A DNA stretch of 50,086 nt from NCBI GenBank assembly GCA_965649115.1, contig CBFGJN010000006.1, positions 1 to 50,086 on the forward strand, given 5' to 3'. Shown here one piece after another: positions 1 to 50,086 of this stretch. Made by a program: the position numbers and the translations under genes. Under the pieces are notes generated by a model. It did no database searches and was not told the DNA's origin. It saw nothing but the letters and a program-made list of their open reading frames with translations. The stretch comes from a candidate division WOR-3 bacterium. Its GTDB lineage: Bacteria; Hydrothermota; Hydrothermia; LBFQ01; DSFT01. Numbering within the stretch: position 1 is the stretch's first letter; every line of letters begins with the position of its first letter.

Positions 1-113
1 GGGGCTCTGCCCCCCAAAGGCAAAAAATGGGTATTTTAAAGCCGAAGGCTTTTATTTAGGGCGGGTGGGAAAATAAAGAAAAATAAATAATTCCAGAATT
101 ATTGGACAAGGCA
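1..113 (+). mobile_element. IS903-like MITE, right part (cut by window edge)
   Basis: Contains AAGCCGAAGGCTT and GGGCGGGTGGG and ends ATTGGACAAGGCA, like the other copies. Confidence 0.85.
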
Positions 114-132
114 TCATAATTAATATATTAAC

Positions 133-143
133 CTTTAAAATTT
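133..143 (+). promoter_or_regulatory. -10-like promoter motif CTTTAAAATTT (example of about 23 copies in the window)
   Basis: TAAAAT at 136-141, 7 nt before ATG 149. The same motif precedes nearly every operon start and two tRNAs. Confidence 0.75.
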
Positions 144-148
144 TCATT

Positions 149-1168
149 ATGGTTCTCAAATTAGAGGAAGGAGAGAAGGCAAAAAGTTCAAAAGCAATAA
201 CACTCGTTAAAGCTATAAGAGATGCTCTTGCAGAAGAAATGAGAAGAGACCCAAGAGTTGTAATTCTTGGCGAAGATGTTGGAAGAAGAGGAGGAGTATT
301 CTTAGCAACGGAAGGTTTAATAGACGAATTTGGAGAAGAAAGAGTTATAGATACCCCATTAACTGAGCTTGGTATTATTGGTGCTGCAATTGGAATGGCA
401 CTTTACGGACTTAGACCTGTTGCGGAAATTCAATTTATAGATTTTGTTTATCCTGGCTTTGATCAGATTGTAAATGAAGCAGCGAAATTTAGATATAGAA
501 GTGGAGGTCAGTTTTATGTTCCACTTGTAATAAGAGCTCCCTATGGAGGAGGTGTAGGAGGAGGATTATATCATTCGCAAAGTCCAGAAGCATATTTTAT
601 TCACACTCCTGGCTTAAAAGTAATTATTCCTTCAACACCTACTGATGCTAAAGGATTATTAAAATCAGCTATAAGAGATGATGACCCTGTTATATTTTTA
701 GAACCTAAAAAAATTTATATGTCTATAAAAGAAGAAGTTCCCGATGACCCTGATTTTACAATTGAAATTGGAAAGGCTAAAAAAGTTAAAGAAGGAAAAG
801 ATATTACAATAATTAGTTATGGATATATGGTTCATGTATGCTTAAAAGCAGCAGAAATGGCACAAAAAGAAGGAATTTCAGTTGAAATTATAGATTTAAG
901 AACACTTTTACCATTTGATAAAGATGCTATTTTAGAAAGTGTTTCAAAAACAGGGAGGGTTATTGTTGTTAATGAAGCTCCAAAAATATGCTCATTTGCT
1001 TCTGAAATTAGTGCTTTTATATCTGAAAGAGCAATAGAATATCTATTAGCGCCAATTAAAAGAATAACAGGTTTTGATACACCATTTCCATATGCTCAAC
1101 AAAAGTACTACATGCCTAATGAATATAGGATTTTAAGAGCAATAAAAGAATTGATGGAATGGAAATGA
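149..1168 (+). CDS. pdhB: 2-oxoacid (pyruvate or branched-chain) dehydrogenase E1 beta subunit
   Basis: GEDVG, DTPLTE, EIQFIDF and HSQSPEA motifs. Confidence 0.9.
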
Positions 1169-2382
1169 AAAAAGCATATTACATAACATTTGGTTGTAAA
1201 ACAAATTTTTATGATACTGAACTTATAAAATCAAATCTTGAAAAAATTGGAATTATAGAAACTGATAATTTAAAAGATGCAGATTATATTATAATAAATT
1301 CTTGTGCTGTAACACAAAAAGCTGAAAGAGATTCAAGACATGCCTTACATAAAGCATTAAAAGAAAAAAAAGATAATGCAAAAGTAATTTTTACAGGTTG
1401 TGTTGCAAAATTAAAAAAATTAAATTTGGCAGATTTTGAAGGTTCAATAAATGAAGTTTTAAAATTTTTCAATATTGAAAATCCAGAAAATTCAATCATT
1501 TATGATTACAAAAGTAGAACAAGGGCAACATTAAAAGTTCAAGAAGGTTGTGATTTTGTATGTTCTTATTGTGCCATTAGAATAGCAAGAGGAAAAAGTA
1601 GAAGTAAAGAACTTGAAAAAATTTTTAAAGAAATGGAAATTTTAAACCAAAGAGGATTCAAAGAGGTTATGATTACAGGAATACAAGTCGGAGATTGGGG
1701 TAAGGAATGGAAGTTAAATTTAGCTTATTTATTAAGAAACCTTTGTGAAAAATTTCCTAACTTTCGTTTTAGATTATCATCCATTTTACCTCTTCATATA
1801 ACTGATGATTTAATTGATTTATATTTAAAATACCCAAAAAATTTAATGCCTCACTTTCATATTTCACTACAAAGTGCTTCAAACAAAGTTTTAAAAGATA
1901 TGAAAAGACCCTATACAATTGAAATTTACAAAAAAATTACTGATAAAATTTTAAATAAAATTGAAAATGTTAGTATTGGAACAGATATCATTGTTGGATT
2001 TCCAACAGAAAGTGATAAAGATTTTTTAGAAACATATAACTTTTGTAAAGAATTTCCATTTAGTTATATTCATGTTTTTGAGTATTCGCCAAGAGAAGGA
2101 ACACCTGCTTATTATTTAAAACAAGTTGTTCCAAATAGAATTATAAAAGAAAGAGTTAAAACACTCTTTGAATTGTCAAAAATTAAAAAGCTTGAATATA
2201 TGAAAAAATTTTTAAACAAGACACTTGAAGTTTTATTTGAAAATTATAAAAATAATTATTGGATTGGAACAAGCAATAACTATCTTAAAGTTAAGGTTCA
2301 ATCAGATGAGAATTTAAAAAATGAAATTTTTAATGTCTTTATTGAAAAGATTGAAAATGATTATTTAATTGGGAGAATATGA
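1165..2382 (+). CDS. mtaB: tRNA methylthiotransferase, MtaB/MiaB-like radical SAM enzyme
   Basis: TFGCKTN, INSCAVT, CxxxCxxC (CDFVCSYC). Start placed at the ATGA overlap with the upstream stop. Confidence 0.85.
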
Positions 2383-3329
2383 AATTTTATATTGATACAC
2401 ATGCTCATTTAAACGATGAAAAATTATATAATAAATTAAATGAAGTTATTGAAAATGCTATATCAAATAATGTAAAGAGAATTTTTTGTGTGGGCTATGA
2501 TATAAATTCTTCAAAAAAAGCTATTGAAATTTCAAATAATTATGATATTGTTTATTCAATTATTGGAATTCATCCAAATAGTATAAATGAAGATGTTTAT
2601 GAAATTGAAAATTTAATTTCAGAAAACGTTATAGCAATTGGAGAAATTGGAATTGATTTTTATTGGAATAAATTTGATAAAGAAATTCAAATAGAAGGAT
2701 TTAAAAGACAAATTGAAATTGCTCAAAAATACGAACTTCCAATTGTTCTACATTTAAGAGATAAAAAAAATTCATTTGAAGTCTTCAATATTGCTCTTGA
2801 AATTCTAAAAAACTATGATTTAAAATCTGTTGTTTTTCATTCATTTAGTGGCAATGAGGAAATTATAAAGAAAATTTTAGATAGAAATTATTTTGTTTCA
2901 TTTTCAGGGATGCTTTTATATAAAAATAAACACATTCAAGATGCTCTTAAAATAACTAATATGAAAAATGTTTTCTTTGAAACAGATAGTCCATATTTAC
3001 CTCCACCACAACTAAATGAAGAATTTAATCAACCTAAAAATGTTATATTAATTTATAAAAAAGCAAGTGAAATTCTAAATAAACCTCTTGATGAAATTAT
3101 TGAAATTGCTTTTGAAAATGTTAATAATTGCTTCAATTTAAAGGAAATTGAAATGAAATTACTTTACGATTGGATTTACGATAATGAATCTTTAACAGAA
3201 AGTTTAAGTGATAATGAAGCAGAAAAATTTTATAGAGAACTTGAAAATTTTATAGAAGAACTATACAACCAAGGATTAACCATTAAGCAAATAAAAGAGA
3301 AAATAAGAAATGAAAAGAAGAAAATTTAG
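2379..3329 (+). CDS. tatD: TatD-family nuclease with a C-terminal extension of about 60 aa
   Basis: IDTHAH, GIHP, GEIGID and ETDSPY motifs. Confidence 0.88.
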   Translation: MKFYIDTHAHLNDEKLYNKLNEVIENAISNNVKRIFCVGYDINSSKKAIEISNNYDIVYSIIGIHPNSINEDVYEIENLISENVIAIGEIGIDFYWNKFDKEIQIEGFKRQIEIAQKYELPIVLHLRDKKNSFEVFNIALEILKNYDLKSVVFHSFSGNEEIIKKILDRNYFVSFSGMLLYKNKHIQDALKITNMKNVFFETDSPYLPPPQLNEEFNQPKNVILIYKKASEILNKPLDEIIEIAFENVNNCFNLKEIEMKLLYDWIYDNESLTESLSDNEAEKFYRELENFIEELYNQGLTIKQIKEKIRNEKKKI

Positions 3330-4341
3330 AACCAATTTAAATAGTCTTTTTGTAATTTTTATAGCTTTTATTATCATTCTAACTTCTTCAATTTTTAGAA
3401 GTTGTAAATTTGATGAAAATTATAAAACAATTGATAGCACAAGCTCAATAAAAGTTTTATTTACAAGATATGATGAAATTATTCCAAATATAAAGTTTTA
3501 TATAGATAACGCTAAAAATAGCATATATTTGGCAGTATTTGAAATTGGAAATGAAGAACTTGCCAAAAGTTTAATAAATGCAAAAAAAAGAGGAATTGAT
3601 GTTAAAGTTATAACTGATGAACAAAACGCAGATTATAAAGCATTAAAAGAAATTATTGAAAATAACATAGAAGTTGTTTTTCAAAATGAAGAAAGTTATA
3701 TGCATCATAAATTTGCTGTTATAGATAGTGAGATTGTAATAACAGGTTCAATGAATTGGACAGATAATGATATATTTTTGAATGATAATAATGTAGTGAT
3801 AATTCGCTCAAAACTACTTGCTAACAATTATTTGAAAGAATTTGAACAAATGTTTAAATATAAGAAATTTTCAAGGAGAAAGGAAAAAATAGGAAATAAT
3901 ATCATTACAATTGATGGATTAAGAATTGAAAATTATTTTTCACCGCAAGATAAACCAAGCAGAAGAATTATTGAAATTATAAACAATTCCAAAAAAACTA
4001 TTGATTTTATGGCTTTTTCATTCACACACGATAGAATAGCAAAAGCTATTATTTCAGCTTATGAAAGAGGAGTTAAAGTTAGTGGTTTATTTGAAAAGAG
4101 ACAAATTAGCAAGTTTTCAGAATATGAAAAATTTAAAAATTTAAGAATGAATGTTTATCTTGATAAAAATCCAAAAAATATGCACAATAAAGTAATAATA
4201 ATTGATAGTTCAATTGTAATAACAGGTTCTTATAATTTTTCATCTAATGCTGATAATGATAATGACGAAAATGTTTTAATAATTTTTTCAAGAGAAATTG
4301 CCTTGAAGTATTTAAATTATTTTAATCGCTTAATTCAATAG
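3310..4341 (+). CDS. Phospholipase D/Nuc-family protein with two HKD domains and an N-terminal membrane anchor
   Basis: HHKFAVID..GSMN and HNKVIIID..GSYN; hydrophobic N-terminus followed by Cys. Confidence 0.88.
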   Translation: MKRRKFRTNLNSLFVIFIAFIIILTSSIFRSCKFDENYKTIDSTSSIKVLFTRYDEIIPNIKFYIDNAKNSIYLAVFEIGNEELAKSLINAKKRGIDVKVITDEQNADYKALKEIIENNIEVVFQNEESYMHHKFAVIDSEIVITGSMNWTDNDIFLNDNNVVIIRSKLLANNYLKEFEQMFKYKKFSRRKEKIGNNIITIDGLRIENYFSPQDKPSRRIIEIINNSKKTIDFMAFSFTHDRIAKAIISAYERGVKVSGLFEKRQISKFSEYEKFKNLRMNVYLDKNPKNMHNKVIIIDSSIVITGSYNFSSNADNDNDENVLIIFSREIALKYLNYFNRLIQ

Positions 4342-5493
4342 GAAATTTTTTGTTAGTTGTTCATCGGGGATTTTCTTTTCTAATGGTAAGTAAATTCTTA
4401 CAGGAATTTCTAATTTTCTTAAATAACGAACCATAAGCGGTCCAACATCACTCCATTCAAGACCACCAAGACCACATCCAAGTGCTGGAACTGCTAAGGA
4501 TTTTATACCTTCTTTTTTATAATTCACTAAAATCCATCTTAAACCTTCCTCTATACCCTCAAAGCTTGCCTTTTCTTTCCAGTGTCTTTTTGTAGGAAAA
4601 AGCAAAAACCAAGTGTATGAGTTATTTTCAGTTAAGGTTTCCGGACTATCTGATAACACTTGATCTAATGATAATTCTCTCTTATATAGAAAAGGTTTTC
4701 CTAATGCTAACTTTTTTGATCTACACAAGTCCTGATATACTACATAAACATCAGGAAACTGATATTTTGCTCTTGAGGCAAGACCCTTACCCATAATTCC
4801 TACCGTATTAACACTTATTGTTAATGTTTGCATCCCTGAAAAAAACATATCTCCTTCAATAATTGTTAAATTTTTTGTAATTTCAATTTCACGATTTGGT
4901 AGGAAAAATAAACTAGGCTCCAAAACAACAGGAATTTTTTTATTTTTTATAATTTTTTTAGCATTTTCTCGAGCAATATCAGTGCCAACATATATCTCTG
5001 AAATATATTCAGGTGAGACATATTTCGGAACTAAACATTCAGCCATAAGTTTTCTTTTAGAACCATCAAAGTCAGACCACCAATCTTTATTAACTTCTTC
5101 TCTTATTTTTTTTAGAATTTTCCTATAATTTTTGTCATTTGAAGAGAAAAAAATTGTAAAATCACTTGCTGCATTTCCATCACTAATATAAACATCTTTC
5201 CTACTTAAAATACCAGGTCTTATCCCAACAATAACTAAATCATTGACACCAATGCCTCCACAAATTATTCTATATAGCATAGCATTTCTTGGTTGAAAGT
5301 ATAGATTAGCAAATTCTCCAAGAGGTTTATCTTTAATATATTTTTTTTGTCTTTTGTTAATAATTTCTTCACTATATATCGCTTTGTATCTTAAATTTCT
5401 TCTTAAAACTTCATTATGAGATAAAATCCCATATTTAAGAATTGAAGCTAAATTTTCAATATGGGTAATGTAATACAAACCTCTCAATTTCAT
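4330..5493 (-). CDS. darTG: DarT (DUF4433) DNA ADP-ribosyltransferase fused to a DarG-type macrodomain
   Basis: N-half has LYYITHIENLASIL, LYFQPRNAMLY, SDGNAAS and MAECLV. C-half has VNTVGIMGKGLA, FPTKRHW and PALGCGLGGLEW. Confidence 0.88.
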   Translation of the reverse strand: MKLRGLYYITHIENLASILKYGILSHNEVLRRNLRYKAIYSEEIINKRQKKYIKDKPLGEFANLYFQPRNAMLYRIICGGIGVNDLVIVGIRPGILSRKDVYISDGNAASDFTIFFSSNDKNYRKILKKIREEVNKDWWSDFDGSKRKLMAECLVPKYVSPEYISEIYVGTDIARENAKKIIKNKKIPVVLEPSLFFLPNREIEITKNLTIIEGDMFFSGMQTLTISVNTVGIMGKGLASRAKYQFPDVYVVYQDLCRSKKLALGKPFLYKRELSLDQVLSDSPETLTENNSYTWFLLFPTKRHWKEKASFEGIEEGLRWILVNYKKEGIKSLAVPALGCGLGGLEWSDVGPLMVRYLRKLEIPVRIYLPLEKKIPDEQLTKNFLLN

Positions 5494-5538
5494 AAGTTAA
5501 AAAATTTTAAAGTATAAGAAAAACTTCTCTGAAATAAA

Positions 5539-5559
5539 GGCTGTGCCTTAGACAAAGCT
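5539..5559. repeat. Collapsed MITE remnant (two TIR-like halves)
   Basis: GGCTGTGCC-TTA-GACAAAGC. Confidence 0.5.
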
Positions 5560-5560
5560 A

Positions 5561-6004
5561 TTAAAATTTTCCAATAAAGTCTTCTATATGGATAAATTTC
5601 AAATTATAGCATTTTGCTAATTGACTATCAACAGTACTATCACCAACAATAATTGAATTTTCTATTTCAATTCTATATTTATATATAATTTTCTTCAAAA
5701 AATAGCATTTTGGTTTTCTACAAGGACAATTTTCATTTGGATGATGAATACAATAAAAAACTTCTCTAAACTTTATTGGATAAATTAAATTTTCAAGGTG
5801 TCTATGAATTTCCATTAAATTTATTAAGGAATAATATCCTCTTTTTATGCCTGATTGATTACTTATTAGAAAGAACTCATAAGTTTTATAAAATTTAAGC
5901 ATTTTTTCTTTTATTCCTTTTTTTAACTTTATTTGCCAAGGGTATTTTGGATAATGAGAATTTTCAATTATCGTTCCATCTCTATCAAAAATAATTGCTT
6001 TCAT
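5561..6004 (-). CDS. gmhB: HAD-IIIA phosphatase, D,D-heptose-1,7-bisphosphate phosphatase-like
   Basis: FDRDGT, SNQSG, CxHHPxxxCxCRKP and VGDS. Start at the second Met (MKAIIFD). Confidence 0.8.
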   Translation of the reverse strand: MKAIIFDRDGTIIENSHYPKYPWQIKLKKGIKEKMLKFYKTYEFFLISNQSGIKRGYYSLINLMEIHRHLENLIYPIKFREVFYCIHHPNENCPCRKPKCYFLKKIIYKYRIEIENSIIVGDSTVDSQLAKCYNLKFIHIEDFIGKF

Positions 6005-6716
6005 AAATCTTACCTTCATTTACAATTTCAATATCAGACCATAAAATTGCTTTATCTTTCAAAATTTCTATAAATATTGGTTTTTTGGATTTTGGAATTA
6101 CTTCAATATAATCTAACTTTTTCTCCTTTGAGTAATTTAAAGCACAGGCTAACGAGCCTGTAGCACAACTTAGAGCTTCCTTCATGTGGCCATACTCCCA
6201 GGTTCTAATAGCAATTTTTCCTAATTCAATTTCACTATATATATTAAAGTGCTCATCAGAACTTTTAAAAAATTCATTAGCTTCATTTTCCAAATCAAAA
6301 TTATCTATATCCTCTACTCTTCTTACATGATGTTTAACACCAATCTCAAAATTTTCAAATTCCAAACCTATGAAAGCTAACTTTTCTTTTAATTCCTTAA
6401 TTATTGTCTTCTTTATACCAACATCAGTTTCAATAATCATTTCATTTTTTTCATTTCCACAAATATAATTTAGAAATGATAATGACCTTACTGCATGACC
6501 ACAAAATGGAACATCATAACCCATATAGTTTATATATAAAAATTTGAAATCGTAATTCTTTGAAGGTAAATTTGTAATAATCCCATCAGCTCCTATGTTT
6601 CTTCTATCACATACTTTTCTTGCAAAATCATATGGATTTTCTATTTTTTTAAAATTATCATAACTTATAGCAATAAAATCATTTCCACAAGCATCCATCT
6701 TTCTATAATAAATCAT
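5985..6716 (-). CDS. DapF-fold epimerase/racemase, diverged
   Basis: KMxxxGNDF, GADG, PFCGH, RTWEYG and SCATG; both catalytic Cys present. Confidence 0.75.
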   Translation of the reverse strand: MIYYRKMDACGNDFIAISYDNFKKIENPYDFARKVCDRRNIGADGIITNLPSKNYDFKFLYINYMGYDVPFCGHAVRSLSFLNYICGNEKNEMIIETDVGIKKTIIKELKEKLAFIGLEFENFEIGVKHHVRRVEDIDNFDLENEANEFFKSSDEHFNIYSEIELGKIAIRTWEYGHMKEALSCATGSLACALNYSKEKKLDYIEVIPKSKKPIFIEILKDKAILWSDIEIVNEGKIYESNYF

Positions 6717-6752
6717 ATTGAAAATTTTAAAGTTTAGAAGGCAAATAAATAA

Positions 6753-6930
6753 TGCTTTGTCCAGTAATTATTGTCAATCACCTGATAATCAATAACTTAT
6801 AAAATTTTTAGGGAAATTATAGATTTAATGGGGGGATTTTAGGGGGGCGAAGTTTAAGCCGAAGGCTTAAATATAGGGTGGGTGGGAAAATATAGAAATA
6901 ATCTATATTTCCGAATTACTAGACAAAGCA
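6753..6930 (+). mobile_element. IS903-like MITE, 178 bp, flanked by 9-bp TSD AATAAATAA
   Basis: TIRs TGCTTTGTCCAGTAAT / ATTACTAGACAAAGCA; AATAAATAA at 6744-6752 and 6931-6939. Confidence 0.9.
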
Positions 6931-6939
6931 AATAAATAA

Positions 6940-7143
6940 TGCTTTGTCCAATAAATAATGATAAGTCCTTGATTATCAATAGTTTATAAAAATTTTAAAG
7001 AAGTTATAGATTTAATGGGGGGTCTAATGGGGGGCAAAGCCCCCCAAAGCCTAAAAATGGGCATTTATAAGCCGAAGGCTTATTATTAGGGTGGGTGGGA
7101 AAAATAAGAAAAATAAATAATTCCAGAATTATTAGACACAGCA
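6940..7143 (+). mobile_element. IS903-like MITE, 204 bp, in tandem with the previous copy
   Basis: TIRs TGCTTTGTCCAATAA / TTATTAGACACAGCA; AATAAATAA again at 7144-7152. Confidence 0.9.
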
Positions 7144-7178
7144 AATAAATAAATAATTGAGGCATTAAAATTTTAAAA

Positions 7179-8015
7179 ATGATTTTTATTCTTGTTTTAG
7201 GACTTATTCTTGAATTTGTTCTATACTTTTCATTAAAAGATTTGAATATAAATCCAACAATTTTTAAAATTGGTGAATTACAAATCAGATATTATGGATT
7301 AATGTACATCATAGCTATTGGCCTTGCTTTGTTCTTTTTAAGAAGGGATTTTGAAAAGTTTAAAATAAATATAAATTATAAGGAGTTTGAAGATGCTGCA
7401 TTTTGGACAATTATTATAGCAATAATTGGGGCAAGAATTTATCATGTTATTCCTAATTGGGATTACTACTCTAAAAATCCTTTTGAAATTATAGCAATTT
7501 GGCATGGAGGTCTTGCTATTTATGGTGGAATAATTGGGGGTCTAATTGGTGGATATATTATCTGTAAAATTAAAAAATGGAATTTTTTAAAATTAGCTGA
7601 TATTGTAATGCCTTATTTGGCACTTGGTCAAGCCATTGGAAGGTGGGGAAACTTCTTTAATAAAGAAGCTTATGGACCTCCAACAAATTTACCATGGGCA
7701 ATATATATTCCTCCTGAAAATAGGATAAAAGGTTTTGAAAATTACGATTATTTTCACCCTACATTTTGGTACGAAAGTATTTTAAATTATATAAACTTTG
7801 TTATTCTTCTATTTTTCAGAAATTCAAAATTTTATAAAAATGATGGTCAAGTTTTATCGCTATATATATTAAACTACGGAATAATTAGATTTTTCATTGA
7901 ATTTCAAAGATTTGATACAGATAAATTTCTTGGAATAAGAATTGCTCACATATTCTCAATTATTGCTATTATTATTGGTATTTTAGGGTTTCTTATTTCA
8001 AGTAGAAGAAAATGA
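7179..8015 (+). CDS. lgt: Prolipoprotein diacylglyceryl transferase
   Basis: IRYYGL, GARIYH, WHGGL, GRWGNFFN and HPTFWYES. Confidence 0.95.
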   Translation: MIFILVLGLILEFVLYFSLKDLNINPTIFKIGELQIRYYGLMYIIAIGLALFFLRRDFEKFKININYKEFEDAAFWTIIIAIIGARIYHVIPNWDYYSKNPFEIIAIWHGGLAIYGGIIGGLIGGYIICKIKKWNFLKLADIVMPYLALGQAIGRWGNFFNKEAYGPPTNLPWAIYIPPENRIKGFENYDYFHPTFWYESILNYINFVILLFFRNSKFYKNDGQVLSLYILNYGIIRFFIEFQRFDTDKFLGIRIAHIFSIIAIIIGILGFLISSRRK

Positions 8016-9172
8016 AAAGTTTAAAAATTTTATTTGTTTCTGATATATTTTATCCACATCCAGGTGGAATTAGTGAGCATATTGATAGTTTAGCAAGATA
8101 TTTAAGGAAAAGAGGACATTTAACTTATATTTTAACTGCTAATTTTAGCTCAGGAGTTGATTATAAAGACCCTGATTATGTTATAAGAGTTGGAAAAGCA
8201 TTTAAAATTCCTATTAATAAATCAATAGGTTCAATAACATTATCTCCAAAATTAAACAAACTTGTTAAAGAAATTGTTCAAAAAAACAATTATGATATTA
8301 TTCATATTCACGGACCAATAGCCCCTGTTCTTCCAATGCTTGCAATAAAGTATTCAAAGTCAATAAATGTAGCCACATTTCATTCCGCTCATGATGAAGT
8401 TTTACTTTACAGAATATTCAAAGGTTATTTAGAGAATTATTTTAAAAAGCTTCATGGAAGAATAGCTGTTTCTGAAGTCGCTAAAAGAAGTATAAGCAGA
8501 TATTTTGATGGAGAATATAGAATAATACCTAATGGTGTTGATATCCACAGATTTAATCCTAATAATGAAAAAATTGATTGGTTAATTAATGACAATTCAA
8601 AAAAAATTTTATTTGTAGGAAGAATAGAGCCAAGAAAGGGTTTAAAATACCTTATATTAGCTTTTAATGAAGTTGTTAAATTCATTAGTGATATTAAACT
8701 AATCGTTGTCGGAGATGGTCCTTTTAAAATTTTGTATGAACAATATATAAATAAAAATATTGAAGATAAAGTAATTTTCGTAGGTAAAGTTGGATATGAC
8801 GAACTTCCTAAATTTTATGTTAGTTGTGATGTTTTCGTTTCTCCCGCTACTGAAAAAGAAAGTTTTGGAATTGTTTTACTTGAAGCAATGGCTTCAAAAA
8901 TTCCTGTTATTGCTTCTGATATTGAAGGATATAGGCAGATTATAGAAGATGAAGTTAATGGCTTCCTTTTTGAAAGCGAAAATTATAAAAATTTAGCAGA
9001 TAAAATTATTATGGTTTTAAAAAATAAAAACTTTGTAAATAAAGTTGTTGAAAATGCTTATAAGATAGTTGTTGAAAAATATAGTTGGGAATCTGTATCA
9101 AAACAGATTGAAAACTACTATTATGAACTTATAAGTAAGCTTTCAAAAATAGATAGCAAAGCCAATCAATAA
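8012..9172 (+). CDS. GT4 glycosyltransferase, PimA-like
   Basis: GGISEH, ATFH, FVGRIEPRKG and ESFGIVLLEAMA. Confidence 0.88.
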   Translation: MKSLKILFVSDIFYPHPGGISEHIDSLARYLRKRGHLTYILTANFSSGVDYKDPDYVIRVGKAFKIPINKSIGSITLSPKLNKLVKEIVQKNNYDIIHIHGPIAPVLPMLAIKYSKSINVATFHSAHDEVLLYRIFKGYLENYFKKLHGRIAVSEVAKRSISRYFDGEYRIIPNGVDIHRFNPNNEKIDWLINDNSKKILFVGRIEPRKGLKYLILAFNEVVKFISDIKLIVVGDGPFKILYEQYINKNIEDKVIFVGKVGYDELPKFYVSCDVFVSPATEKESFGIVLLEAMASKIPVIASDIEGYRQIIEDEVNGFLFESENYKNLADKIIMVLKNKNFVNKVVENAYKIVVEKYSWESVSKQIENYYYELISKLSKIDSKANQ

Positions 9173-9252
9173 CTCAAAAACGGGGTATTTATAAAACTTT
9201 GCTTCATTTTCAGAGTGGATACAGATATTAAACTTTAAAATTTTATTACTTT

Positions 9253-9471
9253 ATGATTGGAGAAATTGGAAAGTTATTTATTATTATAGGAATTATATTC
9301 TTAATTTTTGGTGTTTTGATTTCCATTTTTCCCAAGTTTAAGTTGCCAGGTGATATTCTTATTCAGAAAGATAACTTTACATTTTATTTTCCAATTGGAA
9401 CATCTATTTTAATATCAATAATTCTAAGCTTCATTTTAACAATTATATTTTTATTGTTCCGAAAGCAATAA
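9253..9471 (+). CDS. DUF2905-family small membrane protein
   Basis: LPGDI and FYFPIGTSILIS pattern; preceded by the promoter motif. Confidence 0.85.
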   Translation: MIGEIGKLFIIIGIIFLIFGVLISIFPKFKLPGDILIQKDNFTFYFPIGTSILISIILSFILTIIFLLFRKQ

Positions 9472-10815
9472 TTCACCAACTTTATAAACATCGCCTGCAC
9501 CAAGTGTTATTATGATAACATCAGAGTTTTTATAGTTCTTTAAATAACCAACTACCTCTTCTTTACTTGAAAATAGTTTAACATTACTATTGTAATTTAG
9601 AAGTTTATTATAAATAAGCTCTGATGAAATACCTAAAATTGGCTTTTCTCCTGCTGAATAAATTGGTAGTAGAATAATTTCGTCTGCTTTGCTCAAAACG
9701 ATAGCAAATTCATTATATAAAAATTTTGTTCTTGTGTATCGATGAGGTTGAAATACAACAACGAGTTTCTTATTAAAATATGTCCTTGCGGTTTTTATAA
9801 CATTTTCAATTTCAGTTGGATGATGTCCATAATCATCAATTATTAAACTTCTGCCAAAATAACCTTTAATTTCAAATCTTCTTCTTACGCCCGTAAATTC
9901 AGATAAACCTTCAATAGCATTTTTTAAATTTAAATCAAGCTCATAGGCAACAGCAATGGCTGAAAGCGAATTTTTTACATTATGAATACCAGGAACTCTT
10001 AAATAAACTTTTGAAATAAATTTCCCATTTATATATAAGTCATAAGATGAACCAAGCTCCTTAAACTCTATATTCTTAGCACTTATAAATGCGTTTTCAT
10101 TTATACCATAGCTTATAACTCTTTTCTCAATAAATGGGAGAATATCTAAGTTGTCCTTTTCATCAACATTTAAAATAACAGCCCCATAAAATGGAACACT
10201 ATTAGCAAAATCAAGAAAAGCTCTTTTAATATCAATCAAATTCTTATAGGTGTCAAGGTGTTCTCTATCTATATTTGTGATGACTGCAATTGAAGGAAAA
10301 AGTTTTAAAAATGATTTATCAGATTCATCAGCTTCCACTACTATAAAATCACTTCTTCCAAGTTTTGCTGTACTTTCAACGCCTTTTAAGATTCCTCCTA
10401 CAACAATTGTTGGGTCAAGTTCTTTTATAGCATAACCTATCATACTTGTAGTTGTTGTCTTACCATGAGCTCCACTTACAGCAATTGAAAACTTTACTCT
10501 CATTATCTCAGATAACATTTCTGCTCTTGGAACTATCGGAATGTTTAATTCTTGCGCTTTTAATAGCTCTGGATTGTCAAAGCTTATAGCAGATGAATAA
10601 ACAACCAAATCCTTATCCAAAACGTTTTTTTCATTATGCTCATAATAAACTTTTATCCCCAGATTTTCAAGTCTTATTGTTGTTTCTTTCCTTGAAATAT
10701 CAGAACCACTAATTATAAAACCCATATTATGTAAAACTTCAGCTATACCACTCATTCCCGTACCACCAATTCCAACAAAGTGAATTTTCCTATATCTTGT
10801 TTTAAGAAGAACCAT
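9451..10815 (-). CDS. murC: UDP-N-acetylmuramate-L-alanine ligase
   Basis: GIGGTGMSGIA, HGKTTT, EADESD, DDYGHHPTE and FQPHRYTR. Confidence 0.96.
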   Translation of the reverse strand: MVLLKTRYRKIHFVGIGGTGMSGIAEVLHNMGFIISGSDISRKETTIRLENLGIKVYYEHNEKNVLDKDLVVYSSAISFDNPELLKAQELNIPIVPRAEMLSEIMRVKFSIAVSGAHGKTTTTSMIGYAIKELDPTIVVGGILKGVESTAKLGRSDFIVVEADESDKSFLKLFPSIAVITNIDREHLDTYKNLIDIKRAFLDFANSVPFYGAVILNVDEKDNLDILPFIEKRVISYGINENAFISAKNIEFKELGSSYDLYINGKFISKVYLRVPGIHNVKNSLSAIAVAYELDLNLKNAIEGLSEFTGVRRRFEIKGYFGRSLIIDDYGHHPTEIENVIKTARTYFNKKLVVVFQPHRYTRTKFLYNEFAIVLSKADEIILLPIYSAGEKPILGISSELIYNKLLNYNSNVKLFSSKEEVVGYLKNYKNSDVIIITLGAGDVYKVGELLLSEQ

Positions 10816-10849
10816 TTAGAAATTTTAAAGTTTAACTTAAAATATATAT

Positions 10850-11053
10850 TGCTGTGTCCAAAAATTCTGGAATTATTTATTTTTCTTTATTTTCCCACCC
10901 GCCCTAAATAAAAGCCTTCGGCTTTAAAATACCCATTTTTTGCTTTGGGGGGCGAAGCCCCCCTAATAATCCCCCCATAAAATCTATAATTTCCTCAAAG
11001 CTTTTATAAGTCATTGATAATCAAGGATTTAACAATAATTATTGGACAAAGCA
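10850..11053 (-). mobile_element. IS903-like MITE, 204 bp, TSD AATATATAT
   Basis: TIRs TGCTGTGTCCA / TGGACAAAGCA; AATATATAT at 10841-10849 and 11054-11062. Confidence 0.9.
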
Positions 11054-11062
11054 AATATATAT

Positions 11063-11180
11063 TGTTGTACTTTTCCCACCCACCCTGATAATAAGCCTTT
11101 GGCTTAAAAATACCCCTATTTAAGTTCTTTCTACTAGACAAAGCAAAATATATTGCCCTGTCTAATAATTCTAAAATTTG
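11063..11180 (-). mobile_element. Two degenerate MITE copies (11063-11145 and an end at 11154)
   Basis: CCCACCCACCC, AAGCCTTTGGCTT, TAGACAAAGCA, spacer AAATATAT, then TGCCCTGTCTAATAAT. Confidence 0.75.
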
Positions 11181-11194
11181 GAAAAATAAGAATT

Positions 11195-12493
11195 TTAAAA
11201 TGCTTGACCAGATGAAAATGATATAACACCATTATTGGCATAGTCAATTCTAAAAACAGGAACAGATGTTCTCGTTAATTGAATTCTTAATCCAATACCA
11301 TAAACCGATATTCTACTTCCCCAATAGGCAAAGTCATAAAAAAATAAAGGTCCAAAAGCTAATAAATTAAAAATTTCATTTGTATAAAATCTTATTTCAA
11401 ACGAAGTTCTATAAACTTTATTAGAAAAGTTTTCAAAGTAATTTAATCCTCTAATTCCCATAATTCCTCCTACCCAAAACCCTTTTGTTGAAGATGTGTC
11501 CTTTATATCCATATAATTAAAACCATTATATAAAGCAAAAGTTATAAAATAAAATGGTTTATAGTAAAATGAGTTTGAAAGAACAACGTAGTTATAGCTT
11601 GGATTTATTTCAAATTCAAGTCTTAAATTGGATAATGTTTTTTCTTTAAGGAATGAAAATGAACTTATAAAACTTATAAAATCCTTACCAATAGCAATGT
11701 AGCTCCCAAAACCTTTACTAAATGCTTCTTCTTTTGCAAAATTATTGACATTCTTTAAGAATCCAAAATTTATATTAGAAAAACTATAACCGAGAATTGG
11801 TCTAAAATCTCTAAAAATTCTAAACCCTAAAAATGGTTCATTTTTGGGATTTTTGAAGTTGTATCCTACATTTAAACCAGTGACATTATAAATTTTATCT
11901 AAATAGTTATTTCTAATTATCCAAAAATAATATGAAAATCCCTTAATTCCCCTACAAGTGCTTTTTGATGACTGAAAATAAAAATTTTTTTCTAAATTTG
12001 TAATTTTTGAATAATAATCAAATGTAATTAATTTTATTAATGAACTTGAAGAAAAACCTCCTTCAATACCCTTGTATTCAGAGCTATTTGTAAAAGAAAC
12101 TCTACTCCATGTTCCTGTTCCTAATAAATTTAAGTCTTGAATTCCAAAATCAAATTTTCCTTCACTTCCTGAGCCTTCAACATTTAAGTAAATTCCAAGT
12201 GTCCAAACATCTTTTGTTATAATTTTAACATTAATAGTATCACCATTTATCTCTTTCAAAATATCAACTGAATAAAACAAACCCGTGGATAACAATTTTG
12301 ATTTAATATCTGTAAGTATTGTTGTATCATTTAAAATTGAGCCTTTTTCAATAGGAATCATATTTGCTATTACGAAGGCTTTTGTTTTAAAATGTAATTT
12401 ATTTAGAATTTTATAAGTTCCATAATTTTCATCAAATATATTTTTCGTTATAATTTCTACATTTCCAACAATGTAAGATATTACAATTAGCAT
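11195..12493 (-). CDS. Omp85/BamA-TamA-like outer membrane protein
   Basis: POTRA-like N-part (LLSTGLF), NLLGTG, IRG loop, C-terminal Phe (GQAF). Confidence 0.7.
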   Translation of the reverse strand: MLIVISYIVGNVEIITKNIFDENYGTYKILNKLHFKTKAFVIANMIPIEKGSILNDTTILTDIKSKLLSTGLFYSVDILKEINGDTINVKIITKDVWTLGIYLNVEGSGSEGKFDFGIQDLNLLGTGTWSRVSFTNSSEYKGIEGGFSSSSLIKLITFDYYSKITNLEKNFYFQSSKSTCRGIKGFSYYFWIIRNNYLDKIYNVTGLNVGYNFKNPKNEPFLGFRIFRDFRPILGYSFSNINFGFLKNVNNFAKEEAFSKGFGSYIAIGKDFISFISSFSFLKEKTLSNLRLEFEINPSYNYVVLSNSFYYKPFYFITFALYNGFNYMDIKDTSSTKGFWVGGIMGIRGLNYFENFSNKVYRTSFEIRFYTNEIFNLLAFGPLFFYDFAYWGSRISVYGIGLRIQLTRTSVPVFRIDYANNGVISFSSGQAF

Positions 12494-13852
12494 TTATAGT
12501 TTTGAAACCCAATTTTCAATAGGTTCAAGGTGAGCTGTAAAATGCCTTAAATACTTTGATTCTTTAATAATTCTCATTCCTTTTATTAATTGTTTCTTTT
12601 TCTTAATTTGTTCAAAAACCTCAATTACATATTCCAAATGACTTTTCGTATAAACTCTCCTAGGAATAGCAAGTCTAACAAAATCATATTTAGCATCCTT
12701 GAACATAAATTTTCCAACCTCAACAGCTCTTATCCCACCTTCAATATATAGAGCAACTACTAAACTTTGTCCAGGAAATTCGTTTTCATCTATATTTTCT
12801 AAAAACCTTTTTGCTTCAACATAAACTGCATGTCCTCCAAAAGGTTTCATAACTGGAATTCCTAATTTATCTAATCCTTGTAATAAAAATTTAACTTGTT
12901 CAATTCTATGTCTTAAATAGTTTTCATCAGTACTTTCAAAAAGTCCGATAGCAATAATTTCTAAATCTCTTCCTGCCAAACCTCCATAAGTTGGAAAACC
13001 TTCAAATAAAATAAGATAATTTTTAAGTTCATTAGCAATTTCTTCATCATCTAATGCTATAAATCCACCAATATGATTTAATCCATCTTTCTTAGCACTA
13101 AATGTTATAATATCCCCATAACTTAATGTTTCATTTATAATTTCAAGAATTGTTTTTTTTGAGTAATCCTTATCTCTTAACTTTACTAAATAACTATTTT
13201 CTGAAATTCTACAAGCATCAATCATAAGTTTAACATTATATTTTTTACACATTTCTTTTGCTTCTTTAACATTTTTTGGACTTACCGCTTGACCACCTCC
13301 TGAATTGTTCGTTATTGTTAAAACAACAAGTTTTACTTTGTCTTTAAATTTTTTCATTAATTCTTCAAGTTTATTTAAGTCTATATTTCCTTTAAATGGA
13401 TATTCACTTTCTAAATCGTGCTCTTCTGGAATATCGTAAATTATAGCACCTTTGTACTCAAAATTTGCTCTTGTTGTATCAAAAAGTGTATTTGAAATAA
13501 CGATATCTCCACTTTTTATAAAATGTTCAGCTATGATTTTTTCACCTGCTCTTCCTTGATGAACAGGGATAACTTGCTTTTTGTTTGTAAATTTAATAAC
13601 AGCTTCTTGAAATTTATAATAACTTTCAGAACCAGCATAACTCTCATCTCCAAGCATCATAGCAGATAATTGATACTTACTAAGTGCAGATGTGCCACTA
13701 TCCGTTAATAAATCAATTGTTATAACACTTGAAGGAAGTAAAAAGACATTATAGTGAGCATTTTTAATATAGTTTAATCTTTCTTCTTTTTTAGTAATAG
13801 GAATAGGTTCAACAACTTTTATTTTATATGGTTCAAATTTCAAATTATCCAA
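12494..13852 (-). CDS. tnaA: Tryptophanase (beta-eliminating lyase), TTG start
   Basis: DLLTDSG, SAKKDG, EGFPTYGGL, RLAIPRRVYT; LRHFTA favours TnaA over tyrosine phenol-lyase (LRFFTA). Confidence 0.88.
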   Translation of the reverse strand: MDNLKFEPYKIKVVEPIPITKKEERLNYIKNAHYNVFLLPSSVITIDLLTDSGTSALSKYQLSAMMLGDESYAGSESYYKFQEAVIKFTNKKQVIPVHQGRAGEKIIAEHFIKSGDIVISNTLFDTTRANFEYKGAIIYDIPEEHDLESEYPFKGNIDLNKLEELMKKFKDKVKLVVLTITNNSGGGQAVSPKNVKEAKEMCKKYNVKLMIDACRISENSYLVKLRDKDYSKKTILEIINETLSYGDIITFSAKKDGLNHIGGFIALDDEEIANELKNYLILFEGFPTYGGLAGRDLEIIAIGLFESTDENYLRHRIEQVKFLLQGLDKLGIPVMKPFGGHAVYVEAKRFLENIDENEFPGQSLVVALYIEGGIRAVEVGKFMFKDAKYDFVRLAIPRRVYTKSHLEYVIEVFEQIKKKKQLIKGMRIIKESKYLRHFTAHLEPIENWVSKL

Positions 13853-13889
13853 GGATTGAAAATTTTAAAGTTATCAAATTTAATAAGTT

Positions 13890-14057
13890 GGCTTTGTCTA
13901 GTAATTTGGAAATATAGATTATTTCTTATTTTTTTCCCACCCACCCTATAAATAAGGCTTTGCCCCCCATTAGATCCCCCATAAAATCAATAGTTTTATT
14001 GAAATTTTCGTAAGTCATTGATAATCAAGCATTTAGCAATAATTACTGGACAAAGCA
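13890..14057 (-). mobile_element. IS903-like MITE, 168 bp, TSD TAATAAGTT
   Basis: TIRs GGCTTTGTCTAGTAAT / ATTACTGGACAAAGCA; TAATAAGTT at 13881-13889 and 14058-14066. Confidence 0.9.
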
Positions 14058-14066
14058 TAATAAGTT

Positions 14067-14167
14067 TGCATTGTCCAATAATCCTTTATTTTCCCACCCG
14101 CCCTGAAATTAAGCCCAAGTGTAGAAAATATAGAAAAATAAATACTTTCAAAATTCCTAGACAAGTT
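14067..14167 (-). mobile_element. Degenerate MITE copy
   Basis: TGCATTGTCCAATAAT ... CCCACCCGCCC ... CTAGACAAGTT. Confidence 0.7.
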
Positions 14168-14220
14168 AATTTTTTATCCTTTAAAATTTTTAATTTGTTG
14201 TCAAATCACTTTTTAAATTA

Positions 14221-14249
14221 TTGCTTATACACCAAAAGGGCGATATTTT
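14221..14249 (+). promoter_or_regulatory. Sigma70-like promoter TTGCTT-N17-TATTTT
   Basis: 17-nt spacer; -10 ends 6 nt before ATG 14256. Confidence 0.4.
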
Positions 14250-14255
14250 ATATAG

Positions 14256-14675
14256 ATGGCCCTTTTAATTTTAACCTTAATACCACAATTAGAGAAAGAG
14301 GGGGGAATAACTGTCCAAGGTTCCAGATTGACAAATGAAACCGTAGAAAGCTGGATATCTGTAAAGGAAAACGGATTCTATTTGAAATACCTAACATACC
14401 AAGACAATATCAACAAAGTTTCTCTAACTCTAAAAGGAAAAGGGAAATACATAGTAAATGTATATGTAAGTAGAGATGGTGATTACTACTATTATAGATT
14501 TCCAATAGAACTTCAAGAAGGTCCAAAAAACTTCACTTTTGAATTGAAGGATGGTATTCAAATGGGTTTTGGTATGCCAGAATTTCCAGGTTCAAAAATG
14601 CCAAGTAAAATTATAATTACACCTGAGGAAAACAACAACATTGAAATTCAAGTTTTAAAAACAATAATAGAATAA
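14256..14675 (+). CDS. Hypothetical exported beta-rich protein
   Basis: Short hydrophobic N-terminus; co-oriented with the next gene. Confidence 0.7.
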   Translation: MALLILTLIPQLEKEGGITVQGSRLTNETVESWISVKENGFYLKYLTYQDNINKVSLTLKGKGKYIVNVYVSRDGDYYYYRFPIELQEGPKNFTFELKDGIQMGFGMPEFPGSKMPSKIIITPEENNNIEIQVLKTIIE

Positions 14676-14687
14676 GGAGGATTGAAC

Positions 14688-16070
14688 ATGATTTTAGCAA
14701 TGATTTTAGATGCTCCATTTTCAACTAATGTTAAAGTTTCAAATTGGAATGTCTCAACTTCAAAAGACCAACTTGAAGTTAGCATCACTAAATCTTCAAA
14801 ATGGATAGTCACATCTTGGATAGATACAGATTGGTCATCTTTCTTTTCTGCCAATGACTTAGCAGTAAGTTCAGATGGTGGTTCAACTTGGAAGTTTGTA
14901 ACTTATTATAAACCACCAGATTATCAGAATTGTTGGATAGGTGATCCTTACGTTGCATCTGAACCTTCAAATCCGGATAAGTTCTATTGGGTAGGTATGA
15001 TTTATTGTAATCCTAACAATCCAAAAGGTGAAATATATTTTTGTACTAATAATTCAACACCAGATAATGCTTCTAATTGGACTTGTAAAATCCTTCCTCC
15101 AAATGATAATTGGGCATATTTCAAGGATAAACCAAATATAATAGCTCTTGGTAATGGAATAGTACTTATAAATTATACAACTGACAAGTACGGAAATTAT
15201 GAAATTTTAATTGCAAGATCAAGTGATTATGGAAATACTTGGAGCACAATAAGACCATCCGCAGGCATTGTTTCAACAGTCGCTTATTTCTCAATATACG
15301 GTTCAACAATATATCTATCTCAAAATAATTTCAATTCAGGATTAAGAATAGATGTAAGAAAATCAACAAATGGCGGTTTGAACTGGTCATTTGTTTCAAG
15401 TCCAGCAACGATTTCAACTGGTTCATATGGAACTTCTTGTAGATATTTCAAAAGACCAGCTAAAATTCATTCAAATATAACAGCTTATTCAAACAAAATT
15501 GCAGTTTCTTATGTTAGCGACTATAATGGATATTGTAATGTTGCAGTCGCTTATTCAAGTGATGGTGGTTCAACATGGACAAGAAAATTTATATATCCAT
15601 CTTCAAGAGATCAGGTTTTGCCTATGATAGCTTCATCAAGGAATGGATACTTATATGTAATGTGGCAAGAATTGTACAGTTCAACTTATTCAACATGGAG
15701 AACTATGTTTTCATATTCAACAAATTGGTCATCATTCTCTACACCTTCAAGAGTTTCAGACCATAATTATAAATTTAATCAAAATCCAGCAGGACACGAT
15801 TATAATGGTTTATTCATTGATAATAGCGGTGTTTATGCAATATGGGCAAATGACTACTATACTGATGATGCTGGACTTGTATGGTTCTCCAAAGCAACAT
15901 CATCAATTCCACTAGCTAACATAAGTGAAAATAAAATTGATTATACTAATGCAAAAATTTATTCAATTGACGGAAAGCTTTTAGGAAACTATAATTCTAA
16001 AAGTAATTTAAAACCTGGTATTTACATAATAAAATCGGAGAAAATATCCAAGGTTTCTGTGATTAAATAA
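14688..16070 (+). CDS. BNR/Asp-box (sialidase-like) beta-propeller protein with T9SS-like C-terminal domain
   Basis: Repeated SSDGGSTW-type boxes; C-terminus IYSIDGKLL..LKPGIYIIK; SD AAGGAGG at 14674-14680 fixes the start at 14688. Confidence 0.8.
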   Translation: MILAMILDAPFSTNVKVSNWNVSTSKDQLEVSITKSSKWIVTSWIDTDWSSFFSANDLAVSSDGGSTWKFVTYYKPPDYQNCWIGDPYVASEPSNPDKFYWVGMIYCNPNNPKGEIYFCTNNSTPDNASNWTCKILPPNDNWAYFKDKPNIIALGNGIVLINYTTDKYGNYEILIARSSDYGNTWSTIRPSAGIVSTVAYFSIYGSTIYLSQNNFNSGLRIDVRKSTNGGLNWSFVSSPATISTGSYGTSCRYFKRPAKIHSNITAYSNKIAVSYVSDYNGYCNVAVAYSSDGGSTWTRKFIYPSSRDQVLPMIASSRNGYLYVMWQELYSSTYSTWRTMFSYSTNWSSFSTPSRVSDHNYKFNQNPAGHDYNGLFIDNSGVYAIWANDYYTDDAGLVWFSKATSSIPLANISENKIDYTNAKIYSIDGKLLGNYNSKSNLKPGIYIIKSEKISKVSVIK

Positions 16071-16088
16071 GGGGGGTTATTTCCCCCT
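16070..16088. terminator. Small hairpin between convergent genes
   Basis: AGGGGG-GTTATTT-CCCCCT; no good U-tract. Confidence 0.25.
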
Positions 16089-16331
16089 AAAAAATAATAT
16101 TAAAATCAACAAAATAAAATTAATTACTTGTAAAATCAATAAAATTCTTATCCAAAATAAGATAATGTTAAATTTTTCATTAAATTGGGACAAAATTTTA
16201 TCAAGCTTAATTTCAACACCTTTTATTATTTCTAATAAATTATCAGTTTTTTTATCTTCTTGAAATTTTGTTGCAACTTGAACTGCACTTGGCAATATAC
16301 TTATTAAAAAATCAATAATTTTTTTAAACAT
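16077..16331 (-). CDS. Small hypothetical protein with a C-terminal transmembrane helix
   Basis: Overlaps the gcvPA stop; hydrophobic C-terminus. Confidence 0.7.
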   Translation of the reverse strand: MFKKIIDFLISILPSAVQVATKFQEDKKTDNLLEIIKGVEIKLDKILSQFNEKFNIILFWIRILLILQVINFILLILILFFRGK

Positions 16332-17643
16332 CTTTTAAAATTTCAGCTAATTCATCAATTTCTTCTTTCTTTCTTTTTTCACTAACAGCTATTAATAAGT
16401 AGTTATCTCCAAGCAATCTAACCTCTGGACCTACTAAGAATCCTTTTTTAGCACATTCAAAAATAACTTCTTTTGCTTTTTTATTTGTTTTTATTACAAA
16501 TTCCCTAAATGTTGGACTATCAAACACAAGTTTATGTTTTAACTTCTCTTTTAAATACTCGGCCTTGTTAAAAATAAGTTTTGCTAATTTTTTTAGCCCT
16601 TCTTTACCCATTAATGTTAAATATATACAAACAGCAGTTGCTATTAATTGTTGGTTAGTACATATATTACTAGTTGCTTTTGCTCTCCTTATGTGTTGTT
16701 CTCTTGCTTGAAGTGTTGTTACAAAACCTCTCCTTCCATATTTATCTTGTGTCAATGCAACAATTCTACCTGGCATTTGTCTAATATATTCCTTTCTTGA
16801 AGTAAATAGTCCAACATAAGGACCACCAAATGACAATGGAATACCAAGCGATTGTCCTTCACCAACAGCAATATCGCTACCGTACTCACCTGGTGGCGAT
16901 AAAATAGCTAAACTAACAGGGTCAAAAACACTTATCAAAAGAACATCCTTTGATTTTACAATATCCCTAATTTCAAAAACTTCCTCAACAATTCCAAAAT
17001 AATTTGGATTTTGAATTACAACACTTGCTGTCATATCATCAATTAAACTCCTTAATTGGCTTAAATCAATCCTTCCATAATTATCAAAATTAACTTCTAC
17101 TATATTAGCTTCTATATTTTGTAAATAAGTTTTTAAAACCTCCTTATAAGATGGATTTAAGTTTTTAGGAATTATAACTTTATATTTGTTTTTTATCCTA
17201 AAACTCATCAAAACTGCTTCAGCAAGTGCAGTTGCTCCATCATATACTGAAGCATTTGAAACATCCATCTTTGTAAGCTCACATATTAGTGATTGAAATT
17301 CAAACATTACTTGAAGTGTCCCTTGGCTTACCTCAGGTTGATAAGGTGTATAAGCGGTATAAAATTCACTTCTTAATAGTAATTGACCTAGTGAAGAAGG
17401 TGTAAAACAATCATAAGCTCCACCACCTGCAAAAATTTTAAAAATTTTATTTAGATTTCCAAGATTTTCAATATATTCTCTTGCTTCCTCTTCGCTCAGG
17501 GCAGGAGGTAGTTTAAAATCATCAAGTTCTAAATTTTTTGGAATTTTTGATTTATAAAAAACTTCTAAATCATGATATCCAAGATAATTTAAAATTTCCT
17601 TAATTTCATTATCACTAAGTCCAAAATAGTGCCTTGCAAACAA
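16324..17643 (-). CDS. gcvPA: Glycine dehydrogenase (decarboxylating) subunit 1, TTG start
   Basis: FYTAYTPYQPEVSQG, FGGP and REQHIRRAKATSNICTN. Confidence 0.95.
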   Translation of the reverse strand: MFARHYFGLSDNEIKEILNYLGYHDLEVFYKSKIPKNLELDDFKLPPALSEEEAREYIENLGNLNKIFKIFAGGGAYDCFTPSSLGQLLLRSEFYTAYTPYQPEVSQGTLQVMFEFQSLICELTKMDVSNASVYDGATALAEAVLMSFRIKNKYKVIIPKNLNPSYKEVLKTYLQNIEANIVEVNFDNYGRIDLSQLRSLIDDMTASVVIQNPNYFGIVEEVFEIRDIVKSKDVLLISVFDPVSLAILSPPGEYGSDIAVGEGQSLGIPLSFGGPYVGLFTSRKEYIRQMPGRIVALTQDKYGRRGFVTTLQAREQHIRRAKATSNICTNQQLIATAVCIYLTLMGKEGLKKLAKLIFNKAEYLKEKLKHKLVFDSPTFREFVIKTNKKAKEVIFECAKKGFLVGPEVRLLGDNYLLIAVSEKRKKEEIDELAEILKDV

Positions 17644-17644
17644 G

Positions 17645-17717
17645 AGCCGTTGGCCGGACTCGAACCGGCAACCTGGGCATTACGAATGCCCCGCTCTGCC
17701 AATTGAGCTACAACGGC
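17645..17717 (-). tRNA. tRNA-Thr(CGT), CCA not encoded
   Basis: Acceptor stem GCCGTTG/CAACGGC; anticodon arm GGGCA-TTCGTAA-TGCCC; GTTCGAG T-loop. Confidence 0.95.
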
Positions 17718-17753
17718 AAGTTCTAAATTTTAAAGTATTAAAAAGTTTTCTTG

Positions 17754-17840
17754 TGCTTTGTCTAGTAATTCTAAAATTATTTATTTTTTGCCCACCCATC
17801 CTTAAATTTAAAAACCCCTTATAAAATCAATAATTCCAAT
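17754..17840 (-). mobile_element. Partial MITE
   Basis: TGCTTTGTCTAGTAATTCT then CCCACCCATCC. Confidence 0.75.
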
Positions 17841-18251
17841 TCAAATATCAAATATAATTATTGTCTCAAATTTATTATTAACTTTTTTTATTTCCAATTT
17901 ATGGTACGTAGGGCTTTTGATACCTGTTCCAATTTTATGTTTTTTTGGATTATAGAATTCTCCCATAGCTTTATACTTTAAATAATTTTCAGAAACTTCA
18001 ACCTCAAAACATCTTAATATAATTGCTTTAACATCAAACTCATAAATTAATTTTTCTAAAAATAGATATAGAAGCTCGTTTAGATCATTAGCATAAATTT
18101 CTCCAATAATAACTTCTTTACATTCAACATCATCCAAATTTTCACATATAATTTTAAACATTCCATATCCTGCCTTTTCAAAAAGTTCATTTATATTATC
18201 ACTTACTATTCTAATACCGATATCAGCAGTATGTTCAATGAACTCTATCAT
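17841..18251 (-). CDS. Archease
   Basis: EHTADIG, IKSPTYH and C-terminal FDI. Confidence 0.92.
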   Translation of the reverse strand: MIEFIEHTADIGIRIVSDNINELFEKAGYGMFKIICENLDDVECKEVIIGEIYANDLNELLYLFLEKLIYEFDVKAIILRCFEVEVSENYLKYKAMGEFYNPKKHKIGTGIKSPTYHKLEIKKVNNKFETIIIFDI

Positions 18252-18669
18252 AAATCTCAGCTTTTAAAATTCTTATATAATTCTCAAAATTATCAATATC
18301 AATACTTGGATTTACAATAATTTTTTTAAATTTTGAGTCAAGAATCTCCTCTTCTTCTAAAAGAAACTTATCCTCCCTCAATTCAACTACTAAATTTAAA
18401 ATTGAGCTATCTTTAACAACTTCTATACCATAAGTTTTAACAATATCAATAAATCCAAAATTTCTAAGATGAGCTATGAACTTTCCATTATTAAAGGCAA
18501 CAATTCTTGAAAAACTATCTTTCTTGAAAATAACAAGGTCATCTGAGATAAAAAAATGTCCTCTATTCAAAAGCTTTAATAAAAGTGTTGTCTTTCCAAT
18601 ACCACTCTTGCCTTTTATAAACAATCCCATTCCAAATACCTCAACAAAACTTCCATGTAGTCCAATCAC
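18235..18669 (-). CDS. Stand-alone HPr kinase/phosphorylase-like catalytic domain
   Basis: LHG, GKSGIGKT and SDD; lacks the HprK N-terminal domain. Confidence 0.75.
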   Translation of the reverse strand: MIGLHGSFVEVFGMGLFIKGKSGIGKTTLLLKLLNRGHFFISDDLVIFKKDSFSRIVAFNNGKFIAHLRNFGFIDIVKTYGIEVVKDSSILNLVVELREDKFLLEEEEILDSKFKKIIVNPSIDIDNFENYIRILKAEIYDRVH

Positions 18670-18728
18670 TCTAAAATTTTAAAGTAGAAATGAAGGCATT
18701 AAGAATATAACTTTAAAATTTAGAACTT

Positions 18729-19202
18729 ATGGAAGAAAAAATTAAGGAATTTATGAGAAATGTTCCACAAGCAGTATTCATAGCTATTGCTAAAAGTCCA
18801 AAAGGATTAAGTGGATTAACAATAAGTTCATTTGAATTAGTTTCTTTAAAACCAACAATAACATTAATTTCAATAGATAAAAATGCTGAAAGTTTAGAAA
18901 CATTTATTAGAGCAGTTGGATGGACTATAAGTTTATTAAGTGATGAACAAGAGGAATTTTCAAGACTATTTTCAAATAAAGAAGTTAGTCAATCTGAGAG
19001 ATTTAAAATAAATTATCCCAAAAGCTCGTTTTTAAAAATTCCATACATTAATAATTGTATAGGTTATTTAGAATGTTTGTATTACAAGCATTTTGAAATT
19101 GGAGACCATTTTATATTTTTTGGTAAGGTTGTGAATGTTGAAATTATAAACGAAAAGAAGCCTTTAATTTATTACAAAAGAAGTTATCATAAAGTCCTAT
19201 GA
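18729..19202 (+). CDS. Flavin reductase-like protein
   Basis: GLTISSF..VSLKP, GDH and KPLIYY. Confidence 0.88.
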   Translation: MEEKIKEFMRNVPQAVFIAIAKSPKGLSGLTISSFELVSLKPTITLISIDKNAESLETFIRAVGWTISLLSDEQEEFSRLFSNKEVSQSERFKINYPKSSFLKIPYINNCIGYLECLYYKHFEIGDHFIFFGKVVNVEIINEKKPLIYYKRSYHKVL

Positions 19203-19444
19203 AATACTATAAAATTAGTGAAGTTTCAAAATTAACAGGTGTTCCTCCCGAAACGATAAGATATTGGGAAAAAAGGGGTCTCATAAAACCTGATAGAAAA
19301 TTTGGTAATAGAAGATTTTATACCTACAAAACAATTAAAAAAATCATTGAAATTGTTGAAAGTAAAGAAAAAACGAAGATAAAATCATCAAAAACTATAA
19401 AAGAAGAATTAAAGGAAATTTTGAAAATTCTAAAAGATATTTAA
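19199..19444 (+). CDS. MerR-family HTH protein
   Basis: YKISEVS..TIRYWE..GNRRFY. Confidence 0.88.
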   Translation: MKYYKISEVSKLTGVPPETIRYWEKRGLIKPDRKFGNRRFYTYKTIKKIIEIVESKEKTKIKSSKTIKEELKEILKILKDI

Positions 19445-20058
19445 TGATGTTAAGGGGTTTATATGTAATTACTGACGAATTTCTAATTAAAGATGAAGAA
19501 CTTGAAGAGAAAGTTGAACTTGCTATCATTGGAGGTGCAAAAATTGTTCAATTGAGAGATAAAATTTTTGATTATAATAAGAGATTTGAAAGAGCAAAGA
19601 GAATTTTGAAAATTACAAAAAAATATAATGCTTTGCTAATTATAAATGATGACCCAATTTTAGCAAGAGAAGTTAATGCTGATGGTGTTCATCTCGGAAA
19701 AGAGGAAGATTATTATTTTAGTTTTGCAAGAGAGATTTTAAGGAATAAAATTATTGGTGTTTCCTGTTATGGAGACTTAGAACGAGCTATTAAATTTCAA
19801 AATTTAGGAGCTGATTATGTAGCTTTTGGATCAGTTTTCCCAACAAAAACAAAAAAATCTGATGTTTTGAAAACCATTGAAATTTTTAAATGGGCTAAAA
19901 GCTTACTGAAAATTCCAATTGTAGCAATTGGTGGGATAAATTATGAAAATGCTCATATCTTAATTAAAATGGGCGTTGATATGATAGCAGTTGTATCAGC
20001 AGTATTTTCAGGTGATGTTTATTCCAATGCAAAAAAATTAAGTTCAATTTTTAGATAA
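19444..20058 (+). CDS. thiE: Thiamine-phosphate synthase
   Basis: VQLRDK, IINDD, GVHLG, TKTK and AIGGI. Confidence 0.95.
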   Translation: MMLRGLYVITDEFLIKDEELEEKVELAIIGGAKIVQLRDKIFDYNKRFERAKRILKITKKYNALLIINDDPILAREVNADGVHLGKEEDYYFSFAREILRNKIIGVSCYGDLERAIKFQNLGADYVAFGSVFPTKTKKSDVLKTIEIFKWAKSLLKIPIVAIGGINYENAHILIKMGVDMIAVVSAVFSGDVYSNAKKLSSIFR

Positions 20059-21327
20059 TCTAATTAATTTCATAATTTTTTGTTTATATTCGTGAAAATC
20101 AACTTCAATTGAATGTCTTGGCGTATTTAGATATCTTTTAAATTGTTCTTTTATTTGATTTTCTACAATTTCAGATAAGTTATTTGGTAGCTTATAATCG
20201 CCTTTTAAAAATTTTGAAATAAGTTTTGCTTGAAGTTCAGAAAGAACCCAAAGACATCCATCAGGTTGAATGAGACCAACAAAAAATATATCCTTAAAAT
20301 TAGGATGAAATATATTTAAAAATAACTTAACTTTACAATCGTCAAGAAATGTTTTCTTAAAATTTTCATCAAAGAAAGGGAAACTTATTTTATAACCTGT
20401 TGCTAAAATTATCGTTTCATACTCTTCACTAAATCCATTTTTAAATATAACACTATAACCATCAAATTTGACAATTTCAGGTCTAATTTTAATTCTGCCA
20501 TGCTTTATATAATAAACAAGCTCACTATTCACAATAGGATGTGTTTGAAACAAGTCATGATCTGGTTTAGGCATTCCATACTTCCTTAAATCTCCTACAA
20601 TCACTTTAAGAAGTAATTTAATTAATAGTTTTCTTACATTCTTCGGAAGAAACTGAATCCTTGAATGAAAATAATCAGAAGGAATTCCAAATAAAGCAAA
20701 TTTTGGAATAAAATAATAACCTCTTCTAATACTCATAGCAGTATGTCTATTAATTCTACAAATATCAACTGCAATATCACAGGCAGAATTACCTGCTCCA
20801 ACAATTAATACTTTTTTTCCCTTAAAAGGAATTGGATTTTTATAATAATGAGAATGAATTATTTCACCTTTAAATTCTCCTTCAAACTTTGGAATATATG
20901 GATCCCAATGATGTCCATTACAAACAATAACAACATTGTAATTTTCAACTTTTCCGTCTTTTAAAACAATTTCATAATTATAATCACTAATTCTTCTTAC
21001 TTTTATAACTTCACTGTTAAATCTAATGTAATTATAAAGGTTAAAGTTTTTAGCATAATTTTTAAAGTATTCAAGAACAAGCCAATGTGATGGATAATCT
21101 GGGTAATTATCAGGCATAGGAAAATCTGAAAAACTTGACATTTTCTTTGAAGTTATTATATTTAAAGTTTCATAAGCAGAAGAATGATTATTATTTTCAG
21201 ATAAGTACCAATTACCTCCTATATCATCGTTTTTTTCATAAACAACAATATCTTTAAATCCATTTTCCAAAAGTGTTTTTAATGTAGTTAAACCACTTGG
21301 ACCTGCTCCTATTATACAAATTTTCAT
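20044..21327 (-). CDS. Flavin-containing monooxygenase (class B FMO)
   Basis: GAGPSG, FxGxxxHSxxYK and GAGNSA. The real start is MKICIIG at 21327; the ORF-track extension is tRNA sequence. Confidence 0.92.
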   Translation of the reverse strand: MKICIIGAGPSGLTTLKTLLENGFKDIVVYEKNDDIGGNWYLSENNNHSSAYETLNIITSKKMSSFSDFPMPDNYPDYPSHWLVLEYFKNYAKNFNLYNYIRFNSEVIKVRRISDYNYEIVLKDGKVENYNVVIVCNGHHWDPYIPKFEGEFKGEIIHSHYYKNPIPFKGKKVLIVGAGNSACDIAVDICRINRHTAMSIRRGYYFIPKFALFGIPSDYFHSRIQFLPKNVRKLLIKLLLKVIVGDLRKYGMPKPDHDLFQTHPIVNSELVYYIKHGRIKIRPEIVKFDGYSVIFKNGFSEEYETIILATGYKISFPFFDENFKKTFLDDCKVKLFLNIFHPNFKDIFFVGLIQPDGCLWVLSELQAKLISKFLKGDYKLPNNLSEIVENQIKEQFKRYLNTPRHSIEVDFHEYKQKIMKLIRLSKN

Positions 21328-21330
21328 AGA

Positions 21331-21404
21331 TGTGCCCGGGCGGACTTGAACCGCCAACCTTCTGCTCCGGAGGCAGACGCTCTATCCAATTGAGCTACGG
21401 GCAC
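21331..21404 (-). tRNA. tRNA-Arg(CCG), CCA not encoded
   Basis: Acceptor stem GTGCCCG/CGGGCAC; anticodon arm TCTGC-CTCCGGA-GCAGA; GTTCAAG T-loop. Confidence 0.95.
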
Positions 21405-23197
21405 TAAAATATAATTTTTTGAACATTTTGTTTATATTTTAAGATATATATACCTCTTTTAAAACTTTGACATCCATTAAAACTTTTCTTCAAAAGCAAG
21501 CCATTTACTGAGTAAATATCAAATGGTTTAATTGAACAAATTTGGTTATCTTTTAAGTAGTAGAATTTTTCAATACTTTCTGAGAGTTTTGTTGTTTGAT
21601 AAATTGGTAAGATAATATGAGATGGATATTGGGCATTATGATAAACTCTATTATTGGCTATAAGTTTATCTGGATCATTTCTTTTAAATGGACCTCCATT
21701 ATTTGGATTGGCTTCAAATCTTGGATAATTTGCTGAAGAGATTATAACCATTAATCTATGACCTGGTAAAAATGCCCAAGCTGTTGTTCCTACTCTTATA
21801 AGAACAGAATCAATTTGATTAGGATTTAATAGAACTTCTTGATTAAAACCATACCTATACCTTGCTTTTATAATTCCATCAGTGACCAAAATTTTTCTTC
21901 CATCAGGAAAAACATCAACAACTCTAACTGAAAAATCAGTATCAAGTCTATTAGACGAAATAAATAATTTTGCATAAATTGTTCCTATAACAAGTAATGT
22001 ATCTGTTAAAACTGGTGTTTGAAATACAACAACATCACTTCTATTTATAAGTGGGCTTTGGTCTTTTGGTCCTGCTTGAGTTGGATCTAATAATTCATTA
22101 CCACCTATTGTAGGAGTAGGATCATAAGGATTGTAAATGTATTCAGAATAACCATTATTTTCACTTGGATAATTTGGACTAATTAAATTTCCATTCCTTA
22201 AATAAAGATTCCTATAATAAATACCTCTTGGTGGAAATGTATCTGAGTAAACCCACTCGTTCAATCCAATTATATAAAATTTAACAGGTGGAAAACTATT
22301 TATGTAATTACAAGCTGATTGATTTCCTGCCAAATGGCAATCGTACCAGCTTCCAATAGCCATATATAAATCATTATTAAAATCAAGAAAGTCTATATAA
22401 GCGTTTGGGAAGCTTAAATCACCTTGATTTGCTTGACCAAATCCGAGATGTGTCCAAGGACCAATTATTAATTTTTGTTTATTTTTAGCACCAGGCATTC
22501 CGTAAAATTGAAGTTTATTAAATATATCAACTTGACTTTCAATGAAAATATCAAACCAACCTCCAAAATGAAGCATAGGTATATTTACATAATTTAGTCT
22601 TTCTTCTAAATTTAAAATTTTCCACATACTATCATAACTTGGATGATTGGCAATTGAATCTATTAAATATCCAACATTTAATCCATTTAACCAATTTTCT
22701 ACAAGCTGTTTTCTAAATTCTCCTCCTTGAAAAGCCGCATAATGATACAAACTATGAGCACCTACGAATGGAACAGCACATTTATAATTTGGATGACCAG
22801 TTCCTGCAAGTAAGTACTGAGTTATTCCCATTGCAGAGAACCAAGAACCACAAATACTATCTCTTGCCCAGCTTTGATTTATAATCCAATTCACAGCATC
22901 ATAACCATCTTGTAATTCGCCCCAGCTGTCAGTTAGAAATACAGAAGGCTGCCCTTCACTTCCTTGAAATCCTCTTAAACTTTGAACAACAAGAACATAT
23001 CTTTTATAGTCAGTTATGAAAGGTTTAAAATAATTAAGTCCAACTGCATTCCTATCATAAGGGGTTCTAACAAGGATAACCAAATATGGTGGAAAGAATG
23101 GCCAAGGCTTACATACCTCAGTTGCTAATTTAACACCATCCCTCATGGGCACCATTACCAAATCACAAGAATAGTTAATTAATAAACTTAAAACCAT
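21404..23197 (-). CDS. CocE/NonD-family serine hydrolase with T9SS-like C-terminal domain
   Basis: MRDGVKL, RTPY, GWFD, IGPWTH and SSANYPRF; C-terminus IYSVNG..GIYILK. Confidence 0.9.
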   Translation of the reverse strand: MVLSLLINYSCDLVMVPMRDGVKLATEVCKPWPFFPPYLVILVRTPYDRNAVGLNYFKPFITDYKRYVLVVQSLRGFQGSEGQPSVFLTDSWGELQDGYDAVNWIINQSWARDSICGSWFSAMGITQYLLAGTGHPNYKCAVPFVGAHSLYHYAAFQGGEFRKQLVENWLNGLNVGYLIDSIANHPSYDSMWKILNLEERLNYVNIPMLHFGGWFDIFIESQVDIFNKLQFYGMPGAKNKQKLIIGPWTHLGFGQANQGDLSFPNAYIDFLDFNNDLYMAIGSWYDCHLAGNQSACNYINSFPPVKFYIIGLNEWVYSDTFPPRGIYYRNLYLRNGNLISPNYPSENNGYSEYIYNPYDPTPTIGGNELLDPTQAGPKDQSPLINRSDVVVFQTPVLTDTLLVIGTIYAKLFISSNRLDTDFSVRVVDVFPDGRKILVTDGIIKARYRYGFNQEVLLNPNQIDSVLIRVGTTAWAFLPGHRLMVIISSANYPRFEANPNNGGPFKRNDPDKLIANNRVYHNAQYPSHIILPIYQTTKLSESIEKFYYLKDNQICSIKPFDIYSVNGLLLKKSFNGCQSFKRGIYILKYKQNVQKIIF

Positions 23198-23199
23198 AG

Positions 23200-24672
23200 C
23201 TATCTAATTATAATTTTACTTATTTTTGAATTAAATTTTATAATAAAAATCCCATTTTTTAAGTTTAAAATTTGCCCTTTCTTAATTTTTGATTTTTTAA
23301 GTAATTTACCATCAACTGTCCAAATTTCAAAGTTTCCATCTGAAAGAAATTTCAAAGTATTTCCAATCAAAATAAAACCTGAATTCCTAAAACTTTCATA
23401 TATATTTACAGATTTATTCCATTTTATAACAACAATATCTGAGTTATTAGTAGTGGAATATGAGATACCGCAAGCGTACAGAGTATCATTTATATCTTTA
23501 AAATCAACAGCAATATCCAAAAGACCATTGTAATCGTACTGATAGCTATAAACTGTATCACCATTTATTGGTTCAATTTTATAAATAACTAAATCTCCTT
23601 TTGTAAATGAATTTTCAATTACGCCGCCTACAAGAATTTTGTTATCAATTGTTCTTCTAATTTTTAGAAAATAGTCATTGGAATTTGGAACCTTATTATA
23701 TGTTTTTTGCCAAACAACATTTAATAATTGATTTAACTTGACTAAATAAGCATCATTTAAAGTAAATCCATTATTCAAAAATCCAACAGCATAAATATCA
23801 TAACCAATTGTAATTAAGTCATTTAAAACATCTAAACTACTACCCGCACCATTTTTAGTCCATTCAGCAATAATTGAACCATCATTATTATTTATCATTC
23901 CAACGTAGAAATCATTATTTTTCCAACCTCCTACAATAATATCACCATTTAACAACTTATCAAGTGCGTATATTCTTGAATTATCACTATAAGTTATACC
24001 CCATATTTGACTACCATCATTTATACTAAATTTTTGAACTTCACCTCTATCTCCATGCCCAACAGCTATAACTGAGTTATTATCTAATGACTTAATACTT
24101 TTGTACATAAAACCACCAGGAATTGTCCTAAAAATTCTCTGTCCGGTTGCTCTATTAACTTTTACAATATATCTTGCAGAATTGCTAAAACTTCCATCAT
24201 ACCATATTTCCCAATCACTACCAGCAGCATAGTAATTATTATCAGGTCCTATAATTAAATCAGAAAATCCATATCTATCAACTCTAATAGGCCAACCTGA
24301 ACCACAACTTCCATTATCATCATCTATATATTGCCATATTATATTTCCATTATCACTTCTAAATTTTGCTATATAACCACAAGGTGTTGAACTATTTGAA
24401 AAGGGATAGACTGTTCCAGCAACTGCTAAATTGCTATCTAATGGATCAATTCTAATAACTTTTATACTGTTTCTACCATAACCACTAAAACTTAAAATTT
24501 TCTGCCACTTTATTGTTCCATCTAAACCATTTAATCTTGCTAAAAATATATTATTACCATAACTACCACCGATAATTACATCATTTCTAAAAACTTCAAT
24601 ACTATAACATTTGTCTAATGTATCTAAACTTCCATCTATCCTAACTATCCAATTTAAAAGAAAAATTAACAT
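23200..24672 (-). CDS. Exported beta-propeller repeat protein with T9SS-like C-terminal domain
   Basis: Repeated GxxxW blades; IWTVDGKLL..GIFIIK. Confidence 0.75.
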   Translation of the reverse strand: MLIFLLNWIVRIDGSLDTLDKCYSIEVFRNDVIIGGSYGNNIFLARLNGLDGTIKWQKILSFSGYGRNSIKVIRIDPLDSNLAVAGTVYPFSNSSTPCGYIAKFRSDNGNIIWQYIDDDNGSCGSGWPIRVDRYGFSDLIIGPDNNYYAAGSDWEIWYDGSFSNSARYIVKVNRATGQRIFRTIPGGFMYKSIKSLDNNSVIAVGHGDRGEVQKFSINDGSQIWGITYSDNSRIYALDKLLNGDIIVGGWKNNDFYVGMINNNDGSIIAEWTKNGAGSSLDVLNDLITIGYDIYAVGFLNNGFTLNDAYLVKLNQLLNVVWQKTYNKVPNSNDYFLKIRRTIDNKILVGGVIENSFTKGDLVIYKIEPINGDTVYSYQYDYNGLLDIAVDFKDINDTLYACGISYSTTNNSDIVVIKWNKSVNIYESFRNSGFILIGNTLKFLSDGNFEIWTVDGKLLKKSKIKKGQILNLKNGIFIIKFNSKISKIIIR

Positions 24673-24709
24673 GGTTTGAAAATTATAAAGGATAAAAAAA
24701 TATGATCAT

Positions 24710-24750
24710 TGCTGTGTCTAAGAATTCTATCTGCCCCCTTGGAAAAAGCA
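24710..24750. repeat. 41-bp internally deleted MITE
   Basis: TGCTGTGTCTAAGAATT ... TTGGAAAAAGCA. Confidence 0.6.
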
Positions 24751-24778
24751 ATTATTTTTTATTTGGCTTATAAATCTT

Positions 24779-27490
24779 TTAATAATCCAAACCAAAGTAA
24801 ATGTTAAATCTTGGACTGCTATCAGTGTATTTTAAATTCGTTCTCCAAGCCCAATTGAAATATATATTTCCAAAACCTAAAAATATAGATATATTAAAAC
24901 CAAAAGATGATTTAGGTGTTGATAAACTATCACCTTCAATAAATTTAAAATTATCATTATCAAACCATGCAGAACCAATATCATAGAATATAGAGCCTCT
25001 TACTGATGAAATTGTCAAAGGTATTGGAAAGCCAAGTTTTAAGTATTCTATAAATGGAAATCTAAATTCCACATTTGAGACAAAAGAATTATTTCCAACT
25101 AAAATTGTATCAAGTGTCCAACCTCTTATCAAGTCAGGTCCATATAAAATGATTCCTTCTTTATCCTTTCCAAAAGATTTATATCCAATTGCTCTAAAAG
25201 CTAAGGTATATCTTTTAGCAAATCTAAAATAATATCTTAAATCTCCATAAATTACATTATTTTTAATTTGTGATAATAAAAGTGATGGTTGAAAAGCGAC
25301 AAAAAATCCATGTCCATCAACGGGACCCCAAGGATAGTACAAAATTTTATCCCTTGAAAAAGCTATATAACCGCTAAATCCATTTTTATATAAAATCGTA
25401 TCATAAAGAAAACCAAAAATTGTAAAGTTTCCTAAGTACCTTGTATAATAATTATATGTTAAGCCAAATTCAAGTCTATCAAATCTATTGAATGGATAAT
25501 AAATCAGAAATGAACTTCCAAGAATTTTATCATAACTATACTTGTCAAATTCTTTTAAATAACTTATTGACCAATACTGATAAGATGATAAGTCCAAATC
25601 CCATCGTTTTTTAAGATACAAATAATCTAAAAAGAAAATAGCATTAGTTATATCTTGAATATAGGATTGCGTTTGTAAAATAATCCAATTGTCTCCTGTC
25701 CAATCACTAAAACCAAGTGTTATATAACCTCCAATACCAAAAGAGCTTCCAAGAGCAACACCTGACAACCAACTTAACGATAGCTCAGTTCTATACTTAT
25801 AGTTCTTATAATCAAAAAGTTTAAATTCAGAAAATTCACCAATTTTCAATTCAATACTATCTAAAATTCTCACTTCTGGAATATAAAAAATTTCTCTTGC
25901 TCCTTCATATTGTAAATTTATAACCATCTTTTGACCGCTTTTATCAAAAGAAAAACTATAAACAGCACTTGGAAAATTCGTTAATTTGTAAAGCTTATCA
26001 TTATTATATTCAAAAACATTTATTGTTCCTTTGTATTCAAGTGCAACAACAGGTTTATCATTTCTTAAATCAAAATAATAAATTTTCCCAAGGTAAGGCG
26101 TAATCTGATAAATGCTATCATTTTCTAAATTATATTTGAAAACTGCATAATTACCAAATTTGAATGAGCTTTCATTTCTATCGCTTATAAAATATATATT
26201 CCCATCACTTGAAAAAACAGGAAACAACTCATTAAAGTAATCATTCGTAATCTTTCTTAATGTTGAATTTTTTAAATTGTAAATATAAATATCTTGTTTA
26301 CCATCTTTTAGTCCTATAAATGCTAATAAGTTGTTGTCCTTTGAAAAACTTGGATAATTTATTCCATCAAGTGTTTTAATTTCTATTTTTCTTTTAATTT
26401 TCCCATTTAAATCAGATATATAAATAATATCATATCCTTTTCCCCTTGCAACAAATGTGAAATAATTGCCATCACTTGAAAATGAAATTTTTGCAGATAA
26501 GAGATGTAAATTTTCTAAATCAGGTTTTGTTTGACCTGAGACAATTTTCTTTTGATATGAACCTGTAATTGTAGAAATATAAATATCTGAATAATCATTT
26601 CTATCAGAAATGAATATAATTTTTGAACCATTCGGATCAATAGCAGGTGCAATATTAAAATAACCTTGTCCTTTCTTGTTGTTCGTTATTCTAATGACAT
26701 TAGAAGGTAAGTTAAAATCTCTCAAAGTTGGATAATATAACTCTTTTAAAAATATATTAAATTTTCTTGAAAATTCATCAATTTCAATTCCAAATGTTCT
26801 TTTAATAGCACTATTTAGGTCGTACATCATAAGAACATTTGATATAAATTCTTTAAGTTTTTCTTTTGAATATTCCCTTTCAATATAATAAAAAATTGCC
26901 TGTCCTTCCTTATAAACAATATAACCTCCATAATAATTTAAAACATTTATTGGAAGAAGTAAATCATTTAGAACCAAATCTCTTACATAAGTTTCACCAC
27001 TAATATCCCATTTAATTGAAACGTACTCTGCCATCCCTTCCATTACCCAAAGAGGAATTCTTGCCACATTAGATAATAATGAGCCTGTTGTTGAAAGTGC
27101 TTCATATTGAAAGGCATGAACTAATTCATGTCTTAAAACATGTCTAAAATCTTCATAAGAATTAAAGAATGGAACTACAATTCTATTTTTGAAAACTTCT
27201 GTAAAACCTCCTACTCCCTCATCTATTATATCAAATATGACATTTGTTTGTCTAAAATCTTCTGCTGAATTGTAAATTATTACAGGAATTTTATTTCTTG
27301 GTATTCTTGGCATTAGTGTTTTATATTCCTCATAAGCTTCTTCTAATACTGAAATTGCAAAATCTTTTAGATACTCACCTCCTCCATAGTAAAAAACTTT
27401 AAAGTGTTCGCTTTGGGCTACCTTCCAATCAAAATCACGATATTGTATTTTGTTTTTTCCAAAGTAGGTTATAAGGAGTATTTCAATCAT
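24779..27490 (-). CDS. Zn-peptidase (MA clan)-like domain + PD40/TolB-like propeller + Omp85 barrel
   Basis: HELVH..WVMEGMAE; PxFSxDG repeats; IRG, EFRFP and terminal GLDY. Confidence 0.82.
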   Translation of the reverse strand: MIEILLITYFGKNKIQYRDFDWKVAQSEHFKVFYYGGGEYLKDFAISVLEEAYEEYKTLMPRIPRNKIPVIIYNSAEDFRQTNVIFDIIDEGVGGFTEVFKNRIVVPFFNSYEDFRHVLRHELVHAFQYEALSTTGSLLSNVARIPLWVMEGMAEYVSIKWDISGETYVRDLVLNDLLLPINVLNYYGGYIVYKEGQAIFYYIEREYSKEKLKEFISNVLMMYDLNSAIKRTFGIEIDEFSRKFNIFLKELYYPTLRDFNLPSNVIRITNNKKGQGYFNIAPAIDPNGSKIIFISDRNDYSDIYISTITGSYQKKIVSGQTKPDLENLHLLSAKISFSSDGNYFTFVARGKGYDIIYISDLNGKIKRKIEIKTLDGINYPSFSKDNNLLAFIGLKDGKQDIYIYNLKNSTLRKITNDYFNELFPVFSSDGNIYFISDRNESSFKFGNYAVFKYNLENDSIYQITPYLGKIYYFDLRNDKPVVALEYKGTINVFEYNNDKLYKLTNFPSAVYSFSFDKSGQKMVINLQYEGAREIFYIPEVRILDSIELKIGEFSEFKLFDYKNYKYRTELSLSWLSGVALGSSFGIGGYITLGFSDWTGDNWIILQTQSYIQDITNAIFFLDYLYLKKRWDLDLSSYQYWSISYLKEFDKYSYDKILGSSFLIYYPFNRFDRLEFGLTYNYYTRYLGNFTIFGFLYDTILYKNGFSGYIAFSRDKILYYPWGPVDGHGFFVAFQPSLLLSQIKNNVIYGDLRYYFRFAKRYTLAFRAIGYKSFGKDKEGIILYGPDLIRGWTLDTILVGNNSFVSNVEFRFPFIEYLKLGFPIPLTISSVRGSIFYDIGSAWFDNDNFKFIEGDSLSTPKSSFGFNISIFLGFGNIYFNWAWRTNLKYTDSSPRFNIYFGLDY

Positions 27491-27560
27491 TTGAAAATTA
27501 TAAAGTTCCCAATTTTCTTTGAAGCTACGCTTTTCAAAAGTTAAAAGAAGTAAGGGTTCG

Positions 27561-27879
27561 TGCTTTGTCCAATAAATAATTTAAATAATTGACACGAAGA
27601 AATTGTTTGTTTTATGGGGGTTCTTTAAAGGGAGCGAAGCCTCCCTTACCGAAATATGGGGATTTTAAAGCCAAAGGCTTAAATATAGGGTGGGTGGGGA
27701 ATTGAGGAATAATTATAATTTCAGAATTACTTTGTCCAATAAATAATTTAAATAATTTATAGGGGGTATTGATTAGGGGGGCAAAGCCCCCCTGACATAA
27801 AATGGGATCTTTAAAGGCAAAGCCTTGAACACAGGGTGGGTGGGGAAAATATATACTCTCAGAATTATTGGACAAAGCA
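27561..27879 (+). mobile_element. Two fused MITE copies (27561 to about 27729; about 27728 to 27879)
   Basis: TGCTTTGTCCAATAAATAAT, second CTTTGTCCAATAAATAAT at 27730, end ATTGGACAAAGCA. Confidence 0.85.
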
Positions 27880-27913
27880 AGAGTTTGAAAATTTATGCTT
27901 TAAAATTTCGGTG

Positions 27914-29098
27914 ATGGAGGATGTGGTTTTAAGAAATAATGAAATAACACAAGAAAATTATAAGAAAATTCCTCTTTTGTTTGCAAAAAAAGATGATTTT
28001 TATCTTTTACAAGAAATTTTAAAATATTATCCAAAGCTTGATTTATATATAACGCTTGAAGATGAACAGCCAGTTTTATATTTGCGACAGATTGACCTAA
28101 CCGATCTTAAGAGAAAAGTTCAAAATTCTATAAAGCAATATCCACTTAAAAAAGAGCTCTTTGAGAATCTAATAAAAGAAATAGAAAACATTAAAAGTTA
28201 TGGTGTAAAGGGTAGAAAAAGGATATTTGTTGGATACGATAAAGAAAGAAAAGTAAAAGATAGAAAAAAGAAGGAAATAGAAAGAGGTAAATATTTTTAT
28301 GCAAGGGGACATAACTTTTCAAGAAAAAATAATGAATTACCAGAAGAATTTGTAAACAAAATTATAGTTGGAGATAGTGAAGAGGTCTTAAAAAAACTAC
28401 CTGAAAATTGTATAGATTTAATTTTTACATCACCTCCTTATAATTTTGGATTAGAATATGAAACTCATAAAGATGGAGTTAGTTGGGAGAAATATTTTTC
28501 AAAGCTTTTTGCGATATTTGATGAATGTATCAGAGTTTTAAAATACGGAGGAAGAATTGTAATTAATGTTCAGCCTCTATTTTCTGATTACATTCCTATC
28601 CATCATATTATTTCTAATTTCTTTATTCAGAAGAAACTTATTTGGAAAGCAGAAATCATTTGGGATAAACATAACTACAATTGTAAATATACAGCTTGGG
28701 GAAGCTGGAAAAGTCCGAGTAATCCTTATTTAAAATACACTTGGGAATTTTTAGAGGTCTTCTGTAAGGGAAGTTTAACGCATCATGGTAGTAAAAAAAT
28801 GGCTGATATTACTGCTGATGAGTTCAAAAAATGGGTATTTGCTAAGTGGGACATCCCACCAGAATATAATATGAAAAAATATGGGCATCCAGCAATGTTT
28901 CCAGAAGAATTAGCAGAAAGAGTAATAAAACTTTTTAGTTATAAAGGTGATATAGTAATGGATCCTTTTAACGGGGTTGGAACTACCACGGTTGTTGCAA
29001 AAAAATTAGGAAGAAGATATTTAGGGATAGATATTTCTGAAGAGTATTGTAAAAAAGCCGAAGAACGCATAAGAAAAGAAGAAGAAAAATTATTTTAA
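27914..29098 (+). CDS. Beta-class amino-DNA methyltransferase (probably m4C)
   Basis: TSPPY precedes DPFNGVGTT; HPAMFP. Start moved to ATG 27914 (7 nt after TAAAAT) because the upstream ORF part is MITE. Confidence 0.9.
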   Translation: MEDVVLRNNEITQENYKKIPLLFAKKDDFYLLQEILKYYPKLDLYITLEDEQPVLYLRQIDLTDLKRKVQNSIKQYPLKKELFENLIKEIENIKSYGVKGRKRIFVGYDKERKVKDRKKKEIERGKYFYARGHNFSRKNNELPEEFVNKIIVGDSEEVLKKLPENCIDLIFTSPPYNFGLEYETHKDGVSWEKYFSKLFAIFDECIRVLKYGGRIVINVQPLFSDYIPIHHIISNFFIQKKLIWKAEIIWDKHNYNCKYTAWGSWKSPSNPYLKYTWEFLEVFCKGSLTHHGSKKMADITADEFKKWVFAKWDIPPEYNMKKYGHPAMFPEELAERVIKLFSYKGDIVMDPFNGVGTTTVVAKKLGRRYLGIDISEEYCKKAEERIRKEEEKLF

Positions 29099-29115
29099 AT
29101 AAATTAAATAAAATT

Positions 29116-29841
29116 ATGAGATTTAATGAAACAGAGAAAAAGATAAATTCAATTATTGCGGCTTACAATAAACTAGTAGGGAATATAGAATCAGAAGCGT
29201 TAAACTCTGAGGAAAGAGCTTATGGTGGAATAATAAGAGCTGGTAAAGGAAAACTTGTAGAAAGTATAGGTAAGGCATTATTAGAAATTGCAGCAGAAGA
29301 ATTAAATATAAATCAACATCTTCGTTTTGTAAACAAAACTATTAAAATCCCTCTTAAGCACGATTATATTAATCGGATAAAAAATCCTGAGGTTAAAGAT
29401 TACATATCAAAAAATTTAGATAAAATTTTTTATAGAATAAAGCCGGATATTCAAGTTTATTTAGATGACGAGTTTAAAATTTCAATAGAATGTAAGGCTT
29501 ATACAGAGATTGCAATGCTTAAACGTATTTTAGTAGATTGCACCCTAATAAAACAAATTTTTCCGAATGTATCTTTTGTTTTACTCCAATTGGAAAGTCA
29601 GCTTGGAGGAGATTATTCTCAATACACTCTTGGAAAATTTGGAAGTCATCCTACACATACTTTATTTTCTTATTTTGATGTTGATTTAACTATTATCACT
29701 TTATTAAAAGGAGAAAGAAAAGTTGATCAACCAATTCACAAACCAAAATATTTTAAACCGCTAGAAAGACAAAGCTTAATTGAAGCAATAAATTGTTTTA
29801 AAAATTTGCTGCTTTGTCAAATAAGTAATTTAAACAGTTAA
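29116..29841 (+). CDS. Putative type II restriction endonuclease, PD-(D/E)xK
   Basis: KPDIQVY...IECKAY; directly downstream of the MTase. Confidence 0.75.
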   Translation: MRFNETEKKINSIIAAYNKLVGNIESEALNSEERAYGGIIRAGKGKLVESIGKALLEIAAEELNINQHLRFVNKTIKIPLKHDYINRIKNPEVKDYISKNLDKIFYRIKPDIQVYLDDEFKISIECKAYTEIAMLKRILVDCTLIKQIFPNVSFVLLQLESQLGGDYSQYTLGKFGSHPTHTLFSYFDVDLTIITLLKGERKVDQPIHKPKYFKPLERQSLIEAINCFKNLLLCQISNLNS

Positions 29842-29990
29842 TTATCAATAACTTATGGGAACTTTAAAGATCTTTTTATTTTATGGGGGCTTATTGGAAG
29901 GGGGCAAAGTTTTATAAGCCAAAGGCTTGATTATAGAGCGGTTGGGAGAATAAAGAAAAATAAATGTTTTTAGAATTATTTGACAAAGCA
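29810..29990 (+). mobile_element. IS903-like MITE, 181 bp
   Basis: TGCTTTGTCAAATAA / TTATTTGACAAAGCA perfect inverted ends; AAGCCAAAGGCTT inside. Confidence 0.85.
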
Positions 29991-30009
29991 ATACATTCTT
30001 GAAATTTTT

Positions 30010-30072
30010 TGCTTCGTCCAATAAATAATTTAAATAATTTATAGGGGGTATTGAAAGGGGCTTTGCCCCTCT
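30010..30072 (+). mobile_element. Partial MITE (left part)
   Basis: TGCTTCGTCCAATAAATAATTTAAATAATTTATAGGGGGTATTGA, nearly identical to the 27730 copy. Confidence 0.75.
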
Positions 30073-30104
30073 ACCGAAAATAATGCTTTAAAATTTCAAA
30101 ACTT

Positions 30105-31274
30105 ATGAAATTAAAATTTGAGGATTTTTTCCTTTTGGATGAAGAATTAAGTGAAGAATATAAAGTTTTGAGGGATAATGTCAGAAGATTTGTAAATGAA
30201 GAAGTAATACCAACTATTGGAGCTTATTGGGAAAAAGGTGAATTTCCGAAACATTTAATTAAAAAAATTGCTGAACTTGGAATTGTTGGAAGTTATATGC
30301 CCGTTGAATATGGTGGAGGAGGATTTGATAAATTAGCTTATGGAATAATCACAAGAGAACTTGAAAGAGGAGATTCAGGTATCAGGAGTTTTGTTAGTGT
30401 TCAAACATCACTTGTAATGTATCCTATTTTAAAATTTGGTAGTGAAACACAAAAAAGAAAATATCTTCCTAAATTAGCAAATTGCGAAATAATTGGTTGT
30501 TTTGGATTGACTGAACCTGACGCGGGAAGTGATCCTTCATCTATGAGAACAAGAGCATACAAAAAAGGCTCAAGTTGGATAATAAGAGGAACAAAAATGT
30601 GGATTACAAATGCTAATTTATCAGATATTGCTATAATTTGGGCAAAAGATGATGAAGGAATTATTAGAGGTTTTATTGTTGAAAGGGAAATGGGTTATGA
30701 AACAAAGGAAATGAAAGGAAAAATTTCATTAAGAGCATCTGATACAGGAGAAATTATTCTTAATGATATTGAAGTGCCAGATGAAAATAGATTACCATTT
30801 ACCGAAGGTTTAAAATCTGCTTTAATGTGCTTAAATCAAGCAAGATTTGGAATTGCTTGGGGAGCTGTTGGAATAGCCCAATTTTGTCTTGAAAAAGCAA
30901 TAAACTATTCAAAAGAAAGAATAATGTTTTCAAATCCAATAGCAAGTTATCAAATTACTCAAATGAAATTAGCAGATATATTAACACTAACTCAAAATGC
31001 TAACTTAATAGCATACAGAATAGCAAAACTTGATATGGAAAATAAATTAAGTCATTATCATGTTTCTTATGCTAAAAGGTACAATGTTAGAGCTGCAAAA
31101 ATAGCTTGCGAATTAGCAAGAGGAATTTTAGGTGCTAATGGTATAATGCTTGATTACCATATAATGAGGCATATGGCAAATCTTGAAGCTGTTGAAACTT
31201 ATGAAGGAACCTATGAAATACATACTTTAATTCTTGGAGAGTACCTAACAGGTATTTCTGCATTTAGGAAGTAG
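30105..31274 (+). CDS. gcdH: Acyl-CoA dehydrogenase, glutaryl-CoA dehydrogenase type
   Basis: ELERGDSG, FGLTEPDAGSDP, KMWITN and TYEGT. Confidence 0.8.
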   Translation: MKLKFEDFFLLDEELSEEYKVLRDNVRRFVNEEVIPTIGAYWEKGEFPKHLIKKIAELGIVGSYMPVEYGGGGFDKLAYGIITRELERGDSGIRSFVSVQTSLVMYPILKFGSETQKRKYLPKLANCEIIGCFGLTEPDAGSDPSSMRTRAYKKGSSWIIRGTKMWITNANLSDIAIIWAKDDEGIIRGFIVEREMGYETKEMKGKISLRASDTGEIILNDIEVPDENRLPFTEGLKSALMCLNQARFGIAWGAVGIAQFCLEKAINYSKERIMFSNPIASYQITQMKLADILTLTQNANLIAYRIAKLDMENKLSHYHVSYAKRYNVRAAKIACELARGILGANGIMLDYHIMRHMANLEAVETYEGTYEIHTLILGEYLTGISAFRK

Positions 31275-31283
31275 TAAAAGTGT

Positions 31284-32576
31284 TTGCTTGCCATCATTTT
31301 AATAATTTTAGATTTCTTAACGCTTTATCTTCTTTTCTTTGTATCATATTTCGTTAAGGTTTTTTTTAAAATTGGTGTTCAATTTTCATTCAATTTCTAT
31401 ATTACCAATCTTTATTGGCTTCCGGTTTTTATTGTAATTTTATTATATTTCCAAGGGATTTATACGAATAGATTTTCATTTTTTGAGGAAAGTTATAGAA
31501 TTTTCAGAGTTTTAACAATTGGGTTATTATCAATTTTAACATTTGCTTTAATATATAATGTTTATGCAATTTCAAGATATATGATTTTAGTTTTTTGGAT
31601 TTTTGGTAGCTTTCTATTAATTTTTCAAAAGTACTTATTTAAGCGCTTTATTTTTAAGAAAGGTTGGTTTTTGAGGAATGTCTATATTATAAATAGCAAT
31701 GAAAATTACGATTTTACCAAAAGAATTATAAGTGAAAATATCTATCTCGGCTATAAAATCGTCAAAGATGAAAATTTAGCTGATGACATAATTTTGTTAA
31801 ATCCTTCAATAGATTTGAAAGAAATTTCAAAATTATTTAGAAAATATAAAAATGTGAAATTTGCATTTGCTGAAAGTGGAATACCACTATTGAATATTCA
31901 AATTGAAAACATCTTTACACAGCCTCTATCTTTTGTATCAGTTAGAAACAACCTTTTGTCAAAAAATATGTTAATAACCAAGAGAATTTTTGATATTGTT
32001 TTTTCTTTGACTTTAATTATTTTGCTTTTACCAATTATTATTATTACAGCAATTTTAATAAAATTAACCAGTAAAGGTCCTATATTTTATGTTCAAGAAA
32101 GACCTGGAAGATTTGGCAAAATGATTAAAATTTATAAATTTAGAACGATGTATGTAGATGCTGAAAAAAAATTAGAAGAAATTCTAAAAAATAATGAAGA
32201 GTTAAGAGAGGAATTTAGAAAGTATAGAAAACTAAAAAACGATCCAAGAATAACACCAATTGGGAAAATTTTAAGAAAATTTTCAATTGATGAAATTCCA
32301 CAATTATTTAATGTTTTAAAAGGTGATATGTCAATCGTAGGTCCAAGACCTTATCAAATTGATGAAATAAATTATATGGGCGAATATAAGGATATTGTTC
32401 TGTCAGTTAGACCTGGTTTAACAGGTTTATGGCAAATATCAGGAAGAAATGATTTAAGTTTTTCTGCTAAGTTGAAAATTGAAACTTGGTACGTTTTAAA
32501 TTGGAACTTATGGCTTGATTTATTTATAATTATTAGAACAATTCCCGCTGTTATTTCAGGAAAAGGTGCTTATTAA
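31284..32576 (+). CDS. Undecaprenyl-phosphate sugar phosphotransferase (WbaP/WcaJ family)
   Basis: KRIFD, YKFRTM, DEIPQL, GPRP and PGLTGLWQ. Confidence 0.92.
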   Translation: MLAIILIILDFLTLYLLFFVSYFVKVFFKIGVQFSFNFYITNLYWLPVFIVILLYFQGIYTNRFSFFEESYRIFRVLTIGLLSILTFALIYNVYAISRYMILVFWIFGSFLLIFQKYLFKRFIFKKGWFLRNVYIINSNENYDFTKRIISENIYLGYKIVKDENLADDIILLNPSIDLKEISKLFRKYKNVKFAFAESGIPLLNIQIENIFTQPLSFVSVRNNLLSKNMLITKRIFDIVFSLTLIILLLPIIIITAILIKLTSKGPIFYVQERPGRFGKMIKIYKFRTMYVDAEKKLEEILKNNEELREEFRKYRKLKNDPRITPIGKILRKFSIDEIPQLFNVLKGDMSIVGPRPYQIDEINYMGEYKDIVLSVRPGLTGLWQISGRNDLSFSAKLKIETWYVLNWNLWLDLFIIIRTIPAVISGKGAY

Positions 32577-33233
32577 TTCATTACAATCACTATAAATGAC
32601 ATAATATGAAGGAATTTTTAATAGTTTTCTAAATGTTTTGAATTGATTAACCAGAGCTTTCGTATTAAATAAACTTTCAAATATAAGTCTTTTCTTTTCT
32701 TCTTCATTTAACATTATCTTAACAAATTTTGCACCATATCTAAAATTTATAAAATAAATTTCTGAAATTTTTGAAAATTCACAAAAATTTTTAATATCAA
32801 GAACTTTGAAAGGAGGCGATAAATAGCAAATATCATCTTTCACAAAAACTAAATCTTCTGAAATGTAATAATAACCTAAATTTAGAGCGTTTTTTAAAAT
32901 TGTTGTTTTTCCACTCCCTGGCGGACCAACAAACAAAATGGCATCTCTTTTATTTATTGATATTGAAGAAGCATGAAGAAGTAAATGTTCTTTATAATTA
33001 AGAGCATAAAGGTTTCTTAAAGCATATATTAAAATTTGATAAGGGTTATCATTTTCATTTACATAAATAACTTTTCTAACTTCATCAAATTTTGATTCAC
33101 CAGTATATTTTTTGACATAAATAATTTCCTCAAAATTATTATCATCATCAACTTTATAAAATTTTAAAAAGCTATTTTCAAAATCAAAAGAAGAACAAAT
33201 TTTTATTTTTTTTGAAAATAAGTTAATTATCAT
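32556..33233 (-). CDS. HPr kinase-related P-loop protein
   Basis: LLHAS, GPPGSGKTT and ISED. Confidence 0.65.
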   Translation of the reverse strand: MIINLFSKKIKICSSFDFENSFLKFYKVDDDNNFEEIIYVKKYTGESKFDEVRKVIYVNENDNPYQILIYALRNLYALNYKEHLLLHASSISINKRDAILFVGPPGSGKTTILKNALNLGYYYISEDLVFVKDDICYLSPPFKVLDIKNFCEFSKISEIYFINFRYGAKFVKIMLNEEEKKRLIFESLFNTKALVNQFKTFRKLLKIPSYYVIYSDCNELISTFS

Positions 33234-34038
33234 TTTGAATTAACATTTCATAACCACCAATTAAAGAAGCATATTCACCAAGCTCAGATTTTTTAACAAT
33301 TACATTACCTTTTAAGTTTAAAAATTTACTAAAAATATCAAATGCTTTTGAAACACCCCCTCCTAAAACAATTACATCAGGTTCAAATATCATAATCAAA
33401 TTATTTATTAAAATTGAAAGTTTATTTGAAAACCATTTCCAAAATTCAATAGCTAAATGATTGTTGTTTTTAGCAAGCTCATAAATTTCAACAGCTTTTA
33501 ATTTTCTTTTAAAAACCTTTTCAAAATAATTTGGAAAATATGCTTCTCCAATATAAGCTTCAATACAACCCATATTTCCACAATTACAAAGTGGTCCATT
33601 TTCATCTATAATGATATGACCAATTTCTCCTGCTCCCCCCTTCCCTCTATATAGCTTTCCATCTATGATAATTCCACCTCCAACACCTGTTCCAATAGTA
33701 ATTCCAATAACATTTTTATAATTCCTAATTCTTGTCCATTCTCCAAGTGTAAATAAATTAGCATCATTATCTATAATAACTTTTTTGTCAGTTCTTAAAA
33801 TTAACGATTTTTCTTGATATGTTTTAACATTAGGAGCAAAGATAATTTTATTATTTTTAACAATTCCTGCAAATCCAATAGCAATTGCATAGAATTGAAA
33901 TTTCTTTATGATTTCATTTAATTGTTCTTCAAGATCGTCTTTATTTGTTTTTTCAATATAAAATTCTTTAACTTCATAGTTTTCAACAATTCCATATTTT
34001 ATATAACTTCCTCCAACATCAAAACATAATGCTCTCAT
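33223..34038 (-). CDS. ROK-family sugar kinase
   Basis: DVGGS, NDAN, GTGVGGG, GEIGH and CNCGNMGCIE. Confidence 0.93.
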   Translation of the reverse strand: MRALCFDVGGSYIKYGIVENYEVKEFYIEKTNKDDLEEQLNEIIKKFQFYAIAIGFAGIVKNNKIIFAPNVKTYQEKSLILRTDKKVIIDNDANLFTLGEWTRIRNYKNVIGITIGTGVGGGIIIDGKLYRGKGGAGEIGHIIIDENGPLCNCGNMGCIEAYIGEAYFPNYFEKVFKRKLKAVEIYELAKNNNHLAIEFWKWFSNKLSILINNLIMIFEPDVIVLGGGVSKAFDIFSKFLNLKGNVIVKKSELGEYASLIGGYEMLIQNDN

Positions 34039-36215
34039 TAAAATCCTTCCATATCATCACTTTCTTCCCTTATCTTTTGTTTATTCAGCCTTCTAAAATC
34101 TTGAAAGTTATAAATTAAAACAAATTGAATTGATGGCCATTTTCTGCTCATATTTTGAGATTGATAAAAATTAAAATTATAGTTTTCACTATTAAAAGTA
34201 AATGTTTTAAAGACATCTGAAAAATTAAATATGAAAATGAAGTTTTTATAAGGAAGTCTTAAACCTAAATCAAAATAATAATTTTCTTTAATTTCTCCTT
34301 GTGAAGTTTTTCTTGGAGCATTATAAACTGCTGAAATTTGAAGTAATAAAATTCTTATAGAAGATTTAATATCATAAGAAAAGCTTTCTTTTCTTAAATC
34401 GCTATACAAATTCATTTTATACAAATTTATTGAACCTTGAAAATCAAAAAATTTCCCTTTCCTATAACTAGTTGAAAATTCACTGCCAAAAAATTCAGAA
34501 AAGCCTACATTTTCAGGATAATTTATTAAAAAGCTATCCTTATAAGAAACAATTTGTTCAATTACATTCTCACTTTTTCTATAATAACCGTAGATGTTAA
34601 TTATGCTATTTTGAAAACCAATTTCAAAGCTATGGGAATATTCGGGATTTAAGTTCGGATTACCAATTCTTTTAGTATATTGGTCAAGTTTTACTTCATA
34701 AGGTTCTAATAACCAAGGTCTTGGATGTTCAATTCTTCTTGAATAATTTAAGTAAATTTCATTAAATTGTGAAATTTTATATGATAAATTTAAAGAGGGA
34801 AAGAAATCATTGTATTGTTTTTTAAAGTTTGAAATACTTCTATCCGTTCTTTCAAATCTAAGACCAATTTGACCATTTAAACGATTAAAACTTTTGTTAT
34901 AGGTAAAGTAAAGTGCATTCGTTATTTTATAAAAATTAGAAGAAAAACTATCATACGGAATAAATCCATTTTGATAGTTATAGTAAATTACATCATCTTT
35001 GGAATTGTTATAATTTCCAAGATAACCAAAAGCAAGTGTCTTATTATCGTAATCAAAATTAAATCTTATAGTGCTTGATGGACCGCTTTCTGTATTCCTA
35101 AATCCGTATATTACATTATCATTTTGATCTTTATTTATAGTTTCAGAATTTTCATTAAAAGTTCTAATTGTCCAATAAATGCCAGCATTTATAAAATTTT
35201 TATTATAACCAAAGTAAGCTGAACTATTGATACCACCAACTTTAAAATCAAAATTCGTTTTATAATAATTTGAACCATTAGTTATTGAATTTGATAACAT
35301 ACCAAATCCCCAATGATTTAAACTTCCTTCAAAACTAAATGAGCCATAATCTAAGTTTAATCTTAAACCATAAGGATTTGTCCATCTATTAAAATCCCCA
35401 CTCGTTAGAAGTGTTTCATTTGAAAAAATTCTCTTTGTCTGAGAATTGCTATTAAATGAAAATTTATTGTAGTTTATTGATGTTGAAATTTTTAACTTGT
35501 TTTTTGAAACTCCATATAGTAAGTTTAATCCATAATTATCATAAGTTCCAATTCTTCCATTTATTGAATAACTTCTTCCTTCTTCCCTTGTAGTTTTTAA
35601 AATGATATTTACAATTATATTTCCTTCTGCTTCGTATCTTGCAGATGGATTGGTAATAATTTCAATTCTATCAATTTGAGTTGCAGGAATTTGTTTTAAA
35701 GCATCTGAAATTTCTAAATTCGTTGGTCTATTATTTATAAGTAATGTTATATTTGATGAACCCCTTATCTCTACATTATCATTATTATCTACATTAACAC
35801 CTGGTGTATTTCTTAGAACATCAAGTGCTGTTCCACCAGTAGTTGATATATTCTCAGATGGTCTTATTACTCTTTTACCCTGTTCATAAGTAATTGTTGG
35901 AGGTTGTGCTATTACTTGTTGTTCCCTTAACATAATACCTTTTGGATTGAGTGAAACTTTACCTAAGCTTACATTTTCCTTATTTATATTTACATTTAAA
36001 ATTTTCGTTTCATAACCCAAGAATTCAATTTTAATTTTATAGTTTCCATAATTTAGATTATTGATTTTTATATTTCCGTTTTCATCACAATAACCACCTA
36101 AAATTTTTGTAGTATCTTTATAAACTTCATAAGCACAATATCCAATAGCTTCACCTTTTTCATTAACAACGGTTAATTCCAAATTTCCAATTTGTAAAAA
36201 GGTTATAATTAGCAT
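34038..36215 (-). CDS. TonB-dependent receptor / outer membrane beta-barrel
   Basis: FLGY N-domain, DVLRNTPGV, IEIITNPSARY and GNPNLNPE. Confidence 0.88.
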   Translation of the reverse strand: MLIITFLQIGNLELTVVNEKGEAIGYCAYEVYKDTTKILGGYCDENGNIKINNLNYGNYKIKIEFLGYETKILNVNINKENVSLGKVSLNPKGIMLREQQVIAQPPTITYEQGKRVIRPSENISTTGGTALDVLRNTPGVNVDNNDNVEIRGSSNITLLINNRPTNLEISDALKQIPATQIDRIEIITNPSARYEAEGNIIVNIILKTTREEGRSYSINGRIGTYDNYGLNLLYGVSKNKLKISTSINYNKFSFNSNSQTKRIFSNETLLTSGDFNRWTNPYGLRLNLDYGSFSFEGSLNHWGFGMLSNSITNGSNYYKTNFDFKVGGINSSAYFGYNKNFINAGIYWTIRTFNENSETINKDQNDNVIYGFRNTESGPSSTIRFNFDYDNKTLAFGYLGNYNNSKDDVIYYNYQNGFIPYDSFSSNFYKITNALYFTYNKSFNRLNGQIGLRFERTDRSISNFKKQYNDFFPSLNLSYKISQFNEIYLNYSRRIEHPRPWLLEPYEVKLDQYTKRIGNPNLNPEYSHSFEIGFQNSIINIYGYYRKSENVIEQIVSYKDSFLINYPENVGFSEFFGSEFSTSYRKGKFFDFQGSINLYKMNLYSDLRKESFSYDIKSSIRILLLQISAVYNAPRKTSQGEIKENYYFDLGLRLPYKNFIFIFNFSDVFKTFTFNSENYNFNFYQSQNMSRKWPSIQFVLIYNFQDFRRLNKQKIREESDDMEGF

Positions 36216-36243
36216 ATTTTAAATTTTAAAGTTAAATGATTAT

Positions 36244-36400
36244 TGCTGTGTATAGTAATTGGTGTGTCTAATAATTCTGGAATCCACCCTGAATATAAGC
36301 GGACGGCTTATAACTACGCCCCCCCATTAAAACCCCCTCTTTTTTGTTAATAATCAATAACTTATCAGTTATTTCTCGCCTTGTGTCTAATAATCCTAAA
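36244..36400 (-). mobile_element. Cluster of degenerate MITE fragments
   Basis: TIR-like ends at 36244, 36260 and about 36380; GCCCCCCCATTAAAACCCCC; AATCAATAACTTA. Confidence 0.65.
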
Positions 36401-36445
36401 ATTATAATCATTCCTGTTTTTCTTCAACTTTAAAATTTCTAATTT

Positions 36446-36519
36446 GCGCCCATAGCTCAACTGGATAGAGCGGCGGACTACGAATCCGCAGGTTGGGGGT
36501 TCAAGTCCCTCTGGGCGCG
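36446..36519 (+). tRNA. tRNA-Arg(ACG), CCA not encoded
   Basis: Acceptor stem GCGCCCA/TGGGCGC; anticodon arm GCGGA-CTACGAA-TCCGC; GTTCAAG T-loop. Confidence 0.95.
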
Positions 36520-37460
36520 TTTAAAATATCTTCCTTCTTTATAGGATAAGTTCCAATATGTCTAATAACAATACTTGCACAAAAGTTAGCAAATTTCAAA
36601 ATTTTTTCAATTTCTAAATTACACAAAATACCAAATCCCAAAACCGCAACCACAGTATCACCTGCTCCCGAAACATCATATACTTCACTTTCATAAGTTG
36701 GAACATGTAAAACCTTATATTTATCAATATAACTTAAACCCTTTTCCGAACGAGTAATCACTATACTTTCAAAATTAAATTTTTCAATGGCTAATTTTCC
36801 CATTTTCTCTAAAATATAATTCTCATTTTCAATTGTTTCATTTAAACCTTCTGATAATTCTTTAACATTTGGTGTTATCATATTAGCATTTCTATATTTG
36901 TTCCAATTCTTACCTTTTGGGTCAATAATTGTAAATTTTGACTTACTTATAATGAATTGAGAAATTTTTTCAGAGATTAAACCTTTGTTATAATCAGAAA
37001 TTATTGTTAAATCATAATCATCTATAACATTTTCCAAAATTCCTAAAATTCTTTGTTCCAAATTTTTATCAATAGGATTATTATTTTCAAAATCAATTCT
37101 AATTAAATGTTGGTTTTTTGAAACAACTCTTATTTTTGTTGTTGTAATTCTACTATCTCTAATTATAAAATTCGTTTTAATTTTGTTGTTTTCAAATAAT
37201 TTTAATAATTCATATCCATTCTCATCATCTCCAATAATTCCAATAACATCAACCTCAATTCCTAAATTTTTCAAGTTTAAAGCAGTATTTCCAGCACCTC
37301 CAATCCTATTTTCTATTCTTTTTACATTAACAACAGGAACAGGGGCTTCAGGTGATATTCTATCAACATTTCCAAAAAAGTACTTATCAAGCATTAAATC
37401 ACCAATAACTAATGCTTTCTTGTTTGGAGGATTGTTTAGAAACTCAATTATCTCTTCCAT
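36501..37460 (-). CDS. rfaE1: D-glycero-beta-D-manno-heptose-7-phosphate kinase (HldE kinase domain)
   Basis: GDLMLD, RISPEAPVPVV, SDYNKG and DVSGAGDT. Confidence 0.93.
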   Translation of the reverse strand: MEEIIEFLNNPPNKKALVIGDLMLDKYFFGNVDRISPEAPVPVVNVKRIENRIGGAGNTALNLKNLGIEVDVIGIIGDDENGYELLKLFENNKIKTNFIIRDSRITTTKIRVVSKNQHLIRIDFENNNPIDKNLEQRILGILENVIDDYDLTIISDYNKGLISEKISQFIISKSKFTIIDPKGKNWNKYRNANMITPNVKELSEGLNETIENENYILEKMGKLAIEKFNFESIVITRSEKGLSYIDKYKVLHVPTYESEVYDVSGAGDTVVAVLGFGILCNLEIEKILKFANFCASIVIRHIGTYPIKKEDILNAPRGT

Positions 37461-38017
37461 TCTTTACTTCCTGGTTTTTCAATAGGGATTTTTAAAGCAC
37501 ATAATTCACAATTTTCAGGATTATAAGTTTTAACTTTAACTTTAATCAAACTATAAAAAGGATATTCAAATTTTACATTTTCACTTCTATCAACTAAACA
37601 ACCAATCCCAACAATATTACCATTATAACTTTTAACAACTTCTATAACTTCTCTTGTTGAAGAACCCGTTGTAATAACATCCTCAATAATTAAAACATTT
37701 TCCCCTTTATTTATATAGAAATCTCTTCTTAATTTCATAATACCATTTTCTCTTTCAGTAAAAATTGCCCTAGCATTTAAAAACCTTGCAGTTTCATAAG
37801 CAACGATAATAGCTCCAATAGCAGGACCAATAACAACATCAATTTTATAATTTTTAAAATAATTTGCCAAATTTTTACACAAAAATTCACTATATTTTGG
37901 ATATTGTAGGACTAATGCACTTTGAAAATATGTGTCAGAATGAAGACCAGACGATAATAGAAAATGACCTCTTTTAATAGCACCTGTTTCTTCATAGATT
38001 TTTAAAATTTCATTCAT
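37448..38017 (-). CDS. pyrE: Orotate phosphoribosyltransferase
   Basis: GHFLLSSGLHS and IEDVITTGSS. Confidence 0.95.
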   Translation of the reverse strand: MNEILKIYEETGAIKRGHFLLSSGLHSDTYFQSALVLQYPKYSEFLCKNLANYFKNYKIDVVIGPAIGAIIVAYETARFLNARAIFTERENGIMKLRRDFYINKGENVLIIEDVITTGSSTREVIEVVKSYNGNIVGIGCLVDRSENVKFEYPFYSLIKVKVKTYNPENCELCALKIPIEKPGSKEWKR

Positions 38018-39002
38018 TTATTAAGCTCCTTATTTGTTCAATTCTTGATTTAAAGTAATCATTATTTTTTTCTATGTTTAAAGCCTTTTGTAGCCAATTT
38101 AAAGCTTCTTTATAATTTCCAAGTGATTCATAACATTTGGCAACTGTATCCATAATATTAGCATCCTTTGGTGATAATTTATTTGCTTTTAATGAAAATT
38201 CAAGGCCAACTTCTTGAAATATATTTCTTGAACATAATTCCCAAGCTATATTATTATAACTATCAGAGCTTATGTCCTTTGAAAATTTCATATTTTGTAA
38301 AAGGTACCTTATATTGTTTTCTAAATTCTTACTTGAAAGCCTAATATAAGAAACTAACATATATTCATATTGCCAACTTTTATAAATCCTTTTTAAATCT
38401 TCAATTGGCTGTTTGCTATCATCAATTCTAATTTCAACAAGTCTATCATCAATTCCATCATATCCACCATCCTTTAATTTAACAATAACTGCACAAGATT
38501 GTCTTCCTCTTCTATCACCACCTGCTTTATCACCTGCTTGTAATGATAAAATTATTCTTTCGGCTAATGGCTTATTTGTGCTATTTAAAAATGCTTTTTC
38601 CATCTCTTTTAAAACACTTTCAGATTTTAATAAATTTCCAAGAATAATATATCCCCTTGAGACAATATGACCTGCATAAGGAAAATTTTTATTTCCCGTA
38701 AAAGCATAACCATCTCCATTTATATTTAAAACCCCTACTTGTCTCAATTCAAATAAACTATCACTTGCTCTCAATATATTAATTATTTCTTTTGGAGAAT
38801 AACCTAATTTTAAAAGTTCAAGTCCTAATTTTCCAAATTTCACATTAACAAAACTTTGTGTCGCAACAGCTCCATATTCTGGGTCTATCCAAGGAACTAA
38901 AAAACCAACACCTAAAACCTTTGAACAACTTCCAATCCCAATTTCCTTTGTAATAGTATCAACAGCAATAATGCTAAATGTTGAAAATAAAAAATGTATC
39001 AT
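38010..39002 (-). CDS. DUF1028 Ntn-hydrolase-like protein with C-terminal TPRs
   Basis: TFSIIAVD, AVATQ and GGDRRGRQS; YNNIAW..DT TPR pattern. Confidence 0.88.
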   Translation of the reverse strand: MIHFLFSTFSIIAVDTITKEIGIGSCSKVLGVGFLVPWIDPEYGAVATQSFVNVKFGKLGLELLKLGYSPKEIINILRASDSLFELRQVGVLNINGDGYAFTGNKNFPYAGHIVSRGYIILGNLLKSESVLKEMEKAFLNSTNKPLAERIILSLQAGDKAGGDRRGRQSCAVIVKLKDGGYDGIDDRLVEIRIDDSKQPIEDLKRIYKSWQYEYMLVSYIRLSSKNLENNIRYLLQNMKFSKDISSDSYNNIAWELCSRNIFQEVGLEFSLKANKLSPKDANIMDTVAKCYESLGNYKEALNWLQKALNIEKNNDYFKSRIEQIRSLINE

Positions 39003-39235
39003 AAAGGATAAACAATCCTTGTGTCCGTATCTCTAACCATTCCCGTAGCATAAATATCTTCTATAATTTTCTTTATTTCTTCAAATGTCTTAAATTCAGC
39101 TATTGCTATAATGTCTATATTACCGAAAACACCATCCGCTGATATAACACCTTTAACTTTTCTTATTTGTTCAACAGCTTTTTTCATATCTTCCCTATAA
39201 AATGATGTTAATCTAATGAAAATGTAAGCTTTCAT
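38999..39235 (-). CDS. Lrp/AsnC ligand-binding domain protein
   Basis: KAYIFI, VFGNIDII and TDTRIV. Confidence 0.85.
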   Translation of the reverse strand: MKAYIFIRLTSFYREDMKKAVEQIRKVKGVISADGVFGNIDIIAIAEFKTFEEIKKIIEDIYATGMVRDTDTRIVYPL

Positions 39236-39271
39236 AGTTTGAAATTTTAAAGTGCTTTAAATAATACTTAT

Positions 39272-39323
39272 TGCCTTGTCCAATGGCTTTAAGATGCCCT
39301 TATAATTTATTCTAGACAAAATC
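39272..39323. repeat. Short MITE remnant
   Basis: TGCCTTGTCCAAT (exact reverse complement of 101-113) ... TTCTAGACAAAA. Confidence 0.55.
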
Positions 39324-40052
39324 TTTATCTTTTAGAGTTAAAGATGCCAAAAATAGACAAAAAATAATATAAAATATAAGCATAGAAACATTCTTCCAAA
39401 TATAAATATAATCAACATTTGAACTTACCAATTCAAGCAATATATTAACTGCATAATGAAAAGGATAGAATTTTCCTATTATTTGAGCCCATATTGGCAA
39501 ATCTTGATAATCTATTAAAAGTCCTGTAAAGAATACAGAAGGGACAATAATAAGCGGAATAAATGGAATAACATGCCCTTCATGCTTGGCAAATGTTGAA
39601 ATAAATGTTCCAAGAAGAACTGAAACAATAGCCAAAAGCCAAATAATTAAATATAATTGAAAGAATTTCCAAAATGAATAATCTATATTAAAAAGCAATT
39701 TTAACTCGATAATAACAATAATTGATTGAATAGTTGAGAGAAAAGAATAAGCGAGTGCATAACCTAAAATTAAATCCCATTTACTAACACCATTTATAAA
39801 TAATCTTTCAAGTGTTCCCCTTGTTCTTTCTTGAACTAATGCTATTGAAGATAATATAAATGATAAGAAATGGACAACAAAGGCTGAAATTGGAACAACA
39901 TATCTTAATTTCATAGGCATTTGTGGTAATGTGTCAAAAAAAATTTTAAAAAGAAAAATGATAAGTAATGGAACTACTACTGACAAAGCAAAAAACCTTC
40001 TATCCCTCCTTATTTGATTTAAAATTCTTTCTGAAAGTATAAAAACTATCAT
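39312..40052 (-). CDS. ABC-2 type exporter permease
   Basis: ERTRGTLERL and six hydrophobic segments. Confidence 0.9.
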   Translation of the reverse strand: MIVFILSERILNQIRRDRRFFALSVVVPLLIIFLFKIFFDTLPQMPMKLRYVVPISAFVVHFLSFILSSIALVQERTRGTLERLFINGVSKWDLILGYALAYSFLSTIQSIIVIIELKLLFNIDYSFWKFFQLYLIIWLLAIVSVLLGTFISTFAKHEGHVIPFIPLIIVPSVFFTGLLIDYQDLPIWAQIIGKFYPFHYAVNILLELVSSNVDYIYIWKNVSMLIFYIIFCLFLASLTLKDKDFV

Positions 40053-40842
40053 TTATAATAAAGTCTAACTTTAAAGCTCATATTTTCAATAAAGTTTATG
40101 TCCTTATTTGTAGAAATTCTCAATATAACATATCTCTTATCTTCATTTATATCGTAATAAGCGGAGTTCTCAATCATATGGGCTTTTGAAATAACTTTTC
40201 TTCCATCTTTTGTGATAATCAGGACCTTGTTTGGAACTTTTATCTTACTTAAAAAATCCTCCTTAAAGAATGCCCTTATATAAAAGCTATCTGGGCAAAC
40301 TATAAAAGCATAATTATTAGGGACATTAAACTGACCTTCACTTATGTTCTTTTCCATAATTATTCCATCTATTGGAGATTTTATATAAATTTGAGAAAGT
40401 TGATTATTTATTTGTTTAATTTCGTAATTTAATTTTTCAATTTGAATTTTTGAAAGCTCATATTCTTTTTGTGCTTTTATATAGTTGTTTTCAGCCTTAA
40501 TTAAATCAAACTTTGAAATACTATTAGCTGAATATAAAATTTTTGCCTTTTCGTATTCATCTTTTATCATATTTAATTTGGATTTTAATTCATTTTCTAG
40601 TACATTCTTTCTAATAAGTAGGTTTTCACTATCCAAAATAGCTAAAATTTGGTCTTTTTTGACATAATCAAATTTATTCACAAAAATTTTTAAAACTTTT
40701 TCATTTAAATTTGAATTTATGAAAAATCTATCGCAGGATAAATAAGCCTTATCTGTTTCAATGTAGTTTAGTGAATTGATATAAAGAAACCAAAAATGAT
40801 AATAAAAACCAAAACGAAAACAATTGGGATAATTTTTCTCAT
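40049..40842 (-). pseudogene. HlyD/EmrA-like membrane fusion protein with a 1-nt frameshift
   Basis: ATG 40842 (MRKIIPIVFVLVFIIIF) is one base out of frame with WFLY..YIETDKAY..IKSPIDG; the shift maps to the A5 run at 40792-40796. Confidence 0.8.
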
Positions 40843-41672
40843 TCCCCTATCTCTCCTTTAAAAATTGAGACAATAACCTCATCTAAATTTGGCATTTTAA
40901 AACTTAGATTTTTTACTTTCTCATGCAAACCAAATTGTTTCAGAAAATCAGCAATAATTTTTGGATTATTTTCTAAAATTTTAGAAATTTTATCATTTTC
41001 AAGCTCTAATTCAATTTTTAAATTTCAAATTTTTAATATATTTTCAGGTTTATCAACTATTAGCATTTTTCCTTTATAAATTAGTCCAAGTAAATCACAT
41101 TTGAAAGCTTCATCCATAAGATGTGTACTTACAAAAATCGTTTTTCCTTCTTCTTTTAGCCTTAAAAAATAATTCCAGAATTTTTCTCTTAAATGAGGGT
41201 CAAGAGCAGCAGTTGGCTCATCTAAAAACAATAATGTTGGATTATGAACAATTGAACAAGCAAATGATACCCTCCTCTTTAAACCTCCTGATAATTTATA
41301 AACTTCAACATTTCTTTTATTTTCAAGTTCAGCAAATTCTATAACCCATTCGTAATCCTTAACAGAATGTAATTTAGCAAAAAATTTTATATTTTCTTCA
41401 ACTGATAAATCTTCATATAATGCAAAATCCTGTGGCATATATCCTATAATTTTTATAAGTTTTGAGCGCTCCTTAACAGGTTCTAAATCAAAAACTTTAA
41501 TCTCTCCATAACTTGGCTTTAAAGAACCAACAAGCAGTTTTATAAATGTTGTCTTTCCACTACCATTAGGACCAATAAGTCCGAAAATTGTTCCACTTTC
41601 TATTTTCAAACTGACATTGTCTAATGCTTTAAATGTCCCATAAAATTTTGTTAGGTTATTTACCAAAATCAT
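40839..41672 (-). pseudogene. ABC ATPase with an internal in-frame TGA
   Basis: GPNGSGKT, LSGG and LDEPT; the frame continues past TGA 41025-41027 to PNLDEVI..GE-stop, overlapping the next ATG. Confidence 0.75.
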
Positions 41673-41714
41673 TTTTTAAAATTGAGAATTTCAAAGCTCG
41701 TTCCACCTGACAAT

Positions 41715-41775
41715 TGCTGTGTCTAGTAATTAGGCTATGGGGGGGCTTTGCCCCCCATTAAAACCCCCAATAAAA
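41715..41775 (-). mobile_element. Partial MITE
   Basis: TGCTGTGTCTAGTAATT and GGGGGGCTTTGCCCCCC. Confidence 0.75.
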
Positions 41776-41784
41776 TTAAGAATT

Positions 41785-42378
41785 TCATTTTTGAATTTTT
41801 ATAAAATTCTCAACATATTTAGCAATTATGTCAAATTCCAAATTTACATAATCACCTTCCTTCAAAAATTTTAGATTAGTCAGATTTAGTGTTTTAGGTA
41901 TTAAAACAACCTCAAAGTAATTATCATTTATTCTATTAACTGTTAAACTAACACCATCAAGACAAATTGAACCCTTATAAACAAGATATTTTCTAAATTT
42001 TTCTTCAAAAAAAACCTTAATAGTTTTCGTCATTTCAAAGTTTTTAACTTCAATAACTTTTCCAACACAATCAACATGACCAAGAACTAAATGACCACCT
42101 ATAAGTTTATTTAAAGTCAAGGACCTTTCTAAATTAAAAATATGCTCATATAAATTGATTTTTGAAAATTTCGTTCTACTTAATGTTTCAAGTGATAAAA
42201 AGAAGAAAATTGATTTACTATTAAATTTTTCAACTGTTAAGCAACATCCATCAACACTGATACTTTCGCCTTCTTCTAAAATCTCATAAGGATTTTCAAT
42301 TTCAAGCAACAATCCATCATTATATTTTTTTATACTAATTGTTTTTGAAGTTTTTTCAACAATTCCACTAAACATCAA
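41785..42378 (-). CDS. ribE: Riboflavin synthase alpha chain
   Basis: MFSGIVE, GCCLTV, GGHLVLGHVD and VNLEFD. Confidence 0.95.
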   Translation of the reverse strand: MMFSGIVEKTSKTISIKKYNDGLLLEIENPYEILEEGESISVDGCCLTVEKFNSKSIFFFLSLETLSRTKFSKINLYEHIFNLERSLTLNKLIGGHLVLGHVDCVGKVIEVKNFEMTKTIKVFFEEKFRKYLVYKGSICLDGVSLTVNRINDNYFEVVLIPKTLNLTNLKFLKEGDYVNLEFDIIAKYVENFIKIQK

Positions 42379-43223
42379 TAAAACTTTCTAATTAATAAAA
42401 TTGGAACACTTGAACTTCTTATAACTTCATCTGCAAAGTGTCCTAAGAATTGAGTCCTATCATTAATTCCCTTATAAGCAACTACAATTAAATCAATATC
42501 ATTTATTTTAGCCCAATTTGAAAGTGCTTTTCCATCTCCTTCACTCTCTATTATTACAGGTTCTATTTCAATTCCTTCAATAACTTTCGTTAGTTCTAAA
42601 TTTAATTCTAAAATTAACTCATCAAAAAGGTTTTCGGGAACAAAATTTTTAACTTTCGTATCTAAAACATGAGCATTATATATTTTTGCAGAAAATGTTT
42701 TTGCAATTGCTAATGCTATAATAAATGCATTTCTTGAATACTTTGAAAAATCAATACCAACCAATATATTTTTTATTTTGGGTTCTTTTTCGCCTTTGAC
42801 AATTAAAACATTTGAAGGACTTAAACAAGCAACTTCATAAGCAGTTGAACCAATCTCTTCACCTTTTGAGCTATTTGACAAAACAACTAAGCTTGACTTT
42901 GTATAATCCAAAAAATCTACAATTTCCCAATGTGGTGTTCCTTCTTTTAAGTAAATATCAACACCATTTATTCCATCATCTAAAAATTTCTTCTTTATTT
43001 TTTCAAGCTCTGAAAACATTTTATGTTTATGATTATTTGAATTTTCATCAAGAATTGTAGTCCATCCAAGAAGCATTTTATAAAATGGGGAAACACTTTC
43101 TGTTACACTTATAATTTCAAGACGAGAGCCAGAAACTTTTGATAAGTACTTTGCCCACTCACCTGCTTTTAAGGAACTTTCAGAAAAGTCCGTTGCAAAA
43201 ACAATTTTATGAAACATCTTCAT
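42375..43223 (-). CDS. Tandem universal stress protein
   Basis: ATDFSESS and GIDFSKYS domains; SD AAGGAGG 8 nt before ATG 43223. Confidence 0.9.
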   Translation of the reverse strand: MKMFHKIVFATDFSESSLKAGEWAKYLSKVSGSRLEIISVTESVSPFYKMLLGWTTILDENSNNHKHKMFSELEKIKKKFLDDGINGVDIYLKEGTPHWEIVDFLDYTKSSLVVLSNSSKGEEIGSTAYEVACLSPSNVLIVKGEKEPKIKNILVGIDFSKYSRNAFIIALAIAKTFSAKIYNAHVLDTKVKNFVPENLFDELILELNLELTKVIEGIEIEPVIIESEGDGKALSNWAKINDIDLIVVAYKGINDRTQFLGHFADEVIRSSSVPILLIRKFY

Positions 43224-43236
43224 AGTTTTAACCTCC

Positions 43237-44223
43237 TTATTTTTCAAATTTTAAAGCACATTTTAAAGCCTTTCCTTCCTTCATAAGTTCAAAAGCTTTC
43301 TTTATTTCTTTAATTTCAAATTCAAATGTTATGAGATATTCTAATAATTTATGTTTTTCCATTAAAAACTCATATGCTTTTTTAACAGATGAAGGTTTAT
43401 GATGAAATGATGCTAAAATATCAATTTCATTATAATGAAAATAACTTTGATTAAATGTTAAAAACTTATCTTCTTCCATTCCCGAAAATAATAAAATTTT
43501 AGAGCCTCTTGGAAGATTATTTAAAATTTTATTTATTAAATCATAACTGCCCGTTGTATCAATTATAATATCGTAATTTTCATCAATTTCATAAACAAAG
43601 GCTCTTTCTAATTTTTCAAAGAATGGACTATCTTTTAAAAGTTCCAATCTTTTTTTACTTCTTGAATAAATTTTTACATTGAAATTTTCAAGGATTAAAA
43701 AAAACATTATAGCAATTGATGAACTTCCAAGAATAAGGATATTTTCATAACCATTTAAATTTAATTTTTCAATTCCATTAAAAACACAAGCTAATGGTTC
43801 AATGATAGGAGCAACCTTAAAGCTAATTTCCTTTGGCTTTATAAATAAATTTCTTTCTACAACTAATTTTGGTATTTTAAGATATTCTGCATAAGCACCT
43901 AAAACTAAATTATATTTCAAATTTAAACATAAATTTTCTCTATTAGTTTTACAAAATTTACAATTTCCACAATAAGCACTATTTAAACCAAATACCTCAT
44001 CACCAACTTTAAATTTATAACTTTTACTCTCAACTACAACACCACTATATTCATGACCAAAAGGTCCGTTCCTTAACAAAGGATGTCCTCTTATATAAGC
44101 TTTTAAATCAGTTCCATCAGTTAATGCGTATTTTACTTTAATTAGAACTTCACCATCATCTATTTTAGGAATTTCAACATCTCTAATTTCAATATTATTA
44201 TCAACTAAATAAGCACAAAGCAC
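43237..44223 (-). CDS. Zn-dependent MDR alcohol dehydrogenase
   Basis: GHE, CxxCxxCx7C and EPLAC. Confidence 0.9.
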   Translation of the reverse strand: MLCAYLVDNNIEIRDVEIPKIDDGEVLIKVKYALTDGTDLKAYIRGHPLLRNGPFGHEYSGVVVESKSYKFKVGDEVFGLNSAYCGNCKFCKTNRENLCLNLKYNLVLGAYAEYLKIPKLVVERNLFIKPKEISFKVAPIIEPLACVFNGIEKLNLNGYENILILGSSSIAIMFFLILENFNVKIYSRSKKRLELLKDSPFFEKLERAFVYEIDENYDIIIDTTGSYDLINKILNNLPRGSKILLFSGMEEDKFLTFNQSYFHYNEIDILASFHHKPSSVKKAYEFLMEKHKLLEYLITFEFEIKEIKKAFELMKEGKALKCALKFEK

Positions 44224-44288
44224 TTCTAAAAGTTTAAAGCTTTATCATTATATAAGCGGTCTGAAAATCAGGTTTTAGTTATTGACCA

Positions 44289-44963
44289 TCAATAATTTAT
44301 CTCCTCTCTTAATTTCATTATAGCAGAAACTGGATCTTGTGAATTTGTTATAGCTCTTCCTATTACAAGAAAATCAGCCCCCTTTTTAATTGCTTCTTTT
44401 GGAGTAATAACTTGCTTTTGGTCATCTTTTTCTTTATAAAATTCCGGTCTTACACCTGGAACTACTACTAAAAATTTTTTTCCTATGGTTTGTTTAACTT
44501 TTTCAATAAAATTTCCTGAAACAACTACTCCATCTAAATTACATTCTTTTGCTAAAAAAACTCTTTTCATTACAACTGCACTTATAGGAAGATTTATTCC
44601 AACATCATATAAATCTTCTTGATTTAAACTAGTTAGAACTGAAACACCAAGTAATTTTATTTTATTTGTGCTTTCTTTTGCAGAAATTAACATTTCTCTA
44701 CCACCAGAAATGTGAATTGTTAAATAATCAATTTCAAAATTATCCAAAACTTTTATTGTCTTTTTTACTGTATTTGGAATATCTTCAAGTTTTAAGTCTA
44801 AGAAAACTATCGCTTGTTTATTTTTTAAGTAATCTATAACCTTAAAACCCTCTGAAACAAACAATTCAAGACCAACCTTAAAAAACTTATGAATATCAAT
44901 AACCTTATCTACAAACTCCTTAAATTTCTTAAAATCATTAAAATCAAGCGCTATAAAGAACAT
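44289..44963 (-). CDS. pyrF: Orotidine-5'-phosphate decarboxylase
   Basis: IALD, KVG, DLKLEDIPNT, PGVR and IGRAIT. Confidence 0.95.
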   Translation of the reverse strand: MFFIALDFNDFKKFKEFVDKVIDIHKFFKVGLELFVSEGFKVIDYLKNKQAIVFLDLKLEDIPNTVKKTIKVLDNFEIDYLTIHISGGREMLISAKESTNKIKLLGVSVLTSLNQEDLYDVGINLPISAVVMKRVFLAKECNLDGVVVSGNFIEKVKQTIGKKFLVVVPGVRPEFYKEKDDQKQVITPKEAIKKGADFLVIGRAITNSQDPVSAIMKLREEINY

Positions 44964-44966
44964 ATT

Positions 44967-46412
44967 CTAATAAATGAAAACTTTCCTTCTGTTTATTATA
45001 TAAAAACCTTTATCAAGCATTATAAAATCGTTATCATGAACAATACCCTTGAAAACTAATTTTCCATTTAAAGAATAAATTTCTAAATTCCCTTCTCCAT
45101 AAATCCTAATCCCATTTTTCACAATCTCAAACTTCAAGCAATTTTTATTTTCATTACTTATTAGTGGAGTACATATAATTGACTTATTTATTAAAATTGG
45201 ATTTGAACTTGTAAAGTCAAAATTGGCATTACCTTTATCATTTATACTTGAAAAATTATAAGTGAAATTAAGATTTAAAGGCATAATGTTATTTATTACA
45301 AAGCTTATAGGCTTTTCAGAACAAGATAAAAATGCATTCCCCTCTATTCTAATAGCATATATTGAAATAGGGGAACTATAATCGCTTTCACCCACTGCAA
45401 CGATTGAAATAGGACTTCTATAAGCATCATAAATATAATCATTATTTACCGTCCCATATCTTGATTGAGCTATTATAGATGAACAATTTGTATCACTTAC
45501 AAGAGCGAAAACATCATATCCATCACCAAAACTATTACTATTTCCTAAAATTAAAACATAGTTGTTGATATTAAATAATCTAACTCCATAATCATTATTA
45601 TTTACTAAACTATTTGGCGTGAAATAACAGGCTCTTAAAATTGACAAATTCCTATCAAGCTTTGCAAGGAAAACATCATTATTATAACTTCCAGTTATGT
45701 AGAAACGATTATTATAAAATTTAACATCATTAATTCTTGTATTTGGAAGTCTTGTAGAATTTAAAACACTATAATCATTAGCTTTAATCAAGTAAAGATA
45801 AGCATAGTTATCAGAACCATTACTGATGAGAATAATGGTGTCATTTACAACTGCCATAGAACCAAAAAATTGATAAACAGTTAAATCAAAACTTCTTGAA
45901 TTTAAATATATAATTTGACTTGGTTGAATGATAATTTTGGCAATTCCTACATTTTGTAAATTATTATTAAAACCTTTATAACCAACAATAAATGTATCTG
46001 ATTTATAAGGTAAAATTTTTTGACCCAATTCATCCCTTTTAGCTCCTGTTAGTCCAATTACTTTGTTAGCATTAACAGTTAGACTTGTAGTATTTATTTT
46101 CAAAATTGTAATATCTTTATTATTTAAGTTTTGATCAATAATTCCCTCTCCCGTTATAACAACTTCATTAGAAGGATTTATAACATATCCGCCAGGAACA
46201 ATCCCTCCTCTACTATCTGATGTTTTTCTTGAATCAATGTAATTTCCAAGTTGGTCAAGTTTTACAACAATGGTATTAGGAAAGTTATCCCCATAACCAC
46301 CAGATATTATTATTGTATCATTATTAAGTAATAAAACATTCGTTCCTCTTGTTCTTTGGTCAAATATATAAATATTTTGCCAAACTGTCAAATCAAAAAG
46401 AATAAAAATCAC
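44967..46412 (-). CDS. Exported beta-propeller protein with T9SS-like C-terminal domain
   Basis: Repeated blades (DVFLAKLD); IYSLNGKLV..GFYII. Confidence 0.75.
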   Translation of the reverse strand: MIFILFDLTVWQNIYIFDQRTRGTNVLLLNNDTIIISGGYGDNFPNTIVVKLDQLGNYIDSRKTSDSRGGIVPGGYVINPSNEVVITGEGIIDQNLNNKDITILKINTTSLTVNANKVIGLTGAKRDELGQKILPYKSDTFIVGYKGFNNNLQNVGIAKIIIQPSQIIYLNSRSFDLTVYQFFGSMAVVNDTIILISNGSDNYAYLYLIKANDYSVLNSTRLPNTRINDVKFYNNRFYITGSYNNDVFLAKLDRNLSILRACYFTPNSLVNNNDYGVRLFNINNYVLILGNSNSFGDGYDVFALVSDTNCSSIIAQSRYGTVNNDYIYDAYRSPISIVAVGESDYSSPISIYAIRIEGNAFLSCSEKPISFVINNIMPLNLNFTYNFSSINDKGNANFDFTSSNPILINKSIICTPLISNENKNCLKFEIVKNGIRIYGEGNLEIYSLNGKLVFKGIVHDNDFIMLDKGFYIINRRKVFIY

Positions 46413-46481
46413 AAATGAAATTTTAAGGGTAAATTACAAAAAAGTCAAGCTACCTCATAAGGCTTTAAAATTTCAATCATT

Positions 46482-48032
46482 ATGAGTAGATTAAGGGAAG
46501 TGTGGGAAATTTTAGTTAATAAAGTTGATAAATTAAGTCTAGAAGAATTTAAGAATTCATATGGTGAAGAAATTCTTGAAATGGCAATGTCTCCAAATCC
46601 ATATTTTTCAATAAAGGAAAATTACATAAGAGTAAATAACTGGTCTAAAAGATTTACAAATTTTGAGAGTGGAAAAAAGGATGACGAATTGGTAGAAATT
46701 CTCATTGATTATTTAAAAAATGGTTATAGAAGTAAGAATATTCAAATTATAGAAGAAATAAAAAGTAATTTATCAATTGATGACACGAGAATTTATAAGA
46801 CCTTAGGAAGGAAGGGCTATTTAAAATATGATGAATTACCATTTTTCTATATGGAAGAGCCTATTAGTGTTAATTTACAAGAGGAAAATTATGAAAGAGT
46901 TGATTTAACAAATTTATATTCATTTTCAGTAGATGATGATGAAACTATTGAAGTAGATGATGCTATAAGTATTGATGGAAATAAAATTTACATTCATGTT
47001 GCAGATGTCAGTTCATCCTTAAAAATATCCAAAAATTTACATTTGCTTGAAAGAACTATTAGCTTATACCTTCCAGAAAAAAATTTCTATCTTCTGCCTT
47101 CTGATGTTATTGAAAAATTATCTTTACACAATGGGATAAAAAATTCTTTAACATTACTTTTAGAATTTGATGAAAACTACAATTTGAAAAATTATAAATT
47201 TTTAAGAGCAAAAATTAAACTTAAAGATAGATTTAACTACAAAACATTTGAAAAAGTTCTTTTAATTGAACCCTTCAAAAAATTGTTATCAATTTCAAGG
47301 AAATTTCAATTAATGAGATTAAATAATGGTGGATATAATTACGTTTTACCTATAAAAAAATTTAAAATTGATGAAAATGGTGTTAAATACGAGCTAATAG
47401 ACCTCAATTCAAAAAGTTATTTTGTGATAAGCGAGCTTATGATTTTGTATAATTATATTGCTAGCAGATTACTTAAAAAGAATGATTTTCCTGCAATTTA
47501 TAGAAATTATGAAGAGAAAACAAATATAAACTTAAATGAAAATGACCCACTATATTACTATAAAATTATGAATGCATTTAAAAGTACAATTTTATCTTCT
47601 TCTCCAAAACCTCATTATATATTAGGACTTGATGTATATGCACAATTTACATCTCCTTTAAGAAGAGTCTATGATATAATAAATCAAGAACATCTACATA
47701 GATTATTAGATAATTTAGAGCCTAAGTATTCAAGTGAAAAAATAGAAGAGTTTATAAGAATAGCTGTTAGAGTTGAAAAAAGAAAAAAATTTATTCAAAG
47801 AAGTAGATTGGACTTTTGGACTTATGTCTATATAAAAGAGAACTATAAAGATAAAATTATAAAGGGTTTCGTTTGTAGAATAAATGATAAATGGTCAGAA
47901 TTATTCTTTCCTGAATTCTTAATAACGGAGAAAGTTTATTATAAAGGGCTTGATGTTGGTAAGAAAGTTAATTGTTTAGTTAGAGATGTTGATCCTTTTG
48001 GTTGTAAAATGGATATTTTTATTATAAAATGA
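46482..48032 (+). CDS. RNB-domain exoribonuclease (RNase II/R family)
   Basis: SVDDDETIEVDDAIS, HVADV, SELMI and FTSPLRR. Confidence 0.88.
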   Translation: MSRLREVWEILVNKVDKLSLEEFKNSYGEEILEMAMSPNPYFSIKENYIRVNNWSKRFTNFESGKKDDELVEILIDYLKNGYRSKNIQIIEEIKSNLSIDDTRIYKTLGRKGYLKYDELPFFYMEEPISVNLQEENYERVDLTNLYSFSVDDDETIEVDDAISIDGNKIYIHVADVSSSLKISKNLHLLERTISLYLPEKNFYLLPSDVIEKLSLHNGIKNSLTLLLEFDENYNLKNYKFLRAKIKLKDRFNYKTFEKVLLIEPFKKLLSISRKFQLMRLNNGGYNYVLPIKKFKIDENGVKYELIDLNSKSYFVISELMILYNYIASRLLKKNDFPAIYRNYEEKTNINLNENDPLYYYKIMNAFKSTILSSSPKPHYILGLDVYAQFTSPLRRVYDIINQEHLHRLLDNLEPKYSSEKIEEFIRIAVRVEKRKKFIQRSRLDFWTYVYIKENYKDKIIKGFVCRINDKWSELFFPEFLITEKVYYKGLDVGKKVNCLVRDVDPFGCKMDIFIIK

Positions 48033-48805
48033 GAGCTCTTGTTCTTTCAGGAGGTGGCTCAAAAGGATTAGCACATATTGGGGTTTTAAAAGCTATTGAG
48101 GAAAAAAAATTAAAATTTGATTTTATTGTTGGTTGTTCAATGGGTTCATTAATAGGAAGTTTATATGCTCTTGGTTATTCATCTGAAAATATAAAGTCCA
48201 TAGCAAAAATTTTAATTTCACAAAACATTATTAAATTTAAAATTTCACTAAATGAGTTTTTTGATTCAACAAAAATTGAAAAAATCCTTGAAGATATTTT
48301 TTCAAATAAAACTTTTAAAGATACAAAAATTCCAATTTATATATTGGCAGTTGATTTATTGACTTATAATCCTATCATTTTTAATAATGGATATTTGAAG
48401 TATGCAATTAGAGCATCAATTTCACTACCTTTGGTTTTTAAACCTGTTATGATAAATGGAAGAATTTTAGTAGATGGAGGAATTTTTGAAACATTACCCT
48501 TAGGTATTGCTAAAATGCTCGGTGCTAATTATATTTTAGCAGTTAATGTTGTAGGAACACTTTCAAGCAATTTATTCTTTGAAAGTGCAGATGAAATGAA
48601 AAAAATAGATTATAGCATATTGAAAACAGCTTTTGACGCTATTTACATATTACAAAGATCACAAATTAAACACACAATTGAAGCACATAAACCTAACATT
48701 TTAATAAATGTAGAAACAAGTGATATTGAACCACTTGATTTCAAAATTAACTTAGAAGATATTATTGAAAGAGGTTATAAAAGTGCTATGGAGGTTTTAA
48801 AGTGA
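48029..48805 (+). CDS. Patatin-like phospholipase
   Basis: GGGSKG, GCSMG and DGG. Confidence 0.93.
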   Translation: MRALVLSGGGSKGLAHIGVLKAIEEKKLKFDFIVGCSMGSLIGSLYALGYSSENIKSIAKILISQNIIKFKISLNEFFDSTKIEKILEDIFSNKTFKDTKIPIYILAVDLLTYNPIIFNNGYLKYAIRASISLPLVFKPVMINGRILVDGGIFETLPLGIAKMLGANYILAVNVVGTLSSNLFFESADEMKKIDYSILKTAFDAIYILQRSQIKHTIEAHKPNILINVETSDIEPLDFKINLEDIIERGYKSAMEVLK

Positions 48806-49557
48806 ATTTAGATTATTTTTCTGCCCTTATACTTGGTATTATTGAAGGGATTACTGAATTTTTACCAATTTCCTCAACAGGACACTTAATTTTAGCTTCA
48901 AAATTATTGTCAATAAATCAAAATGAATTTACAAAATCTTTTGAAATTGTTATTCAATCAGGTGCTATCTTGTCAATAATTGTTCTATATTTCAGGAAAA
49001 TTATATCAAATCCAAAGATGATTTTATATATGATAATTGGATTTATTCCTTCGGGAATTTTTGGTTTATTGTTTTATAAGTTTATAAAGCAATATCTTTT
49101 TAGTCCTTTTGTTGTTTCTTTAATGTTAATTGTTTGGGGGATTATTTTTATTTTCGTTGAGCTTTTATTGAAAGGAAGATATTTTAAATCACAAATTGAC
49201 ACTAAAACAGCTCTTTTAATAGGATTTTTTCAATGTTTCGCCTTAATTCCTGGAACATCGCGTTCAGGTGCAACAATTATTGGTGGAATGTTATTAGGAT
49301 TAAGCAGAAAAGATGCTACTGAATTTTCATTTCTATTATCTGTTCCAACAATAATAATAGCAAGTGTTTATGATTTAATTAAGGAAAAAAGCACTATATT
49401 TAATAGTGATATTTATGTTCTTTTAATTGGGTTTATTACTTCATTTATATTTGCTTATATTTCAGTTAAATGGCTTATTAATTTTGTTTCAAAACATAGT
49501 TTAGTAATTTTTGGGATTTATAGAATTATCATTGGAATAGTTTTTATTTATTTATGA
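48802..49557 (+). CDS. uppP: Undecaprenyl-diphosphate phosphatase
   Basis: EGITEFLPISSTGH and PGTSRSG. Confidence 0.96.
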   Translation: MNLDYFSALILGIIEGITEFLPISSTGHLILASKLLSINQNEFTKSFEIVIQSGAILSIIVLYFRKIISNPKMILYMIIGFIPSGIFGLLFYKFIKQYLFSPFVVSLMLIVWGIIFIFVELLLKGRYFKSQIDTKTALLIGFFQCFALIPGTSRSGATIIGGMLLGLSRKDATEFSFLLSVPTIIIASVYDLIKEKSTIFNSDIYVLLIGFITSFIFAYISVKWLINFVSKHSLVIFGIYRIIIGIVFIYL

Positions 49558-49644
49558 GAAAAATTTGAAAGCATAAGAATTGGGATTTTCAAGGCGAAAT
49601 AAATCTACTTTTAAATGGGGCGAATTTATAACGCAAAATAAATC

Positions 49645-49960
49645 TGCTTTGTCTAGTAACTTATAAAAATTTTTTTGAAATTATAGTTTTCATGGAGGGA
49701 ATTATCGGGGGCAAAGTCCCCCAAAGCCAAAATATGCGCATTTTAAAGCCAAAGGCTTGATTTCAGGGTGGGTGGGAAAATAAAGAAAAATAAAGACAAA
49801 GCTGCTTTGTCTAGTAATTATTGCTAAATGTCTGATAATCAATTACTTATAAAATTTTCAAGAAAATTATTGATTTTTAGGGGGGTTTAATGGGGGGCTT
49901 CGTAAGTAAAGCCGAAGGCTTAAATATAGGGTGAATAGTTTTAGAATTACTAGACAAAGC
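49645..49960 (+). mobile_element. Two head-to-tail MITEs (49645-49802, 49803-49960)
   Basis: Each runs TGCTTTGTCTAGTAA ... AGACAAAGC and contains AAGCCRAAGGCTT. Confidence 0.88.
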
Positions 49961-50086
49961 TGCTTTGTCCAATAAATAATGTCAAGGGGGGTTTAGGGGT
50001 TAAGAATTTAGGATTTAAAATTTTGGAATGGGGAAGGTAAATTGGCAAGAATATAACAAGGAATTGGTAAGGAGGGGTGAAATATG
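49961..50086 (+). mobile_element. Left end of an IS5-family (IS903 group) insertion sequence
   Basis: TIR TGCTTTGTCCAATAAATA followed by a promoter motif and a transposase start. Confidence 0.8.
50028..50086 (+). CDS. IS903-group transposase N-terminus (runs off the window)
   Basis: MGKVNWQEYNKELVRRGEI matches the NWxxYNxxLxxRG signature; TAAAAT 6 nt upstream. Confidence 0.8.
   Translation, partial: MGKVNWQEYNKELVRRGEI

Follow-up and report, generated by a model that had tools for sequence, protein, structure and literature searches.

Fixed-distance, oriented placement of an IS903-type insertion sequence and its MITE upstream of promoters suggests target choice by a host promoter box

Why would copies of a mobile element, lying in front of different genes, end at the same distance from the promoter? 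The question is raised by the window analysed here, a stretch of 50,086 nt from a candidate division WOR-3 bacterium, where an earlier note had proposed that the recurrent gap between MITE ends and promoter boxes reflects the choice of target and not a broad distribution merely truncated near the promoter. We regard this as highly likely: an IS903-type insertion sequence (IS) and its 205-bp MITE would select their sites by a host promoter box, at a fixed distance and in a fixed orientation. The targeting is inferred from fixed copies in assemblies, and the sharpness of the gaps, the spare room upstream, empty sites, the youngest copies and the ends of the IS itself all argue for it.

Element ends and promoter boxes in the window

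Read directly from the DNA, the ten listed gaps between an element end (...GACAMRGCA) and a promoter hexamer came out as claimed at every pair, with 22 nt at six sites, 21 nt at three and 23 nt at one (Table 1), and the intervening 18-20 nt do indeed differ at all of them. The single exception to the common orientation, at 6753, lies between two divergent promoters as described; to this we add that it is the opposite (left) end of a two-copy stack, and that its gap measures 23 nt because the spacer between the two boxes was about 34 nt before insertion. Four further ends had been set aside as outliers, which is right for 27561, a promoter-distal left end, and for 5539, a scrap of TIR, but 14167 and 36244 are not noise: at 14 and 15 nt from a box, they belong to a second discrete register.

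Table 1. Elements and promoter boxes in the window, with gaps given from element end to hexamer
Position	Strand	Feature	Gap (end/hexamer)	Remarks
1..113	+	MITE copy cut by the contig start	22 nt (113/136)	profile positions 92-205; right end 113; hexamer 136-141; downstream gene starts at ATG 149
133..143	+	promoter box CTTTAAAATTT		leaderless gene 149-1168
6724..6732	-	promoter box	23 nt (6753/6729)	divergent gene, ATG 6716; gap to left end of distal MITE
6753..6930	+	older 178-bp MITE copy, distal member of two-copy stack		flanked by AATAAATAA
6940..7143	+	full-length MITE, proximal member of the same stack	22 nt (7143/7166)	9-bp duplication AATAAATAA, as in distal copy; right end 7143; hexamer 7166-7171; ATG 7179; site empty in sister species G002
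10850..11053	-	full-length MITE	22 nt (10850/10827)	right end 10850; box 10822-10830 (-)
11055..11124	-	degenerate MITE fragment		stacked distal to 10850..11053
13891..14057	-	MITE	22 nt (13890/13867)	right end 13890/13891; box 13862-13870 (-)
14124..14167	+	right-end MITE fragment, second register	14 nt	box 14179-14187
17754..17806	-	right-end MITE fragment	21 nt (17754/17732)	box 17727-17735 (-), by position the candidate promoter of tRNA 17645-17717
24710..24730	-	solo right TIR remnant	22 nt (24710/24687)	box 24682-24690 (-), TATAAT variant
27561..27731	+	distal MITE of a stack		left end 27561
27753..27879	+	proximal MITE	21 nt (27879/27901)	profile positions 69-205; right end 27879
29810..29990	+	old MITE copy, followed by another degenerate copy		no adjoining box
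36244..36372	-	degenerate MITE, second register	15 nt	right end 36244; box 36223-36231 (-)
39272..39290	-	right TIR remnant	22 nt (39272/39249)	box 39244-39252 (-)
41715..41806	-	MITE remnant	21 nt (41715/41693)	right end 41715; variant hexamer TGAAAT
49655..49960	+	two stacked MITE copies		49655-49794 and 49803-49960
49961..50086	+	left end of one autonomous IS903-type IS copy		TIR begins 49961; interior off contig

The boxes are called promoters because of where they lie, 6-10 nt ahead of start codons and about 8 nt ahead of tRNAs, and because they are conserved. One earlier suggestion about them has to be given up, namely that a distance of 23 nt reaches the upstream border of a sigma70 -35 element. 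No -35 is present here: 318 MITE-free promoters hold no information upstream of about -19, and in related species divergent boxes stand only 9-16 nt apart. Since there is no -35 to protect, selection for promoter integrity would permit insertions much closer than 21 nt.

Distance, orientation and age across the genome

A profile of the 205-bp element finds 724 matches, covering 96 kb, in the genome (G000; 1.85 Mb, 99 contigs, 27.6% GC). We measured the distances of 431 complete right ends (the GGGTGGG side) and 308 complete left ends to the strict box TTTAWAAT. Compared with random intergenic placement, the histogram of right ends shows a sharp, one-sided peak, with 2 ends at 20 nt, 39 at 21, 110 at 22 and 4 at 23, and a short register with 2, 4, 23, 10 and 5 ends at 12, 13, 14, 15 and 16 nt. 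Only 8 of the 431 lie at 24-60 nt, against 155 at 20-23 nt. The main gap of 21-22 nt is found for 149 right ends (34.6%), where 0.39% would be expected from random placement in DNA outside ORFs and MITEs (binomial p ~1e-240), and for just 3 of the 308 left ends, so that the GGGTGGG-proximal end faces the promoter throughout the genome as it does in the window; at 12-23 nt, right ends outnumber left ends by 199 to 11.

Classed by what adjoins them, 198 of the 431 right ends have a strict box at 12-23 nt and 37 a box with up to two mismatches in that range, 99 are stacked 7-12 nt (90 of them exactly 9) from the left TIR of the next copy, 7 reach a contig end and 90 fall elsewhere. A different filter on all 431 leaves 63 (15%) with neither box nor neighbouring copy, and no weak box was seen at the expected offset in these 63; targeting would therefore be a strong preference and not absolute. 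MITEs stand within 80 nt upstream of 284 of the 602 promoters, about half. Where an array adjoins a promoter, the next ORF on its other side lies at widely varying distances, with medians of 42 nt (90 co-directional cases) and 90 nt (63 divergent cases), on a crude map of ORFs of at least 100 aa in which this room may include small genes or decayed copies.

That the MITEs are real products of transposition, as the earlier note assumed, is borne out by 9-bp duplications, perfect in 90 of 203 full-length copies and with at most one mismatch in 104 of the 203; shifted-comparison controls on these copies gave none. The duplication sits between TIR and box and is unlike from site to site. In 16 cases, no motif was seen within it or on the distal flank; the box would therefore be read from one side only. 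Among stack members, 106 of 111 share the same orientation, and the proximal copy is nearer the consensus than the next one in 62 of 84 comparisons (Wilcoxon p 2e-8), a comparison partly biased by requiring a complete right end at position 0. The pattern does not depend on age: of the 24 young full-length copies, those sharing at least 97% identity with some other copy, 22 stand at a box or in a stack (20 of them directly at a box), and so do 97 of the 109 copies below 88% identity. Truncated copies keep their right ends far oftener than their left ends.

Related genomes supply the empty sites. Window genes 149, 7179 and 6716 have element-free promoters in G002 (88% identical), G001, G003 and G004, and in species without the element conservation extends over the box and the gene that follows it but not over the 19 nt upstream. 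One promoter was struck independently in G000 and G002, at different registers. Among 16 MITE ends sampled in G002, 10 lie at 21-23 nt, 3 at 14-15 and 1 at 18, with no box at 2; all six IS right ends readable in other metagenome contigs conform, five at 21-22 nt and one at 14 nt.

The parent insertion sequence and known systems

Judged by its sequence, the parent element is of the IS903 type within the IS5 family, an earlier assignment with which transposase domains, TIRs and 9-bp duplications agree. The IS measures about 1.05 kb and has a 300-aa DDE transposase, inverted ends of 18-20 nt (TGCTTTGTCCAATAA...) and 9-bp duplications. Its interior is unassembled in this genome, and the transposase is represented by P0002, a 92%-identical protein from a different data set: the left end of the IS encodes MGKVNWQEYNKELVRRGEIW..., a 56-aa N-terminus 92% identical to that of this 300-aa protein, and the C-terminus of P0002 matches the right end. 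P0002 scores 88.9 bits for PF01609 (DDE_Tnp_1) and 73.5 bits for PF13737 (DDE_Tnp_1_5), and shares about 30% identity, across 96-97% of its length, with the transposases annotated for ISVa1 and ISAba10; a search for PF01609 in five genomes of the genus gave no match. The TIRs, about 18 nt long, are of the GGCTTTGTTG..ATAAAT type that marks the IS903 group, and by eye TGCTTTGTCCAATAAATA agrees with the ISAba10 repeat GGCTTTGTTGCATAAATA at 14 of 18 bases. The IS903 group, of which ISAba10 and ISVa1 are annotated members, likewise has a length near 1 kb, transposases of about 300 aa with the same two domains, and 9-bp duplications. The size and domains of the present transposase are those of ordinary IS903-group enzymes, and this comparison reveals no extra reader domain.

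An identical 124-nt IS right end terminates 16 contig tips, so at least 16 identical copies break the assembly. Eleven of these ends lie 21-22 nt from a box or a one-base variant, three lie 9 nt from the TIR of another copy, one stands at the same offset from a two-mismatch pseudo-box, itself 16 nt upstream of a real box, and one has no box. Perfect 9-bp duplications link the two ends of six IS copies on different contigs. A further copy, the seventh, spans the end of the window and the end of contig C3: it went into the final 9 nt (AGACAAAGC) of the older MITE that precedes it, and the box at the C3 junction is again 21-22 nt away. The smaller element has the makings of a MITE, with a 205-bp consensus free of ORFs, its 724 matches, 9-bp duplications and TIRs in common with the IS. 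The right ends of the two have only the terminal ~18 nt in common, so that simply deleting the interior of the present IS would not yield the MITE. Near the left end lies an inward-facing box-like motif, in the IS the putative promoter of the transposase gene.

Among known elements, IS903 itself reportedly shows only a loose, roughly palindromic target preference (Hu and Derbyshire, 1998). Tn7 directs itself to a single site, attTn7, with a dedicated target-selector protein, TnsD, and the retroelement Ty3 docks on TFIIIB at RNA polymerase III start sites. Unlike these, the present family has hundreds of sites and a single 300-aa transposase as its only encoded protein; the ~1.05-kb IS, its interior in this genome being inferred, fits that transposase only, with no place for a TnsD/TniQ-type selector and AAA+ regulator. 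Short, non-coding, TIR-bounded elements that are mobilised in trans, abound in intergenic DNA and can affect neighbouring genes are also found as the Correia elements of Neisseria and as MITEAba12; neither is known to be placed at a single fixed distance and orientation from promoters.

The two precedents first named, Tn7 and Ty3, left out a closer one: TnGBS, ISLre2 and ISKra4 have been shown in print to insert upstream of bacterial promoters at a fixed distance and in one orientation (PMC3942029). That such homing is unreported for IS5/IS903 still stands as far as our literature search goes. TnGBS and ISLre2 resemble the present IS in being DDE transposons with conserved orientation, the IRR by the promoter and a fixed distance, and in inserting upstream of housekeeping-sigma promoters so that genes are avoided and the promoter is left intact (PMC3942029). 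The transposases of these two and of ISKra4 are Mutator-like, with a signature motif linked to promoter targeting, whereas the enzyme here belongs to the unrelated PF01609/PF13737 type. The landmark differs too, the published insertions lying 15-17 bp upstream of a -35 (PMC3942029) and the present elements 21-22 nt upstream of a -10-type hexamer with no -35. Further differences here are the MITE derivative at about 700 matches and 284 of 602 promoters, the stacks, and the second register at 14-15 nt. The present family thus works like the Mutator-like homing elements without being one of them.

What may set the distance

In the mechanism that we propose, the landmark would be the host box (g/a)CTTTAAAATTT. 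A staggered 9-bp cut would place its promoter-side edge 10 bp upstream of the box C, and the element end would therefore come to lie 21-22 nt from the TAAAAT hexamer, always with the IRR (GGGTGGG-side) end toward the promoter. In the minor register the 9-bp target would lie 2 bp from the box, that is, 14-15 nt from the hexamer, and would be favoured where TG precedes the box to give TGCTTT, the six letters with which the inverted repeat of the element itself begins; TG is present at 14 of 23 sites at exactly 14 nt, compared with 31 of 155 at 20-23 nt and 36 of 318 MITE-free promoters, and also at both sampled 14-nt sites in G002. New copies would insert between an older copy and the promoter, re-using the same 9 bp, and in this way stacks would grow head to tail, their youngest member next to the promoter. 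Genes would seldom be struck, and the promoter would stay intact because nothing upstream of about -19 is needed.

What holds the ruler? Our tentative preference, short of an even chance, is for contact of the transpososome with the box DNA itself. A rather less probable candidate is the promoter-bound RNA polymerase holoenzyme, on whose sigma region 4 or alpha-CTD the transpososome would dock, in a bacterial analogue of Ty3 and TFIIIB, an analogy that the authors of PMC3942029 make for TnGBS. The 9-bp target, at -34 to -26, coincides with the expected place of sigma region 4 on a promoter, and that region, read by eye, looks ordinary although these promoters have no -35 motif, so that it would find no -35 DNA there. 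Occupation goes with the boxes closest to consensus (C at -15 in 94-100% of the promoters that have an element and in 57% of the MITE-free set), which could reflect polymerase occupancy, an argument weakened by the probable presence of false promoters in the MITE-free set. Against docking, the two registers are 8 bp apart, which is not a helical repeat, the enrichment of TGCTTT at the 14-nt register points to the transposase's own recognition of DNA, and one IS copy keeps the right offset from a pseudo-box and not from the real box 16 nt downstream. Another host factor, or DNA shape, is an unlikely third candidate.

Could the pattern have arisen after insertion instead? Positive selection might have kept copies whose end serves as a promoter part or insulator (UP-like AT-rich DNA, a -35-like TAGACA or a terminator hairpin), and some features suit this: the right subterminal 40 nt of the MITE are very AT-rich and would fall at -40 to -75, the TAGACA/TGGACA of the TIR is similar to TTGACA and, in the 14-nt register, is separated from the hexamer by 18-19 nt, and right ends outlast left ends in truncated copies. 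We find it very improbable nonetheless, since TAGACA and the hexamer would be 27 nt apart in the main register, the right end of the IS follows the same rule without being AT-rich, orthologous promoters apparently work element-free in four related species, a simple terminator scan of 6650-7250 (two copies) found 0 sites, and about 200 promoters would have had to be selected independently within the age of near-identical copies. Still less probable is random insertion trimmed by purifying selection. With ORFs of at least 100 aa covering 87.4% of the genome, most insertions at random would kill the cell, leaving only those between genes, but the near-absence of right ends at 24-60 nt despite tens of nucleotides usually being spare upstream, the promoter's tolerance of foreign DNA from about -19, the fixed orientation, and the presence of the pattern already in the youngest copies and the 16 identical IS copies all speak against it. 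Hardly credible is a box that travels with the element as a mobile promoter, which the inward-facing motif and the transposase promoter might suggest, or a spread of repeats by recombination or gene conversion: empty sites already contradict this reading, with box and gene conserved in element-free species and different DNA in the 19 nt upstream, the duplication between TIR and box is site-specific in sequence, and stacked neighbours are often as diverged as random pairs (69% identity between 6753-6930 and 6940-7143).

With target choice by the promoter box, a small IS and its 205-base non-coding derivative would avoid genes, and they now stand in front of about half of the promoters of their host.

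A transposed repeat beside a host promoter box

The 1.85-Mb assembly to which the window contig belongs (27.6% GC, 99 contigs) carries a MITE of about 205 bp, many copies of which lie along the window. Its consensus, built from 75 copies of 200-205 bp, has inverted ends (left TGCTTTGTCCAATAA..., right ...TTAGACACAGCA), a palindrome and an inward-pointing box-like motif near the left end, and two GC-rich hairpins plus GGGTGGGTGGG toward the right, GGGTGGG-side end (IRR). A profile search with the MITE alignment returned 724 matches in the genome, which together cover 96,255 nt. Direct repeats of 9 bp border the full-length copies; of 203 copies, 90 have them perfect and 104 with at most one mismatch, and in a control comparison offset by 1-2 nt none match; the MITE repeats are therefore products of transposition. 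An Rfam scan of the window yielded three tRNAs only and no family that fits the MITE, and a simple scan of window 6650-7250 found 0 intrinsic terminator sites, so that a role of the hairpin as terminator was rejected for that interval. The box-like motif (consensus ~43-58) is kept at the place where the related insertion sequence (IS) has its transposase promoter (window 49961-50023) and points inward, toward the GC-rich hairpins, so transcription of MITE copies may start within the element itself. In the sister species (G002), some promoters (L032, C18:8900-9160; L031, C87:1-450) retain just a truncated MITE with its right terminal inverted repeat (TIR) deleted and a small GC hairpin or GGGTGGG tract 10-30 nt from the box, showing the decay of copies in place.

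What lies beside these elements is a short motif of the host. The window has 35 instances of CTTTAWAAT where 10 would be expected, and across the genome 602 TTTAWAAT boxes have, no more than 16 nt downstream, the start codon of an ORF with 70 or more codons. This start codon mostly lies 6-10 nt past the hexamer (as at window 133-149, 6716-6732 and 7163-7181), which indicates that the messages are probably leaderless. tRNA genes start about 8 nt past the box; at window 17645-17735, where one does so, the primary transcript would be nearly without a 5' leader. Among 318 promoters without a nearby repeat the motif consists of (g/a)CTTTAAAATTT alone, with no sequence information upstream of about -19 and no -35 element. 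Orthologous promoters in four other species of the genus keep box and gene and differ in the DNA upstream, and divergent boxes in related species are spaced by just 9-16 nt. From this position and conservation we infer that the box is a promoter.

The distance between element and box is discrete. The ten gaps from element end to hexamer listed in an earlier note were every one correct on direct reading; two of the four outliers it had set apart, 14167 and 36244, turned out to have a box at 14 and 15 nt, respectively. Among 431 complete right ends, the next strict box lies 22 nt away in 110 and 21 nt away in 39; another 6 have it at 20 or 23 nt, and 44 at 12-16 nt (mode 14), giving a main register of 21-22 nt and a second one of 14-15 nt. 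The main register holds 34.6% of right ends, as against 0.39% predicted by random placement over DNA that is neither ORF nor repeat, and it holds 3 of 308 complete left ends. The IRR end faces the box in all cases, with the 9-bp target at -34 to -26 in the major register and at about -26 to -18 in the minor one (hexamer numbered -12 to -7). In a sample of 16 MITE right ends from the sister species, 10 were at 21-23 nt, 3 at 14-15 and 1 at 18, and 2 had no box.

When the same 431 right ends are sorted by what adjoins them, 198 have a strict box, 37 a box with at most two mismatches, 99 the left end of a next copy at 7-12 nt (90 at exactly 9) and 7 a contig end, leaving 90 others. A different filter gave 63 of 431 with neither box nor adjoining copy; weak boxes were rejected as an explanation of these 63, there being no enrichment at the expected offset. 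A symmetric, palindromic target was likewise rejected, as no motif was found in the duplication or on its far side (n=16).

Target choice or selection

Does the transposon choose this position, or does selection leave only this position behind? Several independent results argue for target choice, as the earlier note had proposed, rather than for a broad distribution truncated near the promoter. Just 8 of the 431 right ends lie at 24-60 nt from the next strict box. Beyond the arrays, on the side away from the promoter, the next ORF lies at widely varying distances (medians 42 and 90 nt), and positions farther upstream are therefore usually available, yet unused. The promoter endures foreign DNA from about -19, so a limit at 21 nt cannot come from selection for its integrity. 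Orthologous sites are empty: the promoters of window genes 149, 7179 and 6716 carry no element in the sister species (88% identity) and three further species, and one promoter was hit independently, at 14 nt in the source genome and at about 20 nt in the sister species. Young copies conform as well, 22 of the 24 full-length copies that are at least 97% identical to another standing at a box or stacked; for copies less than 88% identical the figure is 97 of 109.

Stacks of copies share one orientation (106 of 111 members), and in 62 of 84 the promoter-nearest copy is nearer the consensus than the next one, a pattern consistent with successive insertions at one and the same 9 bp beside the promoter. 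In the stack at 6753-7143 every side carries the same spacer, AATAAATAA, though the two copies are just 69% identical. Before insertion the divergent promoters at this site were separated by about 34 nt; the two stacked copies are both directed at promoter 7166, and the opposite promoter, 6729, lies 23 nt from a left end from geometry alone.

The parent insertion sequence

Searches with PF01609 and PF13737 found no DDE transposase assembled in the source genome or in four other genomes of the genus, nor was a multi-copy transposase ORF found there. The parent was identified instead from contig tips and a protein search. Sixteen tips of the source assembly share an identical 124-nt ending, the last 18 nt of which are the MITE right TIR, and ten end in a common left end, which includes a box of the host type followed by five bases and an ATG; in the window, this transposase gene promoter is seen at 49961-50023. 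The ATG opens the frame MGKVNWQEYNKELVRRGEIW..., whose peptide shares 92% identity with the N-terminus of P0002, a 300-aa protein from public metagenomes with domains PF01609 and PF13737, and the last residues of P0002 match a frame whose end lies about 85 nt short of the right tip. Compared with the annotated transposases of ISVa1 and ISAba10, P0002 shows about 30% identity over 96-97% of its length; it has no extra domain relative to its relatives, and 14 of 18 positions agree between the 18-nt ends of ISAba10 and those of our element. By transposase similarity and ISAba10-like ends, the parent is, as judged from sequence, an IS5-family, IS903-type element of about 1.05 kb with at least 16 near-identical copies. 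The IS right end, used as an exact pattern, had no match in metagenome contigs, and P0002 had none in species-representative genomes.

The parent stands where the MITE stands. Counted by hand, 11 of the 16 IS right ends are 21-22 nt from a box or one-base variant, 1 has a two-mismatch pseudo-box at the same offset, 3 lie 9 nt from another copy's TIR and 1 is at a site with only CTTTA in common. Perfect 9-bp duplications pair six IS copies across contigs. The copy at the window end entered an older MITE at its last 9 nt; this MITE had been 12-13 nt from the box, and the insertion restored the 21-22 nt distance. Eight metagenome loci encode relatives of P0002 (61-88% identity), and of their six readable right ends five are at 21-22 nt from a box and one at 14 nt.

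A TIR-flanked element of the sister species was rejected as the parent, since its gene is TnpB-related and not a DDE transposase, and the element is absent from the source genome. It has the same inverted repeats as MITE and IS, a perfect 9-bp duplication (AGCCTTAAA) and an IRR-type end 22 nt from a promoter box; its 456-aa product (TIGR01766, 58 bits, cut-off 32) apparently, by eye, has no usual zinc-finger stretch. Its appearance is that of a derivative that carries cargo and is mobilised in trans.

Elements located in the source genome and the sister species
Feature	Location	Remark
IS copy at window end	49961-50086	pairs with contig C3
TnpB-carrying element, 1,533 bp	L034:87-1619, G002 contig C87	IS903-type inverted repeats

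At least 16 + 10 tips of the source assembly end in the IS, and 18 more lie inside young MITE copies; IS and MITE repeats are the main cause of its 99 pieces. The 9-bp duplications permit six or seven contig joins.

How the promoter may be recognised, and consequences

The second register may offer a clue to recognition. A TG precedes the box at 14 of 23 sites with a gap of exactly 14 nt, at 31 of 155 sites with a gap of 20-23 nt and at 36 of 318 repeat-free promoters. TGCTTT is also how the element's inverted repeat begins (its first six bases), and the 14-nt geometry of right end, 9 nt and TGCTTT is identical to that in stacks. This may be a hint that target capture draws in part on the way the transposase recognises its own ends. 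The short register could also have arisen by microhomology deletion, a proximal copy being lost between the TGCTTT of its TIR and the CTTT of the box, an origin rejected for at least one site (on contig C24), because the empty orthologue in the sister species already reads TGCTTTAAAAT and the TG is thus native. Lack of room, suggested by three orthologue comparisons, found no support genome-wide, as pre-insertion spacers did not differ between registers (Mann-Whitney p 0.92).

We propose that the transpososome would be positioned by the box, from one side, through direct contact with box DNA, through promoter-bound RNA polymerase or through another factor. That a plain 300-aa IS903-type transposase reads the host promoter consensus directly, partly with the surface that recognises its own ends (TGCTTT...), is a tentative suggestion that we hold to be rather unlikely; such a shared surface would give rise to the two registers.

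Comparable behaviour has been described for TnGBS, ISLre2 and some ISKra4 elements, which have Mutator-like transposases and insert 15-17 bp upstream of the -35 of sigma-A promoters in a fixed orientation, with the IRR adjoining the promoter (PMC3942029); a 2023 paper (PMC10433421) cites two TnGBS papers as examples of IS that target motifs upstream of promoters. The present element works like the TnGBS group and is not a member of it, belonging instead to the IS903 group, and whereas the landmark of TnGBS, ISLre2 and ISKra4 is the -35, the promoters that it uses have none. For ISLre2 it has been proposed that asymmetry between the two inverted repeats determines the orientation. Full-text literature searches returned no paper on promoter homing by IS5/IS903 elements or their MITEs, and in the literature so covered promoter homing is documented for one bacterial transposase superfamily. 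Homing by an unrelated and very well-studied second family, at promoters without a -35, would show that such a safe-harbour strategy has arisen more than once.

For the organism, the element accounts for the architecture of the genome: it makes up 96 kb, 5.2% of the genome and about 41% of the DNA that does not lie in ORFs of 100 aa or more, and 284 of the 602 recognisable promoters have an element at most 80 nt upstream. Annotators of this lineage can rely on an element end to locate promoters and true start codons. The system is also minimal, comprising one 300-aa protein, 18-nt ends and an 11-nt landmark, which makes it suitable for learning how a DDE transposase gauges distance and direction from a promoter. 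If the direct reading were true, one small protein would perform oriented, base-precise safe-harbour insertion at hundreds of promoters, and, should similar placement hold in other phyla, promoter homing would be a recurrent, overlooked trait of IS5-family elements that strongly shapes the intergenic DNA of compact genomes.

Follow-up and report, generated by a model that had tools for sequence, protein, structure and literature searches.

Very short, uncharged N-terminal leaders on exported proteins in one order of Candidatus Hydrothermia (WOR-3) whose class seems to lack SRP

How short can the N-terminal signal of an exported bacterial protein be? A textbook signal peptide has a hydrophobic h-region of ~7-15 residues in addition to its n- and c-regions. 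A run of 6-7 hydrophobic residues is below the shortest accepted h-region and, as a helix, is too short to span the bilayer. This question is raised by a stretch of 50,086 nucleotides from a candidate division WOR-3 bacterium (GCA_965649115.1 CBFGJN010000006.1:1-50086; hereafter the window), in which an initial annotation had noticed nine such N-termini and proposed that they are non-canonical minimal export signals. All nine N-termini read as it had given them (Table 1). They contain no Arg, and the twin-arginine motif of the Tat pathway is thus absent. A lipobox Cys is absent from eight of the nine; the exception, MVLSLLINYSC at 23197, is possibly a lipobox without Lys or Arg. A PLD-like protein in the window has a canonical basic N-terminus, and therefore the organism still makes N-terminal signals or anchors that bear Lys or Arg. 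Ultra-short leaders do occur on proteins of exported families, as had been proposed, and extend well beyond the nine first noticed, but they are not universal, because the genome also holds canonical signal peptides.

Table 1. Short leaders, promoter-like motifs and a comparator N-terminus in the window
Feature	Position	Strand	Gene product (gene coordinates)	Remark
Leader MLIVISY	12473..12493	-	432-aa POTRA-like, probable outer-membrane protein (11195-12493)	
Leader-like MALLILTL	14256..14279	+	Candidate 139-aa ORF without family (14256-14675)	Stop codon directly upstream
SD AAGGAGG (14674-14680) and leader MILAMIL	14674..14708	+	BNR-like protein (14688-16070)	
Leader MVLSLLINYSC	23165..23197	-	S15/CocE-NonD peptidase (21404-23197)	
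Leader MLIFLL(NWIV)	24655..24672	-	490-aa repeat protein, T9SS-tail-like C-terminus (23200-24672)	
Leader MIEILLIT	27467..27490	-	903-aa peptidase-MA/PD40/barrel protein (24779-27490)	Before conserved YFGKNKIQY
Promoter-like motif CTTTATAATTT	27495..27505	-		Upstream of 27490; ends 4 nt before ATG
Similar promoter-like motifs	~24680-24690, 36221-36231, 46418-46428	-		Upstream of starts 24672, 36215, 46412
Leader MLIITFL, then Q	36195..36215	-	TonB-dependent-type receptor (34038-36215)	
Leader MIHFLFS	38982..39002	-	DUF1028 Ntn-hydrolase-like protein (38010-39002)	Before Thr of TFSI
Leader MIFILF (GTG start)	46395..46412	-	481-aa protein, T9SS-tail-like C-terminus (44967-46412)	
Comparator: canonical basic N-terminus MKRRKFRTNLNSLFVIFIAFIIILTSSIFRSC	3310..3405	+	PLD-like protein	

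Several of the proteins have recognizable domains. The Pfam DUF1028 profile begins at residue 8 of the DUF1028 protein, in line with the 7-aa leader proposed for it. The receptor has Plug, barrel and CarboxypepD_reg domains, and the Peptidase_S15 domain starts at residue 20 of the S15 peptidase, which also matches TIGR00976. The BNR-like protein, whose Pfam BNR matches are below cut-off, starts with MILAMIL followed by DAPFSTNVKVSN, and a paralogue elsewhere in the genome starts with MIFFILS followed by DAPFGSEVKLSN. The 139-aa ORF has no Pfam or NCBIfam match, and the 481-aa protein has no family match. The 432-aa protein had been labeled Omp85, and this label is doubtful: its POTRA match is weak (Pfam E = 0.0095, below cut-off; PDB POTRA chains E = 0.24-0.99), it has no match to the Omp85 barrel (PF01103), and the true BamA lies elsewhere in the genome. 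Nor is the gene a fragment of a BamA split in two, because the ORF upstream of it encodes a beta-eliminating lyase. Orthologues of the 432-aa protein within the genus start with MLIVISY, MIIFISY, MFLFISY or, from TTG, LIHLICY, and then continue with a conserved IVGN/TVGK. The initial annotation had also spoken of T9SS-CTD proteins. The C-termini of the proteins at 14688, 21404, 23200 and 44967 do look T9SS-tail-like, but no window protein reached PF18962 at E <= 0.01 and the nine proteins have no TIGR04183 match.

Short leaders could arise trivially if the starts were mis-assigned and normal, longer peptides lay upstream, hidden by a non-canonical start codon, by recoding, by a frameshift or by an error of assembly. 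The source is indeed a MAG, and a few ORFs have alternative upstream starts (e.g., MNLKKGGKT-MLNLIIITS). The initial annotation had argued that nearby stops, an SD or a promoter motif pin the starts, and this argument stands, with tRNA genes as a further kind of boundary. In the window, the ATG at 12493 directly follows the TAA of the lyase gene, the upstream in-frame stop at 23197 is only 2 codons away, and the SD AAGGAGG lies 7 nt before the ATG at 14688. The starts at 24672, 27490, 36215 and 46412 come 4-7 nt after a CTTTA(A/T)AATTT promoter-like motif; CTTTATAATTT ends 7 nt upstream of the ATG at 24672, and CCTTAAAATTT ends 5 nt upstream of the GTG at 46412. Among the 158 short-leader ORFs of the genome (defined below), the upstream in-frame stop lies at a median of 3 codons from the start, and at most 5 codons separate the two in 110. 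An SD is present in 41 and the promoter motif in 54, at proper spacing, and four ORFs start 1-8 nt after a same-strand tRNA gene. A stop also stands 2 codons before the ATG in one sister-genus genome (L005), and the same short starts occur in at least 17 genomes of varied GC content. The sequence itself is sound: runs X1 and X4 both have contigs that span the starts 23197 and 27490, with 0 differences, and X1, which may be the source sample, also spans 24672. A single RNA run covers little of the window, in contigs that carry no information on transcript starts. An alternative genetic code or read-through was rejected, since TAA, TAG and TGA are all in use and end long ORFs (17, 8 and 17, respectively). 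Mis-assignment of the starts is therefore largely refuted already, and we find it scarcely credible.

We defined a short leader as Met plus 5-9 uncharged, very hydrophobic residues, allowing no Lys or Arg within the run. With an ORF caller and class rules that are crude, 158 of 1647 complete ORFs of this genome fall under the rule (9.6%), compared with 15 of 695 ORFs in 800 kb of an outgroup genome from the same class (2.2%; Fisher p = 5.5e-12). Met and the uncharged run together come to only 6-8 residues in 126/158, short of an h-region of ~7-15 residues, and a positively charged n-region is absent. The leaders are dense in hydrophobicity: the mean Kyte-Doolittle value of residues 2-6 is 3.24, versus 2.42 in canonical h-runs. 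The 10 residues that follow have a net charge of -0.34, versus +0.29 for all ORFs. Gln follows the hydrophobic run in 44/158. At the putative cut-site neighbourhood, the run's final residue is S, G, T or A in 52/158 and L, I, F or V in 93/158, and position -3 is usually L/I/F rather than a small residue, which counts against reading them as Sec/SPase I leaders. MIEILLIT and five other leaders have Glu at position 3, where it inhibits export in model systems.

The leaders are found on several classes of exported protein. The T9SS tail model PF18962 has 45 matches elsewhere in the genome. By the rule, 24 of the 41 complete T9SS-tailed proteins have a short leader free of Lys and Arg and 7 a canonical peptide; by eye, a subjective count, ~30 are short. 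In the GC-rich family of the order, 12 of 16 interpretable proteins are short-leadered. The true BamA starts with a 7-residue leader, MLIILLS, followed by E, and short leaders are also carried by 5/7 Plug (TonB-type receptor) proteins and by a SurA-like protein. Lipobox-like proteins form a separate class, in which Lys or Arg is kept in 64/77. Several canonical peptides of this genome end in Ala followed by Gln.

Alignment with homologues bore out the claim that these leaders, on exported protein families, are far below canonical length and lack Lys and Arg. Short leaders are conserved in four orthologue families across two families of one Candidatus Hydrothermia (WOR-3) order, and the trait is kept both at 27% GC (this genus) and in GC-richer genera. 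Outside the order, orthologues have ordinary signal peptides at the same alignment position, whether they come from the remaining families of the class, from further WOR-3 classes or from different phyla; those of the other class families have 11-24 residues. The 903-aa protein begins with M(I/V/L)E(I/L/F)... in the genus, MTFTFLFFLG in the sister genus and MIIFLLSQWS or MLFFLLSQWS in the second family; peptides of 18-25 residues with Lys or Arg are found in other families, and canonical ones in other phyla. Orthologues and paralogues of the TonB-type receptor have 6-9-residue leaders without Lys or Arg in both families of the order, and peptides such as MRKNK..., MKRIK..., MRRFR... and MKRAF... 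in three other families (f3, f8, f9). The DUF1028 leader is 7 residues long in 3/3 genomes of the genus; in 6 genomes from other families its length is 11-19 residues. On T9SS cargo, the leaders form a gradient across the phylum. Those in this order have 6-10 residues. In WOR-3 genomes with SRP, 18/19 such proteins have Lys or Arg and 17-25 residues; in an outgroup family without SRP, Lys or Arg is present in 7-9/15, the remainder having mostly 12-20 residues.

Inspection of SRP, which had been proposed as a check, gave an unexpected result. Ffh, FtsY and SRP RNA were not found in the class, and a real SRP GTPase is present in 0/64 class genomes. Other WOR-3 classes have two SRP GTPases and a large SRP RNA. 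The whole class thus seems to be without SRP, and SRP-less sister families of the class have peptides of normal length. SecB was not found. A ribosome-binding C-tail of YidC as compensation for SRP loss was rejected, as only 6 residues follow the domain. SRP has been described as conserved in all living organisms (PMC7844537). Our literature search on short signal peptides, WOR-3/Hydrothermae signal peptides and SRP absence found no report of either point, and the main text of the WOR-3 genome papers examined does not mention SRP, ffh or ftsY.

We also compared the Sec machinery, for which an adapted SecA, SecY or LepB had been suggested. SecA, SecY, LepB and Def are single-copy and ordinary; among 31 genomes, SecY is present in 31, LepB in 29, SecA in 27 and Def in 30. 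This genome also has LspA, TatC and YidC, and no second LepB, SecY or SecA was found. A second SecY of one genome (G017) was left out of the alignment because its bin has 7% contamination. Only 5 alignment columns of SecY separate the order from the outgroups, and none of them lies in the plug, the pore-ring region or TM2b/TM7; the lateral gate likewise shows no order-specific change, and a prl-like SecY was rejected. In LepB, no more than two columns discriminate; there are also small deletions, of which one is absent from the sister genus, and no order-specific change was seen in its active site. The sole order-specific signatures are the tip of the SecY cytoplasmic loop 6/7 and the SecA VAR insert, the SecA alignment having effectively 8 outgroup rows because the ninth (G030) is in a wrong frame; neither is tied to signal recognition. 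These two signatures lend the suggested adaptation weak support, but LepB and the pore, plug and gate of SecY do not show it. Loss of peptide deformylase as a way to keep the N-terminus uncharged was rejected by the presence of Def.

Given these data, we lean towards the reading that the short N-termini are genuine, selected minimal Sec/SPase I export leaders that evolved after SRP loss. Of the original proposal, the starts, the length, the lack of charge, the exported families and the order-wide conservation stand. Such a leader would consist of Met plus 5-6 strongly hydrophobic residues (L/I/F), usually with a small or polar residue next and often Gln after it, giving 6-10 residues in total without Lys or Arg. 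On most substrates of the SPase I type, namely periplasmic proteins, outer-membrane barrels and T9SS cargo, it would stand in for the usual Sec peptide of 17-25 residues. A cultured WOR-3 strain has both an inner and an outer membrane (PMC12285271), which favours this reading. We infer that these proteins enter via SecA/SecYEG and that the leader is removed by the single LepB; in the DUF1028 protein the cut would lie immediately upstream of the catalytic Thr. The lost length and charge may be made up for by the extreme density of hydrophobic residues and by acidic residues shortly after the leader. Since no SRP is detectable in the class, very hydrophobic N-termini cannot be diverted to the SRP route, and the pressure to keep signal peptides long and basic may thereby have eased. 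Against such a link, SRP was lost in only one evolutionary event, and the SRP-less sister families retain peptides of normal length. The wider statement, that a class of free-living thermophilic diderms dispensed with SRP and that one of its orders cut the SPase-I signal to a ~7-residue uncharged tag, we regard as evenly poised.

It is possible, though rather doubtful, that the leaders are not sufficient, cleaved Sec peptides but tags for a different or extra targeting step, for instance by a factor specific to this lineage or by SecA that sits on the ribosome and acts co-translationally without SRP, or that part of the export information resides in the mature domain while a different protease, or none, cuts off the leader. 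Their shortness and lack of charge do not fit the canonical model, and SRP is missing, so targeting in the class must already be unconventional. The changes in SecY loop 6/7 and the SecA VAR insert would fit, as would the Lys and Arg kept by lipoproteins, which need a membrane-spanning peptide for Lgt/LspA. On the other hand, no candidate factor was found, the machinery contains no second SecA, SecY or LepB, and both the Gln next to the leader, which canonical peptides of this genome show too, and the exact junction at the DUF1028 Thr fit SPase I. Highly improbable is the idea that the leaders are decaying remnants on proteins that are no longer exported, through envelope loss or pseudogenisation, or a by-product of AT-rich composition. 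The genomes are small (1.2-2.1 Mb), and this genus has 27% GC, but leader length and character are conserved across the order, GC-richer genera included. Among the carriers are BamA, TonB-type receptors, the SurA-like protein and T9SS cargo whose full-length frames are intact. A high AT content would be expected to add Lys rather than to remove it, Lys or Arg persists in the lipoproteins encoded by this genome, and the outgroup at 39% GC has normal peptides.

Minimal Sec leaders would resemble and differ from several known systems. Like canonical Sec/SPase I peptides, they begin proteins of the same families and align with the ordinary peptides of relatives; they also share a hydrophobic core, frequently a small residue ahead of the presumed cut, and the presence of Sec and LepB genes. 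Unlike them, they have no basic n-region, a core of 5-6 residues after Met and almost no c-region, and total 6-10 residues where the peptides of relatives have 17-25. Prepilin (class III, type IV) leaders are basic and precede a hydrophobic segment. They are also very short, but here the hydrophobic stretch is the leader itself and polar mature sequence follows. In E. coli, prlA/prlG (secY/secE) suppressors allow the export of proteins whose signal sequence is defective or missing. Export on a sub-threshold signal would need comparably relaxed proofreading, whereas SecY of this order has no specific substitution in the regions concerned (plug, pore-ring region, TM2b/TM7). The Q-rule, Gln at +1 of SPase I substrates, holds for Bacteroidetes and not for the whole FCB group or related phyla (PMC5837995); Gln likewise follows the run in our leaders, but in a minority. 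Bacteria deficient in SRP exist as E. coli laboratory suppressors of SRP deletion (PMC7844537). The class shares with them the missing Ffh and FtsY, but consists of hot-spring/vent bacteria of 1.2-2.4 Mb with full envelope machinery, and the lack extends to 64/64 genomes.

Every secretome prediction builds on signal-peptide rules (basic n-region, h-region of at least ~7 residues, AxA), and so does much of the Sec mechanism. If the leaders work as signals, 6-8 uncharged residues would be a new lower bound for a functional export signal, and the order would be a natural system for learning what SecA, SecY and LepB really need. If the wider statement on SRP and leader length is true, bacterial membrane targeting could follow rules that the n-h-c model does not cover, and most of the exported proteome of this lineage would escape standard predictors. 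Counts of secretome, CAZymes and surface proteins for these hot-spring bacteria are probably large underestimates. The apparent absence of SRP would make life without it testable in a non-symbiont; a WOR-3 strain is now in culture (PMC12285271).

The promoter-like motif adjoins 54/158 short-leader ORFs and 412/1487 other ORFs, so that no clear link between short leaders and leaderless mRNAs appears. With at most 1 mismatch allowed, 420 of 1645 ORFs have the motif end 4-9 nt ahead of their predicted start, and 466 have it no more than 14 nt away; its position next to so many starts genome-wide therefore implies leaderless or near-leaderless mRNAs.

Nine genes of the window begin with what we call a short leader, a Met followed by a few mostly very hydrophobic residues, without K or R, where an ordinary signal peptide would be expected. 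When re-read from the sequence, all nine N-termini (starts at 12493, 14256, 14688, 23197, 24672, 27490, 36215, 39002 and 46412) were as the initial annotation had given them. Its placing of the DUF1028 domain at TFSI also held, since the first Pfam DUF1028 position is residue 8 of the protein starting at 39002. Other labels stood in part. The 432-aa protein starting at 12493, named Omp85, showed sub-threshold POTRA similarity but no match to PF01103, and the C-termini read as T9SS tails are tail-like but scored below the thresholds of the T9SS tail models. Profile searches identified a Peptidase_S15/CocE-NonD hydrolase, a receptor with Plug and barrel, and a peptidase-MA/PD40 protein among the other window proteins. 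Glu occupies position 3 (M-phi-E-phi...) in six N-termini of the genome, that of the 903-aa protein starting at 27490 and those of five other genes, and the genus genomes read retain it in the 903-aa protein.

The window is contig C6 of a 1.85-Mb MAG (G000; 99 contigs, 94.5% complete) and has a GC content of 26-29%; the entire assembly contains 20 N. The stretch is also present in contigs of hot-spring metagenome runs. Among contigs of four runs, those of X1 and X4 each span, in the pieces read, the starts at 23197 and 27490 with no differences, and the start at 24672 is also spanned by contigs of X1, possibly the source sample. Just upstream of the gene starting at 27490, at 27560-27700, run contigs have joints and loose ends and a high word depth, suggestive of a repeat or of the junction of a mobile element.

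Short leaders are found throughout the genome. Crude ORF calling (frames of at least 90 aa, first ATG/GTG/TTG, overlaps removed greedily) gave 1660 ORFs in G000. A short leader was defined as Met plus 5-10 residues without D, E, K, R, N, Q, H or P, with at least four of L/I/V/F/M/W in residues 2-7 and no later long hydrophobic stretch. This rule was met by 158 of the 1647 complete ORFs (9.6%), compared with 15/695 (2.2%) in 800 kb of G020, a genome of another family of the class with 39% GC (Fisher p = 5.5e-12). Counting Met, the run spans 6-8 residues in 126 of the 158, and the consensus is M-(I/L)-(F/I/L)-(L/I/F)-(I/L)-(L/F/I)-(S/L/N)-(Q/...), with Gln at the end of the run in 44. Residues 2-6 have a mean hydropathy of 3.24, against 2.42 in canonical h-runs, and the ten residues after the leader are slightly acidic.

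Local signals pin the starts. An upstream in-frame stop lies at most five codons away in 110/158 short-leader ORFs (median 3), an SD precedes 41, a promoter-like motif lies within 14 nt of 54, and a same-strand tRNA gene ends 1-8 nt before the start in four. In the window, AAGGAGG is located 7 nt upstream of the ATG at 14688, and the motif CTTTA(A/T)AATTT lies 4-7 nt ahead of the starts at 24672, 27490, 36215 and 46412. The start at 12493 abuts the stop codon TAA of a beta-eliminating lyase gene, and a reading of the gene at 12493 as the 3' part of a split one was therefore rejected. Hidden upstream starts with normal signal peptides are essentially excluded. Across the genome, the promoter-like motif CTTTAAAATTT (at most one mismatch) ends 4-9 nt upstream of the start in 420/1645 ORFs and within 14 nt in 466/1645. 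Judging from this spacing, many mRNAs of G000 must be leaderless or near-leaderless. Among the motif-adjacent ORFs of G000, short-leader genes were not clearly enriched. Fifteen genes of G000, on contigs C2, C13, C47, C79 and 11 others, have their start 0-10 nt downstream of a tRNA gene on the same strand.

Window features, N-termini of the 903-aa protein and T9SS-tailed proteins by genome (the order: the genus of G000, a sister genus and a second family; f3-f9: other families of class Hydrothermia)
Feature	Position or group	Observation
tRNA-Thr	17644-17717	adjoins gcvPA-like gene 16324-17643
Promoter-like motif, window examples	24680-24690, 27495-27505, 36221-36231, 46418-46428	
903-aa protein	own genus	M(I/V/L)E(I/L/F)...(T/S/V)Y, then FGKNK
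903-aa protein	sister genus	MTFTFLFFLGY; in genome L005, stop 2 codons upstream of ATG
903-aa protein	second family of the order	MIIFLLSQWS|FGQNK; MLFFLLSQWS|YGYNK
903-aa protein	families f3-f9	18-25-residue peptides, mostly with K/R
903-aa protein	other phyla	canonical
T9SS-tailed census, G016	second family of the order, GC-rich; SRP not found	16 of 19 regions could be interpreted: K/R absent from 12 short and 2 longer leaders, the other 2 canonical
T9SS-tailed census, G020	other family of the class; SRP not found	n = 15: canonical in 7 by rule and in 9 by eye; most others have 12-20 residues and no K/R; one is borderline short
T9SS-tailed census, G033 and G036	other WOR-3 classes; SRP present	K/R and 17-25 residues in 18/19 interpretable

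The carriers belong to envelope and exported protein families of several kinds. BamA of G000 (PF01103, E = 3e-41) begins MLIILLS|EIVGKVEV. Among its seven Plug proteins, five have a short leader, one is canonical and one unclear, and short leaders also occur on a SurA-like protein, a PD40 protein and M16 peptidases. A PF18962 search found 45 T9SS tails, 41 of them within complete ORFs. The rule classed 24 of these ORFs as short without K/R, 7 as canonical, 1 as long without K/R and 9 as "other", and about six of the last group are short variants by eye (e.g., MMELILITK and MLPFLYW). Canonical peptides persist in the same genome (MKMKRLFILITFILGFFSLAYAQ... and about two dozen more by eye). Lipobox-like proteins keep K/R in 64/77, with a median of 13 residues ahead of Cys, so compositional drift was rejected as the cause of the K/R loss, and the loss is specific to SPase-I-type substrates.

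Measured against homologues, a comparison that the initial annotation had proposed, the leaders of the 903-aa protein and the receptor (36215) are short in the order, and that of the DUF1028 protein is short in the genus; all three are longer in other families of the class. The receptor and its paralogues split between the order and the other families as the 903-aa protein does, and the 432-aa protein behaves alike within the genus. In the DUF1028 protein the nucleophile Thr gives an internal ruler for leader length: seven residues precede it in all three genus genomes and 11-19 in six genomes of other families. Together with the T9SS-tailed census, the short leader is an order-level character on top of a class-level tendency to lose the basic n-region.

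The initial annotation had also pointed to SRP. Ffh, FtsY and SRP RNA were not found in any Hydrothermia genome searched, several of which are rated 99-100% complete. The Ffh M-domain model PF02978 matched 0/31 genomes, while the control matched 14/14 named genomes, and the SRP54 GTPase model PF00448 reached a maximum of 30.3 bits in 64 class genomes, each match being partial. In a 151-genome sample of the phylum, matching genomes of other classes mostly had two SRP GTPase matches (E = 1e-65 to 1e-76). No frame of G000 combined a G1 motif with DTAGR, and E. coli Ffh gave a best E of 0.37 against G000 by tblastn. The small SRP RNA (RF00169) was found in 0/5 class genomes and the large one (RF01854) in 0/4; the latter model reached 127.7 bits in G033, an SRP-positive genome. 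SecY, LepB, Def and SecA were readily found in the same genomes, and therefore the search method works for the class. Literature searches turned up neither such leaders nor a lack of SRP in Hydrothermia/WOR-3, and term searches in the main text of some WOR-3 genome papers gave no mention of SRP, ffh or ftsY. SRP suppressors are the subject of PMC7844537. Outside the class, an SRP54-domain match was found in 0/14 genomes of the WOR-3 families f12, f24, f25 and f27, and families f18, f22 and f26 matched only at E of about 1e-40 to 1e-46, mostly once per genome. This hints that SRP erosion in the phylum is wider or stepwise.

An adapted SecA/SecY/LepB had been suggested. LepB, single-copy in 29/31 genomes, showed no order-specific change near its catalytic boxes, whereas SecY and SecA carry order-specific features. 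SecY is single-copy in 31/31 genomes, and only five alignment columns part 17 ingroup from 12 outgroup sequences. Two of these map to the tip of cytoplasmic loop 6/7 (G000:C64:2364-3680, about residues 250-256), which reads G-R-(K/R)-V-Y in 12/12 class outgroup sequences and in E. coli, and GKAVV, GRGVV or GLSP- in 17/17 ingroup sequences. These two columns would correspond to E. coli R255/R256, used in ribosome and FtsY docking. Between its helicase motifs V and VI, the single-copy SecA (G000:C14:2329-5379) has a variable insert (about residues 655-705), with four Cys in most outgroup families; in the order its place is taken by a Cys-free insert with a conserved aromatic W...YDEN.P.TW.YY, and family f3 has none. 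Because any clade has such signatures, they are candidates, not evidence. Def, LspA, TatC and YidC are present; the YidC lacks a basic tail, and SecB was not found.

The most economical account is that short leaders are real export leaders that would still use Sec and LepB, their extreme hydrophobic density and the downstream acidity making up for lost length and charge. A non-canonical targeting step is a serious alternative. Neither decay of the leaders nor loss of export is likely, given that the leaders are conserved and are carried by BamA and by intact frames. Inner and outer membranes have been described for a cultured WOR-3 strain (PMC12285271). The distribution suggests that SRP loss in the class might have been followed by frequent K/R loss in the class and then by shortening in the order; coming from a single lineage, this sequence is a hypothesis rather than a test of correlation.

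Several canonical peptides of G000 end in ...A|Q (AYAQ, LNAQ, GYAQ), and many short leaders end in S|Q. Gln after the presumed cut resembles the Q-rule described for Bacteroidetes (PMC5837995), here in a non-Bacteroidota lineage.

Follow-up and report, generated by a model that had tools for sequence, protein, structure and literature searches.

The window analysed here, a 50,086-nt stretch from the very compact 1.85-Mb genome of a hot-spring bacterium (G000), carries a tRNA-Arg(CCG) gene that has same-strand coding sequence on both sides, with a 1-nt overlap upstream and a gap of 3 nt downstream (Table 1). The gene is 74 nt long and is folded by ARAGORN into a cloverleaf with D and T arms and a 7-bp acceptor stem; its match to RF00005 in Rfam scores 70.8 bits (gathering score 29, E 1.7e-14), its discriminator is the A at 21331, and it is the only tRNA with a CCG anticodon among the 45 of the genome. 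Complete tRNA neighbourhoods were read in four relatives. Three of these sister species (G002, G003 and G004) hold a copy identical at 74/74 positions, and the copy in the fourth (G001) differs by a paired, compensatory change from G-C to A-U in the T stem; from the identity and the compensatory change together, the gene is evidently under selection.

Inspection of the two junctions bears out what an earlier note on this DNA had read from them. Sequence, ORF end, ARAGORN and Rfam agree that the G of the upstream TAG (21406-21404), the stop codon of a CocE-type hydrolase gene, is at the same time tRNA +1, so that the border reads ...ATT ATA TTT TA/G TGCCCG... (slash, tRNA 5' end). On the other side the discriminator is followed by TCT (21330-21328) and then directly by the ATG of a flavin monooxygenase (FMO) gene (21327-21325), with no encoded CCA between them, as at all other tRNAs of the genome (CCA encoded in 0/45). 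This ATG is taken as the true start because the Pfam FMO-like match begins at residue 2 of the 427-aa ORF and the GAGPSG motif occupies residues 7-12; the 20 bases upstream of it contain no SD-like word.

The tRNA lies within a run of minus-strand genes, for which calls of genes and starts come from our own ORF heuristics. The ATG of the first gene is 18 nt from the first base of the promoter motif CTTTATAATTT, and the 490-aa product matches PQQ_2 below threshold (19.4 bits, cut-off 27.6). The ATG of the CocE-type gene directly adjoins the preceding stop codon, and its product matches Peptidase_S15 (130 bits) and PepX_C (104 bits) in Pfam. This hydrolase and six homologues have C-termini of equal length that finish on the same residue, and the idea that CocE had grown at its C-terminus into what was once a tRNA promoter was rejected on that ground. 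Downstream, the 3' ends of FMO and the convergent thiE overlap by 15 nt, and thiE closes the transcription unit.

Among the relatives, G002 keeps the CocE-TA/G-tRNA junction and has no FMO. In G001, G003 and G004 the same tRNA stands at another place, preceded in each genome by a promoter-type motif, a clear one in G001 and G003. The FMO gene, an intact and full-length ORF, is present in 1/41 related genomes and appears, relative to the sister species, as a 1272-nt indel that begins 2 nt after the tRNA; by this alignment it is a recent, lineage-specific insertion of a single gene. Since the closest FMO relatives elsewhere are no more than 45% identical (best of 14 loci), no donor can be named, and since the gene is limited to this genome, its expression has no backing from conservation.

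Table 1. Features of the tRNA-Arg(CCG) locus; coordinates refer to the window.
Feature	Coordinates	Strand	Remark	Basis
Promoter motif CTTTATAATTT of the operon	24680..24690	minus		PWM 19.9 bits
First cistron, 490 aa	23200..24672	minus	no confident family	ORF
CocE/NonD-type S15 hydrolase gene, 597 aa	21404..23197	minus		ORF, Pfam
Weak promoter-like TCTTAAAATAT in CocE 3' end	21434..21444	minus	40 nt before tRNA +1	PWM -2.6 bits
TAG stop of CocE gene	21404..21406	minus	G at 21404 is tRNA +1	sequence, ORF end, tRNA start
tRNA-Arg(CCG)	21331..21404	minus	CCA-less, without own promoter	ARAGORN, Rfam, PWM scan
TCT spacer, discriminator to FMO ATG	21328..21330	minus	3 nt	sequence
FMO-like flavin monooxygenase gene, 427 aa	20044..21327	minus		Pfam 285.7 bits
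thiE (TMP-TENI), convergent	19444..20058	plus		ORF; Pfam 189.6 bits

Promoters and predicted leaderless starts

Across the genome, the promoter motif CTTTAAAATTT (as CTTTAWAAT) occurs 1,088 times, and at 383 of these copies an ORF of 80 or more codons begins exactly 15-20 nt downstream, so that leaders of ~0-5 nt, that is, leaderless messages, are implied. The motif is also found 16-29 nt before +1 of 32 tRNAs and ahead of the tmRNA, which marks it as an element of transcription, not of translation. Sorted by their upstream words, 1,203 long ORFs fall into 229 that are SD-like, 383 that are promoter-proximal and 591 that are neither; the use of Shine-Dalgarno sequences was judged from these words only, because the assembly contains no 16S rRNA on which to find the anti-Shine-Dalgarno end. 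The 3-nt leader that an excised tRNA would leave on the FMO message is consistent with this leaderless style, as had been supposed from the local sequence.

The genome PWM, seeded on the strong motif, would miss promoters that are weak or of another shape; it gives 15.5-23.8 bits for the 32 tRNAs with their own promoter and, within 200 nt upstream of tRNA-Arg(CCG), a best match of -2.6 bits. There is no minus-strand match of at least 6 bits between 24690 and 21039, and the nearest such match upstream on the same strand is CTTTATAATTT. With the nearest upstream promoter 3.3 kb away, co-transcription followed by excision is the best reading of the locus. The earlier note's remark that there is no intergenic room for a promoter holds for the tRNA and for FMO, neither of which has space for, or a match to, the promoter type of this genome. 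We consider it probable that tRNA-Arg(CCG) is a promoter-less internal passenger of a protein operon, which would run from the promoter at 24690 through the 490-aa gene, the CocE-type hydrolase and the tRNA to FMO, and that it is excised from the polycistronic transcript by cuts of which the 3' one yields the FMO message.

A different origin of the tRNA, which we regard as unlikely, would be a weak promoter of its own within the final 60 nt of CocE, made up of TAAAAT at 21441-21436 and a TTTAAA that lies 16 nt ahead of it, giving a pre-tRNA leader of ~24 nt, placing FMO on the same short transcript and leaving the CocE message independent of tRNA processing. A generic sigma-70 scan does find TTTAAA-16-TAAAAT at 21463-21436 with 9/12 matches, the TAAAAT hexamer, 31 nt upstream of the tRNA, is kept in G002, and long distances from motif to +1 are tolerated elsewhere, for example at the tmRNA, whose motif lies ~27 nt further upstream. 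However, the same scan returns 14 sites in the region where shuffles give 12.5 +/- 3.5, and the -2.6 bits of this site compare with at least 15.5 bits for all 32 solo tRNA promoters and with a chance level at which scores of at least 0 arise at 2.2e-3 per position (~1 expected in 190 positions). Moreover, the hydrolase needs these letters to encode its conserved C-terminal residues I-L-K-Y, and in DNA run X9 a relative has a different third base in the 11-mer (21442). On its PWM score, the shuffles and the I-L-K-Y coding, TCTTAAAATAT was judged a chance match and rejected as an internal CocE promoter.

RNA data for the locus are assembled contigs from the only RNA library with any part of the stretch, a metatranscriptome that may contain DNA, at a depth of ~3.5 and covering 6/30 bins of the stretch; neither transcript ends nor a full-length precursor were seen in them. 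One contig of 443 nt, 100% identical, spans 21399-21841 and runs from the CocE 3' end over the predicted cut into 6 nt of the tRNA; no contig falls on FMO or on the 490-aa first gene, an absence that is uninformative at such cover. Two DNA runs (X1 and X5) contain a joint of 21427 to 21055 with 30 other letters between, which is uninterpretable and was given no weight.

tRNA genes across the genome

Tabulated genome-wide, as the earlier note had proposed, tRNA-to-CDS distances are not of an ordinary kind at the other tRNAs either. At 25/39 tRNA-unit ends, a start codon that opens at least 70 codons lies within -2 to +5 nt of the discriminator (ATG in 16 cases, TTG or GTG in nine), against 2.95% (1.5% for ATG) of 40,000 random positions put through the same test. 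The same abutments are kept in the sister species at 22/42 tRNAs. Examination of the base after the discriminator (position 74) revealed a pyrimidine in 43/45 tRNAs, which may guide a specific 3' cut.

Most tRNAs of the genome are served by a CTTTAAAATTT-type promoter (38/45), 32 of them directly and six more from behind such a tRNA in a cluster. The other seven, tRNA-Arg(CCG) included, have no PWM match above 2.4 bits within 200 nt, and all seven have C34 anticodons, a class that is promoter-less in 7/13 cases as compared with 0/32 for the remaining tRNAs (Fisher p = 3.8e-5, with classes defined after the data had been seen). Among the codons of these 13, CGG has the lowest use, at 0.12 per 1,000 codons. 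Six of the seven lie inside same-strand operons, where the next start is 1-5 nt beyond the tRNA in 5/6 cases and the upstream stop is at tRNA +1 (Arg-CCG, Ser-CGA), at tRNA +10 (Gly-CCC, Val-CAC, Pro-CGG) or, for Glu-CTC, 5 nt short of the tRNA. The ORFs on either side are genuine genes, among them those for an E1 dehydrogenase, a PALP enzyme, OmpH and L31. As read from these genomes, tRNA-Arg(CCG) is a two-sided case, a promoter-less tRNA that takes the upstream stop base and a member of the promoter-less C34 class.

At Ser-CGA, G002 has a TAA and a 7-nt spacer where G000 has TA/G, and because the G002 gene keeps its own TAA, the TA/G is a recent outcome of spacer loss. On this evidence the shared base is most plausibly a borrowed stop, left by the loss of a spacer in a very compact genome, and not a signal.

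Compaction could in principle account for everything at these junctions, in which case they would have no role in expression: they would be left over from deletion bias and from FMO having landed by chance beside a tRNA. FMO would then be expressed poorly or not at all, and the tRNA would get its 3' end from unspecific cuts in FMO with exonuclease trimming afterwards. The restriction of FMO to one of 41 related genomes and its distant relatives elsewhere speak for such an account, as do the lack of an RNA contig on FMO in the one library, the failure to find a specific 3' endonuclease in the genome, and the fact that ORF ends overlap tRNAs quite generally (same strand 7/45, convergent 3/45), as plain compaction would have it. 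We nevertheless hold this explanation to be quite unlikely, since the FMO ORF is intact, its 3-nt spacing obeys the rule found at the 25/39 unit ends with their excess of ATG, the abutments are kept in the sister species, and position 74 is a pyrimidine in so many tRNAs. The abutting genes, furthermore, include the housekeeping gene for L31 and, by their translated first residues, what are presumably glmS and the gene for L33.

Candidate enzymes for the proposed excision and 3' end formation

For the 5' cut the earlier note had invoked RNase P, which as a ribozyme is not the enzyme here, RNase P RNA and rnpA being found in 0/7 family genomes. A predicted protein-only RNase P of the HARP type (Pfam PIN_5) is found instead in 7/7 of them; in this genome it is encoded at 47350-47889 of contig C2 and scores 150.8 bits against 27 for PF08745, over positions 2-199 of 205, and 150.1 bits against a cut-off of 95.3 for TIGR03875. 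By its gene content, the family has lost RNase P RNA together with rnpA and keeps only HARP.

RNase Z, which had been expected to cut after the discriminator, fares no better: the best TIGR02651 match in this genome reaches 25.8 bits where the cut-off is 293, none of the 7 family genomes yielded an RNase Z, and 0/41 relatives exceed the cut-off. Only two proteins of the MBL fold are present, and both were rejected as candidates, the 300-aa protein on contig C25 being a generic MBL and the 219-aa protein on C12 a UPF0173-type hydrolase (PRK00685, 291 bits). RNase E/G and RNase J were likewise not found in this genome; an RNase Y, on contig C43, is a candidate for the 3' activity. HARP itself was rejected as the 3' cutter: the one 3' activity published for it, in the accessible part of PMC12217051, is a cut in vitro at least 13 nt after nt 72, which would remove the FMO start codon. 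Two class-II CCA-type nucleotidyltransferases are encoded, in line with the earlier note's interest in cca, and since 0/45 tRNAs encode CCA, its addition must require at least one of the two, perhaps both. Both PolyA_pol-family genes match pcnB models, but at 80.7 and 115 bits they stay under the cut-off of 305.65, and by these models no dedicated poly(A) polymerase can be distinguished from the CCA-adding enzymes. Taken together, the earlier interpretation of maturation is supported in part.

In the excision that we favour, the tRNA would be cut from the polycistronic transcript in two steps, with HARP as the predicted 5' enzyme and, on the 3' side, a putative endonuclease that would cut at or just past the discriminator, after which one or both class-II nucleotidyltransferases would add CCA. 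Cleavage on the 3' side would leave an FMO message with a leader of ~3 nt, equivalent to the leaderless messages from the promoters of this genome, and would offer a route to expression for a recently acquired gene that has neither promoter nor Shine-Dalgarno sequence. The 5' cut would take away the G of the CocE stop codon, so that only transcripts not yet cut could yield complete CocE; the cut upstream fragments, being non-stop, would be handled by tmRNA-SmpB and decay, and both the tmRNA (tag ANANYALAA) and SmpB (181 bits) are present. Because tRNA-Arg(CCG) decodes the rarest sense codon of the genome, a low supply by read-through of the mRNA may be enough.

The UA end of the cut CocE message had also suggested completion in the mitochondrial manner, in which poly(A) polymerase makes UAA and processed messages are translated to their natural end. 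Exactly UA would indeed be left here and at Ser-CGA, and the two PolyA_pol-family genes could be called upon. Yet the ORFs at Gly-CCC, Val-CAC and Pro-CGG run 10 nt into the tRNA to stop at U8-A9-G10, and after the cut they would end in ...GA or the equivalent, where an A-tail gives lysine codons and no stop. Since these three stops could not be restored after cleavage, A-tail repair is unlikely to be the design. The recency of the TA/G at Ser-CGA and the demand of CCA addition on the nucleotidyltransferases count further against it, and A-tails in bacteria usually mark RNA for decay; we therefore think completion by polyadenylation very improbable.

Known systems and implications

The arrangement recalls the tRNA punctuation of animal mitochondrial transcripts, reportedly set out by Ojala, Montoya and Attardi in 1981. 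In both, tRNA genes butt against coding sequence on both sides, excision of the tRNA would define mRNA ends and leave downstream messages almost leaderless, and the upstream stop is incomplete without bases beyond the cut. The present case differs in that it concerns a free-living bacterium with hundreds of promoters and only 6-7 internal tRNAs out of 45, the stop codon is intact in DNA and precursor alike, A-tail repair would fail in three sister cases, and the predicted 5' enzyme is HARP, not PRORP/MRPP, with no homologue of RNase Z (ELAC2) found.

Mixed tRNA-mRNA operons are familiar from E. coli (thrU-tyrU-glyT-thrT-tufB, secG-leuU and metY-nusA-infB), where tRNAs and mRNAs on one transcript are separated, as would be the case here, by RNase P with other endonucleases. 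These operons, however, have spacers and encoded CCA, are translated from Shine-Dalgarno sequences and are found together with RNase E, in contrast to the 0-5 nt spacing, the sharing of stop bases, the CCA count of 0/45 and the lack of a detected RNase E/G here. Aquifex aeolicus resembles our genome, as far as the accessible parts of PMC12439589 and PMC12217051 go, as a compact thermophile genome with HARP and no RNase P RNA or rnpA, and with split or multiple CCA-type nucleotidyltransferases. It differs in that CCA is encoded in 36/44 tRNA genes and RNase G is present (PMC12217051, same part), as opposed to 0/45 and no RNase E/G found, and in that position -1 is A in 38/44 of its tRNAs, as compared with U in 27/45 and A in 15/45 here. 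Propionibacterium acnes, according to the accessible portion of PMC3848588, has no obvious tRNase Z, an unidentified endonuclease that cuts 3' of CCA-less tRNAs, and common leaderless mRNAs, a combination like the one suggested here; gene abutment and stop sharing are not reported in that portion. Among the papers listed by a full-text literature search, mostly at the level of listings and abstracts, none describes tRNA-butted start codons or tRNA-shared stops in free-living bacteria.

If our reading is correct, tRNA-punctuated expression, seen as a hallmark of mitochondria, would occur in a free-living bacterium beside ordinary promoters, and would have arisen there by genome compaction and leaderless translation. 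With all 45 tRNAs lacking CCA, yet RNase Z, RNase E/G and RNase J not found, the genome also points to a missing enzyme. The locus would offer a natural system in which ribosomes use a message whose 5' end is a product of tRNA processing, and a way to study how cells handle messages that lose their stop codon upon tRNA maturation. More tentatively, in a HARP-only family that is without RNase Z, tRNA excision might be a general maker of translatable leaderless messages, with C34 rare-codon tRNAs expressed only as operon passengers, with maturation of the tRNA and completion of the upstream protein mutually exclusive on each transcript and hence a post-transcriptional switch, with a putative endonuclease that reads the discriminator and the pyrimidine at position 74, and with new genes such as FMO turned on by landing behind a tRNA. 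To judge by its gene inventory, the family appears to be a second bacterial lineage relying on HARP alone, which bears on why RNA-based RNase P ever gets replaced.

Anatomy of the tRNA-Arg(CCG) junction

The earlier note had described tRNA-Arg(CCG) as wedged between a hydrolase gene, with whose stop codon it shares a base, and a flavin monooxygenase (FMO) gene whose ATG begins 3 nt beyond it; all elements of this observed anatomy are correct. On the minus strand the junction reads ...AAA ATT ATA TTT TA/G TGCCCGTAGC...GGGCACA TCT ATG AAA ATT (the slash marks the tRNA boundary), such that the G of the hydrolase TAG (21406-21404) is nucleotide +1 of the tRNA, and the discriminator, the last encoded tRNA base, is separated from the FMO start by the three bases TCT. 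The tRNA scores 70.8 bits with the Rfam tRNA model, against a gathering score of 29, and its lack of an encoded CCA is common to all 45 tRNAs of the genome. The transcription unit runs from a promoter through a 490-aa gene, the hydrolase and tRNA-Arg(CCG) to FMO; the hydrolase ATG immediately follows the stop of the 490-aa gene, and the unit terminates against a convergent thiE gene with a thiE/FMO overlap of 15 nt.

Coordinates of the features discussed (window positions unless a contig is named)
Feature	Position	Strand	Description
tRNA-Arg(CCG)	21331..21404	-	74 nt, ARAGORN; regular 7-bp acceptor stem, discriminator A
CocE/NonD-type S15 hydrolase	21404..23197	-	597-codon ORF; Peptidase_S15 and PepX_C
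FMO	20044-21327	-	427 aa; ATG 21327-21325; Pfam FMO-like aligned from residue 2
Promoter matches, examples	133, 24690(-), 36231(-), 46463		weight matrix
tRNA-Thr(CGT)	17645-17717	-	own promoter, 16.5 bits at 17735
GDC-P	16324-17643	-	glycine-cleavage P-protein
tRNA-Arg(ACG)	36446-36519	+
pfkB-family kinase	36501-37460	-
HARP (protein-only RNase P)	C2:47350-47889	-	179 aa; PF08745 150.8 bits; TIGR03875 150.1 bits
HARP unit	C2:46379-48375	-
UPF0173-type MBL hydrolase	C12:33295-33792

Tabulating tRNA-to-CDS distances across the genome, as the earlier note had proposed, indicates that the junction is real and non-random, and that its downstream half obeys a genome-wide rule. At 25 of the 39 unit-terminal tRNAs, an open frame of 70 codons or more begins within -2 to +5 nt (16 ATG and 9 TTG/GTG), against 2.95% for any start codon and 1.5% for ATG at 40,000 random positions. 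Not among the 25 is tRNA-Trp, followed at 3 nt by the ATG of an ORF below the length threshold, which by its first residues looks like ribosomal protein L33. A second abutment within the window is that of GDC-P, whose TTG start lies 1 base past the discriminator of tRNA-Thr(CGT) and whose Pfam alignment begins at ORF residue 5. Throughout the genome, the three bases past the discriminator are strongly U/C-rich: position 74, the first of them, is a pyrimidine in 43 of 45 tRNAs, and G never occurs at positions 74-75. These bases may constitute a recognition feature for a 3' processing activity.

We examined all tRNA neighbourhoods in four relatives, which are mutually related and not independent cases: a start within 5 nt follows 22 of 42 tRNAs in the sister species (G002), 5 of 47 (one ATG) in a genome of another genus of the family (G005), 26 of 46 in the sister family (G009), where 22 are TTG codons in T-rich trailers and possibly overcalled, and 2 of 46 in another family of the class (G020). 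In G005, a separate promoter immediately past the tRNA serves many of the next genes.

Promoter map and promoter-less tRNAs

Nearly all tRNAs of the genome (1.85 Mb in 99 contigs, the window being contig C6, 27.6% G+C, 45 tRNAs plus tmRNA, estimated completeness 94.5%) are preceded by the motif tatGCTTTAAAATTTtcaaact. The CTTTAWAAT core occurs 1,088 times, and at 383 of these occurrences the start of an ORF of at least 80 codons falls exactly 15-20 nt from the C. A weight matrix seeded on the strong motif and rebuilt from 551 sites is near-invariant over CTTTAAAATTT; this stereotyped promoter has no evident -35 element. Because the motif also precedes untranslated genes (tRNAs, tmRNA) at an unchanged distance, it acts as a promoter and not as a translation signal. 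If TAAAAT is the -10 element, the predicted leaders are 0-5 nt long, which implies a largely leaderless transcriptome. Among 1,203 ORFs of at least 200 codons, called by ORF heuristics made for the present analysis, 383 have the promoter, 229 an SD-like word and 591 neither.

Scoring the 200 nt upstream of every tRNA with this matrix gave 32 tRNAs with their own promoter (15.5-23.8 bits, 16-29 nt before +1), six further tRNAs clustered behind a promoter-bearing one, and seven promoter-less tRNAs with nothing above 2.4 bits: Arg-CCG, Gly-CCC, Val-CAC, Pro-CGG, Ser-CGA, Glu-CTC and Ala-CGC, located on contigs C6, C9, C12, C16, C31, C39 and C47. The suggestion that neither the tRNA nor FMO has initiation signals of its own was borne out, with a best score of -2.6 bits upstream of Arg-CCG, no promoter for FMO, and no SD-like word within the 20 bases preceding FMO. 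Within the window, the closest minus-strand match of at least 6 bits upstream of the tRNA is that at 24690 (19.9 bits), with the ATG that opens the 490-aa gene 18 nt further on. From this map we infer co-transcription, the sole reading that fits it.

Six of the seven promoter-less tRNAs reside in same-strand operons between real genes; the seventh, Ala-CGC, lies 290 nt from a contig end. All seven have C at anticodon position 34 (C34), accounting for 7 of 13 C34 tRNAs (Met and Trp excluded) versus 0 of 32 others (Fisher p = 3.8e-5, for classes formed post hoc). At 0.12 per 1,000, CGG, the codon of tRNA-Arg(CCG), is the rarest among the 13; ranked by codon use, the 13 as a whole show a weak trend (one-sided Mann-Whitney p = 0.09). 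The promoter-less set is the same in G002, where six members were recovered and Val-CAC was not. In G005 the motif stands at every tRNA, including those promoter-less here, and the Arg-CCG of G009 combines a promoter of its own with an ATG 3 nt downstream.

Borrowed stop codons and history of the locus

Inspection of the upstream boundaries revealed two ways in which an ORF ends within a promoter-less tRNA. At Arg-CCG and Ser-CGA the stop consists of TA plus G1 of the tRNA; at Gly-CCC, Val-CAC and Pro-CGG the ORF enters the tRNA by 10 nt and stops at the conserved U8-A9-G10, positions that read TAG in 29 of 45 tRNAs and share one reading frame with TA/G1. Glu-CTC is preceded by a TAA 5 nt upstream. 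Across the genome, same-strand ORFs end inside 7 of 45 tRNAs, including the promoter-bearing Arg-CCT and Leu-GAG, and convergent ORFs inside 3 of 45. One of the latter is the pfkB-family gene, which ends 18 nt inside the 3' part of tRNA-Arg(ACG), its TGA stop being the reverse complement of the T-loop TCA; a like overlap occurs at tRNA-Ala(CGC) on C47. The gene upstream of Ser-CGA ends in TAA plus a 7-nt spacer in G002 and in TA/G here, a comparison that points to a change from spacer to TA/G and argues that the shared base is a borrowed stop, arising through spacer loss.

The hydrolase-TA/G-tRNA junction is the same in G002, at 88% DNA identity, and three further sister species (G001, G003, G004) carry the same tRNA-Arg(CCG) at other genomic places, with a promoter-type motif directly upstream in G001 (aCTTTAAAATTTTTTTA) and G003 (gCTTTAAAATTAT). 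In G003, G004 and four relatives further removed, the hydrolase ends at the homologous residue with its own TAA, TGA or TAG, indicating that the hydrolase ORF was not extended; rather, the tRNA came to sit exactly at its native stop. In alignment with G002, where convergent thiE terminates within the 3' end of the tRNA, FMO is a 1,272-nt indel beginning 2 nt past the tRNA. This indel, together with the detection of FMO in only 1 of 41 genomes of the class, marks FMO as a recent single-gene gain, and the gene obeys the spacing rule. The best relatives of FMO among species representatives (14 loci) are at most 45% identical. Despite this orphan status, its G+C matches that of the genome (27.7% over 20001-22000). 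DNA runs X1 and X5 contain a form joining 21427 to 21055 with 30 other letters between, at a depth above that of the window's own form; the joined form may come from a strain in which the tRNA and the beginning of FMO are absent, or from faulty assembly.

Processing enzymes and a route to mature products

The RNase P invoked in the earlier note for the 5' cut is represented by the protein-only enzyme HARP, found in all seven family genomes (six over cut-off, the seventh, G003, truncated by a contig end), whereas RNase P RNA (RF00010) and rnpA (PF00825) were found in none of the seven; in the other families of the class they occur in 33 and 32 of 34 genomes, respectively. Aquificales, a few gammaproteobacterial genera and Thermodesulfovibrionales are the only bacterial holders of HARP named in a genome survey (PMC12153264), and the present family is not among them. 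After Aquificaceae, the family seems to be a second lineage of bacteria that depends on HARP alone.

The RNase Z proposed for the 3' cut did not hold up, the best match being 25.8 bits in this genome against a cut-off of 293, with no relative above it; the only two MBL-fold proteins of the genus were rejected, one being a generic MBL and the other a hydrolase of UPF0173 type. Searches for RNase E/G and RNase J were likewise negative in the genome, yet none of its tRNAs encodes CCA; RNase Y, which is present, and the UPF0173-type protein are the only endonuclease-like candidates noticed. In vitro, HARP dodecamers are reported to cleave 3' trailers as well, but no closer than 13 nt after nt 72 (PMC12217051), and Propionibacterium acnes, without tRNase Z, is reported still to cut CCA-less tRNAs at the 3' end (PMC3848588). 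Looking for cca and a poly(A) polymerase, we found two nucleotidyltransferases of class II, one of 286 aa and one of 460 aa that carries an HDIG domain; their matches to CCA-adding, A-adding and PcnB models are all below cut-offs. Completion of the upstream UA to UAA by polyadenylation, as had been suggested, is unlikely as a general solution, since a +1 cut and an A-tail could restore UAA only at the two TA/G junctions; the three ORFs that stop at U8-A9-G10 are beyond such repair. The genome encodes tmRNA and SmpB.

The one RNA library among the 21 runs listed yielded a 255-nt piece (22869-23123) and a 443-nt contig, 100% identical to 21399-21841, that spans the hydrolase 3' end and 6 nt of the tRNA. 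The latter could derive from a precursor extending over the predicted 5' cut. However, both are contigs at a depth of ~3 and possibly reflect DNA carry-over; in another study, a relative with 94% identity has a DNA contig that likewise continues from hydrolase sequence into the tRNA. We consider it somewhat probable that the tRNA is a passenger, which HARP would excise on the 5' side and an endonuclease on the 3' side, with the hydrolase completed on uncut transcripts only, cut upstream fragments passing to tmRNA and decay, and the 3' cut yielding a near-leaderless FMO message. The layout resembles mitochondrial tRNA punctuation, and the analogy probably extends to its logic; unlike there, the genome has no detected RNase Z, and a general completion of stops by A-tails is unlikely.

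A unit headed by a promoter and tRNA-Lys(UUU) carries HARP as its third cistron: the tRNA is followed after 2 nt by the ATG of a 136-aa lipoprotein-like gene, then by HARP, joined to it through a TAATG overlap, and by a GTPase called Obg-like from its first residues by inspection. A tRNA-trimming enzyme is thus itself encoded on a tRNA-led message.
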